From Candidatus Kuenenia stuttgartensis (GTDB lineage: Bacteria; Planctomycetota; UBA11346): DNA of 64,000 nt. The position numbers and the translations under genes are program-made. Every line of letters starts with the position of its first letter. The first letter of the stretch is position 1. The notes under the pieces are model-generated. The model saw only the letters and a program-made list of their open reading frames with translations, had not been told where the DNA came from and made no database searches. Shown in pieces: positions 1-64,000 of this stretch. Location of the stretch: the NCBI GenBank assembly GCA_945876185.1, contig CAMCMZ010000002.1, positions 92,203 to 156,202 on the forward strand. Reading direction: 5' to 3'.

Positions 1-313
1 TGAGCACGATTCCACGTTCGACCGCCGTCGCCGCGATCAGGGCATCGGCCATGGTCATGCCGTCCTTGATCGCGTGTTCCTCCAGGTAGATGGCCGCGCG
101 GTGGCCGATGTTCTCGCTCAGGGGCAGCACGGGAATGCCCAGGTCGGTCAGGAACGCGGCGATCACCGTGAGTTCCTTTTTGTCGCGCGCTCCTTGCACC
201 AGTTCCATGTAGGTGATCACGCTGATGGTCGGGGTCGCGTCGCTCTCGATCGCCCGGGCCGCCTTGGCGACCCCCCGGAAACACCAGATCAAGACATCAG
301 TGTCAAAGAGCAT
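1..313 (-). CDS. vapC: PIN-domain toxin (VapC family), runs off the left edge
   Basis: Manual translation (absent from the ORF track): MLFDTDVLIWCFRG...SVITYMELVQG...MADALIAATAVERGIVL, with typical PIN acidic residues; overlaps the antitoxin 3' end. Confidence 0.85.
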   Translation of the reverse strand, partial: MLFDTDVLIWCFRGVAKAARAIESDATPTISVITYMELVQGARDKKELTVIAAFLTDLGIPVLPLSENIGHRAAIYLEEHAIKDGMTMADALIAATAVERGIVL

Positions 314-572
314 GCCCGCGTCCCCGGCGCAGGGCGCGGACCTGGGCCGGGACATCGGCAGCATCGGCACGATCCGCCCACATGCCGAAGGCGGGATGAT
401 CGCTGACGCTGCGCCGGGCTTTTCCGGACTTCCCGCCGATCTTGCTGCCGCCGGCCGCGACCAGGATGGCCCGTTCCTTGCCGCGATGGAGGATGGTCAC
501 CTGCCCCTGGCGATCGAGGGCGCGCAGCACTTCCGGCATGCGGCGGCGGAGATCGAGGATGGTGGCCTGCAT
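303..572 (-). CDS. Phd/YefM-family antitoxin
   Basis: MQATILDLRRRMPEVLRALDRQGQVTILHRGKERAILV is Phd-like; directly upstream of and overlapping the PIN gene. Confidence 0.8.
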   Translation of the reverse strand: MQATILDLRRRMPEVLRALDRQGQVTILHRGKERAILVAAGGSKIGGKSGKARRSVSDHPAFGMWADRADAADVPAQVRALRRGRGHAL

Positions 573-1027
573 GACAGTGCTCCGGTGTACACTCGGAGTG
601 TGCAGTTCAGCGATTCCCGGGCAAGGTCGGGTCGAACCGGGCCAGGTAAAAATCAGCCTAAAATTCGCAAACGAGCCTCGCATTTTTCAGCAAGTTGGCA
701 CGGGTAATAGGGTTGGTGAATTTCCCGCGGGCACCAATCGGGTGAGGAGATCGGATCGGCCTTCCCCGCCTTGAACGCGGGCCACACCGATCATCGTCCA
801 GACCGATGCGCCAAAAAATCCAGCAAAAATCGCAAGTGCGCCCCAGATGCAAGGCGGGAGGAAGGAGTTGGGCAGCGCCGCGTCGGGACGGGTGAGGCCA
901 TACGGCTTCCTGGCCCAGAAGGAAGACCTGACGTCAACCCTCGTTCGGTGGCGGCGACAATCACCCGTCCTGACAATGACAACTGACGACCAACGCAGCA
1001 GGTGGGGTGCAATTGCGATTTTTAGAG

Positions 1028-1669
1028 TCAGCGCGCCTCGACCACCAGATCGTCGAACAGGATCGGCTTGCCACCGACCGGGATGCCCCAGGCGACGGCG
1101 CGGCCGGCGGGCAGGGGTTTGTCGAGGGTGGCGGTGATGGTCGCGGTGGCAGGTTCGGGCTGGCCGTCGGCCCAGACTTTTCCCTCGACGGTGACGCCGC
1201 CATTGGAAATGGAACGGGTGGTGATGGCGAAGCGGGTCCAGGTCGCCGTGGCCCAGGTGGGGTAGGGGACGGTGGCGAGCACGGTGTCGCCCTGGGCGAT
1301 TTCGACCGCGTCCTTGGCGGTCGCCAGGCGCACGGTGGCGCCGCTGACGCCGTTGAGGCCGATCCCGAACGTCGGCGACTGGCGGCCTTTCTTCTCGGCC
1401 TTGATCTTCAACCGTGCGGTGGCGGCGTCCTTGCGCTGCGGTCCGAAAAGCACGCTGTAGGTGTCGAGCGGGGTCGGCGTCAATGCCAAGGCCTTGCCGG
1501 CGCCGTCCGCGACCAGGGTGTACTCGCCGCTGCACATGAGGTCGTCGGGCACGGCCTCGAGCTTGTCGAAGTTCTCGGCATAGAGCGGTGCGGCGTCACC
1601 GGCGCGGAGGCCGCAGACCGACAGTGCGGCGCAGCAGGCGAGGGTGAGGATGGGAAGAGATGGGCGCAT
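1028..1669 (-). CDS. Secreted hypothetical protein, ConA-like/beta-sandwich domain
   Basis: Signal peptide MRPSLPILTLACCAALSVCGLRA; beta-rich; resembles the C-terminal domain of the 15381-17696 protein. Confidence 0.7.
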   Translation of the reverse strand: MRPSLPILTLACCAALSVCGLRAGDAAPLYAENFDKLEAVPDDLMCSGEYTLVADGAGKALALTPTPLDTYSVLFGPQRKDAATARLKIKAEKKGRQSPTFGIGLNGVSGATVRLATAKDAVEIAQGDTVLATVPYPTWATATWTRFAITTRSISNGGVTVEGKVWADGQPEPATATITATLDKPLPAGRAVAWGIPVGGKPILFDDLVVEAR

Positions 1670-1719
1670 GGGAGATTCCTCAAAGATAGGAGGGATGTGG
1701 AAGGAAGCGGGAGGAGATA

Positions 1720-1859
1720 GCCACAAAGAGCACAAAGGTCACAAAGGGGGGGAAAAGAAACAGGCGCAGTGAACGCAGGACAGGGAGATGGCAACCGAAT
1801 GGGGAGCGGTATGAATGCCGTCATCCACAACCCTTTGTGAACTTTGTGCCCTTTGTGGC
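1720..1859. repeat. REP-like inverted repeat pair (GCCACAAAGAGCACAAAG family), copy 1
   Basis: gccacaaagagcacaaaggtcacaaaggg ... ccctttgtgaactttgtgccctttgtggc, intergenic. Confidence 0.8.
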
Positions 1860-1878
1860 CAATCCATCTCCCGCGGAT

Positions 1879-3150
1879 TCATAGCCGGATCCAGCGTTTG
1901 GACTTCAGCTCCGGTCGCGGCAGGGTGCCCGGCGAAACCGATCGCACCGGGATGCGCAGCGACAGCGCGGCGCGCAGTTCCTCGTGCAGGCGCTGGGCGA
2001 GCTGGTCGCCGTCGGCGCCCGGCTGCGGTTCAGATTCGACGGTGAGTTCGAGCATGCCGCGCTCGCTGGCGAGCAGGCAGCGGAACTCGGCGAGTTCACC
2101 GAATCGCCGCGCCACCGATTCGATAGCGGCGGGCCAAACGTTGATGCCGCGAATCACCACCATGTCGTCGCTGCGGCCAAGAATGCCGCCGTCGAGCGCA
2201 AGATGCGCCACGCCCTCCGGCGGTTCAGTGGCCGCGCGCACCAGATCACCGGTGCGGTAGCGCAAGAGCGGCGAGCCGAGACGGCCGAGGTTGGTGAGCA
2301 CCAGTTCGCCAATCGCGCCGGCTGGCACCGGCGCCAGGGTCGCGGGATCGATGATTTCGGCGATGTAGGACGTTTCCAGGATGTGGAGGAATCGTGGATG
2401 TTCCACGTTCTGCCACGACACCGGGCCGATCTCGGTCATGCCGTGGTGGTCGACGACCACCGCGCCTGGCCAAAGACGGTTCAGGATGGCGCGGGTCTCG
2501 GGAATGCTTCCGCCGGGTTCACCGGCGACAAACAGGCGGCGCAGGGTCGGCACCGCGATGCCCTCGGCCTGCGCCGTCTCGCCCAGTCGAATTGCATAGG
2601 TCGGGGTTGCGAGCAGCACCGTGACGCCGGCATCGCGCATGAGTTCCAACCGGGCGCGGGAACTCAGGCCACCGCCGGGCAGACAGCAACAGCCCAGGCG
2701 AGCGGCGGCTTCGAAGGCGGTCCAGAAGCCGAGGAAAGGCCCGAACGAAAATGCTGCGAAAACCCGGTCATTCCGGCCGATTCCCACAAAGTGCAGGAAG
2801 CGCACCCAGTTGCCGAGCATCCATTCCCAACTGGAGGCGGTGTCGAGCCAGCGCAGTGGCACCCCGGTCGAACCGCTGGTCTGGCAAAAGCGCGAGTAGC
2901 GGCCGAGGTCGTAGGTGAGGTTGCTGCCGAACGGAGGATGGGCGCGTTGATCCGCAACCAGTTCCGCCTTGGTGGTGAATGGGAAACGTGCGTGGAAAAC
3001 AGCACGATCGCAGGTCGCGGTCGTCAATCCGGCCTGGCACAGCTTCGTCGTCCAGAATGGATTCGCGCCGTCGATTTCGCGCAACAACGCTGCAAGCAGG
3101 CGATCCTGCTCCTCACGTATCAATTCGCGGGTTTCCACGCTGCGCGGCAT
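1879..3150 (-). CDS. Phenylacetate-CoA ligase family (PaaK-like) AMP-forming CoA ligase
   Basis: TSGSTG P-loop, HHGMTE, LLRYRTGD, GRSDDMVVIRGINVWP, C-terminal LPR..LKSKR. Confidence 0.85.
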   Translation of the reverse strand: MPRSVETRELIREEQDRLLAALLREIDGANPFWTTKLCQAGLTTATCDRAVFHARFPFTTKAELVADQRAHPPFGSNLTYDLGRYSRFCQTSGSTGVPLRWLDTASSWEWMLGNWVRFLHFVGIGRNDRVFAAFSFGPFLGFWTAFEAAARLGCCCLPGGGLSSRARLELMRDAGVTVLLATPTYAIRLGETAQAEGIAVPTLRRLFVAGEPGGSIPETRAILNRLWPGAVVVDHHGMTEIGPVSWQNVEHPRFLHILETSYIAEIIDPATLAPVPAGAIGELVLTNLGRLGSPLLRYRTGDLVRAATEPPEGVAHLALDGGILGRSDDMVVIRGINVWPAAIESVARRFGELAEFRCLLASERGMLELTVESEPQPGADGDQLAQRLHEELRAALSLRIPVRSVSPGTLPRPELKSKRWIRL

Positions 3151-3153
3151 GGC

Positions 3154-3720
3154 TCAGCGCGTCGACGCAACGCTGGATACTGGTGCTTCGGGCGCCTTCA
3201 CGACCTCGGCTGGCTTCTTGGGCGGTGGATTTGCGGGCTTGTAGAGCGACACCAGCGAGGCACCGGCAATGGCGAGCAGGATACCGAGCACGAACTGCCA
3301 GCGGATCGCGCCGAGTCCCTCGGCGGGCGGATGCAGGATAATCGCGGTCACCGCGTTGATGATCGGTGCCCCGGCGAAGACGATAGTCATCACCACCACC
3401 GGGTTGCCTTTCGCTCCGAAGGCGAGCAGCACGCCAAGGGCGCCGATCGCGCCCACGATGCCAGCCGCCAGCGACCACCACAGGCCCTTGCCGGGATAGC
3501 TCCAGTCTGCTCCGTTCATCCACAGGATGGCGAGCGGCGCGAGCACGGCGGTGAGAAAGTAGGCTACGCCGACGATGAGGAACGCTTTGATGCGGCCGTT
3601 CGCGGGATCGGCCATGCCGAGCTGGCCGGTGTGAAGAAGGATGCCGTAGACACCCCACGACACCACGGTGGTGAGGGTGAAGACGATCCAGAGGGCGGGA
3701 TTGGTGAGGGCGGAGGGCAT
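3154..3720 (-). CDS. DMT/EamA-like membrane protein
   Basis: About five hydrophobic helices with WGVYG and GAPI motifs. Confidence 0.65.
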   Translation of the reverse strand: MPSALTNPALWIVFTLTTVVSWGVYGILLHTGQLGMADPANGRIKAFLIVGVAYFLTAVLAPLAILWMNGADWSYPGKGLWWSLAAGIVGAIGALGVLLAFGAKGNPVVVMTIVFAGAPIINAVTAIILHPPAEGLGAIRWQFVLGILLAIAGASLVSLYKPANPPPKKPAEVVKAPEAPVSSVASTR

Positions 3721-3740
3721 GGGGTCCTTTTAGGCTTCGA

Positions 3741-4175
3741 TCAAAAGGGGAAATCGTCGTTACGTGATACACGCTCGACTTCCCTGTCCTTTGAAAACAG
3801 GGCGAAAACATCAGACATAATCCGATTGACCGAAGCCACTCGGTCAACCGCAATCACCTTCGTGAGTTTTCTCCAACTCCAGACCTTATCTTCGGTCACC
3901 GAGGACATGACAGCATAGTCGTGCACATTTCCCGCCTCATCTGGACGGCAATACACGGTGAGTCCAAGGGGAATCGCCAGGCCCTTGACCTCAATCCACC
4001 AACCCCAGTCCTCATTGCAAAACCAGGGGATGTCGTGGTCTGCTTCTCTCAGGTTGTCCTGAAGGTACTGGCAGATCGCCCGTCCATACATCCCGGGATT
4101 GACCAGTTCCTCGTCCTCTCCAGGCATCTTGTGAAATTTCCTGGTATGGATGGCAACGCAGATGCCAGGGATCAT
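3741..4175 (-). CDS. Hypothetical protein (lower GC than neighbours)
   Basis: Open frame with EDWGWWIEV; codon usage visibly more AT-rich. Confidence 0.65.
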   Translation of the reverse strand: MIPGICVAIHTRKFHKMPGEDEELVNPGMYGRAICQYLQDNLREADHDIPWFCNEDWGWWIEVKGLAIPLGLTVYCRPDEAGNVHDYAVMSSVTEDKVWSWRKLTKVIAVDRVASVNRIMSDVFALFSKDREVERVSRNDDFPF

Positions 4176-4218
4176 GGGATGACCAGTCCGTCGCATCGGC
4201 CCACGTCGGCACCACCAC

Positions 4219-4327
4219 GTAGCGCCGGCTTCAGCCGGCATGGACGGTGGGCTTCAGCCCACCGATCGCTGGTGCAAACTTGTGGCGACTGAAGTCGACA
4301 CTCCGAGCCGGCTGAAGCCGGCGCTAC
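4219..4327. repeat. GTAG-type REP doublet (REPIN-like)
   Basis: gtagcgccggcttcagccggc ... gccggctgaagccggcgctac perfect inverted pair, with internal hairpins (ggtgggcttcagcccacc). Confidence 0.85.
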
Positions 4328-4355
4328 GGAAGGCAGATCCGGGGAAATCACCGCT

Positions 4356-4784
4356 TCAACCTGCCACCGTCAACTGCTCCGCCCACGCCGGCAACGGCTG
4401 CGAGCGGATCTGCCCATCGACGCGCCCAACCGGGACGACGACCAGGCGGCCGGTGGCGAGGGGCGGTTGGCTTTCCTCGCCGGGACGGGTGAACGTGAAG
4501 CCGTAGGTGATCGCGCGCTCTTTCTTCTCCAACACGCTCAAGGTCACCGCCACCTCGTCATCGTAGCGCAGCGGGCGGCGGTAGTCGCACTCGGCGTGCA
4601 CGCGCGGCCAGCCGATCACGCCCTCGGGCGCGTCTTCGCCGGGATGGACGCTGGCGCCGAGCGAACGCACGAAGGCGTGCTCGCAGGCCTCCATGTAGCG
4701 GAAGAAGACCGAGAAATGCACGATCCCGGCCATGTCCGTTTCGTGGAACTCGACCCGGCGCAGGTGGGTGAAGGTGGCGGGCAT
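4356..4784 (-). CDS. Acyl/aryl-CoA thioesterase (4HBT/YbgC hotdog family)
   Basis: RVEFHETDMAGIVHFSVFFRYME; WPRVHAECDYRRPLRYDD. Confidence 0.85.
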   Translation of the reverse strand: MPATFTHLRRVEFHETDMAGIVHFSVFFRYMEACEHAFVRSLGASVHPGEDAPEGVIGWPRVHAECDYRRPLRYDDEVAVTLSVLEKKERAITYGFTFTRPGEESQPPLATGRLVVVPVGRVDGQIRSQPLPAWAEQLTVAG

Positions 4785-4792
4785 GGGCGGGG

Positions 4793-6058
4793 TCAGGCCT
4801 TCGCCGCCGCGCGCTGCGGGAAGTACGGCGTGCCGAAGTCGAGCAGGGGCGGGATCTTGGCGAATTCGCCAAATGCGGCGAAGAGCTTGGTGAAATCCTT
4901 GTCGACCGCGCCGATGATGCAGTCGGTGAGATCGGCTTTCAGTTCCGGGTACTTGCGGATGAAGCTGCCGTAGTTGGTCGACGGGTCGTAGAAGGCGTAG
5001 ACCAGCCGGCGCATGTTCTCGACCCCGTTGCAGTACTGCTTGCCGTAGCCGGCGAAGGCGGCGGCCGAGGTGTCGCCCTTGACCAGCGCCGCGTGGACGG
5101 CGTCGGCGGCGAGTTCACCGCTGCGCAGCGCGAAGAACGCGCCGGACGAGAATACCGGATCGAGGAAGTTGAAAGCGTCACCGGCCAGCACCAGGCCGTC
5201 CGTGGCACAGTGCTGAGAACGGTAGCTGTATTCATTGGTAATCTGCACGTCTTCGATCTGCTTCGCCGGAGCAAGGTGCTCGACCAGCCACTTGTTCTCG
5301 CGCACTTCGCGGTGGTAGATCTCGGACAGGTCCTGGGTGTCGCGGAAGAGGTATTCCTTCTTCGCGACCACGCCGACGCTCATCACGTCGTCGTGCAGCG
5401 GGATGTACCAAAACCAGCCCTTGTCAGGAATATAGCAGACCGTGGTGGCCCCCCCGGCCCGGCCGGCATCGCGGGTGGCGCCCTTCCAATAGGTCCAGAT
5501 CGCGAAGCGGTCGAGCGGCACGTCGGGCCGGCGCCAGTTGAACTGGTTGACGGATAGGCAGTCGCGGCCCGAGGCGTCGAGTACGATGGGTGCGCGCAAC
5601 TCGAATTCTTTGCCGGCAGCGTCGGTGCCGGCGACGCCGACCACGCGGCCATCTTCAAGGACCAGGCGCTTGGCCTGGTAGCCATGGCGGATCTCGGCGC
5701 CTTTTTCGCGGGCGTTGTCGCGCAGCATCGCGTCGAATTCGCTGCGTCGGACCTGCCAGGTCTGAGTCGCGGGATGATCGAAGTGGCTGTCGAAGAAGAA
5801 CGGCTGCGACTGCTTGCCGTCGGTGCTGACGAAGCAGATCGAGTACTTCTTGGTAAAATGGCTGGCCCGCATCTTGTCGAGCATGCCGATGCGTTCGAGG
5901 GTGAAATACGTGTACGGGATCAGCGATTCGCCGATGTGGTAGCGCGGGAAGGCGGACTTGTCGAGCACCGTGACCTTATGCCCGTGCTGGGCGAGCACGG
6001 TGGCGGCGGTGGTGCCGGCGGGGCCGGCTCCGACGACGATGACTTCGGGAGTGCTCAT
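4793..6058 (-). CDS. Flavin-dependent halogenase-like oxidoreductase
   Basis: GAGPAG, FPRYHIGESL, FTKKYS (Lys at the halogenase position), GWFWYIPL (WxWxIP), GDAFNFLDPVFSSG. Confidence 0.8.
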   Translation of the reverse strand: MSTPEVIVVGAGPAGTTAATVLAQHGHKVTVLDKSAFPRYHIGESLIPYTYFTLERIGMLDKMRASHFTKKYSICFVSTDGKQSQPFFFDSHFDHPATQTWQVRRSEFDAMLRDNAREKGAEIRHGYQAKRLVLEDGRVVGVAGTDAAGKEFELRAPIVLDASGRDCLSVNQFNWRRPDVPLDRFAIWTYWKGATRDAGRAGGATTVCYIPDKGWFWYIPLHDDVMSVGVVAKKEYLFRDTQDLSEIYHREVRENKWLVEHLAPAKQIEDVQITNEYSYRSQHCATDGLVLAGDAFNFLDPVFSSGAFFALRSGELAADAVHAALVKGDTSAAAFAGYGKQYCNGVENMRRLVYAFYDPSTNYGSFIRKYPELKADLTDCIIGAVDKDFTKLFAAFGEFAKIPPLLDFGTPYFPQRAAAKA

Positions 6059-6726
6059 GGCTGGGTCTCCGGTTGGGTTGGGGTTTGGGGAAGATGCGAA
6101 AGATGAGGGAAGAGAGCTGCCGGCGGCAGGATCTCGACCACCTCGGCTAATGGATGACCGTCTGCCAGCGCGATGGTGTTGCAACGGCCGTACAGGGTCG
6201 GCTGTTCAGTCGGTAAGATCGCGAACAGCCGAGCCAGAACGCGGTCGGTTTCGACGCGGAAGAATGCCGACGGCTGGCTGAAATGCGGCACCTGGTAGTG
6301 CGCCAGGATGCCACCGAACGGCTTGCAGCCGTGCAGGATCTCCTCCTGGGCCGGGGCGGGCAGGCGGTCGAGGTGGATGCGGATCGCGCCGTATTCCACC
6401 GGACGGTCGCCGCTGTCGAGCAGCATCACCTGGCGGCGGTAGTCGGGATGGTGGTGGATCGAATCGAGCACGACGATGTGCAGCGGACAGCCGTGGAACG
6501 CGATGAGGTTGGGCGTCATGTCGCGCTGATTGACGAGCAGGGTGCGGTACGGCTCGGGCATCGCCGAGCCATCGATCACTGCCGGGATGGATGACGGCGT
6601 GCCGGCCCCGGCTTCAGCCAACGGCGCGAAGCGAGGGTCGCGGGTGGCGACCTGGGCCAGCTGGGCCCGACGGCGGATGGTCGCCGTGGTCATGTCAGGC
6701 GGCCTTTGGCTGGAGCTCAAGTTCAC
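6055..6726 (-). CDS. Chorismate-lyase-fold (UbiC/DUF98-like) protein
   Basis: LL..rDMT..L, YRRQVMLLD...PVEYG, PFGGIL, LYGR....VVEILPP match the chorismate pyruvate-lyase pattern; start may be the ATG near 6693. Confidence 0.6.
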   Translation of the reverse strand: MNLSSSQRPPDMTTATIRRRAQLAQVATRDPRFAPLAEAGAGTPSSIPAVIDGSAMPEPYRTLLVNQRDMTPNLIAFHGCPLHIVVLDSIHHHPDYRRQVMLLDSGDRPVEYGAIRIHLDRLPAPAQEEILHGCKPFGGILAHYQVPHFSQPSAFFRVETDRVLARLFAILPTEQPTLYGRCNTIALADGHPLAEVVEILPPAALFPHLSHLPQTPTQPETQP

Positions 6727-8099
6727 GCATATCTGGCCCCAGCGTGCTTGGGAAGGAAGAACGCGTGCAGCAGGCGGTCGACTTCGAGCAGCGCGCCGCG
6801 GGTCAGGGTCAGGCGGGCGCCGTCGATCTCGGCCAGTTTCTGGCTGACCAGGTCATCGAGCTGCGGCTTGAAGCGCACCAACGGATCAGTGCCGAACTTC
6901 TTGGTGAAATAAGAGGTGTCGAGGTGGCCGAGCTTCATCTGCAGGATGAACTCGCGGATCAAGCGTTCATCGTTGTCCGGGGTCAGCGCCCGGTGGATGG
7001 GCAGCTCGCCCTTCTTCACCCGGTCGACGTAGGGCGCGAAGTCGTGCTCGTTCTGGTAATGGACCCCATTCAAGTGCCCGAACGAAGCCACGCCGAGGCT
7101 GAGCAGATCGGCGCCGGCCCACAGGCTGTCGCGGTAGACGAAGCTGGTCTTGCTCGGATTGCGCACGGCGGTGTAGGCGCTTTTCACTGCGTAGCCGGCG
7201 GCTTCGAGCGCGGCGAAGGCCTCGGCCACCCAGCGTCGCTTGGTCTGCCAGTCGGCGACCGGGGCGGTGATCTTGCCCTCGGCTTTCATCTGCTTGTAGA
7301 TCGTCGTATTGTACGGGACCTCCATCTGGTAGATGGTCACCGAATCCGGCGCCATCGCGATGGTCTTGACGATATTGGCGCGCCAGTTGTCTTCCGTTTC
7401 GTTCATCATCCCGGCGATGAGGTCGATGTTCACCTGCGGAAATTCGCACGAGCGGGCGTAGTCGTAGGCGCGCTGGATCTGGGCCGACAGATGCGCGCGG
7501 CCGTTGCTTTCCAGGATGTGGTCGTCGAAGTTCTCGACCCCAAGGCTCAGGCGCGTGACGCCGATATCGCGGATGGTGCGGATCTTGCGGTCGGTGAGCG
7601 TCCCTGGCTCGCACTCGAAGGTGACCTCTTCGGCGCCTTCCCACGACACCTCGCGCTTCATGCCATCAGTCAGCGCGACGAGCTGTTCCGGCGAGAGGAA
7701 CGACGGGGTGCCGCCGCCGAAATAGACGAACTGGGCTTTGCGGCCGACGATCGCGGGCTGCTTGGCATAGAGCGCAAGTTCGGCCAGGGCGGCGTCGAGA
7801 TAGCCTTGGATCTCGTCGTTCTTCTTGTCGGTGTAGACCCGGAAATAGCAGAAATGGCAGCGCTTGCGGCAGAACGGGATGTGCAGGTACACCCCGAGCG
7901 GATTGCCGGGCCGGGGCGGCTTGGCGATCGCGGCGTGGGCTTCGTTGACGCGGGCTGTGTCCCAGTACGCGTACGGCGGGTAGTTGGAAACGAAGTAGTT
8001 GCCGACCGTGGTCTGCTCGGCGCTGTCTCCGCCCGCACTGTCTCCGCCTGCACCGGTGGCAGCAGCGAGATCCGTGGAAGCCTGGGGCTCGGTGGTCAT
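6723..8099 (-). CDS. HemN-like class C radical SAM enzyme
   Basis: YLHIPFCRKRCHFCYF, YFGGGTPS, ECEPG, RLSLGVENF, NIDLIAG. Confidence 0.88.
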   Translation of the reverse strand: MTTEPQASTDLAAATGAGGDSAGGDSAEQTTVGNYFVSNYPPYAYWDTARVNEAHAAIAKPPRPGNPLGVYLHIPFCRKRCHFCYFRVYTDKKNDEIQGYLDAALAELALYAKQPAIVGRKAQFVYFGGGTPSFLSPEQLVALTDGMKREVSWEGAEEVTFECEPGTLTDRKIRTIRDIGVTRLSLGVENFDDHILESNGRAHLSAQIQRAYDYARSCEFPQVNIDLIAGMMNETEDNWRANIVKTIAMAPDSVTIYQMEVPYNTTIYKQMKAEGKITAPVADWQTKRRWVAEAFAALEAAGYAVKSAYTAVRNPSKTSFVYRDSLWAGADLLSLGVASFGHLNGVHYQNEHDFAPYVDRVKKGELPIHRALTPDNDERLIREFILQMKLGHLDTSYFTKKFGTDPLVRFKPQLDDLVSQKLAEIDGARLTLTRGALLEVDRLLHAFFLPKHAGARYA

Positions 8100-8151
8100 G
8101 GCTGCCGTCCTGTCTATTGGTGGCGGTGGGGCACCGCCGGGGAATTCGAAC

Positions 8152-9330
8152 TCAGGCGGCGTGGAGCGCCGCGCGATACAGCGCGAGGAAGGCCTCGCGA
8201 TCGACCGGCCGCGGATTGAACCGGCCGGTCCATTGAGTGGTGGCCGATTCCACCAGGGCGGGAAGGTCGGCCTCCGCGACGCCACAATCGGCCAAGCCGG
8301 AGGGCAGTCCGGCGAGACGGGCAAGCCCTTCGACCCGACTGATGAGCGCATCGACGGCGGCGACCGTAGTCCCGCCTGGGTTGAGTCCAGCCTGCACCGC
8401 CAGCGCGGCATAGATCTCGGCCGTGGCTGGATCACCGGCGTTGAAGCGCAGGACGCTCGGCAGCATCATCCCCACCGCCTGGCCGTGCAGGATGCCGTGG
8501 CGGATGGTGAGCGGATTTGCGCAGGCGTGGGTGGCACCCAGCATGCTGTGCTCGATCGCGACGCCGGCCCAGGCCGCGCCGACCTGGATCGCCTGACGGG
8601 CGTCGAGGTCGGACGGGGTTTCCAGCACGCGGGGCAGGTTGGCCTGGATGAGGGCGAAGGCCTCGCGGGCGAACAGCGACGACACCGGCGTGCGCTTGGT
8701 GGTGACCGCCGTTTCCAGCGCATGCACCAGGGCATCGAAGCCGGTCAAGGCGGCGACCCGGCGCGGCTGGGTCAGGGTCAACTCGGGATCAAGCAGCGCG
8801 ATGCGGGCGAGCGCCTTGGGATCGCCGCAGGCCATCTTCTGGTGGCTCTCTTCATCGACGATGAGTGCGAACGACTGGCATTCGCTGCCGGTGCCGGCGG
8901 TGGTCGGCACCGCGATGAGTGGCAGGAACGGCTTGCTGGCCGCCCCGGTGTGCCAGTAGTCGCGCATCTTGCCGCCATTCGAATACAGGAAATTGCAGCC
9001 CTTGGCGGTATCGAGCGAACTGCCGCCACCGGCGGCGACGATGGCGTCGGGGCCGAAGGCGCGCGCGGCGATCAGGCAGGCGTCGACCTCGCGGGTGCCG
9101 GGATTCTCGCGCACGCGGTCGAAGACCTCCACGGCGATCTCAGCCGCTTGCAGGTTGGCGACCAGCCGGGCCGCATGGCCGGCGCTGACGATGCCGGGAT
9201 CGGTGACCAGCAGGACGCGGCTGGCGCCGAGTTCACGCGCCAGCGCGCCCAATCGCGCGGCCACCCCGGGGCCAGAGATGATCCGAGGCCGGGCGGCGAA
9301 GTCGAACGCGCTGACCACCCCGGCAGTCAC
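8152..9330 (-). CDS. Iron-containing alcohol dehydrogenase
   Basis: GGGSSLDTAK, VPTTAGTGSE, GFDALVHALE, GATHACANPL..HG. Confidence 0.9.
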   Translation of the reverse strand: MTAGVVSAFDFAARPRIISGPGVAARLGALARELGASRVLLVTDPGIVSAGHAARLVANLQAAEIAVEVFDRVRENPGTREVDACLIAARAFGPDAIVAAGGGSSLDTAKGCNFLYSNGGKMRDYWHTGAASKPFLPLIAVPTTAGTGSECQSFALIVDEESHQKMACGDPKALARIALLDPELTLTQPRRVAALTGFDALVHALETAVTTKRTPVSSLFAREAFALIQANLPRVLETPSDLDARQAIQVGAAWAGVAIEHSMLGATHACANPLTIRHGILHGQAVGMMLPSVLRFNAGDPATAEIYAALAVQAGLNPGGTTVAAVDALISRVEGLARLAGLPSGLADCGVAEADLPALVESATTQWTGRFNPRPVDREAFLALYRAALHAA

Positions 9331-9339
9331 GCTGCCGCC

Positions 9340-10776
9340 TCAGCCAGCGACCTGCACGGCGCGGCGGCGATAGAGGAACTCGAAGAGGTTGCCTTCATGG
9401 GGCTGATCCCAGTGGACGTGACTGGTCGGCATCGCGCCGAGATTCAAACGATGGATGAGCGGCGAGGCCAGCAACGCGCGGCGCCAGGCGGGATCGTCAC
9501 CGATGGCCGAGACCACCAGCGAAGGCCCGATGAGGTCGAGCATGCGGCTCTGCGGCACCTCCACCACAGACGTATACGGGAAGAGGAACTCGCGGTTGGC
9601 GAGTGGATGGTCGAAGCTTCCACAAGCGACCACGGTGGGCAGCAGGTAGGTGCGGCCGTCGTGGACGACCAGGCGCGGACCGGCGCGCAGCTTGGCGCTG
9701 TGGTCGACCGCGCCGGGTTCCTTGAGCCCCTGATCGATGCTGGCCGAGATCGATTCCGCCATCGCCGGGTTGGCGAAGCCGGCGAGACCGGCGCCGGCAT
9801 CGTCGGCCGAGCGCGGAACGATCGTCGCCAGACGTTCGGCCAGGGCAGCGGCGATGGCAGCGCCGTTGCGCGGGACCACGATCGCCGAGGCGTTGACGCA
9901 CGAGCGTCCGCCATTGGCGGCGACGGAATCCGCCAGGACGGGGATCAGTTCCTGCCAACGGTCGATGTGCGTCTCGCCAATAAGCACCTTGCTGTAGCCG
10001 GGGCCGTGGACTTCCACGCGCGGATCGCTGGCCCAGCGCTTGGTGATGCTGGCGTCGCCGAACAGCAGCGAGCGACCGCAGCCGGCGAGCACGGTGTGGG
10101 CGCCGTCGTGGCCGGTCGGGTAATAGCCGAACGCCTTGGCCGGGACGCCTCCCGCGATCAGCGCCTGGATGATGCGCCAGGGTGTCCACGGATCGTCGCG
10201 ACCGGGCTTCAGGATCACCGGCACCTTGAGGGCGAGCGCGGGGATCCACAGGGAATTCACGCCAGGCGAGTTCGACGGCAGCACCACGCCCAGGGCGTCG
10301 GCGGTGCGGTAATAGCTGACCGGCACGCCGGACTGGGTGCCCAGGCCGGCATCGATCACGGCGGGATCCAACCCGCGCGTCAAGCCGCGCAGGATCTCGT
10401 CCATGTTGTTCAGGACATAGGCGATCTTGCCCATGTTGTTGCGCACCAAGGCGTGCGGCAGACCGGTGCTGGCCGAGGCCTGACGCACGTAGTCCTCGGG
10501 CGCTTGCTGGTCGCCGGCGTCGCCCACCGGCAGGGTGCCGTGCTGGTAGAGTTCACCCGCCTTGCGGCACATGGCGAACAACTGCGCCGTCGGGATGTCC
10601 TGCAGGGCCGCGACGGCGCCCGACAGATTGAGCAGATCGCGGCGGATCAGGCCGGAGTTGACCTGGCTGACTACGGCCCCGGCCGTGGTCGCGGTGTCCT
10701 GGCTGCGGTAAGCAGTGCCGAAGCGCAGGGCGGGGATGTGAATGCGGGGCCCCTCTGGGGTGTCGTGTGTAGCCAT
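9340..10776 (-). CDS. Aldehyde-dehydrogenase-fold acyl reductase (GriD/EhpG/LuxC-like)
   Basis: VLPSNSPGV, LKPGRDDPWT, HGPGYSK replacing ELGGK, catalytic Cys in NGGRSCVNAS. Confidence 0.75.
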   Translation of the reverse strand: MATHDTPEGPRIHIPALRFGTAYRSQDTATTAGAVVSQVNSGLIRRDLLNLSGAVAALQDIPTAQLFAMCRKAGELYQHGTLPVGDAGDQQAPEDYVRQASASTGLPHALVRNNMGKIAYVLNNMDEILRGLTRGLDPAVIDAGLGTQSGVPVSYYRTADALGVVLPSNSPGVNSLWIPALALKVPVILKPGRDDPWTPWRIIQALIAGGVPAKAFGYYPTGHDGAHTVLAGCGRSLLFGDASITKRWASDPRVEVHGPGYSKVLIGETHIDRWQELIPVLADSVAANGGRSCVNASAIVVPRNGAAIAAALAERLATIVPRSADDAGAGLAGFANPAMAESISASIDQGLKEPGAVDHSAKLRAGPRLVVHDGRTYLLPTVVACGSFDHPLANREFLFPYTSVVEVPQSRMLDLIGPSLVVSAIGDDPAWRRALLASPLIHRLNLGAMPTSHVHWDQPHEGNLFEFLYRRRAVQVAG

Positions 10777-10779
10777 GAT

Positions 10780-11901
10780 TCAGTACACGCCTTCGATGAT
10801 CTTGCCGCTCTGGGCCCCGAACGGCCGCACGTCGGCGACACCATCCCAGGGATAACAGACGTAGGGTTCGCGGCGCTGGGCCTCGTCGCGCTCCAACAGA
10901 CGCGGCATGAAGAACTCCTTGGTGAAGGTCGACAGCTCGACCCGGCCCCAACCCCCGACGGCGACGTCCTTGGTCGAATCAGCGGGGTCGACCACGCGCA
11001 GCACGGCGCGCGGTTGCGGCGCGTGGTAGACCACGCTCCAGCCGCCCTTGGCCGAGACTGGCTCGCTACAGGCCAGACCCATCAGGGTGTTGCCATAGGT
11101 CGGCACGAACTGGGCTTTGCCTTCCAGCACTTCCTCGGCCAGGAAGCGCACCACTTGCGGCGTCATTGAGGTGCCGCCGCAGAACACGCCCTTGATGCCG
11201 AGGCCGACCAGCGAGGTGCGCTCGGCCATGGCTTCCAGGATCTTCGGGGTGGTGAACAGGCAGTTGATGCCCTGGCGGTGGCGCAGGATGGTGATCGCCT
11301 GGTCGACGACGTGCTCTTTGTAGGCCTCGGCCTGGGCGTAGTCGCCCTTGCCGATGCAGCGCTTCACCCAGCGCGGGTCGAGGTCGAGGTGATAGCAGCA
11401 GCCGCCGCGCACGTTGGCGAGGTGCTCGATCGCCAGGCGCAGCCGGCGCGGGCCGGTCGGACCGGCCATCAGCCAGTCGGAACCCTTGGGGAAGTACTTC
11501 TCTTCGATGGTGTTCGAGAATTCCGAGTAGTCGTGGTCGTGGTCGGTCCACGAGATGCGCTGCTTCGGCATGCCGGTGGTACCACCGGTCTCGAAGATCT
11601 TGAACGGCTTGCCGGCGTAGGCCTTGGGCACCCAGCGCTTGGGCTGTTCGTCGCGCAGCCATTCGTCGTTGAAGTTGGGGAAGCGCAGGATGTCGGCGAA
11701 GCCTTTGACCTCCTTCGCCGGATCCCAGCCCGCCTGCTTGGCCCAGTCGAGCCAGAACGGGCTGCCGGTCGCCGGCGAGAAGTGCCACTTCACGATCGCG
11801 CGCACGTGCGCGTCGAGCTTATTCTTCGCCTCGGCGACGGCGTCGGCCTTTGCTGAAGATTTTGCGGCGGAGGACTTGGCGGTTTTGGCGGACGAGGTCA
11901 T
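10780..11901 (-). CDS. EhpF/GriC-like aryl-carboxylate adenylating enzyme
   Basis: WHFSPATGSPFWL, ETGGTTGMPK, GPTGP, DLDPRWVKR, C-terminal IIEGVY, all motifs recalled from EhpF-type proteins. Confidence 0.75.
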   Translation of the reverse strand: MTSSAKTAKSSAAKSSAKADAVAEAKNKLDAHVRAIVKWHFSPATGSPFWLDWAKQAGWDPAKEVKGFADILRFPNFNDEWLRDEQPKRWVPKAYAGKPFKIFETGGTTGMPKQRISWTDHDHDYSEFSNTIEEKYFPKGSDWLMAGPTGPRRLRLAIEHLANVRGGCCYHLDLDPRWVKRCIGKGDYAQAEAYKEHVVDQAITILRHRQGINCLFTTPKILEAMAERTSLVGLGIKGVFCGGTSMTPQVVRFLAEEVLEGKAQFVPTYGNTLMGLACSEPVSAKGGWSVVYHAPQPRAVLRVVDPADSTKDVAVGGWGRVELSTFTKEFFMPRLLERDEAQRREPYVCYPWDGVADVRPFGAQSGKIIEGVY

Positions 11902-13550
11902 GGGGTGACAGCTCCGGTGTTGGCGTTCTTGGGGGGGAAGTACTTGTCGATGATTGCCTGCGGCGGCGGCCGGCTGATCAGCGACCCGACGACCATCAGG
12001 ACGGCTCCGATGAGGACCATCGGCATGACCGGCAGGAAGCCATAGATGGTCACCCCGCCACGGCCGCGCAGGAATAGTTCACCCAGGTCAGCGAAGATCG
12101 GCACATAGGGCACGCCGGGCTTGAGGGTCTTGATCAGCGGTTCGCTGTAGTTGTGCAGCCACCACACCCCGATCATCGCGATCACTACCCAGATCACCGC
12201 GAGCCAGGCGCCAAGGGCGGTCGATCGCTTCCAGAACATCGCGCCGAGCATGACCGGCGCGAGCGCGGCGAAGCCCGAGAACGCGAAGCGGATGGCGAGT
12301 TCGAAGATGCCTTCCTGCTTCTTGAGGGCGACCGCGATGAGGTAGGCGACGAGGCAGATGACCACGATGAAGATGCGGCCGGTCCAGATCTGGACCTTGT
12401 CGCCAAAGCGCTTCTGGCCGCCGTAGTGCGCGAATATGTCCTGGGTGAACATGGTGGTCAGGGCCATGATCTGGCTGTCCGACGCCATGACGCAGGCCAT
12501 GATGCCGGCCCCGAGGATGCCGGCCATCCACACGCTGGTGTACTTGGTGAGCAGGTCGGGAATGACGTCGTTGGTCTCGCCCGGCTTCAATCCGGGCAGC
12601 AGGTCGGCCGAGATCAGGCCAAGGTAGACGCAGGGCAGCCAGATCGCGGCGATGCAGAGCGGGTAGAAGATCACGGTCTTCTTGAAGTGGCTGACCTTTT
12701 CCGCGGTGAAGCACATGATCGCGATATGCGGGAACATGATCGCCGACAACGGGATGAACATGTAGCTGAAGAACTCGGCCTGAGGGATGCGATCGCGCGC
12801 GAGCAGTGGGGCGAGGGTCTTGTTGTTGGCGATGCGTTCCATCACCACGTCGAAGCCGCCGATGTTGTGGCTGAGGATGATCACCGCGACGGCGCCCATG
12901 CCGAGGAACAGCACGGTCTGGAAGGTGTTCACCCAGGCCGTGCCACGCATGCCGCCGAAGAACACGTAGCTCATCACGACCAGGGCGACCAGGGCGCCGC
13001 CGAGTTCATAGGGGATCCAGTGCTGGTGCTCCTGCACGGCCTTGCCGTTCCGCATGACCTCGACCAGGACCGCCTTGCCGTCAGCCCCGGTGACCACGCT
13101 GATCGATTCCATCACCTCGCCGCCACCCATCACCCCGATGATGATGTAGGGCACGAGCATGACCGCGGTGACCAGGAAGATCAGGGTGCCCAGCGACGAC
13201 GAACCCCAGCGGTCGCGGAAGTAGCTGACCTGGGTCATGTGGCCGAACTTCTTGCCCAGGCTCCAGAGCCGGGTGCCGATGAAAAATATCGTCAGCGGGA
13301 TGACGATGGCCGAGGCCGAGGCCATCAGGCCGAACACGCCGATGCCGCGTGAATAGGTCAGTCCCGAGCTGCCGAGGATGGCGAACGCGGTCATGTTGGT
13401 ACCGAACAGCGAGAGCAGGAAGACCCACTGCCCGAGCGACCGGCTGGCGACGAAGTAGTCCTCGCTCGAATTCTTGCCCTTGCGGAAGGCGAAGACGCCG
13501 ATGTAGAGGACGATGGCAAGATAGATGAAGACGACGATCGCGGGAATCAC
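11898..13550 (-). CDS. Sodium:solute symporter (SSS family)
   Basis: EDYFVASRSLG, YVFFGGMRGTAWVNTFQ, about 13 TM helices. Confidence 0.9.
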   Translation of the reverse strand: MIPAIVVFIYLAIVLYIGVFAFRKGKNSSEDYFVASRSLGQWVFLLSLFGTNMTAFAILGSSGLTYSRGIGVFGLMASASAIVIPLTIFFIGTRLWSLGKKFGHMTQVSYFRDRWGSSSLGTLIFLVTAVMLVPYIIIGVMGGGEVMESISVVTGADGKAVLVEVMRNGKAVQEHQHWIPYELGGALVALVVMSYVFFGGMRGTAWVNTFQTVLFLGMGAVAVIILSHNIGGFDVVMERIANNKTLAPLLARDRIPQAEFFSYMFIPLSAIMFPHIAIMCFTAEKVSHFKKTVIFYPLCIAAIWLPCVYLGLISADLLPGLKPGETNDVIPDLLTKYTSVWMAGILGAGIMACVMASDSQIMALTTMFTQDIFAHYGGQKRFGDKVQIWTGRIFIVVICLVAYLIAVALKKQEGIFELAIRFAFSGFAALAPVMLGAMFWKRSTALGAWLAVIWVVIAMIGVWWLHNYSEPLIKTLKPGVPYVPIFADLGELFLRGRGGVTIYGFLPVMPMVLIGAVLMVVGSLISRPPPQAIIDKYFPPKNANTGAVTP

Positions 13551-13792
13551 TTGCCGGCTCCTTTGTTTTTAGCGGCGGCGGCAGCTTCTTTTGCTTCGTC
13601 TTCATCGAGGTGCTTCGGCCACATCGTCTTGACCAGCAGCAGCATGGTCAGCGAGGCCGCCACAGCGTAGCAGGCGTGATAGAACAGGCCGATCGGAATC
13701 AGGCCGCCGACCAGGGACCGGTCAGGCCAGTTCCAGAAATCCTGGTGCAAGGCGATCAGCAGCACCACCCAGGCGGTGACGAGGTATTTCAC
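13547..13792 (-). CDS. Small symporter-associated membrane protein (DUF3311-like)
   Basis: LHQDFWNW..LVGGLIPIGLFYH; two TM helices; overlaps the SSS start. Confidence 0.75.
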   Translation of the reverse strand: MKYLVTAWVVLLIALHQDFWNWPDRSLVGGLIPIGLFYHACYAVAASLTMLLLVKTMWPKHLDEDEAKEAAAAAKNKGAGK

Positions 13793-15384
13793 TTGGAACC
13801 TTCAGCCGCGACGGCGTACAGATGGGTGTTGGTGGTGACGAACAACGTCCGATTGGCGTAGATCGGCGAGGCGATGACCGAGGCAGGCAGGGCGGTGACG
13901 CCCAGGACCTGCTTGGTCTTGCCCAGGGCGAGGCAGGTGAAGTTGCCTTTTTCGTCGCCGATGAAGACCTTGCCATCCAACGCATAGGTCGAGGACCAGA
14001 CTTTTTCCTTGAGATCGTGGGTCCAATACGCCTTGCCGGTCAGGGCGTCGACGCAATGGACGGTGCCGGAGAAGTCGGCGACATAGATCAGGTCATCGAC
14101 GATCGACATGGTCGAGATCGAACGACGGATGGCGTCGTACGACCACACCTTGCCGCTGGTGGTGATGTCGCCGGTCTTGGTCGGATCGATGCAGTGCAGG
14201 AGGCCAAGGCCTTCGCCATGTTCGGGATCCTGCCCGACCTGGGCGTAGACCTTGCCCTTGTACAGCACCGGGCTGGCGATGAGTTCGCTGACGCCGTCAT
14301 AGGCGGGATACTTGATCGCCTTGCCGTTGCGGCTCTTGCGGTCGGCGGGATTGCAATCGTACCACCAGATCTTTTTCAGGGTGTCGACGTCACCGATCTT
14401 CGTCGGGACGGGCTCGATGCCATAGCACCAGCCGTCGCCGCCACCGTAGACGAGCTGGTTCTTGCCGTCGAAGCTGCCGTAGGACAGCGACGACCAGAGC
14501 CCATGCAGGATGCGCGGGCCCTGCTGCAGATCGTCCTCGGCGATGAACTTGCCGGTCTTCTTGTCCAGGGCGATGAGCGATGGCGCCTTGGGCGCGGGCA
14601 CGTTGACGTGGGACCAGTCCTGGCCGTTGGAGGTCACGACGTAGATGGTGTCACCAATGATGAGCGGAGACGAGTTCGCCGCGTTGTGATGGAAGACGCC
14701 GAGTTCTTCCATCATGTCAAAGCGCCAGACGATGTCGGCATCGGTCGGGCCGGTCGGGATCGGGCTCGCGTTGGCGCCAACGCCACCAAGGTACTTGGCC
14801 TCGTCCTGGAAACCCTCGTTGCCGCCGGCCAGACCCTTGACGGTCAGGCAGAGCACCTCGCAGCGCGGGGTGACGACGTAGACGTAGTTGCCCTCGACCG
14901 TGGGCGAGCAGGTCATGCCGACGAATTCCCAGTCGTTGACCTTGCCGCTTTCGAGTTTCGGGGTCGCGAGCTGCCACAGCAGCTTGCCGGTCTTCTCGTC
15001 CAGGCAGTAGAGGCAGTTCTTGTCGCCCTTGAACTTGGGATCGCGCGGGGCCTCGTTGTTGGTGCCGACGAAGATCCGCCCACCAGAGACGGTCGGGGTG
15101 CCAAAGGACTGGGATCCCAGCTTGGCGACCCAGCGCAGGCCCTTGGTGGTGGCGGGATCGATGTCCTCTTTGCCGGGAAATGGCTTGCCCGGCTCGAAGG
15201 TCGCCGGCACGCCCTTGGCACCGGGGTGGTACATGTTGCGGCTCGGATTGCCGCCCCACTGGGGCCAGTCGGCTCCGACCTCGGCCAGGGCCGCCGGGCG
15301 GGGCGTGTCAGCGCAGGCCGCCATGCTGATCAGGACGGGGGCGGCGCAGACCAGGGATGTAAGGATGCGGGCGATGGCGTTCAT
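13789..15384 (-). CDS. PQQ-binding-like beta-propeller protein (exported, possible lipoprotein)
   Basis: DWPQWGG..SRNM; repeated CLD.KTGKLLW / ALDKKTGK / CVDALTGKAYW blades; N-terminal ...ISMAAC. Confidence 0.85.
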   Translation of the reverse strand: MNAIARILTSLVCAAPVLISMAACADTPRPAALAEVGADWPQWGGNPSRNMYHPGAKGVPATFEPGKPFPGKEDIDPATTKGLRWVAKLGSQSFGTPTVSGGRIFVGTNNEAPRDPKFKGDKNCLYCLDEKTGKLLWQLATPKLESGKVNDWEFVGMTCSPTVEGNYVYVVTPRCEVLCLTVKGLAGGNEGFQDEAKYLGGVGANASPIPTGPTDADIVWRFDMMEELGVFHHNAANSSPLIIGDTIYVVTSNGQDWSHVNVPAPKAPSLIALDKKTGKFIAEDDLQQGPRILHGLWSSLSYGSFDGKNQLVYGGGDGWCYGIEPVPTKIGDVDTLKKIWWYDCNPADRKSRNGKAIKYPAYDGVSELIASPVLYKGKVYAQVGQDPEHGEGLGLLHCIDPTKTGDITTSGKVWSYDAIRRSISTMSIVDDLIYVADFSGTVHCVDALTGKAYWTHDLKEKVWSSTYALDGKVFIGDEKGNFTCLALGKTKQVLGVTALPASVIASPIYANRTLFVTTNTHLYAVAAEGSK

Positions 15385-17696
15385 GGGGCCTTCTTCGCGG
15401 AAGCGTTCGGGGTGACCGAGATATTGTCGAGGTAGACGCGCTGTTCGGTCGGGCTGAAGCCGAACAAGCCGGGGGATCCCTGGCGATGGGCGACCTGGTG
15501 CGTAGTTTCGATGGTCCAGGCCGCCGGTTCGGCTTCGTCGCGTTTCCAGGCCTTGGCGCGGACGACCCCGCTGCCGTCGGGGTTGAGATCCACCCGGGCG
15601 GTCATGCGATACCACACTCCGGGGGTGACCGTGAACGGCACCGAGGCGCGGATGCGTTCGAGGTTGGAATTGATCTCAAGTTCCTGGGCATTGCCCTTGA
15701 GGATGATCATGTAGCGCTGGTTGATCAGGCCGACCTCGCTCATCTTGCGGCGGTTGCCATCCGTCTTCATGTCGGCCTGGATGGTGTAGTCGGACTGGTC
15801 GGCCAAGCCGATGAACACCGTCGCACGCTGGAAGAGACGGTTGTCGATGGTCTTGGTGAACACCTTGTTGCCGTCGACCTCGGTGACCTCCCACTTGAGG
15901 CGCGCGCCGATCCACGGCAGGGGCGGGTAGGCGAAGACATGGTCGAACTTCACCGGTTTCTTGTCGAACATGTGGGTGTCGCTGAGTTCGTATTGCGAGA
16001 AGTCCTCTTTGATCGGCAGGTTGTTGAGGATGCGGCCGCGCAGGTAGCCGGTGAGGTTGCCGGCGGTGGCCTTGAACATGCCGGCCGACGGGCGTGGCTT
16101 CACCTCGGCGATGATGGTGCCGGGATCGGTCCACGAGGCGTCGAGCAGGCTCTGGATGCGGGCGGTGGGCGGAATGAATTTTTCCCAGGTCACGGGCGCG
16201 CTGGCGTGGTAGTCGACCGGCAGACCATCGGCGTCGACCGCACCCATCTTGACCGCCCGATTTTCACCGGTGCGCAGGATGACCTCGGCGGGAATGGGCT
16301 GCAGTTTGACCGGCGCAGCGGTGGACTTGGGCAGCGTGGCCACCGGTGCCGGGGTGGGGGAGGCGCGCACGGTGCCGAAGCAATAGAGTTTCTCAGTGCT
16401 GTGGATGTAGACGCGGCCGTGGGCGATCGCGGGGGCGCCATTGTTTTCGCCCGCCAGCTTGACCGACGACAGGACCTCTGCCTTGGTGTCCGTGGGCCGG
16501 ACGATCAAGAAAGTGCCATCCTTGATCGGCACATAGAGTTTGCCGTCGCCGTAGGCGATGGACGAATGAAGCTGATCGATGCCGAATTTTTCATGCCAGA
16601 GCTGCTTGCCGGTCTTGGCATCGACCGCGACCAGTTCGGCGGTTTCGGTGGTCAGGTAGATCCGGTCACCGACCACGATGGGCGAACTCGACCAGGCAGC
16701 CAAGCCGGGGTTGCGCCAGACCTCTGCCGAGCGCGGCAGGATCGGGGTCTGACTGACCTCGATATCGGCCGGACCGGCCTTGACCTTCAGGTCGATGGCG
16801 ACCAGCCGGCCGCTTTCGCTGGTGTCGACGTTTTCCTTGGCGTGGATGGCGACCAGGCGATCGTCGCCCAGAAGAAGCACGGAACTGTTGATGCCGCCAT
16901 AGGACAGCGGGAATCGCCACTGCGGTTCCCCGGTGTTGGCGTCGATCGCCACTACGTTGCCGCAGCCGGTGCCAGAGAAGAATACTTCGCGTTTGCCAAG
17001 CTTTCCGAACACCGGCGTGCCCATCGAGTTATCTTTGGGCCGGATGCCGGGGCTTGAGGACCAGATCTGGTCGCCGGTGCGTTTATCATAGGCATAGAAG
17101 CGGTCCTGCACCGGTCCGTGGGCGCCCCAGTTCGAGGTCATGCAGTGCACGATCACCAGATCGCGGTGGATCGACGGCGGTCCGGTGCGGCCGTTGGGGA
17201 AAGTCATGCGGCCGAGTTCTTCCATCAGCGATCGGTGCCAGAGCGCCTTGCCGTCGGCCGTGAACGCCGCGAGCATGCCGGCCGAGGTCTGGACGTAGAC
17301 GTTGCCGGTGTCGCCGTCGATGACCGGCGCACCAATCGAGTAGCGGCTGTAGATGATGTCGCTCAGGAAATCGCTGAAGCCCTGTTCCCAGACGGTCTTG
17401 CCGGTCGCGGCGTCGAGGCAGCGCAGAACCTCGCGCATCATTTGGCCCTCGCCCTGGTAGCCCAGGACGTAGACGCGTTCACCCCGGATGACCGGGGTGC
17501 CGCGGCCCATCAGGGCGACCTCCCACAACTGGCCAGCCCCACCCGGCGTCCACGACCCGGGCAGGTCCTTCTCATCGCTGACCCCGTTCTGATGCGGACC
17601 GCGCCAACCCAGCCAGTCGGCCTCGCTGGCAGCGGTGGGGGTCGCAGCCAGGACGGCAAACATGAGGCAGCCGAACAGGCAAAAACGGGAAATCAT
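15381..17696 (-). CDS. PQQ-binding-like beta-propeller protein with C-terminal ConA-like domain
   Basis: Signal peptide, DWLGWRGPHQNG, multiple CLDAATGKTVWE-type blades, beta-sandwich C-terminus. Confidence 0.85.
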   Translation of the reverse strand: MISRFCLFGCLMFAVLAATPTAASEADWLGWRGPHQNGVSDEKDLPGSWTPGGAGQLWEVALMGRGTPVIRGERVYVLGYQGEGQMMREVLRCLDAATGKTVWEQGFSDFLSDIIYSRYSIGAPVIDGDTGNVYVQTSAGMLAAFTADGKALWHRSLMEELGRMTFPNGRTGPPSIHRDLVIVHCMTSNWGAHGPVQDRFYAYDKRTGDQIWSSSPGIRPKDNSMGTPVFGKLGKREVFFSGTGCGNVVAIDANTGEPQWRFPLSYGGINSSVLLLGDDRLVAIHAKENVDTSESGRLVAIDLKVKAGPADIEVSQTPILPRSAEVWRNPGLAAWSSSPIVVGDRIYLTTETAELVAVDAKTGKQLWHEKFGIDQLHSSIAYGDGKLYVPIKDGTFLIVRPTDTKAEVLSSVKLAGENNGAPAIAHGRVYIHSTEKLYCFGTVRASPTPAPVATLPKSTAAPVKLQPIPAEVILRTGENRAVKMGAVDADGLPVDYHASAPVTWEKFIPPTARIQSLLDASWTDPGTIIAEVKPRPSAGMFKATAGNLTGYLRGRILNNLPIKEDFSQYELSDTHMFDKKPVKFDHVFAYPPLPWIGARLKWEVTEVDGNKVFTKTIDNRLFQRATVFIGLADQSDYTIQADMKTDGNRRKMSEVGLINQRYMIILKGNAQELEINSNLERIRASVPFTVTPGVWYRMTARVDLNPDGSGVVRAKAWKRDEAEPAAWTIETTHQVAHRQGSPGLFGFSPTEQRVYLDNISVTPNASAKKAP

Positions 17697-17957
17697 GGAT
17701 GGTTCTCCGGGACGGATGGTTCAGAGCGCGGGAAGAAGTTGGTTCAGTTCGACGGGGTCGGTTGCGTTTGCACCAGGGCGGAAGGCGGCGGTTCCAGCTA
17801 TGTGGTCCATAGTATTTGACGGTCGGATCCGCGAGGCGTTGGGGGGTAGGGCCGGAACGTTATACATCACCGCACCAGGCGCGAGGCGGAAGGCGGATCA
17901 CCATGGACGGGCGAGGAGACTCGGCGCAATTCGCACGTTTCCTCGAATAAACTCTGT

Positions 17958-19487
17958 TCATCGCTTGATCTCAGCGGGATCCCAGCCCGCCAACGGTGGC
18001 CGGGTCGGCACGGCGAACCGGTCGGCCAGACCGGCGCGGGCCAGCTTGCCGCCAGGTCCGGTCGGCAACGCCTCGACCCACAACCAGCGGCGTGGCCGCT
18101 TGTAGCCGCTCAGGTTCGCCTGCATCCAGGTCGCCAGTTCTGCGTCGTCGGGAATCACGGTTTTCGCCACCAGCACCGCCGCCACCGACTGGCCCCAGGC
18201 CGGATCAGCCAGGCCCACGACTGCCGCAGCGGCGATGGCGGGATGACGCACCAGGACGGCTTCGACCTCGGCCGGGTAGATGTTCTCGCCGCCGCTCAGG
18301 ATCAGGTCATCGCGGCGACAGGCGATGGTCACGAATCCGTCATCATTAAGCGACCCCAGGTCGCCGGTGGCGAACCAGGCTCCAGTGATCTCGCCCAGTT
18401 CCCCGTCGGATTCGTAACCGGCGAACAACGTCGGCCCGGCGATCTCGATCTGACCGATCGTGCCGTTCGCGACGGGCAGGTCGCCGTTGCGGATGCGCAG
18501 GCGCACCCCCGGCAACGGGCGACCCGCGCTGGTGGGATGCGCCGTATATTCGCTGGGCAGCAGGGTGGCGACCTGGCTGCACGCCTCGGTCAGACCATAG
18601 GTCTGGCTTGGTGCCAGGCCGAGATCAGCCGAACGCCGCGCCAGATCTGCGTCGAGCGGCCCGCCGCCGGTCAGCAGGCAGCGCAAGCGGCGCGGCCACG
18701 GTCGACCGGCGCGATCATCGATGAGCCGCGCGAGCATGGTCGGCACCACGCTGATGCCGGTGATGGGTTCAGCGTCGAGCAGGTGGTTGATCTCGGCGGC
18801 CTCGAAACGGCTGGTGATCCACAGGCCGCAGCCGCTCCAGGCGGCGCGCAGCACGGTCGCCGCGCCACCGATGTGGTCGAGCGGCAACGGACAGCACCAG
18901 CCGTCCTCTGGCGTCAGCCCCAGGTGCGTCACCGCCGCCTGCGCCGCCCGATTCACCGCCAGCATCGGCAGGCGGGCCGCCTTGGGGCGTCCTGAGGTGC
19001 CCGAGGTGAACAGCACCAGGGCCGGATCCGCGAGCGATGACGAACGCACCGGCGCGTCGTCATAGGCCGGTGCCGGCGCCAGGGTCAACCGGCGCGGCCC
19101 GGTCGGCGGACTGAGGACGGATCGGGGTTCGCGCGGATCCGGGAGTTCGAGGCCTGGCGGGGAAATTTCCTCGTCGGTCAGCGCTGCGGCCGGATGGTCG
19201 GGCGCCGCCAGCAACCAGTCGAGGTGCGCCCGCAGAACCTGGTCCCGCAATTCAGCGTGCGCCAGACGGTGGTTGAAGAGCACCATGGTCGCACCGAGTC
19301 GAGGCAAGCCGGCGAGCGCCGCTGCCGCCACCGCGTCATTGACCAACCCCAACCCGACCCGATCGCCCGGGCGGATGCCGGCCCGGCTGAAGGCCCGCGC
19401 CGCTGCGGATTCTCCGGGGAATATCCAGGGCGGATCGTCCTCGCCGGGATCCGGCCGCCGCGTCGGCCTGAGCCAACCAAGGGTCAT
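17958..19487 (-). CDS. menE: o-Succinylbenzoate-CoA ligase
   Basis: FTSGTSGRPK, PLDHIGG, TYGLTEACSQ, ATGDLG, SGGENIYP; coupled to menC. Confidence 0.8.
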   Translation of the reverse strand: MTLGWLRPTRRPDPGEDDPPWIFPGESAAARAFSRAGIRPGDRVGLGLVNDAVAAAALAGLPRLGATMVLFNHRLAHAELRDQVLRAHLDWLLAAPDHPAAALTDEEISPPGLELPDPREPRSVLSPPTGPRRLTLAPAPAYDDAPVRSSSLADPALVLFTSGTSGRPKAARLPMLAVNRAAQAAVTHLGLTPEDGWCCPLPLDHIGGAATVLRAAWSGCGLWITSRFEAAEINHLLDAEPITGISVVPTMLARLIDDRAGRPWPRRLRCLLTGGGPLDADLARRSADLGLAPSQTYGLTEACSQVATLLPSEYTAHPTSAGRPLPGVRLRIRNGDLPVANGTIGQIEIAGPTLFAGYESDGELGEITGAWFATGDLGSLNDDGFVTIACRRDDLILSGGENIYPAEVEAVLVRHPAIAAAAVVGLADPAWGQSVAAVLVAKTVIPDDAELATWMQANLSGYKRPRRWLWVEALPTGPGGKLARAGLADRFAVPTRPPLAGWDPAEIKR

Positions 19488-20569
19488 AACGTCGGCGGAT
19501 CCTTGAGGTCACCGATGCCCAACCCGGCCCGGGCGTGAATGGTGATATCGCCGCCGCTCATCTTCAGGGGTTCAGTGGTGAGATCGTCGACGATCAGATC
19601 GCCGGTCGCCAGACCGTGCGCCTGCTGGTCAAGCGCGAGCGCCGCCGCCATGTGGGTGGCGTGGGCGCGGCCGATCGCTCCATCCAACGTCGACGACAGC
19701 ACGATCCCCAGGCCGCACGACTTGGCGAGCTGCACCGCCTGGCGGATCGGCCGCCAGCCGCCGAACAGCATCGGCTTGAGCACCACCACATCGGCGGCCT
19801 GGGCGGCGCCGATGCGACCGACATCGGCGGGGACGCGAGCGGATTCGTCGAGAGCGATCTTCACCGCCGCACGGCGGCGCAGTTGCGCGGTCCGGTCGAG
19901 GTCCGCCGCCGGCAGGGGTTGTTCCAGGTATTCGAGCGCATCCGGGCCGATCTCGCTGGCGAAGGCCAGGGCCTGCTCGGCGGTCCAGGCACCATTGGCG
20001 TCGGCGCGCAGGGCGATCCGCTTCGCCACCCGGGTACGCAAGGATGTCACCTGCTTGGCGGCAAGGTGATGGTCGGGCGACAGCTTCACCTTCACGGTGC
20101 GGAAACCGGCCCGCACCGCCGCATCGGCGGCAGCGAGCTGGTCGTTGCCGCTGATCAGCGCGTTGACCGGGATCCAGGGCGAATACTGGGGCGAGAGCAG
20201 TTCCGCGAGCGGCACCCCGTGCAGCTTTGCGAGGAGATCGAGCAGGGCGCCTTCCACCGCCGAACGGGCGCAGGGCGTGGCGGCGAGGACGCGCTCAAGC
20301 GGCCCGAGCGGCGCGTCGGGCCGGCCGCGATCAAGCCAGGTAGCGATGAAGGTGTCGTCGAGCAGGTCCACCGCCTGGGCCAGCGCCGCGGCGCAGTCCT
20401 TGGGTTTTTCCCCGCCGAACAAGGGCAAGGGCGCGGCCTCGCCCAAGCCCGTCAGGCCGCTGCCGTCGCCGACCGCCAGCACCCACACCCGGCGCAGGCC
20501 GATGGTGCCCTGGCTGGTATGCACCGGCCGGGCGAACATCAGGTCACGAACGGAGAGGATGGCGGGCAC
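19484..20569 (-). CDS. menC: o-Succinylbenzoate synthase (enolase superfamily)
   Basis: GEAAPLP, KVK, RADANGAW, LEYLEQP, IALDES, VLKPM; start estimated (GTG). Confidence 0.8.
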   Translation of the reverse strand: MPAILSVRDLMFARPVHTSQGTIGLRRVWVLAVGDGSGLTGLGEAAPLPLFGGEKPKDCAAALAQAVDLLDDTFIATWLDRGRPDAPLGPLERVLAATPCARSAVEGALLDLLAKLHGVPLAELLSPQYSPWIPVNALISGNDQLAAADAAVRAGFRTVKVKLSPDHHLAAKQVTSLRTRVAKRIALRADANGAWTAEQALAFASEIGPDALEYLEQPLPAADLDRTAQLRRRAAVKIALDESARVPADVGRIGAAQAADVVVLKPMLFGGWRPIRQAVQLAKSCGLGIVLSSTLDGAIGRAHATHMAAALALDQQAHGLATGDLIVDDLTTEPLKMSGGDITIHARAGLGIGDLKDPPTL

Positions 20570-20634
20570 GGCGGCAGGGTTCGGGTTGGCTTGTATTTGG
20601 GATAGACGGAAGCGGTTCGGGATCCCTGAGCGTG

Positions 20635-21585
20635 TTACACCGTAACGCCGCAAACCAAACGCGAAACCCAGGTGGTGAACTCGGCACTGGACCAGGCGCC
20701 GAAACAGGCGCTGATGCTCACCGTGGCCGCTGTCAGCAGTTCAACCGCCGCCGTGCGTCCCAGCCAGGGATTGAGCGCGGCGCCCTGGGCCCGTACGGTG
20801 CCAATGCCGGCCACCACCGCGCCGAACGCGGCAACGCCGACCGCCGGCCACAGCCAGGACAGCGCGATGGCGGCCACGGCAAACAATGCCACGGCCGAAG
20901 CGTGCAGCGCCAGCAGATAGACCCGGCTCAGGCGATCCCCCAGGCGCACCGCCAGAGTCCGCTTGCCGACCCGGCCATCGGTCGGCAGGTCGCGCAGGTT
21001 GTTCACCGCGAGGATCGCGGTGGCCTGCAATCCGATCGCCCCGGCCACCGCCCAGCACGGCCAGGGCGGAACCCCCGGCACGCCCGCCGCCGCCACCTGC
21101 ACCCACCACGATCCCAGCACCGCCGCAAAGCCGAAGAACAGCAGCACGAACAGGTCGCCCAGACCCAGGTAGGCAAGCGGGAACGGCCCGGTGGTGTAGG
21201 CCAGCGCCAGGACGATCGACACCACGCCCAAGATCAGGATGGGCCATCCGGCGATCGCGGTCAGCCACAGCCCGACCAGGAAAGCGAACGCCAGCACGAT
21301 CGCCGTCGCCACACCCATCGCCCGCGCGCTGATCTCGCCCGTCGCCACTGCCCGGCGCGGCCCGAGGCGGTCGGGCGTGTCGCCTCCCTTCAACGCGTCC
21401 CCCAGGTCATTGGCGAAATTGCAGCCGATCTGGATCAGGATCGCCCCGATCAGACAGGCCGCGACGCCATCCCAGCGCACCGGCACCGTGGTCGCGGCCA
21501 ACGCGGTACCCACCGCCACCGGCGCCGCCCCGGCAGCCAGGGTGCGCGGACGGGTCGCGGCCAACCAGACGGTGAGACGTGCCAT
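20635..21585 (-). CDS. menA: 1,4-Dihydroxy-2-naphthoate polyprenyltransferase
   Basis: WLAATRPRTL, QIGCNFAND..D..KGGD, YTTGPFPLAYLGLGD, VNNLRD..TD...GKRTLAVRLG. Confidence 0.9.
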   Translation of the reverse strand: MARLTVWLAATRPRTLAAGAAPVAVGTALAATTVPVRWDGVAACLIGAILIQIGCNFANDLGDALKGGDTPDRLGPRRAVATGEISARAMGVATAIVLAFAFLVGLWLTAIAGWPILILGVVSIVLALAYTTGPFPLAYLGLGDLFVLLFFGFAAVLGSWWVQVAAAGVPGVPPWPCWAVAGAIGLQATAILAVNNLRDLPTDGRVGKRTLAVRLGDRLSRVYLLALHASAVALFAVAAIALSWLWPAVGVAAFGAVVAGIGTVRAQGAALNPWLGRTAAVELLTAATVSISACFGAWSSAEFTTWVSRLVCGVTV

Positions 21586-21706
21586 GATCGGCGCAGTACA
21601 GGGTGGATGCGCGGACAGCGCAAGGCGCCGCCGGACCAGGACGTGACGGAGATGGCTGCGCGCCCCAGACTGCGAAACCGGTTGCCGCACGGGTACTAAC
21701 ACAAGC

Positions 21707-22174
21707 ATGCCCGGCATGCCGGTGCGCTGGATCATCGCATGCGTCCTCCTGGTGATCATCGGCGTAGTCCTGATCCAGGTGCCGGTCTCCACCCGGGTGA
21801 CCAAGGTGGACGCGCATACTGGCAGCCGCTCAGGTCATACCCGCACCTGGTTCGGAACCTTCGGCCGTTGGCAGGAGATCACCGCGTTCGAACGACGGTT
21901 GGAACGGCTGCTTTCTGGCGGCGTCGAGCATCGTTGGGTCTTCATCTCGGGGGACGAATACAATGTCTATGGCGGCACGGTCGCCTTCAATTGCGGCAAC
22001 AATCCGGCATTTGAACTGCACGGAGCCTGGATCGACCGTTGGGTGGAGCAGGCGTCCGACGCCGACCTCCTCGACCTCTATCACCTGCTCCGTACTCGCG
22101 ATCGGGTGAAGATCACCGCTGCGGTGCGAGCGATTGCTGATCGTGGACTGGAGTTGCTCCGGAATCAGCCGTGA
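21707..22174 (+). CDS. Hypothetical protein with N-terminal TM helix
   Basis: 155-aa open frame, hydrophobic N-terminus. Confidence 0.55.
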   Translation: MPGMPVRWIIACVLLVIIGVVLIQVPVSTRVTKVDAHTGSRSGHTRTWFGTFGRWQEITAFERRLERLLSGGVEHRWVFISGDEYNVYGGTVAFNCGNNPAFELHGAWIDRWVEQASDADLLDLYHLLRTRDRVKITAAVRAIADRGLELLRNQP

Positions 22175-22178
22175 CGCC

Positions 22179-24137
22179 TCACCCGTCGCTGCGCCACGGA
22201 CACGCCGGGATGCCGGTGCCGTCGGTCAGGTTCGCGTCGACCGGATTGTCGGCCCAGGCGTAGCGCACGGCGGCTGGCGTACCGATCTCGGGGTTGCTGA
22301 CGATCACGGTGTCACCCTCGATCCGGGCCTGGGCGATCTTCCAGATCCGGTTGCTGCCGGTGATCCAGAAACCCGCCACCGGGCGGCCGTCGCGGGTGAC
22401 CAGGCCGCCCGTCACCGCGAAGCGCACGCACACCTGAAGACCAAGGATTTCCCAGCCGGACACGACGGGGCCGTTGGCGGGATGCGGGTCACCGTGGACC
22501 AGGCGGCTGAGGTGCCGGGCGAGACGCTCGCCGGGCACGCGCTTGTTGCGGGGATGGATGTCCTCGGCATCGCCGCAATCGAGGATCACCGCCTGACCGG
22601 TGGCTGGCAGACGCAGGGTGCGGGTCTGGGCTTCGCGCAATTCAGCCCAGGTCGAACGCTGGCCGGGCCGCTCGGCCGGCATGCGCCAGGCGGTCAGTTG
22701 CGCCCAGACGAACGGCAGCGGCGCTGCGCCGGATTCACTGCGGAACCAGCGCCGCCAATCGAGGATCAGGCCGGCGAACAGCGCCCGGTAGGCCTCGGCA
22801 CGATCGGCGTTGCTTTCCCCCTGATACCAGAGGATGCCCGCCAATGACGCCGGGATCAGCGGCGCGATCATGCCCGCGAACAACGAGGACGCGCAGCCGG
22901 GACCGAGCGCATCAGGCCCGTTCAGCACCAAAGGCAGCGCCGGTCGCTGACTGATGAGCGACGCGCCGATGCGACAGCGCCAGGTCGCTGGCAGCGCCAC
23001 CTGCACTGTGCCAAAATCCAGGCACATCCCTTGCGGTCCGCCGCCGAAGCCGCCCCGACCACCGTAGTCGATGACCCGTACCGCGATCCGGTTGCGGCCG
23101 GCGCGGATGGCCGCGCCGGGCACCACATGGTTGCGCTGCAGGTTCCAATGGTCAGGTCCGTCGCGCAGATCGATGCCGCCGACGAACTGGCCGTTCCACC
23201 AGGTGGTGTCCTCGTTGTCGACCGAGCCAAGGCGCAGGATGGCGTCGCGTCCGGCGCAGGCGGCCGGGATGTCGAGGTCGCAGGCGAACCAGGCGACGCC
23301 TTCGTGGCTGCCCATGACCGCATTGGGCCAGAAGGCCGGCATGGGGTGGTCGCGCCAAGCCCCTAGGGCTTGGTCCGGCTGATGGAATCCAGCGGTCTCG
23401 CCACCATCCGCAGCCAGGATCGCCTGGTGCCAGGCGAGGAAATTCCTCTCGAAGTCGGCCCAGATGCTGGACGCCATCGCCTGATGCGCGGCCGGATCCT
23501 GCTGCCGCAACCGATCGAGGTCCACGATCTGTTGCCGGGCCTGGTTCGATTCCGGAAAATGCTGGAGCTCCTCGGGACTCAGCCACGACTCGATCGCGGT
23601 GCCGCCCCAGCTCGCGTTGATCAGGCCGACCGGGATGGCGGGATCGCGCTGCCGCAACGCCCGGCCGGCATGCCACCCGACGGCCGAAAATGCGGGTGCC
23701 GTCCCGGGGGTGCTGACCTGCCAGGCCGCATTGAGATCACGGCGCGGAAACAGCGCGGTGCGCTTGGGCACCGTGAGCAGGCGCAGGCCGTCATCGGCGG
23801 CACTGGCGATGGCCGCCGCTGCCTCGGTGGTGTCCGCCAGTGGCCATTCCATGTTGCTCTGGCCCGAACACAAAAACACATCCCCGATCAGGATGTCGCG
23901 GCTGAGGGCGCGTTCCCCGGTCGACGATTCCGCCAGCAGGCCATACGGACCACCCGCCGGCAGGGCTGGCAGACGCACCAGCCAGCGTCCATCAGCCTCA
24001 ACGCTGCCGACCGCCTCGCCGCCGGCGAGTTCTACCCGCACCGTCGTCCCCGGCTCACCCTCGCCCCAGACCGGCAGCGGCGCTTCGCGCTGGACCACGG
24101 CATGATCGCGGAAGAGGGGATGAAAGGAGAGCGGCAT
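22179..24137 (-). CDS. Sialate O-acetylesterase family (SGNH) with inserted sugar-binding domain
   Basis: LFRDHAVVQR, GDVFLCSGQSNMEW, WGGTAIESW, WYQGESN, DIHPRNK, VRYAWADNP. Confidence 0.9.
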   Translation of the reverse strand: MPLSFHPLFRDHAVVQREAPLPVWGEGEPGTTVRVELAGGEAVGSVEADGRWLVRLPALPAGGPYGLLAESSTGERALSRDILIGDVFLCSGQSNMEWPLADTTEAAAAIASAADDGLRLLTVPKRTALFPRRDLNAAWQVSTPGTAPAFSAVGWHAGRALRQRDPAIPVGLINASWGGTAIESWLSPEELQHFPESNQARQQIVDLDRLRQQDPAAHQAMASSIWADFERNFLAWHQAILAADGGETAGFHQPDQALGAWRDHPMPAFWPNAVMGSHEGVAWFACDLDIPAACAGRDAILRLGSVDNEDTTWWNGQFVGGIDLRDGPDHWNLQRNHVVPGAAIRAGRNRIAVRVIDYGGRGGFGGGPQGMCLDFGTVQVALPATWRCRIGASLISQRPALPLVLNGPDALGPGCASSLFAGMIAPLIPASLAGILWYQGESNADRAEAYRALFAGLILDWRRWFRSESGAAPLPFVWAQLTAWRMPAERPGQRSTWAELREAQTRTLRLPATGQAVILDCGDAEDIHPRNKRVPGERLARHLSRLVHGDPHPANGPVVSGWEILGLQVCVRFAVTGGLVTRDGRPVAGFWITGSNRIWKIAQARIEGDTVIVSNPEIGTPAAVRYAWADNPVDANLTDGTGIPACPWRSDG

Positions 24138-24276
24138 GGAATACTCCGGCGATGGCGTGCGAGCGGACGGGAAAGTCTGATCCTGGCCCCAGTACGGGCA
24201 AGCCGGCCGACCGCCGTTGCGCCAGCCGACCGTCCCGCCACTGGCACGCGCCCGATGCAGCGGCGATGCTGCCATC

Positions 24277-25626
24277 ATGCTCACCTCGATCTCGCCTTGG
24301 GACGGCACGCCGGTCTGGCGCGCCGCAGCCGCCACCACCGCTGAGGCCGCCAGCGCCGTGGCCGCTGCCGCTGCGGACCTTCCGACCTGGGCCCTGGATG
24401 TCGACCGGGCCGGCAAAATCCGGCGCTTCGCCGAGGCCGTGCTGCACCATCGCAAGGCGGTGGTGACGCTGCTGGTGCGCGAAGCTGGAAAAACCGTGGG
24501 CGACGCCGAAGCCGAGGCGGATCAGTTGGGAACGGTGATCGACACCACGCTGGGCGCCGGCCTGGGCCGCACGCCTGGCGTGCCGGCGTTCGGCCACGCG
24601 CTCGCGCTGCCCTGGCGACCGCGCGGGCCGGCGGTGGTGATCGCGCCCGGCAACCAGCCGCTCCTCGCCCTGCATCAGCTTGTCGTGCCGGCGCTGGCGG
24701 TCGGCTGCACCGTGGTCGCCAAGCCCAGCCCGGAGGCGCTCGGACTCGGCGAACTCTACCGGGCCCTGCTCAAAGAAGCCGGCCTCGACGGCGTCTGCAC
24801 CGTGCTGCTGGGCGGCTGCGAGGTGGCCGAAGCGCTCGTTGACCAGCCCGGCGTCGCCACCGTCGCTGCGACCGGGTCGCGCGCGATGGGCGCGGCGCTC
24901 GCGCGCCGGCTTGCCGGGCGCAGCGAGGTCGTGTTCGCCGCCAGCCTGGGCGGGGTGAATCCGGTGCTCGTCCTGCCGGACGGCGACTTGCCGGCGGCGC
25001 TGACCGCCGTGGCAGAAGGCGCCTGGCGCCTGGCTGGCCAGCACGGCACCGCGAGCCGGGTGGCGTTCGTGCCGCGCGCTCAGATGGACACGGCGCTGGA
25101 ACAACTCACCCACGAGCGCCAACGTTGGCTGCCGACCCCGGCGCTCGACGGCGCGGTCGGCCCGATGCGGTCGCTGGCGGCGCGAACGGCGTTCCTCGCC
25201 GGTCTGGCAGACCTACCTGGGGGCACGGATCTCGTCGCTGGTAAACGAGAACCCCTGGAAAAACCCAGTGCCGGCACTGATCCGCTGCTGATCGTCCTGC
25301 GCCAAGGTGCGACCGCCGGGCATCCCTTGCTGACCCGCGAGCACGCCGGACCGGTGCTGGCTGTCGTGCCCTACGACGATGCGGCGCAGGCGGTCGCGTG
25401 GCTGGAAACCAATCCGCATCGGTTGGCGGCGGCGGTGTGGACGACCGACCGCGACCGCTTCCTCGACCTCGCCCGACGCCTGCGCTATGGCCGGCTCTTC
25501 CACAACCGCAGCACGCTCAGTGCGCGCCTCGACCTGCCCGCCGCCGGCTGCGGCCTGAGCGGCACCGGCCAAGCAGCCGGCGTCGCGGCCTGCCAGATTT
25601 TCGCCGACGAGACCGTGGTATGGTGA
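24277..25626 (+). CDS. Aldehyde dehydrogenase family protein with degenerate active site
   Basis: ALDH fold motifs (KPS, TGS, EH.GPV) but AASLGGVNP (no Glu) and AGQHGTAS (no Cys). Confidence 0.75.
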   Translation: MLTSISPWDGTPVWRAAAATTAEAASAVAAAAADLPTWALDVDRAGKIRRFAEAVLHHRKAVVTLLVREAGKTVGDAEAEADQLGTVIDTTLGAGLGRTPGVPAFGHALALPWRPRGPAVVIAPGNQPLLALHQLVVPALAVGCTVVAKPSPEALGLGELYRALLKEAGLDGVCTVLLGGCEVAEALVDQPGVATVAATGSRAMGAALARRLAGRSEVVFAASLGGVNPVLVLPDGDLPAALTAVAEGAWRLAGQHGTASRVAFVPRAQMDTALEQLTHERQRWLPTPALDGAVGPMRSLAARTAFLAGLADLPGGTDLVAGKREPLEKPSAGTDPLLIVLRQGATAGHPLLTREHAGPVLAVVPYDDAAQAVAWLETNPHRLAAAVWTTDRDRFLDLARRLRYGRLFHNRSTLSARLDLPAAGCGLSGTGQAAGVAACQIFADETVVW

Positions 25627-26732
25627 CCAATGGCGAAGCGGCCCACCCGCCGGGGGCCAACCGCTACATCCATCCGCTGCGCATCCGCGACCTGCGCCTA
25701 GCCAACAACCTCTGCCTCGCGCCGATGGCGGGCTTCACCAACCTCGCCTTCCGCCTGATCGCCAAAGAGGTCGGTGGCTGCGGCCTGGTCGCGACCGAGA
25801 TGGTCGCCGCCATCGCGCAGGATCAGCAGGGCGAGGCCCAAGCTGAACGTTTCCGCGTCCTGACTGAGAACCTGCCCGAGGAAAAACCCCTCGCGATGCA
25901 GGTTTACGGCCGCGAGCCTGACCGTTGCGCCCGCACCGCCGCCGCGCTCGAACGCGCTGGTGCGGACCTCATCGACCTCAACTGCGGCTGCCCGGTCAGA
26001 AAAGCGAAAGAGGCCGGCTGCGGCGTCGCCCTGATGCGCGAGCCGGATCAAGTCGGCCGCATCATCGCCGCGATGCGCGCCGCCGTCAGCCGCCCGGTCA
26101 CCGCCAAGATCCGCCTTGGCGCCAACGCGAACGAACGCAATGCGGTCGAGGTCGCCCTCGCCGCCTGCGAAAACGGCGCCGACGCGGTGTTCGTCCACGC
26201 CCGCACCGGTGAATCGAAACACGGCGTGCCGGTCGATCTGGCCGGGGTGGCCGAGGTCAAACAGGCTATTTCCGCGCGCTGGGGCGACCGCATCCCGGTG
26301 ATCGCCAACGGCAGCCTCGACACCGCCGCCGCCATCCGCGCCGCCAAAGACGAAGCCGGCGCCGACGGCTACCAGATCGGCCGCAAGGCCTGCGGTGATC
26401 CCTGGATCTTTAGGAACCTCATCGCCGAACTGTCTGGCGCCGCACCGCATCGCCCGACCCCGGCCGAACGCCGCACGCTGCTGGAGCGCCACTTCGACCT
26501 CATCCTGCGCCTCTACGGCGAATACCGAGGCGTGCGCGTGATGCGGAAATACACGTTTTTCTACTGCAACGGCCTGCCCGGCGTGCGCCGCTTCCGGGAC
26601 CAGTTCTGCCGCATCACCAGCCGTAGCGACTTCGCCCAGGTGGTCGATGGGTTCTTCAGCGACCTCGCCAGCGGCCGAATCAACGGGCAGGCGGAGCATC
26701 TGGAGTTGTTCGAACGGCACGCGGAAGGGTGA
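25620..26732 (+). CDS. dusB: tRNA-dihydrouridine synthase (DusB type)
   Basis: LAPMAG, IDLNCGCP, VTAKIRLG, VHART, IPVIANG, GDPWIF. Confidence 0.9.
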   Translation: MVTNGEAAHPPGANRYIHPLRIRDLRLANNLCLAPMAGFTNLAFRLIAKEVGGCGLVATEMVAAIAQDQQGEAQAERFRVLTENLPEEKPLAMQVYGREPDRCARTAAALERAGADLIDLNCGCPVRKAKEAGCGVALMREPDQVGRIIAAMRAAVSRPVTAKIRLGANANERNAVEVALAACENGADAVFVHARTGESKHGVPVDLAGVAEVKQAISARWGDRIPVIANGSLDTAAAIRAAKDEAGADGYQIGRKACGDPWIFRNLIAELSGAAPHRPTPAERRTLLERHFDLILRLYGEYRGVRVMRKYTFFYCNGLPGVRRFRDQFCRITSRSDFAQVVDGFFSDLASGRINGQAEHLELFERHAEG

Positions 26733-26828
26733 TCCGCCTCCGACGTCGGCCGGCAGGTCTATTCCCGGAAACAGGGCGACGGTCTTGCGTTCATCTTTTG
26801 GTCATCCTGGCGCGGTTCCGTGCGGCGC

Positions 26829-27235
26829 TCATTTTGCCGGGCTGAAGACCTGGAACTCGCTGATGTTGATGGGACGTTCGGCCTTGAAGACGTGGAGGCG
26901 CACTTCCCGGGCGCGGACGGGCGCGAAGGAGATGTCTTTGTCCGCGCCGATTGTCGTGCCGCGGGCGACTTCCTTCCACGCGTTGCCTTGCTTCACTTCG
27001 AGCGCGAACTCGCGCGTCTCCGGCCACTCGATCTCACTGATCCAGACCCGGCCGATCTCCTTCTCTTCGCCAAGGTCCACCGCCAGCCATCCGTCCCGGG
27101 CCTGGAAATCCGAGGCCCAGCGCGTCGCGATGTCGTCGTCCACCGCGCGCGCCGCGTCGTATCCGGGCTGGTCGATCTGGCTCGACACCGTCACCGGCTT
27201 GCCCTGGTTCAAGGGCCGGGCGGCGGCGAGATGGG
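26829..27235 (-). CDS. F5/8 type C (discoidin/CBM32) domain, probably the frameshifted C-terminus of the upstream hydrolase
   Basis: LNQGKPVTVSS...AARAVDDDIATRWAS..WLAVDLG...SEFQVF; no convincing start of its own. Confidence 0.7.
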
Positions 27236-29521
27236 CTCGCAGGCGGGGCTCTTGCCCAGCCAGTTGACGATGTCCATGGCGCGGGCCTTCGGGGTGACCT
27301 CCAGCGAGACGAGCTTCCCGCCGCGCAGCACGCCTTCCACAATGGTCGGGCCGGGCGCGTGAAGCTTGAAGTCCACATCCCACTCCGCCGGCCACGCCGG
27401 GAACAAGTTCAGTTTCCCCTGCGGCCCCGGTTCCGGCGCGAGCAGCATCTCCTGGAGGCCGGTCAGGCCGCTGCCGCCCCAGTTGTGATCGGGCAGCCAG
27501 TCGTGGCCGGGGCCGAAGAAGGCCGGGAAACGCGCCTGCGGCGCCGTGTTGTTGGCCAGTTTATAGATCGCGCGCTCCTTTGCCTTATCCGGCCAGGCTA
27601 GGGCGGCCATGTTGACCACGTTGGCCATCCACGAATAGTCCTGCTTGCACAGGCGCGCGCGATCGGCCGGCACGGTCTCCCAAGTGTCGCGGGCGAGTTG
27701 AAGGGTCTCCGGCTTCACGATGCCGACCAGCCGGTATGGCCAGCAGGCGAACATTTCTATCGGCTCCCATTTGTTGTACTCACGCGTGAACTTCCGGGCC
27801 GGCAGCAAAGACAGCCGTCCCTGCCGGCGACCGCTCGGAAGGGCCGGCAATTTCCCCTGGAACTCGCGCACCCACGCTCGGGACGCGGCCGGGAACTCCG
27901 GCAATGCCAGCAGCCCGGCGGTGATGCGTGTCAGTCCGGCCACGACCTCGATGGGATCGGTTGCATCGCAGGCGTATTCGAGGCCGTTGCTCGGATAGAT
28001 GACGAACTTGCCGTCGGGTCCGACCTTGTAAAAAGTGGCATAGAACCTCACGGCTCCTTCCATCCACGGCAGGTCGTCTTGCAAGGAGATGCCCAGCGCA
28101 TCGTGCGCCTGCAGCGCCATCCACGCGTGCTCGAGCATCATCGAGAAATGGTAGGTGAGATGGTCCGCGCCGCAGAGACCGTCCGTACGGCTGGCCACAC
28201 AGCAGAGGCCCCAGACATCGAGCGGCTCGGGGTACACGACGCCCTCCGCGCCGTTGGCTTTCGCCCGCGCGGCGGCGGTGGCGGCGCGGTCCCGGTAGAA
28301 CGCGAGCGACGGCGCGAGCAGGTCGGCGTCGCCGTTGGCCAGCGTGGGCCAGCCCAGCCAGCGCTGGTTCTGCGACATGAAGTGGCAACCCATCCACCGC
28401 CGGAAGTCGGGCGTGATCGGCTCACCCTCGGAAATAGGCAGCTCGTTGTTGTTGTTGCCGGTGATGCGGCCGGGCTTGTTGTCGGTGGTGAAGATGCCGC
28501 CGTTGAACAGCAGAGGGAGTTCCCCGCCGCGGTTGCAGGCCAGCATGTAGCGGAAGAGCTGGTAGTTCCGCCCAACGAGCCGGCCGGGATCGTCGGGCGG
28601 CGCAGTTGGGTTGATGAAGACGTGCGAGCGCGACCAGAACTCGCGCCAGCGCTTCACCTCGCCGTCCTTTGCCGTCCGGCGCGCCGCCGGCTCCAGCAGG
28701 GCCTTCGCCTCCGCGCGCCAGGAGGCAGGATCCACGCCGATTCCTGCCCCCAAGCGCATGGCGATCGCGTGGGTGCAGCCGGCTGGGGCCCGCCCGGCCC
28801 AGGCCTTGCCATCCCAGAACTGCCAGCGCACGGACGATTCTGCCGGGACGGACAATCCGCCGGCCACCGCGATCGCCCCGCCGAAGACCCGCTTCGTGGT
28901 GGCGTCGTGCACCGCCTCCGGCGGAATCCCCTGCTTCCGCGCCATGCCGGGCACGTCCGACGGCTTGTCGCTGTTCCGATGATGCCAGACGAAGCCGCCG
29001 GCGTCGGCTTCGACGTGGTCCTTCGTGAAGCACCCTTTCGCGCCCATCATGTCGCAGCAGATGCCGTCGCGATCCCGGTCGCGCCAGGTGCCAAACGCGA
29101 CGTCGATTGCGCCGGACTGGCCAGAGTTGGATTCGAACAGGAGCGTTTCCCCGGCGAACCAGAGCGACGCCGTGAACCCGCCCTGTTGGATGCGGATGCT
29201 CCCGTCGGCAAGATCGAGATCCTGTCGGAATCCGGCATCACCCAGTTTGAGGTTCGCCGGCGTGATGCGGACGCAGCCGAGCTTGAGCAGCCGGCCCTGC
29301 TCGTCGTAGGCGCCGTTGTGCGCGAGGTACAACCAGATCGAGCCGTCCTGCACCCAGACGTTGGCGCCCGCCCCCATGCGCCCCGACAGCGGCATCGAAT
29401 CCAGCGAGTCCAGGGACGGCGAGTCCCAGACGATACGGCACGCGTCGAGGCTGGCGGCCCCGGCGGCGGAGGCGAAGATCAGGCTCGGCGCGGCCTGACA
29501 TTGAATTCGGCTGGATCGCAT
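27209..29521 (-). CDS. DUF5703 / GH95-like (alpha/alpha)6 glycoside hydrolase
   Basis: YQLFRYMLAC, FNGGIFT, QNQRWLGWP, RFPAFFGPGHDWLPDHNWGG, LFPAWPAEWDVDFKLHAP. Confidence 0.8.
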   Translation of the reverse strand: MRSSRIQCQAAPSLIFASAAGAASLDACRIVWDSPSLDSLDSMPLSGRMGAGANVWVQDGSIWLYLAHNGAYDEQGRLLKLGCVRITPANLKLGDAGFRQDLDLADGSIRIQQGGFTASLWFAGETLLFESNSGQSGAIDVAFGTWRDRDRDGICCDMMGAKGCFTKDHVEADAGGFVWHHRNSDKPSDVPGMARKQGIPPEAVHDATTKRVFGGAIAVAGGLSVPAESSVRWQFWDGKAWAGRAPAGCTHAIAMRLGAGIGVDPASWRAEAKALLEPAARRTAKDGEVKRWREFWSRSHVFINPTAPPDDPGRLVGRNYQLFRYMLACNRGGELPLLFNGGIFTTDNKPGRITGNNNNELPISEGEPITPDFRRWMGCHFMSQNQRWLGWPTLANGDADLLAPSLAFYRDRAATAAARAKANGAEGVVYPEPLDVWGLCCVASRTDGLCGADHLTYHFSMMLEHAWMALQAHDALGISLQDDLPWMEGAVRFYATFYKVGPDGKFVIYPSNGLEYACDATDPIEVVAGLTRITAGLLALPEFPAASRAWVREFQGKLPALPSGRRQGRLSLLPARKFTREYNKWEPIEMFACWPYRLVGIVKPETLQLARDTWETVPADRARLCKQDYSWMANVVNMAALAWPDKAKERAIYKLANNTAPQARFPAFFGPGHDWLPDHNWGGSGLTGLQEMLLAPEPGPQGKLNLFPAWPAEWDVDFKLHAPGPTIVEGVLRGGKLVSLEVTPKARAMDIVNWLGKSPACEPISPPPGP

Positions 29522-29614
29522 GGATGCGTCCTCCTAGATGGGATAGTGGCAACTTTTCCAAGACTAATATCTGCCTATTAGACTGCCACGCGTCAAGACC
29601 CGGCTGACGGCGCT

Positions 29615-29840
29615 GATCGGTGCTGGTGCACCAGGCCACGGGCCAGACCCCGGCCCGGTTGCTGGAGCGGCTGCCTTGGAACGCGCTGGCGAATGGCTGC
29701 TGATCGAGGACCTGCCGTTGGCTGACCTCGCCAGGCGCACCGAGTTCTGCGACGCCTTCCACTTCAGCCGCCGGTTCAAGCACTTCGCCGGCTGCCCATC
29801 GCTGGAGTATCGTCAGCGTTTCCGCGGCTGGTGGCGCTGA
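29615..29840 (+). pseudogene. AraC-family HTH remnant
   Basis: VHQATGQTPARLLERL [frameshift near 29675] LERAGEWLLIEDLPLADLARRTEFCDAFHFSRRFKHFAGCPSLEYR*; no N-terminal domain or start. Confidence 0.7.
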
Positions 29841-29892
29841 GGCAGACTTCTCGGCATGCAACTCGATGACCTCCGCCGTCGGTCCAGTCGGT

Positions 29893-30882
29893 TCAGGCCG
29901 GACGTGTCCAGCGTTCGATCCATGGCCCGCTGATGGCACCGGCAGCCTTGGCCGGATCATCGATGTTAAAGCCGCCGAGCTTTTCGCTGCGGTTGTGCCC
30001 GAGGTAGGCGTCCCAATCGATCTTTACCGGGGCTCCTCCAACCCGCATGCGCACTGGCGGTGCGATGGTATCCATGCCGGTGGGCTGATCCGGGCGCTGC
30101 CAACGCAGGTCGACGCTCCAGCGGATGCGATCGCTGAAGTTCTCGGTCGACCGATGCGGCACCAATTGGTCAAGCAGCAGCACCGAACCGAACGGGACCG
30201 GCACGGTCACGCGTTCACCGGCGGGCAGGTCGCTCTCAAGAATCTGCAAATACCAGGAATTGCGCGGTCCCTGATCGCGATGCAGACGGTGGGGCAGAAC
30301 ACCTGACTTGTTGCCACCCCGGACGAACTGCAGGGTGCCTTCGCGTTCACCGGCATTGAGAAACGGGATCCAGGCCGCCGGCTGGAAGGTGGTCTCGCTG
30401 CCCGGGGCGAGATAGGCGGTGTCCTGATGCCAGGGCACGGTCGCCAGGGGATTGTCCGGGGTCTTGGTGCGGATGTTCCAGACCGGATGGCCCGCGATGT
30501 CGGGACCGAGCAGTTGGCCGATAAGGTCGAGCAGGCGCGGGTGCGACCACAACGCGGCCAGGGCTGGTTCGAGCACGCCGGCGGTGTGCAGCATCACGCT
30601 GGCGCCCGGGCATTCGCGCTCGATCAGGGTCAGCCGCTGGTAGAACCCGGCCTCGGCATGGAGGTTGGCCAGGCGTCCGCATTGACTGAGGTCGCGCGCT
30701 AGACGATCCACCTTGCCGGCGATCTCGTTGATCACCGGTTGCAGGTCGGCGGCGGTGAAGACGTCGGGCACCAGCAAGAAGCCATCGGCGCGGAAGCGCG
30801 CTATTTGCTCTGCCGTGAGCTGGGCCGTGAGCTGGGCCGTGAGCTGAGCAGAGGTCTGGGCAGCAGGTCGCGTGGCGGACAT
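29893..30882 (-). CDS. Phytanoyl-CoA dioxygenase family Fe(II)/2OG oxygenase
   Basis: FRADGFLLVPDV, VPWHQD, HRSTEN.SDRIRWSVDLR. Confidence 0.85.
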   Translation of the reverse strand: MSATRPAAQTSAQLTAQLTAQLTAEQIARFRADGFLLVPDVFTAADLQPVINEIAGKVDRLARDLSQCGRLANLHAEAGFYQRLTLIERECPGASVMLHTAGVLEPALAALWSHPRLLDLIGQLLGPDIAGHPVWNIRTKTPDNPLATVPWHQDTAYLAPGSETTFQPAAWIPFLNAGEREGTLQFVRGGNKSGVLPHRLHRDQGPRNSWYLQILESDLPAGERVTVPVPFGSVLLLDQLVPHRSTENFSDRIRWSVDLRWQRPDQPTGMDTIAPPVRMRVGGAPVKIDWDAYLGHNRSEKLGGFNIDDPAKAAGAISGPWIERWTRPA

Positions 30883-30984
30883 GGCGGAATCTCCAGGCCA
30901 TAGAAGGTAACCCTGGCCGGATACGGTCGATGGTCGGTTCTCACCAAGTACTGGTCGCGGCCCACCATCCGGCTATGGTCCGGC

Positions 30985-31797
30985 ATGGCATCCTTGCCGA
31001 TTCCGCTGCGTTGCCGCCCTGAGATCTCACAGATCGGTTCCAACCTGCACGGCCGCCGCCGCCGCGAACGCTTCCGGTTCGACCACCAGTGGGGCGTCCA
31101 TGCCTATGCCTATGCCGGGACGGTGGTGGTCGCCGGTCAGCCCATCGCCTTCGAAGCTGGCGACCTCACCGTCACTCCACCCGGCACCGATCTGGAGTGG
31201 ATCTTTCCACCCCAGGCGCCGCATCACTATGCGCTGCTTCGTTTTCCCGGCGCAGCCTCGGTGGACCTGATCACCATGCCGATGTGGCATCGCCCCAGCG
31301 GGCCACTCGCTGATCTCATCGCCACCGGATTCCCGCGCATGGTGGCCCTCGCCACCAGCGAACCGGTGCGCGCCACGATCTGGCTGTGGGAGCTGCTCTG
31401 GAGCCTAGCCCCGGTTCGCGCCGCTATCGCGGTCCGCCCCACCTGCGTCGTGCCCCGGCTGCCCCACCTGCGTTCGGACCGCGTCCACCCCGTAGTGCAG
31501 ACCGCGCTCGCGATCATCGAAAATGAACTGTCCCTACGACCGTCGCTGTCCGGCCTGGCGCACCGCCTAGGCGTGTCGCCCAACCACCTCCTACGATTGT
31601 TCCGCGCCCACACCGGCAGCAGCGTGATGGCCTGGGTGCGTACGCGCCGGGCCGCCAAGGCGCGCCAACTCATCGAAGGAGGATCGCTGCCCCTGGCGGC
31701 CATCGCCCGAACGGTCGGGGCCAGCGACCTGCAACGTCTCAACAAGCTCGTCCGCGCCGCGCATGGGGTGTCGCCACGGGCGCTACGCGGGGGGTGA
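30985..31797 (+). CDS. AraC-family transcriptional regulator
   Basis: Cupin-like N-terminus; LAHRLGVSPNHLLRLFR...GVSPRALR; divergent from the PhyH gene. Confidence 0.85.
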   Translation: MASLPIPLRCRPEISQIGSNLHGRRRRERFRFDHQWGVHAYAYAGTVVVAGQPIAFEAGDLTVTPPGTDLEWIFPPQAPHHYALLRFPGAASVDLITMPMWHRPSGPLADLIATGFPRMVALATSEPVRATIWLWELLWSLAPVRAAIAVRPTCVVPRLPHLRSDRVHPVVQTALAIIENELSLRPSLSGLAHRLGVSPNHLLRLFRAHTGSSVMAWVRTRRAAKARQLIEGGSLPLAAIARTVGASDLQRLNKLVRAAHGVSPRALRGG

Positions 31798-31893
31798 TTG
31801 CGGAATTGCTGGAAACGGATCCGGCTCTCCTTGCCCACCCAGCGTTTCTGAGCAGTCTGCTACGCGACGCCGCCGAACCGGAACCAGCCGCCC

Positions 31894-32286
31894 ATGAACG
31901 ATTCTCCCCGACCTGGAATCTGGGCCAAGATCCTCTCCTGGACCACCTGCATCCTGGCACTGGTGATCTCTGCCTGGGGAGTCTATCAACTCACGTTCGC
32001 CTTGCCGAAACTCGAAAGGATTTTCGAGGATCTCAGCATCAAGGAAATGCCAAGGATTACTGTCTTTTTCCTCTCTTTTTACCATTCGGGCGGAGCGTAC
32101 ATCTTGATGCTTATCTCGCTCGTGGTCTTGGCTCTGGAGTTATTCTTCTCTGGAAAACCATGGAAGATCGGGGTAAATGGCCTGTGGGCCTGTTTTTCCT
32201 TCTTTTTTCTCTGGTTAGGGTTCATCGCCATGATGCAGCCATTGATCGGCATCGTGAATGAATTGAGCCTCCAATCTGCGAACTGA
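31894..32286 (+). CDS. Hypothetical membrane protein (low GC)
   Basis: Three hydrophobic segments; LPKLERIFEDL..MP.IT resembles a PilC/GspF fragment. Confidence 0.55.
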   Translation: MNDSPRPGIWAKILSWTTCILALVISAWGVYQLTFALPKLERIFEDLSIKEMPRITVFFLSFYHSGGAYILMLISLVVLALELFFSGKPWKIGVNGLWACFSFFFLWLGFIAMMQPLIGIVNELSLQSAN

Positions 32287-32303
32287 ATCCGAAAAAATCC
32301 CTA

Positions 32304-33296
32304 TCACCCCACCCCGCACGCCCGATCGATCTCTTTCAACTCTTCAGCGGTGAACGCGAGATTGGCGACCGCGTCCAGGTTCTCATCGAGTTGCGCGACG
32401 GTGCTGGCGCCAATGAGCACCGAGGTCACGCGCGGGTCCTTGAGCAGCCAGGCGATGGACAGCTGGGCCAGGGTCTGGCCGCGCTTGGCGGCGATCGGTT
32501 CGAGGCGGCGCGCGGCTTCGATCTTGGCGGCGTTCTTTTCCAAGGCTTCGCGGGTCAAACCGCCGTTGCCCTGGTTCTGCACCGCGCGCGAATCCGGCGG
32601 CAGGCCGTTGCGGTATCGGCCGGCGAGGATGCCCTGTTCGAGCGGCGAGAACGCGATGACGCCGACGCCGCGCACTCCGGTGGTCGGCAGCACCTCGCGC
32701 TCGGCCCGGCGGTCGAGCAGGCTGTAGCGCGGCTGATGGATGGTGATCGGCGCGAAACCACGGTGCTGGACGATGTCCAGGGCGCGGGTCAGGCGCGGGT
32801 CGGGATAATTCGACAACCCGGCGTAGAGCGCCTTGCCCTGGCGCACCAGATGGTCGAGCGCGCCGAGGGTTTCTTCCAGATCAGTCTCGGGATCGGGGCG
32901 GTGTGAATAGAAGAGGTCAACCTGGTCGAGTCCCAGGCGCTTGAGCGACTGCTCGCACGATTGGATGAGGTATTTGCGCCCGCCGCCATCACCGTACGGC
33001 CCCGGCCACATGCGGTGGCCGGCCTTGGTCGAGACGACGATCTGCTCGCGCGGCAGGTCCTTCAGGATGCGGCCGAACAGGCTTTCGCTCGCGCCGGCCG
33101 GGGTGCCGTAGTTGTTCGCCAGGTCAAAATGCGTGACCCCGCGCGCGAAGGCGCGCAGGATGATGTCCCGCGCGACGGATTCGTCGCGGTAGCTGCCCAT
33201 GCCTTGCCACAGGCCGAGGCTGATCGCGGGAAGAAGAAGCCCCGAGCTGCCGCAGCGGCGGTAGGGCATGACGACGGATCCGGTGGCGGTGGTCAT
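32304..33296 (-). CDS. Aldo/keto reductase (YghZ/MgrA type)
   Basis: YRRCGSSGLLLPAISLGLW, THFDLANNYG, STKAG.RMWPGPYG, IHQPRYS, SVLIGAS. Confidence 0.9.
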   Translation of the reverse strand: MTTATGSVVMPYRRCGSSGLLLPAISLGLWQGMGSYRDESVARDIILRAFARGVTHFDLANNYGTPAGASESLFGRILKDLPREQIVVSTKAGHRMWPGPYGDGGGRKYLIQSCEQSLKRLGLDQVDLFYSHRPDPETDLEETLGALDHLVRQGKALYAGLSNYPDPRLTRALDIVQHRGFAPITIHQPRYSLLDRRAEREVLPTTGVRGVGVIAFSPLEQGILAGRYRNGLPPDSRAVQNQGNGGLTREALEKNAAKIEAARRLEPIAAKRGQTLAQLSIAWLLKDPRVTSVLIGASTVAQLDENLDAVANLAFTAEELKEIDRACGVG

Positions 33297-33742
33297 GGTG
33301 AAGGCTCCGCTTCGGATGGTGGGCGGGTGGGCAGAGCGCGCCATGACCCGGCTCGGCCGCGCGGCGGCGGCGGCAGCGGGCCCGTGCCGGGCGGACCTGA
33401 ATCTCGGGTGGCGGCGTGCTGCGCATGTTCTGGAATTTGGCCATTTGTACGGGGTGGGCCGGCGATCCAGCCAAGGCTGATCACGATTTCACTGCAATTC
33501 CAAGGTCATTCCGGCCTTGGCCGGATCGCCACATGGCCAACGGCCGGTTGCAAACCGGCGGTCCCAGGCGCAAGCGTTTAATCAGCATTTCCGTGACATT
33601 GGGACTGCATGGCCAATCCCCAGGACGTGCTGCGCACGCACGCTCCCAGGCGGACGAGACGTCCACGATCCCAGGTTTTCAGCACTCGGGTCCGGGCGGA
33701 GGATTGATCGTTCGCAGACCGGGGTACAAGCCGATCATCGTG

Positions 33743-34405
33743 ATGAAAACCACCATTTCCCGCCTCGCTGTGTTCGATCTGGATGGGACCCTGGTCGACA
33801 GCCGCCACGACCTGGCGGCGGCGGCCAACGCGGCACGCGCGGCCCTGGGTCTGCCAATGTGGCCGGTGGAATCCGTGGTGCGCTGCATCGGCGAAGGGGC
33901 GCAGAACCTGATCAAGGGGGTGACGCCGGAAGCCACGCCGGAACAGCGCGACGTCGCCATGGCGGCCTTCAAGGCCCACTACGCGGCGCACTGCTGCGAC
34001 GCTACGCCGGTCTACGACGGAGTGGTGGAGCTCATCGACCAGCTGACTGCGGTGGGTTGGCGGCTCGCGGTGCTAACCAACAAGCCGGATGGGTTCTCGC
34101 GCACGATCCTCGCGCATCATGGTCTGGCGCAGCGTTTCCTGGCCATCACCGGCGGCGACCGCTTTCGCAAACCAGATCCGCGTGGGCTCAATGAGCTGAT
34201 CACAGCGGCGGAAACCACGCCGGCGCAGGCCTGGATGATCGGCGACCACCACACCGACATCCAGGTGGGTCGCGCCGCCGGTTGCCGCACCCTGTTCGCC
34301 GCGTGGGGTTTCGGGCGGCTGGAAGGTCAGGTGCCGCACGCCACCGCCACCGATCCAACTGCGGCCGGCAACGTACTGCTGGACGGGCCATGGCCGGCGA
34401 TCTGA
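33743..34405 (+). CDS. gph: HAD-family phosphatase (phosphoglycolate phosphatase-like)
   Basis: FDLDGTLVDS, LTNKP, KPDP, MIGD..TD. Confidence 0.8.
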   Translation: MKTTISRLAVFDLDGTLVDSRHDLAAAANAARAALGLPMWPVESVVRCIGEGAQNLIKGVTPEATPEQRDVAMAAFKAHYAAHCCDATPVYDGVVELIDQLTAVGWRLAVLTNKPDGFSRTILAHHGLAQRFLAITGGDRFRKPDPRGLNELITAAETTPAQAWMIGDHHTDIQVGRAAGCRTLFAAWGFGRLEGQVPHATATDPTAAGNVLLDGPWPAI

Positions 34406-35115
34406 GACCCAGACCAAATCAACGCGACCGGCTGATCCTCGATGCGGATGGCAGTCCGGTGACGCCGGAGCTGATCCTCACCGCCTACCGCCAGCGCTGC
34501 TTCCCGATGGCCGACAGCCGCCGGGGCAGGATCCGCTGGTACCGGCCGACGCTGCGCGCGGTGATCACCTGGGACCGCTTCAAGGTGCCGGAAAGCCTGG
34601 CGAAAACCATGCGCCGGCATCCGTACCGTTACACCTGCGACGCCGCCTTCGCGGCCGTGATCGCAGCCTGCGCCGAGCGCAGCAGCACCTGGATCAGCGG
34701 CGACATCGAACGGCTGTACGTCGCCCTGCACGAGCGCGGCCTCGCGCATTCGGTCGAGGCGTGGGACTCCGCCGGAGCGCTCGTCGGCGGCCTGTATGGC
34801 CTGACGATCGGCGCCTGCTTCTGCGGCGAGAGCATGTTCCACCGCGCCGACGACGCCGCCAAGATCGCCGTCGTGCTGCTGGTCGAACGCTTGCGGAAAC
34901 AAGGCTTCCGCGTGCTCGACTGCCAGCAGCAGACGCCGCACATGGAGCGCTTCGGCGCGCACGAGATCACCGATGACGCCTATGCCGCGCTGCTGGGCGA
35001 CGGCGACGAGGCGCTTCCGTTCGGTCCGACCGGGGAATGGGATTCGGGACCGAGCGTCATCCGGGAAGAAAGGCAAGGAATGGCCACAGAGAGCACAAAA
35101 GACACAAAAAATTAA
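34390..35115 (+). CDS. aat: Leucyl/phenylalanyl-tRNA--protein transferase
   Basis: LTAYRQRCFPMA, AHSVEAW, LVGGLYG, FCGESMFH, LDCQQQTPHM.RFGA. Confidence 0.9.
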   Translation: MAGDLRPRPNQRDRLILDADGSPVTPELILTAYRQRCFPMADSRRGRIRWYRPTLRAVITWDRFKVPESLAKTMRRHPYRYTCDAAFAAVIAACAERSSTWISGDIERLYVALHERGLAHSVEAWDSAGALVGGLYGLTIGACFCGESMFHRADDAAKIAVVLLVERLRKQGFRVLDCQQQTPHMERFGAHEITDDAYAALLGDGDEALPFGPTGEWDSGPSVIREERQGMATESTKDTKN

Positions 35116-35157
35116 GGCAATTTCTTCTCTGTGATCCTTGTGCTCTTTGTGGCCATT
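35079..35157. repeat. REP-like inverted repeat pair (GCCACAAAGAGCACAAAG family), copy 2
   Basis: aatggccacagagagcacaaaagacaca ... tgtgatccttgtgctctttgtggccatt between convergent aat and tetR. Confidence 0.8.
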
Positions 35158-35164
35158 TCTTGGT

Positions 35165-35839
35165 TCAGACCTGCGGTGGCGCCACCGGCTTGTGCTCGCC
35201 GCGCATCCCGGCAGCGATGAATTCGACCAGGCGCTTGGTGATCGCGTCGGGATCGCTGACGTCGCAGGCGCCCTTCGAAACCAGTTCCAGGCGATGGGTC
35301 TGGGCCAGGGTGTAGGCCATCGCGCCGCCGGCGAAATGGACGCGCCAGAACAGTTCCTCGTCGCTGAGTTCGGGCAGGACGCGGCGCAGCGCCTGGGTGA
35401 AGCGGGCCAGCACCGGTTCCAGTTCTTCCTTGAAGAGCGGGGTCAGGTACGAGCCGGGTTCGTACAGGGCGCGGCCGAGCAGCCGCATGAATCGCTCGCC
35501 ACCGTTCGCCTGGTCGTGGACGAGGCGGATCACCGGCGCGACGTAGCAGGTCAGGATGTCGGTCGCGGTCGGCGGCTGGCCACCCTGGCGCTGCTCCAAC
35601 TCGTCGAGCAGACGCAGGCGCTCGGCGTTGACCGGCCGCAGCCGACGCGCGTAGACCTGGACGATCAGCTCTTCTTTGGAGCCGAAGTGGTAGTTCACCG
35701 CCGCCAGGTTGGCCTTGGCCAGGGTGGTGACCTGGCGCATCGAGGCGGCCTCAATCCCGAAGTCAGCGAGGAGCTGTTCGGCGGCGTCGAGGATGCGCGT
35801 CTGGGTATCGGCGGAGCGGGCAAGGATGCGTTGTCTCAT
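35165..35839 (-). CDS. TetR/AcrR-family regulator
   Basis: TQTRILDAAEQL...ANLAAVNYHFGSKEEL. Confidence 0.9.
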   Translation of the reverse strand: MRQRILARSADTQTRILDAAEQLLADFGIEAASMRQVTTLAKANLAAVNYHFGSKEELIVQVYARRLRPVNAERLRLLDELEQRQGGQPPTATDILTCYVAPVIRLVHDQANGGERFMRLLGRALYEPGSYLTPLFKEELEPVLARFTQALRRVLPELSDEELFWRVHFAGGAMAYTLAQTHRLELVSKGACDVSDPDAITKRLVEFIAAGMRGEHKPVAPPQV

Positions 35840-35976
35840 ACGTTCGTTTCAAAATAATACCTGGAACAGAGAGCGCAAGCCTGTGCTGAACCACAGGGAA
35901 AAAATCGCTTAACAAACGGTGGCAGGAAACCGGCGGAGCATTTCAGGCGCCAATCGCGCGCCATACGTCGCCTGGT

Positions 35977-38070
<2,094 letters not shown>

Positions 38071-38123
38071 GGCGGTTCCTTGGGTTTTTCTACAGTATTC
38101 CGGCAACGAACGCCGGCCGCCGA

Positions 38124-38333
38124 TCAGAGCGTGATCGCGCCGGTCTCGGCGAGCAGGGTCAGCACCAGCGCCCGCGCGCGGTCGCGCGAGATCCAATGCC
38201 GGCACTGGATCTTGGCGCTGAGCAGATCGACGCGGCCCTGGCTGTCGGCGATATCGGCCGGGGTCAGGCGCGGGCAGCGCGCCCGCACCAGGGGCACGAG
38301 GAGGTTCCAGGCAGGTTCAGGGACGACGTTCAT
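38124..38333 (-). CDS. Small CsbD/YjbJ-like protein
   Basis: W..L...VR...PRLT.ADI....GRVDLL.AKIQ.R......A pattern. Confidence 0.5.
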   Translation of the reverse strand: MNVVPEPAWNLLVPLVRARCPRLTPADIADSQGRVDLLSAKIQCRHWISRDRARALVLTLLAETGAITL

Positions 38334-38479
38334 GGGCGGGGACGCTACCGGGGCAGCCACCGGGGCAAACGATAGTCGGCGGTGCTGACGTTGGCGTTTG
38401 CCCTTGCTGACACCGGCTTTCGCCGGTTTCGGGCAACTCCGCCCTTCCGGATTCCTTGGCCCTGAGCTACCATGAATCC

Positions 38480-39868
38480 ATGCCGATCACCACCGCAGTC
38501 GTCGCTGACGACGAGATCCTCAATCGCGAATTGCTGGCCGAGATGCTGCCGCGCCTGGGGGTGCAGGTGCGCACCGGCAAGGACGGCGTCGCCGCGCTCA
38601 AGGCGCTCGAGGCCGAACCGGCGGATCTGCTCATCACCGACATCCGCATGCCCGGCATGGGCGGGCTGAAACTGCTGCTCAAATCCAAGGAGAAATGGCC
38701 GGAGATGCCGGTGGTGATGATGACCGCCTTCGCCTCCGTCGAATCCGCGGTCGAGTCGATGCGCCAGGGCGCCTACGACTACCTGATGAAGCCGTTCGGC
38801 GTCGAACAGGTCGAGGCGCTGCTGCTGCGCCTCAACGAACGCCAGGGCCTGGTGCGCGAGGTCAAGCGCCTGCGCGCCGAGACCCGCTCACGCCACGCCG
38901 GCCGGAGGATGCTGGGCGATTCGCCGGCGATGCAGCGCGTGGCGGAATTGGTGGAGCGCGCCGCGAAGACCTCGTCGACGGTGCTGATTCGCGGCGAATC
39001 CGGCACCGGCAAGGAACTCGTCGCGCGCGCCCTGCATGAGCAGTCGGCGCGTTCCAGCGGCCCGTTCATCTCGGTGAACTGCGCCGCGCTGACCGAGACG
39101 CTGCTCACCAGCGAACTCTTCGGCCACGAAAAAGGCTCGTTCACCGGCGCCGATGAACAGCGCCCCGGCCGCTTCGAACTTGCTAACGGTGGCACCATCC
39201 TGCTCGACGAGATCAGCGAAATATCGGCAGAATTGCAGGCGAAACTGCTGCGCGTCCTGGAAGAGCGCGAGTTCGAACGGGTCGGCGGCGGCAAGGCGAT
39301 CGCGATCGACGTACGCGTGATCGCGACCACCAACCGCGACCTGCTGGAGCACACGAAGACCGGCCGCTTCCGCGAGGACCTCTACTACCGCCTCAACGTC
39401 ATCCCGATCGACACGCCCGCCCTGCGCGACCGGCGCGAGGACATCCCGACCCTGCTCAAGCACTACCTGGACGTGTTCAGCCGCGAACTCGGCGTGAAAC
39501 CGAAACTCGCGGATGAGGCCGTGGCGCTGCTCGCCACCTACCGCTGGCCCGGCAACGTGCGCGAACTGGTCAACATCGTCGAACGCCTGGTCGTACTCGG
39601 CGGTGGTGGAACCCTGGATGCCGACGCGGTGCGCCGCTGCCTGCCCGAACTCGGCCCCGCAACCACGCTCACGCCAGCGCCGACCAGCGATCTCGATCTG
39701 ACCTTGGAAGAAGTCGAGAAACGCCACGTCCTGGCCGTGCTCGCGGCCTGCGGCAACAACCGGCAACAGGCCGCCGACCGCCTGGGCATCGCCCGCCGCA
39801 CCCTGTTCGACAAGCTCGCGCGCTGGCGCGGTGACGCGCCGGAGGCGGAAGACGCAACGGCAGGGTGA
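38480..39868 (+). CDS. Sigma-54-dependent response regulator (NtrC/AtoC family)
   Basis: Receiver (DD, DIRMP, KPF), GESGTGKE, ELFGHEKGSFTGA, WPGNVREL, Fis-type HTH. Confidence 0.93.
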   Translation: MPITTAVVADDEILNRELLAEMLPRLGVQVRTGKDGVAALKALEAEPADLLITDIRMPGMGGLKLLLKSKEKWPEMPVVMMTAFASVESAVESMRQGAYDYLMKPFGVEQVEALLLRLNERQGLVREVKRLRAETRSRHAGRRMLGDSPAMQRVAELVERAAKTSSTVLIRGESGTGKELVARALHEQSARSSGPFISVNCAALTETLLTSELFGHEKGSFTGADEQRPGRFELANGGTILLDEISEISAELQAKLLRVLEEREFERVGGGKAIAIDVRVIATTNRDLLEHTKTGRFREDLYYRLNVIPIDTPALRDRREDIPTLLKHYLDVFSRELGVKPKLADEAVALLATYRWPGNVRELVNIVERLVVLGGGGTLDADAVRRCLPELGPATTLTPAPTSDLDLTLEEVEKRHVLAVLAACGNNRQQAADRLGIARRTLFDKLARWRGDAPEAEDATAG

Positions 39869-39884
39869 ACCGGGCGGGAAACCT

Positions 39885-40122
39885 CGTCGATGTGGACATT
39901 GACGCTCCATGCGCACGGCCGCCCTTGGAGCGGCGATGTCCACATCGCCGTCGTTGTCGGAGATACCCGTCGATGTGACCGGAGATATCCGTCGATGTGG
40001 ACATCGACGCTCCTTGCGCACGGCCATCCGCCTTAGGGGCGGCGATGTCCACATCGCCGTCGTTGTCGGAGATGCCCGTCGATGTGACCGGAGATATCCG
40101 TCGATGTGGACATCGACGCTCC
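39885..40122. repeat. Tandem palindromic array (BIME-like), about 2.2 units of 105-109 bp
   Basis: cgtcgatgtggacat(c/t)gacgctcc at 39885, 39990 and 40099 alternating with the inverted form g(a/g)gcggcgatgtccacatcgccg. Confidence 0.85.
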
Positions 40123-40135
40123 TTTGGCCCAAGCC

Positions 40136-41029
40136 CTACCGCTTTGATCTCCCTGGCGGTTTGGGCGCGTCGGCGTTCGGTTGAGAGACGAGTTCTTTCA
40201 ACTGCTGCAGCGTCAGGTTGGTGCCGAAGCGCTGATTCAACTGCTTGAGCAGTTGATCGCGGTCGGGCCGGTTGAGCATCGCCTCGATCTGCGCCGGTGA
40301 CAACTGGCCGACGAGTTTCTTGAGGTCGTCGACCCCGCCGTCTCCCGTGGCAGACTTTTTCCCTGCCGTCTTCGGATTCTTAGGCGGCTTCTTCTTGTCG
40401 TCCTTGCCCGCGTCCTTGCCGGAACCGTCAGCGGAATCGCCATCGGCCTTGGCGAGCAGGATCGTCATGTCGTGGGTGCTGCCGGCCGGGTCACGGAAGC
40501 GAACGATCGAGTCGGCGGTGATCGCCAGCAGCGTCCAGCCGCCGATCGCTTCGCCGACAGCCATCGGCTTGGCCTCTTTTTCATTGGGAGCGCGGACCAG
40601 CACCACCGGCGCACGGTTGGCCACCTCGATCAGGCCGACGCAGGTCGGCGCGGACGGATCGCTGCCATCCAGCGACGGCCACACCAACGGCGGCTGCGGT
40701 GGCAGGATGACCACTGTACCCCCGACCGGGGGAGGGAAATTGGGCGGTGCTGGCGGCGCGACCGGCCTGGTGCCGTACTTGCGCGACCGCTCCGGAACCC
40801 GGTCATTGTAGGGAATGAATGGGTTCTCGTTGTTAACCGCGTAGTTGTCGTACGGGCCGATGTCCGGCTTGCTCGCCGCCAGCAGGACCACGGCCGACCC
40901 GTCGATCAGCGGCGCGGTGCGCTGGTGCAACTCGATGGCGGAGATTGTCCAGGCGACGATGGCGACGATGAGCGCCAACGCAGCCACCAGCGAAACCACC
41001 CGTCCGATCTGACCGACACCGGAACTCAT
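40136..41029 (-). CDS. Pilus-locus hypothetical protein, paralog 2 (N-terminal TM)
   Basis: TM helix then PDIGP..Y.VN..NPF.PY and GWTLLAI...RFRDPAGS; coupled to the upstream paralog. Confidence 0.7.
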   Translation of the reverse strand: MSSGVGQIGRVVSLVAALALIVAIVAWTISAIELHQRTAPLIDGSAVVLLAASKPDIGPYDNYAVNNENPFIPYNDRVPERSRKYGTRPVAPPAPPNFPPPVGGTVVILPPQPPLVWPSLDGSDPSAPTCVGLIEVANRAPVVLVRAPNEKEAKPMAVGEAIGGWTLLAITADSIVRFRDPAGSTHDMTILLAKADGDSADGSGKDAGKDDKKKPPKNPKTAGKKSATGDGGVDDLKKLVGQLSPAQIEAMLNRPDRDQLLKQLNQRFGTNLTLQQLKELVSQPNADAPKPPGRSKR

Positions 41030-41736
41030 AACCGGTTCCGGATTGGGGCGATCCCGGACGGCATGCTGGCCGCAGGTCGCACCGATGGCTTGGTCGGGGT
41101 CCGCAAGGATTTCACCGGCCGGGAAGAAGCCTCGCGCAGATCCGAAAGGCCGATCGCCAACTGGTGCTCGCTGCCTGCGGGATCGCGGAAACGCGCCAGA
41201 TTTTCGGCGGAAATCGCAAGCAGGGTCCAGCCCGCGGCGACGTCGCCGATGTTCATTGGGATGGTGTCCGTCTGACCGGTCAGACGGACCAGCAACACTT
41301 GCGGCTGCTGCTCGACCGCGATCACGCCGACGCAGTGCGGGGCACGAGGGTCCTCGCCGGCGAGCGTGGGCCAGGTCAGTGGTTCGACGCAAGAAACCGT
41401 GACGATTGCCTCGTCCTTCGTCGGCTTCCATCGGTCGGCCAGATCCACGCCTGCTTGACCCGCTGCAACCTCGGGCTGCTTCCGGCCAGGATCCTGATAG
41501 GGGACGAACGGATTCAGGCGGTTGACCCGATAGCGGGTGAACGGCCCGATGTCCGGCTGGTCAGCGGCGAGCAGCACCGACGCGCTACCTTCGATCAAGG
41601 TCGGCTCATGCACCCGCTCAACGGTGCGGGGCTGCAGCCACGCCACGACCGCAGTGACCAGGGCCGCCGCGCTGATCAGCACCGCCACCCAAGCCAGACG
41701 CTCGGCTAGCCACCGATGGAGATTCCATGCGCTCAT
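41026..41736 (-). CDS. Pilus-locus hypothetical protein, paralog 1 (N-terminal TM)
   Basis: Same motifs as 40136-41029; ATGA overlaps on both sides. Confidence 0.7.
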   Translation of the reverse strand: MSAWNLHRWLAERLAWVAVLISAAALVTAVVAWLQPRTVERVHEPTLIEGSASVLLAADQPDIGPFTRYRVNRLNPFVPYQDPGRKQPEVAAGQAGVDLADRWKPTKDEAIVTVSCVEPLTWPTLAGEDPRAPHCVGVIAVEQQPQVLLVRLTGQTDTIPMNIGDVAAGWTLLAISAENLARFRDPAGSEHQLAIGLSDLREASSRPVKSLRTPTKPSVRPAASMPSGIAPIRNRL

Positions 41737-42623
41737 GGCCGGGCTCCTCGGGATCCACCACCGCTGGACGCGCTGCCCGACCTGACGACTGGCGCGTTCA
41801 CACCGCGATCCTTGTCGGACAGGAACTGCATCCCGGCGAGGGTGAATCGGCCGGTCAGGATGGGGATGTCATCGCGGCTGGTGCGGTTCGCGCTGTCGAT
41901 GCTCGCGCCCAGAAGGATGACCGGATAGTCCGCCTTTCCCTTCGATTCCGGCGATTCTTCGACGTAGGCGAACTGGTGCAGGATCCAGAGCAGGGTGTCC
42001 AGGCGCGCCTTGATCTCGATGGTCAGGTTGTACTGCCGTAGCAGGGCCGGGCGGCCCGTCGGTCCGTCGAGCTTCCCGCGCAGGTCGCCCAGGACGATGC
42101 TGGTGACCTCATGGATTGGCTCGGGAGTGGTGACCACCGTGGTCATGACCTTGTCGACCAGTTGCAGCATCGCGAGGCTGGCAGGGATGTCTTCGGGTTT
42201 GGGGATGTCGCGCTCGCTGGCGAGGGCGAACCCCAGCATCGGTGGGAAGCCTATGTTCTTCACCTTGGCATGTCCGGCGATCTGGCCTTGGACCTGCTGG
42301 AAGCGGAACAGCCAGCGGGCGCCTGGTTCACGTTCTTCGGCTTTGCCAGACTCGGGCAGGATGCGGAAGTCACGAGTCACAGCGAAACCGGTATTGTCCT
42401 TGAGGTTCTTGATGCTGGCACGCAGCTTCTCATTGGCCTCGGCCTGCTCGGTGATGCGTTTGGTGACCTCCTTGCCCTTGGCACTGCCGATCGGTGGCAA
42501 CTTCTCCACCGATTCGGCGAGATCGGGTTCGTAATACCAGTACAACCCGCCTACGCCGAGAACGAGCACGCCAGCCAAGGTGATCCAGCCATTGCGCAGC
42601 GGAAGTTTGATTTCAGGTGCCAT
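41733..42623 (-). CDS. PilO-like pilus assembly protein
   Basis: TM plus coiled coil plus ferredoxin-like C-terminus; lies directly after the PilM/N gene. Confidence 0.55.
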   Translation of the reverse strand: MAPEIKLPLRNGWITLAGVLVLGVGGLYWYYEPDLAESVEKLPPIGSAKGKEVTKRITEQAEANEKLRASIKNLKDNTGFAVTRDFRILPESGKAEEREPGARWLFRFQQVQGQIAGHAKVKNIGFPPMLGFALASERDIPKPEDIPASLAMLQLVDKVMTTVVTTPEPIHEVTSIVLGDLRGKLDGPTGRPALLRQYNLTIEIKARLDTLLWILHQFAYVEESPESKGKADYPVILLGASIDSANRTSRDDIPILTGRFTLAGMQFLSDKDRGVNAPVVRSGSASSGGGSRGARP

Positions 42624-42629
42624 GGGATC

Positions 42630-44753
42630 TCAACGCGCCGCCTGGATGGCCTGGTCGAGGCTGGTGGGTTCGAAGAAAAGATGAAAGCGGAACTCGGTGT
42701 AGCCCTTCTTGGGCACCACCAACGGATTCCGCGTCGTGGTCTCGACCCGTCGACCCAGATCCTCATCGAAGATCCTAATCCAGTCGATCTTGCTTCCGCG
42801 CAGAAATCCGTTCGGGGGATCCTTCGGCACCTTTATCGGCGTCCATTTCCGCAGGACGTCATAATAGGAGGTGAGGTACTTTTCTATCTCGTCACGATTC
42901 ATCACCACGTCAAACTTCACCTGCCCAGCCACCACTACTGAACCTCGATCGATGGCGGAGTCGGTCCACCTTTGACGGTTGGCGACTCCTCTTGTAGTCG
43001 GTGCTGGCCTTCCCCCAGCCGGGGCCAAAGCAGAGCCCTCGACGGCACTGACCGCACCGTCAACCCCGACCGCCTCGGTTGCAACCCGCGTCACCCAAAC
43101 GTAGTGCGAATCCGGCGCCTCCGCCGCCTCCTTCAACATCCGCACGACGTTAAGAAAATCGCGCCCCGCATAGATCCGGCTCGCGATCGCGCGCAGGTCC
43201 TCGGACAGGGCCTCCTTCTCTTTGTCGAGTTCCTTGAGCTTGGCGAGATTACGCTCGTATTCCTTGACCGCCTCCTGGTGGTTGCGCTTTTCCTGCTCGT
43301 AGGTGCTCTGGCGTTCATAGAGCGCGAGGCCGGCAATGATGCACGCGGCAGCGGCGAGGCCGGCGGCGAGCCAAGGCCAGACCACGACGTCGCGGATGGC
43401 CTCTTTGCGCAGGATGCCGTCGGGGCGCAGGTCGTAGCGTACCGGTTGCAGCAGCTGGCTGTCGACCCCGCCCAGGGCGAGGCCGAAGGCGGCGGCGAAT
43501 TCGTGGGGGCGCTCTGGTTTAGAGGCCTTGCCGGCGAAAGTGTAACCAGCGAACGGGTCCCAGACTTTGACCGGGCATTCGCAGCGGCGGGCGAGATAAC
43601 CGTCGAGGCCGCCGAGTCCGGCGCCGCCGCCGCACAGCAGCACCTTGGCCAGCTTGACATCCTTGACCTTGGCCTGGGCCTTGAACCAGGTCAGGGAACT
43701 GGCGATCTGGGCGTACAGGCCCTCGGCGGCCTTGGCCAGTTCGGGGCCGAGGGTGGTGTTGCCGACCGCGATGGTTTCGACGCCGGGCGGGGCATGTGCC
43801 ACTTCGCCATGATCTTTGGTCTCTGAATCGAGTAAAACTACGAAGTTTTCAGCATCGTCGGATTCATCGACTTGCTCTGCCTCAGCCCCATCACCTTCCC
43901 CGACTTTCCGGACTTGCCCAACTTGCCCGACTTTCCCAGCTTTCCCAACTTTTTCCACCGCATCAGTCACCGCCTCGTCGAGGAATTGACCGAATGGGTC
44001 GTCTTCCGCCATGGCCGGTTGGGTCATGCGGATGATCGAGGTCTTGCCGGACAGCTTCGCCGCCTCGGCCTTGGGCCGGGTCATGCGCGAGGTCACCACC
44101 ACGTTCTCGGTGAAGGTCTCGCCCCCGACCGGGATCAGGCGGCAGGCGAGGAAGCGGTCTTCGCCGACCAGCGACACGGCGGTGCCACCGGCCCCGATGT
44201 CGACCACCAGGGCGAGCTGGTCACCGCTGACCGGACGCGCGCCCGGTTCGGTGAACAGCACGGGATTGGCCATCTCGGCCGCGGCGAAGCCGACGCGCGC
44301 GGGTTCGACCTTGGCCGCGCGCAGGTCAACCAGCAGCGAGTACACCTGCGCCGGCTGGGCGATGGCACAGCAGTGCACGAACTCGTCTGCCGCCGGCAGC
44401 GACATGTGGTCGGCGGCAAGTTCGCTGCCTTCGGCCTGCTGTTGCAGGTCCAGGCGCAGGAGGCGGTTCAGGCGGTCGGGCGGCATCGGTGCGGTGGTCA
44501 GGTACCGCACCAGGCAGTTCACCTCACTCGAGGCCACCGCGATCGTACCGCGCAGAGGTAGCTTGTTGTCGAGTTCGACCAAAGCGGCTTCGAGCGGCTT
44601 GGGCGGCGCCTCGGCCCCGTCCGCGTCGTCGCCGGACATGATGCGCGACACCGTCGCCGTCGCGACGATCTCGATCCGGCCGCGCTGGTGCCGCACCGCC
44701 ACCGCGCGCACGGTGTGGCGACCGATATCCAAGCCGATGACGGTGGCGGCCAC
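42630..44753 (-). CDS. PilM-PilN fusion-like pilus assembly protein
   Basis: IGLDIGRHTVRAV, VVDIGAGGT, VLLCGGGAGL (actin-like PilM), then YDLRP, TM, coiled coil and VWVTRV (PilN-like). Confidence 0.75.
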   Translation of the reverse strand: MAATVIGLDIGRHTVRAVAVRHQRGRIEIVATATVSRIMSGDDADGAEAPPKPLEAALVELDNKLPLRGTIAVASSEVNCLVRYLTTAPMPPDRLNRLLRLDLQQQAEGSELAADHMSLPAADEFVHCCAIAQPAQVYSLLVDLRAAKVEPARVGFAAAEMANPVLFTEPGARPVSGDQLALVVDIGAGGTAVSLVGEDRFLACRLIPVGGETFTENVVVTSRMTRPKAEAAKLSGKTSIIRMTQPAMAEDDPFGQFLDEAVTDAVEKVGKAGKVGQVGQVRKVGEGDGAEAEQVDESDDAENFVVLLDSETKDHGEVAHAPPGVETIAVGNTTLGPELAKAAEGLYAQIASSLTWFKAQAKVKDVKLAKVLLCGGGAGLGGLDGYLARRCECPVKVWDPFAGYTFAGKASKPERPHEFAAAFGLALGGVDSQLLQPVRYDLRPDGILRKEAIRDVVVWPWLAAGLAAAACIIAGLALYERQSTYEQEKRNHQEAVKEYERNLAKLKELDKEKEALSEDLRAIASRIYAGRDFLNVVRMLKEAAEAPDSHYVWVTRVATEAVGVDGAVSAVEGSALAPAGGRPAPTTRGVANRQRWTDSAIDRGSVVVAGQVKFDVVMNRDEIEKYLTSYYDVLRKWTPIKVPKDPPNGFLRGSKIDWIRIFDEDLGRRVETTTRNPLVVPKKGYTEFRFHLFFEPTSLDQAIQAAR

Positions 44754-44763
44754 GCGGGGGTCC

Positions 44764-47130
44764 TCAGCGGCCGGTCGGACGCGTGCGCGTCGGAGTTGAT
44801 TCGGGGGCCTTGGCTGCTGCCGCAGCCTTTTCTGCCTCCTTCGCCGCTGCGGCGTCCTTCACCGCCTGGGCGTCGCGCGCGTCCGGCGGCAGCACGATCT
44901 TCACCGTGTCGCGCAGGGTTTCGATCTCGTCGCTGACCTCGGCCCCGGTGGTGTCGAGCAGCGTCGCGCGCACGGTGATGATCAGATTGGTGCGGGTGGT
45001 GGTGTCGGTCTTGCGGCGGAAGAGCACACCCAGCACCGGCAGGCGCGACAGGCCCGGCGTGCCCGAGGTATTGGACTCCTCGTGCTCGCTCGTGAGTCCG
45101 CCCAAGACGACAGTCTGCCCGCTCTTCACATTCAGGCGGGTGAACAGCTTGCGGGTCGCGAACTCGGGCGGCGAATCAATGGGCGTGATCACGGTTGAAC
45201 TGTCGCCGGAGGAGGTGCCCTGCTGGCGCTGCGGCGCCCGCACCATTTCGGTCACGGTCGGGCTCACGGTCAGCGAGATGACATCGCCATTGCGAGCCAC
45301 TGATGGGGTGATGTCGAGGGTGATCCCGGCCTTGGCGGTGGCGAAGGTCGGCACCAAGGCGTTGTTCGACTGGAAGGTGACCGAGCCGGTGCCGCTCGAG
45401 GTCACCGGCTGGTTGATCGCCTGGTTGTTGTAACCCGAGATATAGACGATGTCCCGCGTGAGGTCGATAAGACCGCGCGCGTTGGACAACGTGACGATCG
45501 CCGGCTTGGTCAAGGTGTTGGCCTGGCCCTTGGTCTCGAGCGCAGCGATCTGCATCTGGAACTGGCCGTAGTGCTTGGAGTCGTAGATGAGCTGGCCAAG
45601 GATGCCGGTCGACGACGAAGCGACCGCGCCACCCCCGATGGAAAATGGGGTTGTCGGCACCGTGCCATAAGGCGCCGGGCCTGAGAACGACAGGGTATCC
45701 GTCCCGATCTTGGCCGTTCCCCCGGTCGCCAAGTTCACTCCGAGATCCTTAAGGCCCTGGTCGGTGATCTCGATGAAACACGTCTCGATCTTCACCTGGA
45801 GCGGGTTGTAATCCAAGGCGGCCAACAGCCGCTTGAGTTCGCTCAGCGCCCACGGCGTGGTCTTCACGAACAGGGTGTTGCTCTTGCGGTCGAGGTGGAA
45901 TTTCCCTTCGCTCGGCCAGTTGACGATGATGTTGGGCACTTCCTTGAGGAAGCGTTCGAGGTCACTGTTGGCGCCACCGCCGTTTCCACCCCCCGCACCG
46001 CCGCCACCTGCCGGCCGCGGCGGCGCACCACCGCCGGGAATGGCCGGATTGTAGGGCGTGTTGGGGTTCGTCCCCGCACCGGCACCGCCGCCGCCGCCAC
46101 CACCGCCGCCGGTATCGGAAACGCCCATCGCCGCTGCCGCCGTCACATCGACCAGGCCGGACTGGAGGACGATCTTCTCGGTGACCAGAATGTCGCTGTC
46201 AGCCGAGGTGATGAACACCGAGTTGCCGCGATAATTGTAGGTGATCTTCACCATCTTGGCGATGGTGTCGAGCGCCTGCTCGATCGTTTCGTTGACCAGG
46301 CTGACGCTGAGCGTCTCGTCGCTGATCGCCGAATCGAGGATGACGTAGTTGATGCCGGCGAGGGCGAACAGCGGATCCAGCAGTTCCCGGATCGCGACCT
46401 TGTTGCCCTTCAGGGCGGGGATGCGCTCCTGCAGTTTGGTGCGCATCTTCAGGCGTTCGGCCTCCTGGATGTCCTCATCGAAGATCCAGACCTTACGCGC
46501 GACCCGGGGCTTGTCGTAGGGCCAAATCGCACTCTCGGTGGCCTCGTTCAGGCCGCGTTCGCGCCGGATCGCCTTTTCTTTGAAGAGCGCTTCGCGTTCA
46601 CGTTCGACCAGGACGTTGAGCAGCCGGTATTTCATCCGCATCGCCGCCGGTTCATGCGGGTGGTCGCGCAGGATGGCGTTGCAGCCGTCGACGGCCTCGG
46701 AATAGCGGCGCTGGGCGATTAGGACCTCGACCACATCGAGCCGGCCGGCGACCGAGCGTTCGCTGCGTGCCTTGGCTTCTTCGTAATCCGGGCCGCCAAC
46801 CAGCAATTGCCTGGAATCCGCCTGCTGCGTCAGCAGATCGCGGATCTCGGCTTCAAGCGCCGACACGCGCGCAGCGATCAGGGTCTGCTGCGCCAGCTTG
46901 TCCTCGGGATGGGCGGCGCAGTACGGTTCAAGCAGGATGACGGCCTCGCGCGATTTGCCGCGCGCCATGAGCGAGGCGGCGAGCGCAGCCGGTTCGACTC
47001 CCCCGTTGGCTGGCGTGATCGCGGGTTCGCCAGCAAAAGCCGGCAGGCCCAAAGCCGGAGCCAGGACCAGGGCCGCCAATCCGGCGACCAACCGCGCTGG
47101 CCGACGGATGCGATGGAAATGCTTGGCCAC
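44764..47130 (-). CDS. Secretin (PilQ/GspD family) with N-terminal TPR-like region
   Basis: QVKIETCFIEI, AGITLDITPSV, VKSGQTVVLGGL, PGLSRLPVLGVLFR, NLIITV; GTG start after a GGAGG RBS. Confidence 0.88.
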   Translation of the reverse strand: MAKHFHRIRRPARLVAGLAALVLAPALGLPAFAGEPAITPANGGVEPAALAASLMARGKSREAVILLEPYCAAHPEDKLAQQTLIAARVSALEAEIRDLLTQQADSRQLLVGGPDYEEAKARSERSVAGRLDVVEVLIAQRRYSEAVDGCNAILRDHPHEPAAMRMKYRLLNVLVEREREALFKEKAIRRERGLNEATESAIWPYDKPRVARKVWIFDEDIQEAERLKMRTKLQERIPALKGNKVAIRELLDPLFALAGINYVILDSAISDETLSVSLVNETIEQALDTIAKMVKITYNYRGNSVFITSADSDILVTEKIVLQSGLVDVTAAAAMGVSDTGGGGGGGGGAGAGTNPNTPYNPAIPGGGAPPRPAGGGGAGGGNGGGANSDLERFLKEVPNIIVNWPSEGKFHLDRKSNTLFVKTTPWALSELKRLLAALDYNPLQVKIETCFIEITDQGLKDLGVNLATGGTAKIGTDTLSFSGPAPYGTVPTTPFSIGGGAVASSSTGILGQLIYDSKHYGQFQMQIAALETKGQANTLTKPAIVTLSNARGLIDLTRDIVYISGYNNQAINQPVTSSGTGSVTFQSNNALVPTFATAKAGITLDITPSVARNGDVISLTVSPTVTEMVRAPQRQQGTSSGDSSTVITPIDSPPEFATRKLFTRLNVKSGQTVVLGGLTSEHEESNTSGTPGLSRLPVLGVLFRRKTDTTTRTNLIITVRATLLDTTGAEVSDEIETLRDTVKIVLPPDARDAQAVKDAAAAKEAEKAAAAAKAPESTPTRTRPTGR

Positions 47131-47285
47131 GTGGGAACCTCCGCTCAGCGCTTGTTCGAATGCGAGTACATGAACATGGGGAGCCTTCGCAAACGTATTG
47201 TTCCCGGTCGGCCGGGGCGTACCAGTTCGTGTACGCAGCGAACCGGCCCGATGCCCGGTTACCTGCCCCCATGTGGAGTCCCTCA

Positions 47286-48362
47286 ATGTCGAACCGCACC
47301 GTCCTCTACCCGCTTCAGGTCGCAACGGGTGGAAAAATGATCGATTTCCACGGCTGGACCATGCCGGTCCAGTTCAGCGGCATCGCCGCCGAGCACCAGG
47401 CGGTGCGCACCGGCACCGGCATCTTCGACCTCGGCCACATGGGCCGGCTGCGGATTTCCGGCGCCGGTGCGCTCGCGTTTCTCGCCCGCCGGGTCTGCCG
47501 CAAGCTCGATGACCTGCGCGACGGCCAGATCCGCTACGGCCTGGTTTTGGCCGCCGACGGCACGGTTGAGGACGACGTGCTGGTCGGACGTGAATCCACT
47601 GATTCGTATCATGTCGTCGTGAATGCCTCGAATGTTGAGAAGATCGTCGCCTTGTGGCGACCGGAACTTGCTGGCGACGTGCGCCTCGACGACCTCACCG
47701 CGACCCAGGCCATGGTCGCCGTGCAGGGCCCGCAGGCGGCGGCGCTGCTCAAGCGCATCGGCCTCGACCTGGGTGCGACGCGCTACTACCACTTCACCGA
47801 CGTCGCCTGGCGCGGCACCACGGTGCGCCTGTCTCGCACCGGCTATACCGGCGAAGACGGGGCCGAGTGCTTCCTGCCCATGGACCGGGTGTGCGAACTC
47901 TGGACCGCGCTGACTGACGCCGGCGCCACGCCCTGTGGCCTGGGCGCGCGCGACATCCTACGGTTGGAAGCCGCGATGCCGCTCTACGGCAACGAACTCG
48001 ACCGCAGCGTCACCCCGGTCGAGGCCGGCTTCGATTTCGCCATCAACCGCGCTGGCGGCTTCATCGGTGCCGAAACTGTGCTGGCGCAGCTCGCCAACGG
48101 ACCGGCGAAGAAGCTGGTCGGCCTGCGCCTGCGCGACCGCCGCGTGCCGCGCACGCATTACCCGATCGTGAAAGACGGCGCGGTCATCGGCCAGGTGACC
48201 AGCGGTACGCTCTCGCCCAGCGTCGGCGCGGCGATCGGACTCGGATACGTCGACAGCCGTTTCGCCGCCGTCGGCACCAGCCTCGACATCGACATCCGAG
48301 GCGCGATCTGCACCGCCGACGTGGTGGCGCTGCCGTTCTACCGCCGGGCGAAGCCAACCTAG
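47286..48362 (+). CDS. gcvT: Glycine cleavage system aminomethyltransferase T
   Basis: FHGWTMPVQF, FDLGHMG, SRTGYTGEDGAE, GLGARDILRLEAAMPLYGNEL. Confidence 0.93.
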   Translation: MSNRTVLYPLQVATGGKMIDFHGWTMPVQFSGIAAEHQAVRTGTGIFDLGHMGRLRISGAGALAFLARRVCRKLDDLRDGQIRYGLVLAADGTVEDDVLVGRESTDSYHVVVNASNVEKIVALWRPELAGDVRLDDLTATQAMVAVQGPQAAALLKRIGLDLGATRYYHFTDVAWRGTTVRLSRTGYTGEDGAECFLPMDRVCELWTALTDAGATPCGLGARDILRLEAAMPLYGNELDRSVTPVEAGFDFAINRAGGFIGAETVLAQLANGPAKKLVGLRLRDRRVPRTHYPIVKDGAVIGQVTSGTLSPSVGAAIGLGYVDSRFAAVGTSLDIDIRGAICTADVVALPFYRRAKPT

Positions 48363-50335
48363 CCGGCCGCTGATTCCGCCGCGACCGCCGGGAAATACTG
48401 GGTCTTTTCGCCGATGCGATGGCCGGGCGCGATGCCAGTGCCGAGTTCATCGACGCGGTAGACGTCGGCAGGCAGATTGAGCGACCCGCGCAGGCGCTCC
48501 ATCGTCGTCGGCACGAACGGGTGCAGCATGATGAGCAGGTTCTTGAGCACCTGGAAGCAACCGACGAGAGCGTCGCGGCGCTGGGTCTCATCGTGGCGGT
48601 CGTCGTGCGGCTTGAAACGGGTGAAGAGCGAATTCACCAGCCGAGCGTAGTTTTCGAGCTCGAAGAGCAGATTCGGATAATCCGCCTTGGCCATGCATTT
48701 GACATAGCGGGCGACGATCTTGGCGGTCGCGGCGGCCACTTCGTCGCTGACTTTCCCTTCCGGCACCACGCCACCAAACTTGGCGTGCACGGCCGAGATC
48801 GGTTTTTCGAATGCCGCGTTCATCGGCCCCGCCAGGAAGGCGTTGCGCTCGCCGAACTTGGCAAAGTCGAAATCCGCCGGCTTGTCGGCCAGACCCAGCA
48901 GCGCGAGGTAATACCGCACCTGATCCGCGTCGTACCCGCGTTCATCCAGCAGCTGGTCGCCGGTGAAATAGTTGCCGCGGCTCTTCGACATCTTTTCACC
49001 GCCGACCATGAGGTGGCAGTTGCCGACGATGTCGGTGAGCTGCAATTCACCCGCAATCGGCTGGCGATGCGGATCCGCCTGTGCGCCCAGCCACAGCGCA
49101 CCCTGCATGAGGACGTAAAAGAAGACGTTGTCCTGGCCAAGAAATTGCACCACCTGGGATCTGGGATCGCACCAGAATTCGCGCCACGCGGCCGGGTCGC
49201 GCCTGGCCCGGGTCAGGGCGACCTGGGTGAAGGCGATCGGCGCGATGAGCGAATCCGGCCAGACGTAGAGCGTCTTGCCCGCCAGTTCAGCGTCGCACGG
49301 CCCGACCGGGATGCCCCAGCCGATGTCGCGGGTGATCGAGCGGTGCGCCCATTCATCGGCCAGCGCGGCCGGGATGCCGGCGGCGGTCAACGCCGCGCGA
49401 CCCGCTTCCAGGCCGACCTTGTCAGCGAATTGCAGCAGCACCTTCTTGCCCGGCGCGTATTTCGATTTGTGCGGCGGCAACGTGGTTTTCAACGCCTTGT
49501 AGGCATCTTCATGGCTGTTGGCGAAGTGCAGCGACGGCAGCACCTGCTCGCGCACCTGCGCCAGCACGTAGGGGCGCCAGGTCTTCTCCTTGCCCTGGAT
49601 CCAGGTCTTCAAGGTTTCCGACACCGCCCACATGTCGAGCCACCAGTGGGTGGTCTCACGCATGACCGGCGTGGTATCGGACAACGAACTGCGCGGGTTG
49701 ATGAGCGCACTGGGATCGTGCTGGTGCCCGCAGCGTTCGCATTCATCGCTATAGGCATCGTCCGCGCCGCACTTCGGGTTCGGGCAGGTACCGCGCACCA
49801 GCCGGTCGGGCAGGAAGCGGCCAACCTGCGGGTCAAACCACTGCTGGCTGCTGCGCTTGCGCAGCAGGCCGTTTTTCGCCATCTGGGTCAGCATGTCCTG
49901 CGACTGCTTGGCATGGATCGGGAAGCATTCCGGGCGGGAGGTACCCGAATAGGTGTCGAGGCTGATGCCGTAGCGCGCCAGCGTCGTTTGCTGCGTCGCA
50001 TGGATGCCGGCGAGGAACTCCGGCACCGGCACGCCGGCCTTGGCCGCTGCGAGTTCACTGGTGGAACCGTGATCGTCGGTGCCGCACACGAACAGCACGT
50101 TGCCCTTCCCGATCAGCATCCGGCACCAGCGGGCGAAGATGTCGGCCGGCAGGTGCGCCCCGGCCAGATGCCCGATGTGCAACGGCCCGTTGGCGTAGGG
50201 CATGCCCGCGGTCACCACCATCCGGCTCGGACGCGGCACCCGCGCCAGGATCGCGGCAAGGCTGGGCGGGCCGGATTGCGTCCCGGCACCGGGAAGCGCG
50301 GAACCAGCGGAATCAACAGGGGCCGGATTGGTCAT
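48359..50335 (-). CDS. metG: Methionine--tRNA ligase (atypical, with insertion, no C-terminal OB domain)
   Basis: PYANGPLHIGH, CGTDDHG, Zn knuckle CPNPKC..CERC, ITRDIGWGIP, YVWPDS, KMSKS. Confidence 0.88.
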   Translation of the reverse strand: MTNPAPVDSAGSALPGAGTQSGPPSLAAILARVPRPSRMVVTAGMPYANGPLHIGHLAGAHLPADIFARWCRMLIGKGNVLFVCGTDDHGSTSELAAAKAGVPVPEFLAGIHATQQTTLARYGISLDTYSGTSRPECFPIHAKQSQDMLTQMAKNGLLRKRSSQQWFDPQVGRFLPDRLVRGTCPNPKCGADDAYSDECERCGHQHDPSALINPRSSLSDTTPVMRETTHWWLDMWAVSETLKTWIQGKEKTWRPYVLAQVREQVLPSLHFANSHEDAYKALKTTLPPHKSKYAPGKKVLLQFADKVGLEAGRAALTAAGIPAALADEWAHRSITRDIGWGIPVGPCDAELAGKTLYVWPDSLIAPIAFTQVALTRARRDPAAWREFWCDPRSQVVQFLGQDNVFFYVLMQGALWLGAQADPHRQPIAGELQLTDIVGNCHLMVGGEKMSKSRGNYFTGDQLLDERGYDADQVRYYLALLGLADKPADFDFAKFGERNAFLAGPMNAAFEKPISAVHAKFGGVVPEGKVSDEVAAATAKIVARYVKCMAKADYPNLLFELENYARLVNSLFTRFKPHDDRHDETQRRDALVGCFQVLKNLLIMLHPFVPTTMERLRGSLNLPADVYRVDELGTGIAPGHRIGEKTQYFPAVAAESAAG

Positions 50336-50472
50336 GCGCGAGGGCTTATCGCTCGGTTCCAGTCGGCGCAATCGCCGGTGCCCAAGCCGCTTGCATCCTG
50401 ATCGCACCGGCTGCCCAAGCCCAGGGTCTTCGTGGTATCCTCATCCGCTCACCCGACCTATCAGGATCGCCC

Positions 50473-51279
50473 ATGCGCTTCCGGACCCTGCCCCTCATCG
50501 GCGGCCTGCTCAGCGCCGCCGCCGTCGAAAACGAGGCGACCAAGCTCGCCGTGCCCAGCGGACTCCCGGTCGGAGCGGGTGGGGTCGAGGTCGGTCTCGT
50601 CTGCGAACTCAGCCGCGCGTCCCGGGCCTTCGATGCCGCCGGAACGGCCGGCGATCGCGGGGGTGCGGCCGTTTCGACGACCGTCACCGCCTCGGTGGTG
50701 GTCGGAGTGATCCCGCGCGCCGACCTCGGCCTGGCGGTGGGCTGGGCAACGGTGCGGGACGACGCTTCCTTTGCGGAAACCAGCAGCGGCCCGACCCAGG
50801 CGGTGCTCGCCTCCACCATCCTGCTGGTCGAGAAGAAAACCTGGGCCATCGCCGTCATCCCCCGTCTCGACGTGCCAATCCGACGCACCGTGCCTGACGA
50901 CCGCCCGACCACCGGCGCGACCGATGCCGCCTATGGTTTCACCGCTGCTGCGACCTGGGAACATGGCGAATTCACCAGTAATGTCGCGGCCGGCTACACC
51001 CGCCACACCGGGGTCACGGCGCAAACCAGCCGGGGCAGCCTCGATGCCGGTCTGGCCGGCGGCTATGTGCTCACGCCGTGGCTCCAGATCGAGGCGGACG
51101 TGGTCTACGCGCGCGAGCTGCGAGTCGACCGCAGTCAGGCCTGGTCAGTGACTGGGTTCGCCGGTTTCCAGATCCCGACCCCGGCCTGGCGCGGCTCGCT
51201 CGGCCTCAGCTGGACGCTCCTGGGGCGTCAGGCCGATGTCGCCACCGCCGTGAGCGCTTCGATCACCCGGATCTGGTAG
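50473..51279 (+). CDS. Putative outer-membrane beta-barrel protein
   Basis: Signal-like N-terminus, alternating amphipathic strands, terminal Trp. Confidence 0.6.
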   Translation: MRFRTLPLIGGLLSAAAVENEATKLAVPSGLPVGAGGVEVGLVCELSRASRAFDAAGTAGDRGGAAVSTTVTASVVVGVIPRADLGLAVGWATVRDDASFAETSSGPTQAVLASTILLVEKKTWAIAVIPRLDVPIRRTVPDDRPTTGATDAAYGFTAAATWEHGEFTSNVAAGYTRHTGVTAQTSRGSLDAGLAGGYVLTPWLQIEADVVYARELRVDRSQAWSVTGFAGFQIPTPAWRGSLGLSWTLLGRQADVATAVSASITRIW

Positions 51280-51338
51280 ATCGCAACCGATCACATCAGG
51301 CTGCTTCCGGCGCGCGGCCGAGGCCCTAGAAACCCGCC

Positions 51339-51992
51339 ATGCTGCCGATCCGCGTCCTGCCCAGTCTGTTGTCCGCCGACTTCACCCGCCTGGGCGAGGA
51401 GCTCCGCCGCTGCGAAGCCGCCAGCGCGCGCGTCCTGCACGTCGATGTGATGGACGCGCACTTCGTTCCCAACCTGACGCTCGGACCGTTCATCGTCGCG
51501 CACATGCGCAAGGCGACGCGGCTCGAACTCGATGTCCACCTGATGATGACGGATCCCCTGCGTTATGCTGAGGATTTCCGCAAGGCCGGCGCGGATGCGA
51601 TCACCATCCACGTCGAGGCGGTGGGCCCGCGCACGATGGCCAAGGCCATCCAGCAGGTGCGCGCCACCGGGGCCAAGGTCGGGCTGGCGTTCAATCCCGA
51701 CACTGATCCCCGGCTGTGGTTCCGCTTCATGGATCAGGTCGATCTGGTGATGTTCATGACCGTCTACCCCGGCTTCGGCGGCCAGGCTTTCATTCCCGAG
51801 GTGCGCGACTTCATCCGCGCCACCCGGGCGCGCTTCCCCGCGCTCGACATCCAGGTCGATGGTGGCATCGGCCGCGCCACCGCCGCCGACGTGGTCGCCG
51901 ACGGGGCCAACCGCCTGGTGTGCGGCAACGCGTTCTTCAGCGATGCTGATCCGGCAGCATTCGTGCGCGAGCTTGAGGCGTTGAGGCCATGA
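51339..51992 (+). CDS. rpe: Ribulose-phosphate 3-epimerase
   Basis: PSLLSADF, HVDVMD.HFVPNLT.G, DVHLM, MTVYPGFGGQ.F, VDGGI. Confidence 0.95.
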   Translation: MLPIRVLPSLLSADFTRLGEELRRCEAASARVLHVDVMDAHFVPNLTLGPFIVAHMRKATRLELDVHLMMTDPLRYAEDFRKAGADAITIHVEAVGPRTMAKAIQQVRATGAKVGLAFNPDTDPRLWFRFMDQVDLVMFMTVYPGFGGQAFIPEVRDFIRATRARFPALDIQVDGGIGRATAADVVADGANRLVCGNAFFSDADPAAFVRELEALRP

Positions 51993-52041
51993 GTGCTCTG
52001 ATAACGGAGGGCTGGCCACCCAAAAGACGGACTACGAAGGG

Positions 52042-52225
52042 ATGGCCACAAAGAGCACAAAGGGCACAAAAGACATCCGGGGGAAGGCCGGGCTCGGCGT
52101 CGTTCCAGTTTGGCGATGATCGGTTTTCCCCCGGTCGTGTTGATGTCGCTGCCAGGATCCATCCGGGATCACGGGCAATGTCCAGGCACAACATCCTTTG
52201 TGACCTTTTTGCTCTTTGTGGCCAT
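52042..52225. repeat. REP-like inverted repeat pair (GCCACAAAGAGCACAAAG family), copy 3
   Basis: atggccacaaagagcacaaagggcacaaa ... tttgtgacctttttgctctttgtggccat. Confidence 0.8.
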
Positions 52226-52254
52226 TCCCCTGCTGTTTGCTTGGAAACGCAGCG

Positions 52255-53412
52255 ATGACCGCACCCAGCGATGTCCGCCGCAGCGACCTGGAATCGGCGG
52301 AGGCTGCCAGTCTGGCGCCCTATGCGATGACCGCAGCGGCGAGCCGGGGCCGCGACCACGCGCACCAGGAAGATCCCTACCGCACCGCCTTTCAGCGCGA
52401 CCACGATCGCATCATCCACAGCCGGGCGTTTCGCCGCTTGCAGTACAAGACCCAGGTCTTCCCCAACGACGAAGGCGACCTCTTCCGCACCCGGCTGACC
52501 CACACGCTGGAGGTGGTGCAGTTGGCGCGCAGCGCCGGGCGGCGGCTGGGACTGAATCCGGATCTCATCGAATGCGTGGGCCTGGTGCATGACCTCGGCC
52601 ATCCGCCTTTCGGTCATCGCGGCGAGGCGATGCTGGCGGAACTCATGGCCGACCACGGCGGCTTCGAACACAACCGCCAGGCCCTGCGCACGGTCGAGGA
52701 ACTGGAGGTCCGCTACCCCGACTTTGCGGGCCTGAACCTGACCTACGAGGTGCGCGAAAGCATCGTGAAGCACGGCAGCGATCGGGATCCCGCCCGCATT
52801 CCGCAGCGCTTTCATCCTAGTGACGCCGCACTGTTGGAAGCGCAACTGGTCGACGAGGTCGACTCGATCACTTACGACTGCCACGACCTCGATGATGGTC
52901 TGCGCGCCGGCTACATCGATCCCGGTGCGGTGCAGGAAGTCCCGCTCTGGCAGGCCGCCTGGCGCGAGGCCGCCGAAGCCAGCCCGCGCGCCACCGCGCC
53001 GAAACTCATCAGCGACCGTGCGCTGCGCATCCTGCTTGACGCGATGCTGGGCGACCTGATCGACACCTCGCGCGGCCTGCTGGCGGCGAAAGACGTGACG
53101 ACACTGGCCGACGTGCGCGCCGCGCGCGAACCGCTCATCCAGCCCAGCCCGAGCATGTATGAAGCGAAAAAAACGCTGGAACGCTGGCTGTTCGCCAACC
53201 TCTACCGCCACTGGCAGGTGAACCGCAAGTTTCACCTCGCCCAGCGCATCGTCGCCGACCTGTTCGCCTTCTTCACCGCCCACCCCGACAGCCTGCCGCC
53301 CGAGCACGCCCAGCGCGCCGCCGGCGCCGGCCTGCACCGCGCCGTCGCCGACTACATCGCCGGGATGACCGACCGGTTCGCCGGGGATGAGCACCGGCGG
53401 CTGTGTCGGTGA
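52255..53412 (+). CDS. dgt: Deoxyguanosinetriphosphate triphosphohydrolase
   Basis: FQRDHDRIIHSRAFRRLQYKTQVF, RTRLTHTLEV, HDLGHPPFGHRGE, DYIAGMTDRFA. Confidence 0.93.
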   Translation: MTAPSDVRRSDLESAEAASLAPYAMTAAASRGRDHAHQEDPYRTAFQRDHDRIIHSRAFRRLQYKTQVFPNDEGDLFRTRLTHTLEVVQLARSAGRRLGLNPDLIECVGLVHDLGHPPFGHRGEAMLAELMADHGGFEHNRQALRTVEELEVRYPDFAGLNLTYEVRESIVKHGSDRDPARIPQRFHPSDAALLEAQLVDEVDSITYDCHDLDDGLRAGYIDPGAVQEVPLWQAAWREAAEASPRATAPKLISDRALRILLDAMLGDLIDTSRGLLAAKDVTTLADVRAAREPLIQPSPSMYEAKKTLERWLFANLYRHWQVNRKFHLAQRIVADLFAFFTAHPDSLPPEHAQRAAGAGLHRAVADYIAGMTDRFAGDEHRRLCR

Positions 53413-53435
53413 CGTAAGAGCAGAAACCGAACGGC

Positions 53436-53882
53436 ATGCCTGACCTGAGCGATCAGCAATTCGACGCGGCCTATGACCTTTGGCTGCAAACGGGATGGAA
53501 TCACAACTACCAGATTTCCGCCGCCGACTTTGCCAGGTCCTGGCGGGCGTCCCTGGTAAAGAAGTGCCTCGTCGTAAACGGTCAGATGGTCGCCATCGGT
53601 CGGGCGAATTCTGACGGAGTCCTCTATTCCATGATTCATGACATCGTCGTCCATGTGGACTGGCGTGGACGTGGTCTGGGCCGAAGCATCGTTCTCGAAG
53701 TGGTCAATGAACTCCGGGCGATGAAGGTGAAGTCCATCCAATTGATGGCGGCAAAAGGTCAGGCAGGTTTCTACGAGAAACTTGGCTTCGAGTTTCGTCC
53801 AACCGATGGGCCTGGCATGCAATTGAAGAGGATAGCCCTACTGGATGAACCCCCAGCGCACGTCGCGTCTGGTGATCGATAA
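53436..53882 (+). CDS. GNAT N-acetyltransferase
   Basis: VVHVDWRGRGLG, FYEKLGF. Confidence 0.88.
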   Translation: MPDLSDQQFDAAYDLWLQTGWNHNYQISAADFARSWRASLVKKCLVVNGQMVAIGRANSDGVLYSMIHDIVVHVDWRGRGLGRSIVLEVVNELRAMKVKSIQLMAAKGQAGFYEKLGFEFRPTDGPGMQLKRIALLDEPPAHVASGDR

Positions 53883-53905
53883 AAACTGAAACGACAAAAA
53901 TCCCC

Positions 53906-55348
53906 ATGCACACCAGCATAACCGCCCATGGCGCCCAAACCGGCCGCCTGTCCACCACCTCCATCCAGGCCGCGATCGACGCGGTTGCCGCTGACGGCGG
54001 CGGTCAGGTGCTGGTGCCACCGGGTGAGTGGCTGACCGGGATGATCCGCTTGAAGGATCGCGTGCGGCTGCACCTGGATGCCGGTGCGGTGCTGCGCGCC
54101 TCGGGCCGGGTCGAGGACTACGCCCAACGCGAGGATCTTGCCCAGGCGCCGTACTGCGACGTCAGCGGGTCGGGGCACGGGAAGTTCCACCTCATCCTGG
54201 CTGATCATTGCCGCGACATCGCGATCACCGGGCTGGGCCGGATCGACGGCAACGGCACCGCCTTTTACACCCCCGGCGCGGCGCTGAGCTGGCCGCTGGC
54301 GACCGACAATAAACGCCGGATGCGCTCGTGCGTCGAGATCAGCCATTGCACCAATGTCCTGATCGAGGACGTGACCATCGGCAACACCTGCAACTGGACG
54401 CTGCATCTGCACGAATCCGACATCGTGCGCGTGCGCGGTGTGCGTATCGACAATCCGGGCAACGCGCCCAACGCCGACGGCATCGACATTGGCGGCTGCC
54501 GCGGCGTCACCATCAGCGACTGCCACATCAACACCTGCGACGATGCGATCTGCCTGAAGACCTATCCGGGCGGCCGCAGTTGCGAGGATATCGCAGTGAG
54601 CAACTGCGTGATCCGCACCCACTGCGTCGCGCTCAAGCTCGGTTGCCTCGAATCCTTCGCCGACATGCGCAACGTGGTGTTCAGCAACTGCACCGTGCGC
54701 GGCAGCCACCGCGCGGTGGGCATCTATTCGCTCCATGGCGGCCACATCGAGAACATCCAGGTCGTGAACGTGGTCTGCGACACCTGCCTGCCGCTGATGT
54801 TCACCCGTCCGATCCATATCGACGTGCGCTGCAAGACTCCCGGCACCGGCCAGGGTTCGATTCGCAACGTGCTGATCGCCGGACTCACCGCGACCACCAC
54901 CGGCCGCATCCTGCTGACCGCCGCGCCGGGCTTCACCGCATCCGACATCCGCCTGCGCGACATCACGCTGCGCTACGTCGCGGTCGATGATCCGGCGATC
55001 CGTGGCACGGTGGTCGGCGGCAGCCAGTTTTCCAACGCCAACCCCTGGGCGCGCAGCGAACGTGCTGCGCTGGTGGCCGAGAACATCCAGGATCTCGACA
55101 TCCAGGGCTTGAACGTCCGTTGGCCCACGGGTCCGACCCCGAACGCGTGGCGCTTCCCGCAGAAAATGGCCAATGGCGCTCACGATCTTTATCACCCGTC
55201 CGACTGGGGCGAGGACACCGAATTTCCCTTCGCTGCCGTGAGCGCACGCGGCGTGACCGGTGGCCGTCTGGTCAGTGCCGGGTTGAGCGGGCGTGGTGGT
55301 GCCCAGGCGGTGCGCAGTGAACAGTGCCAAGGATTCAGCGTCGTCTGA
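53906..55348 (+). CDS. GH28 / pectin-lyase-fold glycoside hydrolase
   Basis: IQAAID..GGGQV.VPPG, ITGLGRIDGNG, PNADGID, CDDAICLK. Confidence 0.85.
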   Translation: MHTSITAHGAQTGRLSTTSIQAAIDAVAADGGGQVLVPPGEWLTGMIRLKDRVRLHLDAGAVLRASGRVEDYAQREDLAQAPYCDVSGSGHGKFHLILADHCRDIAITGLGRIDGNGTAFYTPGAALSWPLATDNKRRMRSCVEISHCTNVLIEDVTIGNTCNWTLHLHESDIVRVRGVRIDNPGNAPNADGIDIGGCRGVTISDCHINTCDDAICLKTYPGGRSCEDIAVSNCVIRTHCVALKLGCLESFADMRNVVFSNCTVRGSHRAVGIYSLHGGHIENIQVVNVVCDTCLPLMFTRPIHIDVRCKTPGTGQGSIRNVLIAGLTATTTGRILLTAAPGFTASDIRLRDITLRYVAVDDPAIRGTVVGGSQFSNANPWARSERAALVAENIQDLDIQGLNVRWPTGPTPNAWRFPQKMANGAHDLYHPSDWGEDTEFPFAAVSARGVTGGRLVSAGLSGRGGAQAVRSEQCQGFSVV

Positions 55349-55354
55349 AGCCGT

Positions 55355-56167
55355 TCAGGCGGTGGCGTCGAGGCCGCCGCCGATCGCCACCGCCGGCGCG
55401 TAGGCCCGGCGGGCCTGGTCCGGCTTTGCTGAAATCGGCATCGCTGAGTCCGGATTCGATGCACCGCCGGGACCACCGTCCTGCTTGCCGCCTTTCAGCT
55501 TCGCGGCGGTTTCCTCGCGCTGCTGCTGGCGCGCGGCGGCCTCAATCTGAGAAGCCTGGGACGCGACCGCCAGATCCTGGGCGGATGGATTGGCCGGAGC
55601 GAGCGCAGCCGCACGCACGCGCTGCATCTTGGCGATGGTCGCGGCGGGATCGCGTTCGCTGCCCATGTCGATCGAGACCTCGCCGCCGACGGCGTAGCGC
55701 TTGCCGTCGGGGCCGGTCTCATAACTGAAACTCGCGGCTCCGGCGAGGCCACCGCCGGCGGCCTGGTGCGCCGCCTCGTGCGTGCGCACCTCGCGGTCGC
55801 GGGCCGCAAGTTCGGCACTTTCCTGCTGCTTGGCGGGTTCCTCGGCGTCGCTGCCGGCGGCTGCGTCGGTCTTTCCCGCTTTCGCCTGGGCACCCTGGGC
55901 CGGTTGGCCGGTTGCCGCGGACTGGCTGGGATCAACCGGCTGCCCGTCCTCACCGGATGGATCGGGAGCGCTCCGCACCGAGGTCGGTTCCCAGGAATCC
56001 GTCCGTCGCTGACCCAGGACGGACGCGTCAGCGGATCCGCTCGACGGTACCGCTGATGATCTGCTGCCCTGGCGCACCTGCCAAGGATCGCGTTGCACGC
56101 TGGTGAGACCCAAGTCCATGGCGGAGGATACCCCGGTATTGCCGCCGATGCCAATCGACATTTCCAT
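55355..56167 (-). CDS. SprA-related (CJM1_0395-type) putative metalloprotease
   Basis: RDREVRTHEAAH..AGG, GPDGKRYAVGGEVSID, AALAPANPSAQD. Confidence 0.8.
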   Translation of the reverse strand: MEMSIGIGGNTGVSSAMDLGLTSVQRDPWQVRQGSRSSAVPSSGSADASVLGQRRTDSWEPTSVRSAPDPSGEDGQPVDPSQSAATGQPAQGAQAKAGKTDAAAGSDAEEPAKQQESAELAARDREVRTHEAAHQAAGGGLAGAASFSYETGPDGKRYAVGGEVSIDMGSERDPAATIAKMQRVRAAALAPANPSAQDLAVASQASQIEAAARQQQREETAAKLKGGKQDGGPGGASNPDSAMPISAKPDQARRAYAPAVAIGGGLDATA

Positions 56168-56169
56168 CT

Positions 56170-58464
56170 TCACCCCCGCGCCGAGATCCCGTCCACCGCG
56201 ACGACGCGCTCCTGTCCATCGACACGGCCGAAACGCAGGACCTCGGTCGGACACGCCTGGACGCAGGCGGAACAGCGCACGCATTCGGGGTCCTGCATGT
56301 GGTTTCCCTTGTTGGCGAAATTCATGATGTCGATGCCCTGATGGCAGACGGCGGTGCAGGCATTGCACGAGATGCACTTCTTCTGCTCGACCACGATGCG
56401 GAAGCGGCTGAAGCGGGCGTAGATGTGCATCAGCGCCGCGAGCGGGCAGGCGAAGCGGCACCACACCCGACCCGAGTAGGCGAAGTAGAGGCCGGTGCCG
56501 AGCGCGCCGGCGAGGAAGAAGTCGACCACCGGTTTCCAACCGTGGAGGAGCGCCTCATGCCCGAGCGCACTCGACCAGGCCCAGCCGGTCGACCAGCTCA
56601 GCACCCGCAGCACGAACAGCGCGACGGCGATGGCGAGCAGCACCTGGCCAACCAGGTTGAGGCGGTTCCAAAACCGGCCGTGCGGCATCTTCTGGCGGTG
56701 GCGATCGCCCAGCGTCTCGGCCAGGGCGCCGCACGAGCACAGCCAGCCGCAGTAGGCGCCCTTGCCCCAGCGCCAGACGATGAGCGGGATGATGACGAAG
56801 GTCTGGACCAGGCTGATCGCCAGCCACCAGCCCTGCGGCTGGTCGGTGAAGACGTTCCAGACGAAGAGCGGCCACGCGAGCAAAAATCCATACGCTCGCC
56901 AGTATTCGCGCCCGTTGGCGTCGTAGCTGGCGGCGGGAAAGAGGTTGTCGGCCGCCGTCTTCCACCAACCGCTGTCCCACGCGCCCTGATGCCCCAGCCA
57001 CGGCAGGATGATCTCGGGCAGCAGGAAGAGAGGCAGGCACTGCACCAGGATCAGGGTCGTGGTTTGCAATCGCACGTACGGCGTGCGCCGTCGCCGCATG
57101 CGATCGACGCCGAAGACCAGCACGGTCAGGCAGTAGAGCAGTGCAATGAAGAAGCCGATGCCGTTGCTGGCCGAGGCGGCCACGGTGTAGAGCAGATCGC
57201 CGAGCGGTCCGCTCTCTGCCGGCCAACTGATCTCGCGCATGCCTTCAAGCCAATGCCCGGCTGCGACGCTGGGATTCCACCACGCGTGGCCGAGCAGTCC
57301 GAACGCCTTCATGGCGTACAGGGTGGTGACCGCGAGAAAAAACGCGCCGAGTCCCATCCATACGACCGCCGAGCGTTCGCCCCGGATCGGCACGCCGCTC
57401 TTGCGGAAGAACGCGAGCGGAGCCTCACGGCCGATGAGCGCGAGCACCTCATCATTGGGCAGGCGCGCGGTGGCGCCGCCAGACACGATTTCGACCGCAT
57501 CGGCGCTGATGCGCTGGAGTTTCGTGCCGAGTTTGAGCGCGAGGCTGCCACCGCCCGGCAGGATGCCGGCCCCGGCGAGCGCGATGACGCGGGCGGCATT
57601 ACCGGACTTCGCCTTGGCCAGATCACTGCCACGATGGACCAGGGTCACGCGTGCGCCGGCTTCCGCGCAGGCGATGGCCGCCTCACAGGCGCTGTCGCCG
57701 CCGCCGGCCACCACCAGATCCTGGCCGTGATGATGCTTGGGATCGTGCAGACGGTTGACCACCTTGGGAAGATCCTCGCCGGGCACGCCCAGGCGGCGGA
57801 AGTTTCCGCTGCGGCCGATCGCCACGATCACCCGCCGCGCGAGCACCGGCGCGCTGTCCGGCACCATCACCGCGAGCAGCCCGCCGCGACGTTCGACGTG
57901 GGTGACGGTGGCGGCGCGCAGCGGCAGGTCGCGGCCGGCGAGCTGCCGTTCGAGTTCCGCCAGCAGATCTTCCTTCACCGTCGCCGCGACCTGGAGTTCA
58001 CCGGCTGGCCGCATGTCGACCGGATAGGTGAAGATCGGCTTGCCGGCCGGGAAGTTGGCGAGCGTCGCCAGGCGCTGGTTCGACTCGAAGATGGCGAAGC
58101 GCAGACCGCTGCCGACGAGTTCAACCGCCGCCGCCATGCCGGCCACGCCGCCGCCGATGATCGCCACGTCGAGCACATCAGCGCCGGCAGCCTGGTTTTC
58201 CCCAGCCAATTCGCGCCGGCACCGCTGGGCCGCCTTGGCGCCGGAATCGAGGGCAAACTTCAAGAGCGGCACCCCGGTCAGGTCGCCCACCACGTTGAGA
58301 CCAGGCACGCGGGTACTGCCGTCTGCCGCGACCACCGGCAGGCGTTCCGGTACGCCGGCCGGCCATTGCAGGTGCAGCCACTGCGCGAAGCGGGTGAAGA
58401 GATTGCCCGGCGCTGCTTTTCCAGCCAGCGCGGCGTGACCGGTAGGAGCGGCGATCGTGGTCAT
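56170..58464 (-). CDS. Fusion of a TrxB-like FAD/NAD(P)H oxidoreductase with a NapH-like polytopic 4Fe-4S membrane domain
   Basis: IIGGGVAG, AGGGDSA; TM region; YCGWLCSCG, WCRFACP, CISCNACTAVC, CVRCSACVQACP. Confidence 0.8.
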   Translation of the reverse strand: MTTIAAPTGHAALAGKAAPGNLFTRFAQWLHLQWPAGVPERLPVVAADGSTRVPGLNVVGDLTGVPLLKFALDSGAKAAQRCRRELAGENQAAGADVLDVAIIGGGVAGMAAAVELVGSGLRFAIFESNQRLATLANFPAGKPIFTYPVDMRPAGELQVAATVKEDLLAELERQLAGRDLPLRAATVTHVERRGGLLAVMVPDSAPVLARRVIVAIGRSGNFRRLGVPGEDLPKVVNRLHDPKHHHGQDLVVAGGGDSACEAAIACAEAGARVTLVHRGSDLAKAKSGNAARVIALAGAGILPGGGSLALKLGTKLQRISADAVEIVSGGATARLPNDEVLALIGREAPLAFFRKSGVPIRGERSAVVWMGLGAFFLAVTTLYAMKAFGLLGHAWWNPSVAAGHWLEGMREISWPAESGPLGDLLYTVAASASNGIGFFIALLYCLTVLVFGVDRMRRRRTPYVRLQTTTLILVQCLPLFLLPEIILPWLGHQGAWDSGWWKTAADNLFPAASYDANGREYWRAYGFLLAWPLFVWNVFTDQPQGWWLAISLVQTFVIIPLIVWRWGKGAYCGWLCSCGALAETLGDRHRQKMPHGRFWNRLNLVGQVLLAIAVALFVLRVLSWSTGWAWSSALGHEALLHGWKPVVDFFLAGALGTGLYFAYSGRVWCRFACPLAALMHIYARFSRFRIVVEQKKCISCNACTAVCHQGIDIMNFANKGNHMQDPECVRCSACVQACPTEVLRFGRVDGQERVVAVDGISARG

Positions 58465-59099
58465 GGCGCACTTTCGTGGTGGCTTGGCGCGGTCAGAAAT
58501 CCTGCCGCGATGGCGGCGGCCAGGTCAGCGGCGTCATCGCAATCGGCGAGCGTGGCTCCCTGACCGTGCGCCACCCCGGCGGCGTCGAGCCGTTGCCGGC
58601 TCGCTGCCAGGATGCGTTCCGTCGACCACGGCAGCGCGTCCTCGGCGATGACCGGCACCACGGCTCGATCCCGGCAGGCCACGCCCCAATAGCCGCCGTC
58701 CTGGGCCGGGCCGAAGGCGATGGGAAAATCCTGCAAAATGTCAGCCAGCTCTGCCAAGTGATCCAGGCGCAGGCCAGGGCAGTCGGTACCGATCACCACC
58801 GCCCGATCAGCCTCGGCGAAACCCCACGCGAAGGCGGCGGCGATACGCGAGCCCAGACCGCCCTCGGGCTGCGGCCGGCGCGGCAGATGCTCCAGCCCGG
58901 TGCCGGTCCAGGCCGAGTCGTCGCCGTGGGTGAGCAGCCGCACCGGCCCGCGCCAGCCCGCCTGCGCGCGCGCGACGATGGCCAGCAACTGGCGGTAGAC
59001 CGCGAGCGCTCCGGCGACGCCGATGCCAGCCGCCAACCTCGTCTTCACCCGGCCCAGCTCGGGTGCGCGTGCGAGGATGACCAGGGCGGCCTCACCCAT
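58461..59099 (-). CDS. TIGR04282/DUF2064 family (CofC-like) transferase
   Basis: ILARAPELGRVKTRLA, GLGSRI, VVIGTDCP, GPAQDGGYW, PWST, LADCD. Confidence 0.85.
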   Translation of the reverse strand: MGEAALVILARAPELGRVKTRLAAGIGVAGALAVYRQLLAIVARAQAGWRGPVRLLTHGDDSAWTGTGLEHLPRRPQPEGGLGSRIAAAFAWGFAEADRAVVIGTDCPGLRLDHLAELADILQDFPIAFGPAQDGGYWGVACRDRAVVPVIAEDALPWSTERILAASRQRLDAAGVAHGQGATLADCDDAADLAAAIAAGFLTAPSHHESAP

Positions 59100-60468
59100 G
59101 CGACACCGACGCGGAACAGGTGGTACTTCCCCGACAATGCCTGGCTTCGCTGGCCAGCAGCAGCATCGCCGGCCAGTGCGCCAGGACCGTCACCCACGGC
59201 GTTTCCGTCCAGCCGCCAACCTGGGCCATCCGGATGCCATGCAGCCAGTAGATGCCGGCGCTGGCCGTCCACACGGCCAAGGCCCAGGAATGCGTGAACG
59301 GCAGCAGCGCGACCAGGACCAGGAAATACCACGGATGCAGGGTCGGCAGGCAGATCAGCAGCAGCGCCAGCGACCAGGCGACCTTTTCGACCAGGATGGG
59401 CGATCCAGGCGGCGTCGCTGACCAGCGCCAGACCAGCCCCAAGCCAGCGACCAGGAGCAACCCCAGCACGACGCGCACCGCCTGCTCAACCCAGGCGGGC
59501 TCCACGAAGGCGCGCAGCAGCCAGCGCAGGCCGGGATCGAGCACGCCGTGGAAATGCCGATCGCCGCCAAAAGTGAGGAAGCTCGCGACCAGCCCCGATC
59601 CGGCAGCGGCAAACGGCAGGTAGGCGAGCACGGGCAGCAGCAGCACCAGCCACCAGCCGCGCCAGCGCCCGGCGTGCAGCACCGGCAGCAGGGCGACCAC
59701 CGCGAACGGCTTGGCGAGGCAGGCGAGCGCGGTCAGTCCGGCCGCGAGCCGATGGCGCACGCTGGCCGCAGCGTGGAGCGCCAGGAGCAGCAGCACGCAC
59801 ATGATCAGATCGTTGTGCGACTCGCCGCTGCCGAAGATCGCCAGGACCGGATTCCACGCGACGATCACGATGAGCGCGGGCGGTTGGCCCAGCCGCAGCA
59901 GCAGGGCGAGCGCCAAGGCGATGACCGCGAGCGAACCGAGCACGCCCGCGATCCGGAAACCGGCCTTGGCGGCGTGGCCCGGCAACGCCGGCGAAACGGC
60001 CGCCACCGCCGCCTGCGCGGCCAGCGTCACCGGCGGATAGATCGCGGTCATCTGCGGATGGTTGACCTCGGCCGCGACCTGCGGCGGAACGAGGATTGCG
60101 GCACGCGGATCCGCCGGCGGGATCGCATAGGGGTTCTGCCCGGCGAGGATCTGCCGGCCTTCGACCAGGTAGCGGTTCACATCGTCGGACTGGTACAGGC
60201 CGCACGCGACCACCTGCAATGCCACGCCGATGGCGAGAATCCAGTTCAGGCCATGCCGGTCGATCGGGCGCGAACGAATCCACCCATAGGCGAGCAGGCA
60301 GCATGCCCCCATGAGCAGTGAAAGACCCGCGAAAAGAATGGGTTCCTGCAACCAGGAGGCGTCGCGCCCCGCGAGCACGCCCAGGCTGGCGAGCGCGATC
60401 AACCCGAGCGGGATCAGCGGCCACCAGCCCCGGAACGACGACGCGGCGACCGCTCCCGCTGCGTTCAT
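59092..60468 (-). CDS. Polytopic GT-C glycosyltransferase (GT87-like)
   Basis: SDDVNRYL.EG, NPYA.PP, VNHP....IYPP, WNP, SHND, PTLHPWY. Confidence 0.75.
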   Translation of the reverse strand: MNAAGAVAASSFRGWWPLIPLGLIALASLGVLAGRDASWLQEPILFAGLSLLMGACCLLAYGWIRSRPIDRHGLNWILAIGVALQVVACGLYQSDDVNRYLVEGRQILAGQNPYAIPPADPRAAILVPPQVAAEVNHPQMTAIYPPVTLAAQAAVAAVSPALPGHAAKAGFRIAGVLGSLAVIALALALLLRLGQPPALIVIVAWNPVLAIFGSGESHNDLIMCVLLLLALHAAASVRHRLAAGLTALACLAKPFAVVALLPVLHAGRWRGWWLVLLLPVLAYLPFAAAGSGLVASFLTFGGDRHFHGVLDPGLRWLLRAFVEPAWVEQAVRVVLGLLLVAGLGLVWRWSATPPGSPILVEKVAWSLALLLICLPTLHPWYFLVLVALLPFTHSWALAVWTASAGIYWLHGIRMAQVGGWTETPWVTVLAHWPAMLLLASEARHCRGSTTCSASVSHG

Positions 60469-61373
60469 GGCTTCGCCGGGCGATCCTGCGGGTTGTGCTG
60501 GGCCCAGTAGGCGAAGCGGCGGACCTGCTTGAGCGTCAGCACGGAGCCGTCGGCCTGGACCCAACCGAGCAGGGTGTGCGGGGCCTGCGCCAGGACGGTC
60601 AGCCGATCCTCAAGCTTGCCGCGCCGGACGATCACGGTGATGGCGGCGACCTCGACCGGTTTCTGCGGATCACGGGCCGATTGCGCTGCCCCGCTGATCA
60701 CCGCCTGCATCGGCGAGGTATCGACCGCGCGCGCCTCGATCTGGCTCGGCACGACGCGCAGTTGCACCGGCGGCATCCCCGTCGCGACCCAGGCCCGCGC
60801 CCACCACCACAAGCTGTCGACGGGCAGTGCGTCCGTGCCGAGATCAAGGGGCTGCACCAGATCGCCGTGGCCGTCGAAATAGCTGCTCACCCGCAATGGG
60901 CCGCCGTTGACCCAGGATTTGCTCGCCGCGCCGCACCATTCGTGGCTGGTGATGAACCAACGCAGGGGTAGGCCGTCGGCCTGGCGCACGAGCTGGAACG
61001 AGGACTGGTCGTAGCGGTAGACGCCGGTCTGGAAGCTGCGCACCCAATGCAGTTTCAGCACCGGCACGATCGCCGCCCCGCCGGCGGATTTCACCCGGCG
61101 TTCGGGGTCCATGCCCTCGCGCACCGCGATCAGGGTGGCGCTGCCGGGATGCAGGTTCCCATAGCGGAACTGTTGCAGGTCATAGTCGGCGACCTCGGCC
61201 AGGCCGTCGTCCCAGCCAGTGGTCAGCCAGGGCGACGCCAGCGGTAGACCGCCCGGCTGACGATCCGGTGTGGCCAACGGTGCTGGCGGGGCGATCAGCG
61301 GCTGGGCGCGGGCGACCTCGCCCGCAAGGACGGGTGCGGCAACGATGAAGACGAGGGCGAGGGCGGATCTCAT
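60465..61373 (-). CDS. Secreted conserved hypothetical protein
   Basis: Signal peptide; WDDGLAEV..YDL.Q.RYG, F.TGVY.Y, EWCG, R.AYW. Confidence 0.7.
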   Translation of the reverse strand: MRSALALVFIVAAPVLAGEVARAQPLIAPPAPLATPDRQPGGLPLASPWLTTGWDDGLAEVADYDLQQFRYGNLHPGSATLIAVREGMDPERRVKSAGGAAIVPVLKLHWVRSFQTGVYRYDQSSFQLVRQADGLPLRWFITSHEWCGAASKSWVNGGPLRVSSYFDGHGDLVQPLDLGTDALPVDSLWWWARAWVATGMPPVQLRVVPSQIEARAVDTSPMQAVISGAAQSARDPQKPVEVAAITVIVRRGKLEDRLTVLAQAPHTLLGWVQADGSVLTLKQVRRFAYWAQHNPQDRPAKP

Positions 61374-62254
61374 GGTTTTCCTTGGCTGAGGTTGAGGCTG
61401 AGGTTCAGCGTCCAGTCGTAGGTGAAGAACTGAAGCGGTCGATCCCCCGCCAGGGCCTGGGCCACCGGACCGGCCGGCACCCGCGCGCGCAGGAATGTAC
61501 GCACGCTGCTGCCCGTATTGGCGGTGCCACTGGCCGCACTGGCGGTGCTATTTTCCATGCTGGCGGCGCCATGTGCCGCGCCGGTGGAGCCAGGGACAAA
61601 ATCCGCCGCGAACCAGTCCAGGATCGGATTGACCCGCAGGACGCCGTCCTCCAGGCGCAGGTGCTGGGCGTTGGTGGCAAAGTCCCGCGCTGCGGCTTCC
61701 AACTGCGACTCCAGCGTGGCGACAAGGTAGGGTCTGGCCGCCAAGGCCGGACACGATCGCGAGGCGCAGTTGAGCGCGAAATGGATGCGCGGATCCCCGA
61801 GTTTGCGCAGCACGTCGTGCTCGATCTCGTCGAGCGTGCGCCAGGCGCCGGCGACCCGGAAACGCCAGGATTTCCAGGCGCTGTCCTTGCCGAGGCCTGC
61901 CGAGGTGATGCTCCAGGCCGGCCAGCGGGTCGCGTCCTCGGGCAGTCGCGAGCGGACCAGTTCCAGGGTCAAGGCATTGTAGGCATTGATGAACAGCGCG
62001 AGGCGCGCCATGCGCTCAGTCGGCTCCACCGCTGTGGCGAGTTGAACGCGGTAGCGGTCGAGTCCGACATGGTCGCGACGCAGCTCGCCGTAGTCGACGC
62101 CATCCACCTTGACCACCCGCGCCAGCACCCCGGCCAGCAACGCATGCTCGGCATCCAGCGCCGGCGCGGCCACCGCCGGGGTGGGCACGTTCTCCACCGC
62201 GACGAGAGCAGTGGTCAGCAGGGCGAGCGCGGCGAGTTGCCGGAAGAAACTCAC
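61370..62254 (-). CDS. DUF547 domain protein (secreted)
   Basis: VDYG.L, LALFINAYNALT, TLDEIEH..LR, DPRIHFALNCASRSCP, YDWTLN. Confidence 0.88.
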   Translation of the reverse strand: MSFFRQLAALALLTTALVAVENVPTPAVAAPALDAEHALLAGVLARVVKVDGVDYGELRRDHVGLDRYRVQLATAVEPTERMARLALFINAYNALTLELVRSRLPEDATRWPAWSITSAGLGKDSAWKSWRFRVAGAWRTLDEIEHDVLRKLGDPRIHFALNCASRSCPALAARPYLVATLESQLEAAARDFATNAQHLRLEDGVLRVNPILDWFAADFVPGSTGAAHGAASMENSTASAASGTANTGSSVRTFLRARVPAGPVAQALAGDRPLQFFTYDWTLNLSLNLSQGKP

Positions 62255-63243
62255 CGCACCGCCACCGCGCCAGTGCAACTGGAGCCGCAGCCGGCGGTGC
62301 AGGCCAGGCAATGCGCCGCCATGGCCACCGGCGCGCCGACGAGCTGTCCCGGTTCGACATCCCACAGGTAACGCGCAGCTCCACCCAACGGCAAATCCTG
62401 GGCGAGATTGAAATCGCAATCGAACAAGCGGCCGTCGTGGTCAACGCTGAGCGTGGTCCGGCACATCAGGCCGGCGAGCGTCGCCGGGTTGTAGGCGTTG
62501 CGCAGGCGTTGCTCGTAGAGCTCGAGCTTGCCGGTCTGCTCCAGGAAGCGCCGGAAACGGGTGATCGGCACATTGGCCAGGCACCAGAGTCCGGTGAAGA
62601 CGATGCCCCAGTCTTCGCCCAGGCGACGGCGGTAGTCGGGCTCAAGATCCTCCTGCCGCGGCGGCAGGCCGGCGCCGCCGGGATTGTAGACCAGATGCAA
62701 CGGCAGGTCGGGGTCGCGGCCGTAGCCGACCGCGTTCAACTGGCGCAGGCCCTGGATGGAACGGTCATAGGTACCTTTTCCGCGTTGTTTATCGACGTTT
62801 TCCTGCAGGTAGCACGGCATGCTCGCGACGACGTGGACGCGATGGCGAGCCATGAAATCGGCGAGGTCTTCCTGGCCCGGCTCCTGCAGCACGGCCAGGT
62901 TGGAACGGTCGATGACCTCGGCGCCAATTTCCTTTGCGGCGACGACCAAGTCGCGAAAGCCAGCGATCAGTTCGGGCGCACCACCGGTCAGATCCACGAT
63001 GCGCGGCCGGAACTGCCGCATCCAGGCGATGACCCGGGCGCGCACCTCGGGCAGCATCTTCTCGCCGCGCTTTGGCCCAGCCTCGACGTGGCAGTGGGTG
63101 CAGGCGAGGTTGCAGAAGCGGCCCAGGTTGAGTTGCAGGGTCAGCAGTTCGTCGCGCCGAACGGGTTCGCCCCACGGCGGAGTCCAGGTCACCTGGGCCG
63201 AAGCAGGCGTGGCTGACGAAGTGGGGGACAACGGTGCGTTCAT
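62251..63243 (-). CDS. arsS: ArsS-type radical SAM protein (Cys form)
   Basis: LQLNLGRFCNLACTHCHVEAGP, DLTGGAPE, SMPCY...VDKQRG, DCDFN, HCLACTAGCGSSCTGA. Confidence 0.85.
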   Translation of the reverse strand: MNAPLSPTSSATPASAQVTWTPPWGEPVRRDELLTLQLNLGRFCNLACTHCHVEAGPKRGEKMLPEVRARVIAWMRQFRPRIVDLTGGAPELIAGFRDLVVAAKEIGAEVIDRSNLAVLQEPGQEDLADFMARHRVHVVASMPCYLQENVDKQRGKGTYDRSIQGLRQLNAVGYGRDPDLPLHLVYNPGGAGLPPRQEDLEPDYRRRLGEDWGIVFTGLWCLANVPITRFRRFLEQTGKLELYEQRLRNAYNPATLAGLMCRTTLSVDHDGRLFDCDFNLAQDLPLGGAARYLWDVEPGQLVGAPVAMAAHCLACTAGCGSSCTGAVAVR

Positions 63244-63435
63244 GGCGGTTGGTCGGGGCTGGAGGGAGGACCTTACACCGGGCACGACGCCGCGCCGGTA
63301 CGATCCCTGCGCTGGGGGATCTAGCAGGAGGCTGGGCCGGGACTACCGTCCGCGCCGCCAGAGCGAACAGATCGGGACGCCGCACCAGCCGGGGTCGCCG
63401 TCAGTTTCCAACGGAAAACCTGCGCCAGGACACCC

Positions 63436-64000
63436 GTGACCGCCATCGACGCCCGCGTCCCCCACATTCCTGCCGACGCGACCGCGATCAGGCTTGCGCC
63501 CGACGCCGCACCTGGCCGCCGCGATCTCGCCCGCGTGACCGCGATCATGCCTGCCCTCAATGAAGAAGGCTCGATCGCCGCCGTGGTGCGGAATCTGCTC
63601 GCCGCCGGCGTCGGCCGGGTCATCGTCGGCGACAACGGCAGCACCGATGCGACCGCTGCGGTCGCCCGCGCAGCCGGCGCCGTGGTGGTGCCCGCCCCCC
63701 GGCGCGGCTATGGATCTGCCTGCCTCGCCGCCCTGGCCGCCGTGGCCACGGATGCGGCAGCCGTGGTCTTCTGCGATGCTGATGGCGCCGACGACCTGGC
63801 GCGACTCGATGCGATCTGCGGCCCGGTGCTGCGCGGCGAAGCGGATCTGGTCATCGGCAGCCGAGCCCTGGGCCGCGCCGAACCCGGCGCCCTCACCCCG
63901 CCGCAACGCGCCGGCAACCTCGTCGCGACCCTGCTGCTGCGCCTGCTCTTCTGGCAGCGCGTCACCGACCTCGGCCCGTTCCGCTGCGTCTCGACCGCCG
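63436..64000 (+). CDS. GT2 glycosyltransferase, runs off the right edge
   Basis: Manual translation: IMPALNEEGSI, IVGDNGSTDAT, RGYGSAC, VFCDADGADD, DLVIGSR, TDLGPFR. Confidence 0.88.
   Translation, partial: MTAIDARVPHIPADATAIRLAPDAAPGRRDLARVTAIMPALNEEGSIAAVVRNLLAAGVGRVIVGDNGSTDATAAVARAAGAVVVPAPRRGYGSACLAALAAVATDAAAVVFCDADGADDLARLDAICGPVLRGEADLVIGSRALGRAEPGALTPPQRAGNLVATLLLRLLFWQRVTDLGPFRCVSTA

Follow-up and report, generated by a model that had tools for sequence, protein, structure and literature searches.

The closest described counterparts of the locus analysed here are systems in which an adenylating protein that lacks the ANL C-terminal domain adjoins an aldehyde dehydrogenase (ALDH)-like protein, namely GriC/GriD of the grixazone pathway of Streptomyces griseus and EhpF/EhpG, reportedly of the D-alanylgriseoluteic acid pathway of Pantoea agglomerans, where EhpF is said to lack the ANL C-terminal domain. 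Both pairs belong to antibiotic clusters of actinomycetes or enterobacteria. The halogenases CndH, PltA and the Bmp2-type enzymes use carrier-protein-bound substrates, and an aryl-acid adenylate-forming ligase occurs with a 4HBT hotdog thioesterase in the ligase/thioesterase bracket of the 4-chlorobenzoate pathway and as PaaK/PaaI in phenylacetate catabolism. GriC adenylates 3,4-AHBA, and the resulting acyl-AMP is reduced by GriD to the aldehyde (PMC10179220). Planctomycetales strain 10988, a planctomycete producing 3,5-dibromo-p-anisic acid, is described as carrying BaaA/BaaB, a chorismate-lyase-like gene beside a gene for a halogenating flavoenzyme, the baa locus having lacked genetic validation (10.1101/723874).

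We describe a fifteen-gene operon from a lake Planctomycetota genome, contained in a window of 64,000 nucleotides (the whole stretch of DNA that was analysed). Its genes g05 and g06 are arranged like GriC/GriD and EhpF/EhpG but, unlike them, are tied to secreted propellers and occur in PVC bacteria, Acidobacteriota and Chthonomonadales. A characterised pathway with this combination of genes was not found in the limited literature searched, in line with what a preliminary description of the DNA had supposed.

Organisation of the operon

Positions 1028-17696 of the window are filled by fifteen co-directional ORFs without internal stops (Table 1), all of which end in TGA. All six 4-nt stop/start overlaps on which the preliminary description had relied are present (15381-15384, 13789-13792, 13547-13550, 11898-11901, 6723-6726 and 6055-6058), and the remaining junctions are gaps of 3, 9, 52, 8, 114, 20, 3 and 143-209 nt. 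The start of g08 was set at the ATG at 8099, though the ORF extends to 8435, because the alignment of its relatives begins only at about residue 28; position 1669 is probably the start of g15. Families were assigned by Pfam and NCBIfam profile searches, which, together with structure comparison, confirmed nearly all of the earlier fold assignments.

Table 1. Genes of the operon, with window coordinates and the leading evidence for each assignment
Gene	Position	Strand	Product	Evidence
g01/P1	15381..17696	-	Secreted, 771 aa, N-terminal PQQ_2-type beta-propeller and C-terminal ConA-like domain	Pfam PQQ_2, E 2.6e-33
g02/P2	13789..15384	-	Secreted, possibly lipidated, 531-aa eight-bladed PQQ-like propeller	Pfam PQQ_2, E 7.2e-21
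g03	13547..13792	-	81-aa small membrane protein, DUF3311-like, paired with symporter	Pfam DUF3311, E 2.5e-6
g04	11898..13550	-	Sodium:solute symporter (SSS) family transporter	Pfam SSF, E 1.2e-39
g05/F	10780..11901	-	EhpF-type adenylating enzyme without ANL C-terminal domain	PDB EhpF, E 2.9e-48
g06/G	9340..10776	-	ALDH-superfamily reductase, partner of g05	Pfam Aldedh, E 2.6e-8
g07	8152..9330	-	Iron-containing alcohol dehydrogenase (Fe-ADH)	Pfam Fe-ADH, E 1.4e-48; ADH_Fe_C, E 3e-35
g08	6723..8099	-	HemN-like (class C) radical SAM enzyme	Pfam Radical_SAM, E 3e-19; HemN_C, E 4.7e-5
g09	6055..6726	-	223 aa, chorismate-lyase/UTRA fold	AlphaFold2 and Foldseek
g10	4793..6058	-	Flavin-dependent halogenase, CndH/PltA/CmlS-like group	Pfam Trp_halogenase, E 4.7e-30
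g11	4356..4784	-	Hotdog-fold 4HBT-type acyl-CoA thioesterase	Pfam 4HBT_2, E 4.3e-10; 4HBT, E 1.2e-8
g12	3741..4241	-	Unrelated insert, 166 aa (or 144 aa)	Absent from relatives
g13	3154..3720	-	188-aa polytopic membrane protein, possibly single-domain EamA/DMT-type transporter	Homologue match
g14	1879..3150	-	PaaK-like aryl/arylacetyl adenylate-forming ligase	Pfam AMP-binding, E 4e-12; AMP-binding_C_2, E 3.3e-10
g15	1028..1669	-	Secreted ConA-like/DUF1080-like protein	Atlas neighbours

The adenylase, its partner reductase and the alcohol dehydrogenase

The g05 protein aligned over its full length with EhpF in the PDB (query 17-373 against 9-369 of 369), and its match to the Pfam AMP-binding model was weak. 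At least 8000 homologues were retrieved at E<=1e-20, the best 120 of them all at least 65% identical, and the GGTTGxPK motif (A2) was invariant. Matches of g06 to Pfam Aldedh and to ALDHs in the PDB were weak, while C293, N169 and K190 were invariant in 26 sequences. A model of the g05-g06 complex scored 0.79, whereas no control exceeded 0.00; of 80 solved complexes 58 reach the mark used for such scores, as do 2 of 110 mismatched pairs. At least 86% of contacts agreed between runs and partner pLDDT was at least 90. The predicted complex thus supports the pairing of g05 with g06, and the homology to EhpF, the invariant Cys of g06 and the complex score agree with the earlier proposal of an EhpF-EhpG/GriC-GriD type pair. 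The homologue of g07 stays beside G even in genomes with F elsewhere.

The radical SAM, UbiC-like and halogenase genes

The translation of g08 contains CxxxCxxC and GGGTP, and the NCBIfam model it matched best, ChuW/HutW, gave 192.8 bits where the cut-off is 400. For g09, an AlphaFold2 model (pLDDT 85.7) and its top Foldseek match, 2nwi (DUF98; E 6.1e-8, TM 0.75 by target), bear out the UbiC-like, chorismate-lyase fold assigned earlier. No Pfam or NCBIfam family matched the window protein, to which the Pfam Chor_lyase and DUF98 models gave no match; one of its 12 homologues matched these models, at E 0.2, and hhalign with E. coli UbiC gave a probability of only 2.4%. The failure of g09 against Chor_lyase and DUF98 counts against the pathway proposed below.

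The g10 protein, a Trp_halogenase/FAD protein by its family matches, matched the PDB halogenases 8zop, 3e1t, 5buk, 3i3l and 5dbj at E values from 1.8e-53 to 6.6e-48. It shares with CndH (3e1t), PltA (5dbj), CmlS (3i3l) and 5buk/5bva the same fold, the GxGxxG, WxWxIP and FxDPxFSxG motifs and a Lys that aligns with residue 76 of CndH; among 12 g10 homologues, W.W.IP was found in all and F.DP.FS.G in 10. The halogenase motifs of the preliminary description are thus present. At 421 aa it is shorter than CndH (512 aa) and CmlS (591 aa), and it scored 214.7 bits on the CmlS model against a cut-off of 900. Its setting differs in having no NRPS/PKS partner and, going by gene coordinates, no room in the cluster for a carrier-protein gene. 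That its closest relatives of solved structure include the carrier-dependent CndH, PltA and Bmp2-type enzymes, when the cluster has no carrier gene, also counts against the proposed pathway, and so does the lack of a flavin reductase gene in the cluster. The adjacency of g09 and g10 resembles that of BaaA/BaaB and of Pseudoalteromonas Bmp6/Bmp5 (bromophenolic metabolites), for which a halogenated 4-hydroxybenzoate is the proposed product. BaaB is Bmp5-like according to its authors (10.1101/723874), whereas g10 groups with the FADH2-dependent WxWxIP halogenases; the baa locus as described is without the reductase pair, radical SAM enzyme and propellers.

Transport genes, thioesterase, insert and ligase

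The DUF3311 score of g03 (27.9 bits) lies slightly below the Pfam cut-off of 30. No NCBIfam equivalog cut-off was reached by g04, for which the closest models were PanF and PutP. The DMT label once given to g13 is weak: the window protein matched no Pfam or NCBIfam family, and a homologue (in L056) matched EamA at E 0.0019.

Together, g14 and g11 resemble the 4-chlorobenzoate and PaaK/PaaI pairs. The operon is unlike those systems in having no dehalogenase or ring-oxygenase genes, and g14 scored 175.9 and 147.9 bits on the NCBIfam PaaK models, far below the cut-offs of 700 and 646. Between them, g12 matched nothing in Pfam or NCBIfam, and the Atlas listed only 'hypothetical' clusters for it. 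It was missing from all 48 related loci, which confirms the earlier view that it is an insert, gained by the window and foreign to the conserved system.

The secreted proteins

Both propellers are secreted, as had been predicted. The translation of g01 has a hydrophobic N-terminus, and its C-terminus is similar to g15 (BLASTP E 8e-4). The AlphaFold2 model of g02 (pLDDT 86.1) had BamB, tetrathionate hydrolase and PQQ-dependent alcohol dehydrogenases as its best Foldseek matches. The translation contains a candidate lipobox and the protein is rich in invariant polar residues; H233, H259, H294, H389 and the loop G384-Q-D-P-E-H-G390 were invariant in 28 sequences. For g15, which had no Pfam match, the ConA label is a lead from the Atlas only: a 213-aa form identical in every residue is present there, PF06439 clusters are among its feature neighbours (score 0.96, with 152-159 features shared), and its structure row matches 773-aa PQQ_2 proteins (TM 0.78), resembling the C-terminus of P1-like proteins.

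Conservation and co-occurrence

The gene set is kept in MAGs of Planctomycetota, Verrucomicrobiota, Acidobacteriota and Chthonomonadales, so that the predicted co-occurrence in PVC bacteria and Acidobacteria was found. The complete order is retained in five genomes of the window genome's family; the core persists in another family (L014; 32-54% identity), and also in Verrucomicrobiota, Phycisphaeraceae, Chthonomonadales and one Opitutales genome of 40% GC. Since the same order recurs in other phyla, the arrangement is more than chance, and the earlier view of one conserved PKS/NRPS-free unit is upheld.

Across 48 related loci, many interrupted by contig ends, F was present in 46, G in 30 (sharing the locus with F), P2 in 27, P1 and the SSS gene in 23 each, ADH in 21, the g03 homologue, adjoining the SSS gene, in 20, radical SAM in 15, g13 in 14 (the Acidobacteriota variant among them), UbiC-like, halogenase, GT4 and MarR genes in 12 each, g11 in 10 and g15 in 3. 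In 11 loci the genes for the radical SAM enzyme, the UbiC-like protein and the halogenase followed one another directly. The system is thus modular: propellers, adenylase, reductase and Fe-ADH are most often retained together, and the radical SAM/UbiC-like/halogenase and thioesterase/membrane/PaaK genes form looser modules, at times elsewhere in the genome. Extra genes of relatives encode a MarR regulator (its NCBIfam matches, all under cut-off, include the HpaR, BagL/FevM and BilQ models), a third propeller, a GT4 glycosyltransferase and at times a MacB-type ABC exporter. None of the four is in the window, from whose copy MarR, GT4 and the third propeller have been lost; the absence of these three is a further point against the proposed pathway. 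So is the finding that the aromatic module, which can sit elsewhere in a genome, is missing from the F- and G-bearing loci of Acidobacteriota and from L038 and L043.

Among 301 Planctomycetota genomes, 57 gave a strong F match, and P2 was present in all 57; nine had P2 without F. The UbiC-like gene was found in 43, every one F-positive. This coupling of F, P2 and the UbiC-like gene persists in a family with the genes megabases apart, and P2 accompanied F in five of five F-positive Verrucomicrobiota genomes.

Proposed pathway and alternatives

We tentatively favour a PKS/NRPS-free pathway, which we regard as falling a little short of probable, in which an aryl acid would be tailored, reduced to an aldehyde or alcohol and handed to the periplasmic propeller proteins; its product and the order of its steps are what we infer from the gene content. 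The acid could come from chorismate via the UbiC-fold g09 or be imported via the g03/g04 symporter. Halogenase g10 and the HemN-like g08 would modify the ring, possibly on a CoA thioester formed by the PaaK-like g14 and released by thioesterase g11. The g05 adenylase and the Cys-dependent g06 would then act as a two-protein carboxylate reductase yielding the aldehyde, which g07 would convert to the alcohol; in fuller clusters GT4 would glycosylate the product and MarR control the operon. Export may proceed through g13 or, in certain lineages, through a MacB-type ABC system, and the product would be bound, unmasked or used by g01, g02 and the ConA-like g15. These secreted proteins are tied to the pathway by phyletic coupling, their role being presumptive.

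The SSS transporters are importers by family and therefore fit a biosynthetic export model poorly. They would be better placed if the secreted propellers and ConA-like proteins released or oxidised an external compound, DUF3311/SSS imported the carboxylate and g05-g07 converted it under MarR control, with the halogenase, radical SAM and UbiC-like genes a separate add-on. P1-P2-DUF3311-SSS-F-G-ADH is indeed the commonest unit, and stands in L038 and L043 with no other window gene within ~7 kb downstream; the MarR gene is divergent and upstream in the 12 loci that have it, and F always with P2, P2 sometimes without F, fits a downstream step dependent on a periplasmic one. Yet an ATP-driven reduction of carboxylate to alcohol would be odd for catabolism, the GT4, thioesterase, halogenase and MacB-type exporter genes have no clear catabolic place, several clusters carry an ABC/FtsX pair instead of SSS, and the restriction of the UbiC-like gene to F-positive genomes means that the aromatic module is not independent. 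Such uptake and conversion seems unlikely.

The same strict asymmetry between F and P2, Verrucomicrobiota included, would suit cytoplasmic synthesis of a redox-active or metal-binding aromatic cofactor, exported for the PQQ-like propellers as the pqq genes serve quinoproteins. By analogy only, PQQ biosynthesis likewise couples cytoplasmic synthesis, including a radical SAM step, to periplasmic eight-bladed propellers, and here synthesis genes are always accompanied by P2. For a biosynthetic enzyme the conservation is high, P2 folds like the PQQ dehydrogenases, its four His and GQDPEHG loop, invariant across phyla, look like a putative active site, and PqqC was not found in five of five genomes (a search without positive control). 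However, homologues of PqqA-E were not found, neither P1 nor P2 belongs to the PQQ-dehydrogenase families (65.6 and 30.4 bits on PQQ-enzyme NCBIfam models against a cut-off of 480), the best structural matches of P2 are BamB scaffolds rather than enzymes, and a GT4 step and a thioesterase would be uncommon in cofactor synthesis, which makes this quite improbable. BamB-like lipoproteins could alternatively deliver an envelope glycolipid or glycoside to the outer membrane, with g05-g07 reductively converting a fatty or aryl-alkyl acid into an alcohol for GT4 to glycosylate, and a MacB-type ABC system or g13 assisting. The Acidobacteriota variant F-G-GT4-ABC-FtsX-propeller-membrane protein (L051, L052, L054, L058) points this way, as do the candidate lipobox and fold of P2 and a weak match of the FtsX protein (E 5.4e-6) to DevC, the heterocyst glycolipid exporter; but none of the loci holds lipid-synthesis genes, the window lacks GT4 and ABC, and the halogenase, UbiC-like genes and aromatic-type MarR indicate a small aromatic compound, leaving it very unlikely. 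That unrelated neighbours merely share a strand is scarcely credible. The 114 nt and 143-209 nt gaps and the insert g12 could divide transcripts, and some relatives spread the genes over two or more loci, but six 4-nt overlaps join them and they travel together across phyla; the co-occurrence counts, which hold even for unlinked genes, disfavour it.

The preliminary description thus stands in part, for the conserved unit, reductase pair, halogenase motifs, g09 fold, secretion and co-occurrence. Against the proposed pathway, F is 62-69% identical across phyla and occurs in all 15 genomes (15 of 15) of one family, a pattern that looks closer to a housekeeping role than to a variable secondary metabolite.

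Organisation of the operon

The fifteen same-strand genes claimed in the preliminary description (here g01-g15, g01 being the most upstream) were all present, as were the six stop/start overlaps that it had named (6/6). An ATGA or GTGA overlap with the next start was observed at the end of six operon genes, and TGA was the stop codon in 15/15. The other junctions were gaps of 3, 9, 52, 8, 114, 20, 3 and 143-209 nt, that between g05 and g06 measuring 3 nt. The start of g08 was corrected to the ATG at 8099, and the start of g15 is most likely at 1669, its 213-aa form being found letter-for-letter in the Atlas. A scan for promoters and terminators was uninformative: no promoter-like site was detected, and terminator-like sites numbered 10 where shuffled sequence led one to expect 10.4. 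None of the operon proteins assigned by Pfam/NCBIfam reached the cut-off of a specific NCBIfam equivalog.

Features of the operon and of the genes directly upstream (positions in the window)
Feature	Position	Strand	Assignment	Source
Operon (g01-g15)	1028-17696	minus	Fifteen ORFs, 0 internal stops	
g01, g02		minus	PQQ_2-type propellers	Pfam/NCBIfam
g03, g04		minus	DUF3311-like small protein and SSF symporter	Pfam/NCBIfam
g05		minus	AMP-binding protein, weak match	Pfam/NCBIfam
g06		minus	ALDH-family protein, weak match (Aldedh, E 2.6e-8)	Pfam/NCBIfam
g07		minus	Fe-ADH	Pfam/NCBIfam
g08		minus	Radical_SAM/HemN_C enzyme	Pfam/NCBIfam
g10		minus	Trp_halogenase/FAD protein	Pfam/NCBIfam
g11		minus	4HBT thioesterase	Pfam/NCBIfam
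g12	3741-4241	minus	166-aa ORF between thioesterase and membrane protein genes; no family match	
g14		minus	PaaK-like ligase	Pfam/NCBIfam
MenE-, MenC-, MenA-like genes	17958-21804	minus	Directly upstream of operon; AMP-binding, MR_MLE, UbiA matches	

Conservation of the gene set

The adenylase encoded by g05 (F) was found in 8/41 related genomes. Five same-family genomes retain the entire gene order, and another family retains the core at 32-54% identity. A one-genome-per-species scan yielded 45 loci; the MAGs that carry them bear the labels Planctomycetota, Verrucomicrobiota, Acidobacteriota, Chthonomonadales and some more, and come from lakes, bogs and soils. Co-occurrence in PVC and Acidobacteria genomes, on which the original proposal had hinged, was thereby seen, the same gene set being present in loci from Planctomycetota, Verrucomicrobiota and Acidobacteriota.

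Across 48 related loci, many of them cut by contig ends, F was present in 46, the ALDH-like partner G (g06) in 30, the propellers P2 (g02) and P1 (g01) in 27 and 23, the symporter SSS (g04) in 23, the alcohol dehydrogenase ADH (g07) in 21 and DUF3311 in 20. The radical SAM gene (g08) followed with 15, the membrane protein (g13) with 14, a third propeller (P3) with 13, and the UbiC-like gene (g09), GT4, MarR and the halogenase (g10; one a 32% paralogue) with 12 each; the thioesterase (g11) was found in 10, ABC in 7, the PaaK-like ligase (g14) in 6, FtsX in 4 and the ConA-like gene (g15) in 3. The consensus order was a divergent MarR, P1, P2, DUF3311, SSS, F, G, ADH and P3, continuing with radical SAM, UbiC-like, halogenase, GT4, thioesterase, membrane protein, PaaK-like and ConA-like genes. 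MarR, P3 and GT4 are missing from the window, and a GT4 with 36-38% identity lies on another contig of the source genome. Acidobacteriota loci were ordered F, G, GT4, ABC, FtsX/MacB, propeller, membrane protein. Environmental data held at least 8000 F homologues, all named 'hypothetical' or 'PaaK-like'.

Several loci showed individual features. In the Planctomycetota genome G027, which looks complete, the F and G homologues are separated by a gene for a '23S rRNA-intervening sequence protein' (L015, 9070-9483). The G homologue of genome G043 (G043:C2:815856-817273, L064-L068) was matched as five separate pieces that do not share one frame, a pattern suggestive of frameshifts or of errors in the assembly. 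In Verrucomicrobiota MAGs (L030, 6908-14297, and L033) an F homologue about 67% identical was located away from the cluster, adjoining a VCPO_2nd/DUF6851 (vanadium-chloroperoxidase-like) protein with an aminotransferase near.

The ORF g12, described earlier as an insert, was absent from 48/48 related loci and is an insertion. The Atlas holds a form of g12 starting at residue 23, the clusters listed being all 'hypothetical', and a stem-loop (3850-3823; 12 bp, U-poor tail) lies within the gene. The menaquinone-type genes upstream of the operon had a G+C of about 0.70 versus about 0.64 for the operon; a link between the two was rejected, MenE, MenC and MenA being adjacent in 1/48 related loci (L016, from the same genus).

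A putative two-protein carboxylate reductase

Residues 17-373 of g05 were aligned with residues 9-369 of EhpF (369 aa) at E 2.9e-48, and the GGTTGxPK motif was invariant in an alignment of g05 homologues. Judged from its sequence, g05 is an EhpF homologue and lacks the ANL C-terminal domain, as expected of the adenylating subunit. In the adjacent g06, Cys293, Asn169 and Lys190 were invariant across 26 homologues, so that g06 has the conserved nucleophilic Cys of an ALDH-superfamily partner. The pair had been likened to EhpF/EhpG and GriC/GriD, and the full-length alignment with EhpF and the invariant Cys293 bear this out. F and G occurred in one locus in 30/48 cases. Modelling of the g05-g06 complex gave 0.79 against 0.00 for the best control, with contact agreement between runs of at least 86% and partner pLDDT of at least 90, at a mark attained by 58/80 solved complexes and 2/110 mismatched pairs; the model supports a putative complex of the two proteins. 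Given the EhpF homology, the Cys kept throughout the g06 homologues, the close linkage of the two genes and the complex model, we regard g05/g06 as a putative two-protein carboxylate reductase and as the best-supported step of the mechanism. A precedent for adenylation followed by reduction to an aldehyde is provided by GriC/GriD, in which GriC makes the acyl-AMP of 3,4-AHBA and GriD then reduces it to the aldehyde (PMC10179220). The adjoining Fe-ADH (g07) would convert the aldehyde to an alcohol.

A 'LuxE/LuxC-like' label for g05/g06 was dropped, Pfam having given no LuxE or LuxC match. Loci with a lone F (L029-L035, L037, L048) had suggested that F might act without G; this was discarded, G being encoded elsewhere in 4/5 such genomes and adjoining ADH in 2/3 of the loci fetched.

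The UbiC-like protein and the predicted halogenase

No family match was obtained for g09, and its structure was predicted with a pLDDT of 85.7. The best Foldseek match was 2nwi (DUF98; E 6.1e-8, TM 0.75 by target), and UTRA / GntR effector domains came next, so that the predicted structure agrees with the chorismate-lyase fold first proposed and points to a chorismate-lyase/UTRA fold. Pfam Chor_lyase and DUF98 did not match g09, and Chor_lyase matched 1/12 homologues at E 0.2; by these searches g09 falls, at the sequence level, outside the chorismate lyase families. With hhalign, g09 was aligned weakly with E. coli UbiC (probability 2.4%, E 0.02), the alignment pairing DMT, R-x-(I/V)-L-L, PLG and GR stretches and ending before the C-terminal Glu; the comparison relied on what we take to be the catalytic residues of UbiC. 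In locus L020 (16141-16719) the UbiC-like homologue has one in-frame stop in the aligned stretch, and alignment A1 excludes this row.

The solved halogenases closest to g10 were 8zop, CndH (3e1t), 5buk, CmlS and PltA (E 1.8e-53 to 6.6e-48). The motifs GAGPAG, WFWYIP and FLDPVFSSG correspond to GxGxxG, WxWxIP and FxDPxFSxG, which we take to define the family of flavin-dependent (FADH2) halogenases; the second bears out the WxWxIP assignment of the preliminary description. W.W.IP was present in 12/12 g10 homologues and F.DP.FS.G in 10/12. The Lys of 'FTKKYS', kept in homologues, aligned with CndH residue 76 as counted on the printed alignment, and is presumably the catalytic Lys. By its motifs and Lys, g10 is a predicted flavin-dependent (FADH2) halogenase; against the NCBIfam CmlS equivalog it scored 214.7 bits, under the cut-off of 900.

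Other proteins of the operon

The assignment of g08 as a class C (HemN-like) radical SAM enzyme held, with a Radical_SAM core (E 3e-19), CxxxCxxC in the translation and a HemN C-terminal domain (HemN_C, 23.8 bits; cut-off 24). Its scores against the ChuW/HutW, HemN and HemW models (192.8/400, 169.7/324.95 and 155.1/205.4 bits) lay below the cut-offs, and therefore both methyltransferase and decarboxylase chemistry are possible. The g14 product has the AMP-binding + AMP-binding_C_2 architecture common to PaaK and did not reach the PaaK equivalogs of NCBIfam (175.9 bits versus 700 and 147.9 versus 646). The polytopic membrane protein g13 gave no EamA match in the window, and its L056 homologue gave a marginal one (E 0.0019, 18.9 bits versus a cut-off of 28.2). 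A DUF1080/ConA-like fold is a lead for g15, which resembles the C-terminal domain of g01.

Genome-wide coupling of adenylase and propellers

An evenly drawn sample of 301 Planctomycetota genomes was searched with profiles. The F profile matched 76/301 genomes, 57 strongly (E below 1e-130) and 19 weakly; the UbiC-like profile matched 43 genomes, 43/43 within the 57, and the P2 profile (E 1e-80) matched 66, namely all 57 strong-F genomes and nine without F. In one Planctomycetota family F, UbiC-like and P2 were each found in 15/15 genomes despite scattering; several of these genomes are closed (G071, G097, G195, G288). Genome G071 carries them at 5.77, 2.08 and 3.27 Mb and its halogenase gene at 4.48 Mb, and genome G195 has P1-P2-ADH-P3-rSAM-UbiC-like in one locus and F-G in another. 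Among sampled Verrucomicrobiota F was present in 4/251 genomes, and P2 was found in 5/5 F-positive genomes tested. As related genomes are not independent, these co-occurrence figures are counts and not statistics; the genomes counted belong to numerous families in two phyla. A second adenylase family, more distantly related, was seen in 19 genomes (e.g. G060, G113, G156; F-profile E 1e-41 to 1e-69) from other Planctomycetota families, 0/19 appearing in the P2 or UbiC-like lists.

With PQQ-dependent dehydrogenases, g01 and g02 have the eight-bladed fold in common and nothing else; on the model for the PQQ alcohol-dehydrogenase subfamily (cut-off 480) their scores were 65.6 and 30.4 bits. Foldseek gave generic propeller matches alone for P2.

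Relation to known systems

The gene set was not found in the literature searched on chorismate lyase, halogenase and radical SAM in Planctomycetota, and the cluster was absent, by title or abstract, from the halogenase literature on Planctomycetes, Verrucomicrobia and Acidobacteria. The earlier statement that no characterised pathway has this combination thus agrees with the literature searched. Of the arrangements described, the one nearest to g09/g10 is the baaA/baaB pair in Planctomycetales strain 10988, a chorismate-lyase-like gene beside a brominating flavoenzyme gene, presented there without genetic validation (10.1101/723874). BaaB is Bmp5-like according to its authors (10.1101/723874), whereas g10 belongs to another class.

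Interpretation

Four features lead us to infer an aromatic substrate: the UbiC fold of g09, the halogenase g10, the presence of a PaaK-like ligase together with a 4HBT thioesterase, and the NCBIfam matches of the MarR homologue, which are all under cut-off and include regulators of aromatic-compound pathways. Tentatively, and with a little less than even confidence, we propose that an aromatic acid is tailored, its carboxyl reduced via g05/g06 and the product handed to the periplasm. GT4 could glycosylate the product, the membrane protein or the ABC pair could export it, and the secreted propeller and ConA-like proteins may handle it in the periplasm. The aromatic-pathway interpretation of the preliminary description stood in part: layout, reductase pair, fold and halogenase motifs were upheld, and chorismate is a hypothetical precursor.

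Several features tell against a tailored and exported aromatic acid. Outside the chorismate lyase families, g09 aligns weakly with UbiC; the halogenases closest to g10 are known to act on carrier-bound substrates, yet the cluster has room for no carrier gene; an importer stands within a supposedly exporting pathway; and F is 62-69% identical across phyla, above what is usual for secondary metabolism. Because of these same four features three rivals stay alive, namely an uptake-and-conversion route, which we consider unlikely, an envelope glycoside route, which seems very improbable, and a cofactor system serving the propellers, to which we give a small chance. For the last, the adenylase was never seen without the propeller, and a four-His / GQDPEHG site in P2 (His233, His259, His294 and His389) was invariant across phyla. 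The operon and its scattered equivalents would then, at a long shot, make an unknown small aromatic cofactor for PQQ-like propellers of eight blades that would form a new enzyme class. Such a cofactor, just as doubtfully, might derive from a hydroxybenzyl unit and carry a halogen or a C-methyl group, and would be exported to the periplasm. Its hosts would, with similarly slight likelihood, be bacteria in which no PQQ synthesis gene is found; PqqC was not found in 5/5 genomes searched, a search in which the control panel was equally silent.

The system is real, widespread and modular; its enzyme families are known, and their combination and strict genomic link to secreted/periplasmic propellers are new. 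Roughly one in five of the Planctomycetota genomes sampled carries F (57/301), and the range of two-protein carboxylate reductases would extend well past antibiotic clusters. If the product of the tailoring and reduction pathway is a halogenated aromatic alcohol or glycoside, these bacteria may be a widespread source of natural organohalogens in freshwater and soil, and if the propellers do receive a cofactor, a new enzyme-cofactor system would be at hand. Either reading offers a testable function for the BamB-like propellers, a group that is plentiful in PVC genomes and for the most part lacks an explanation.
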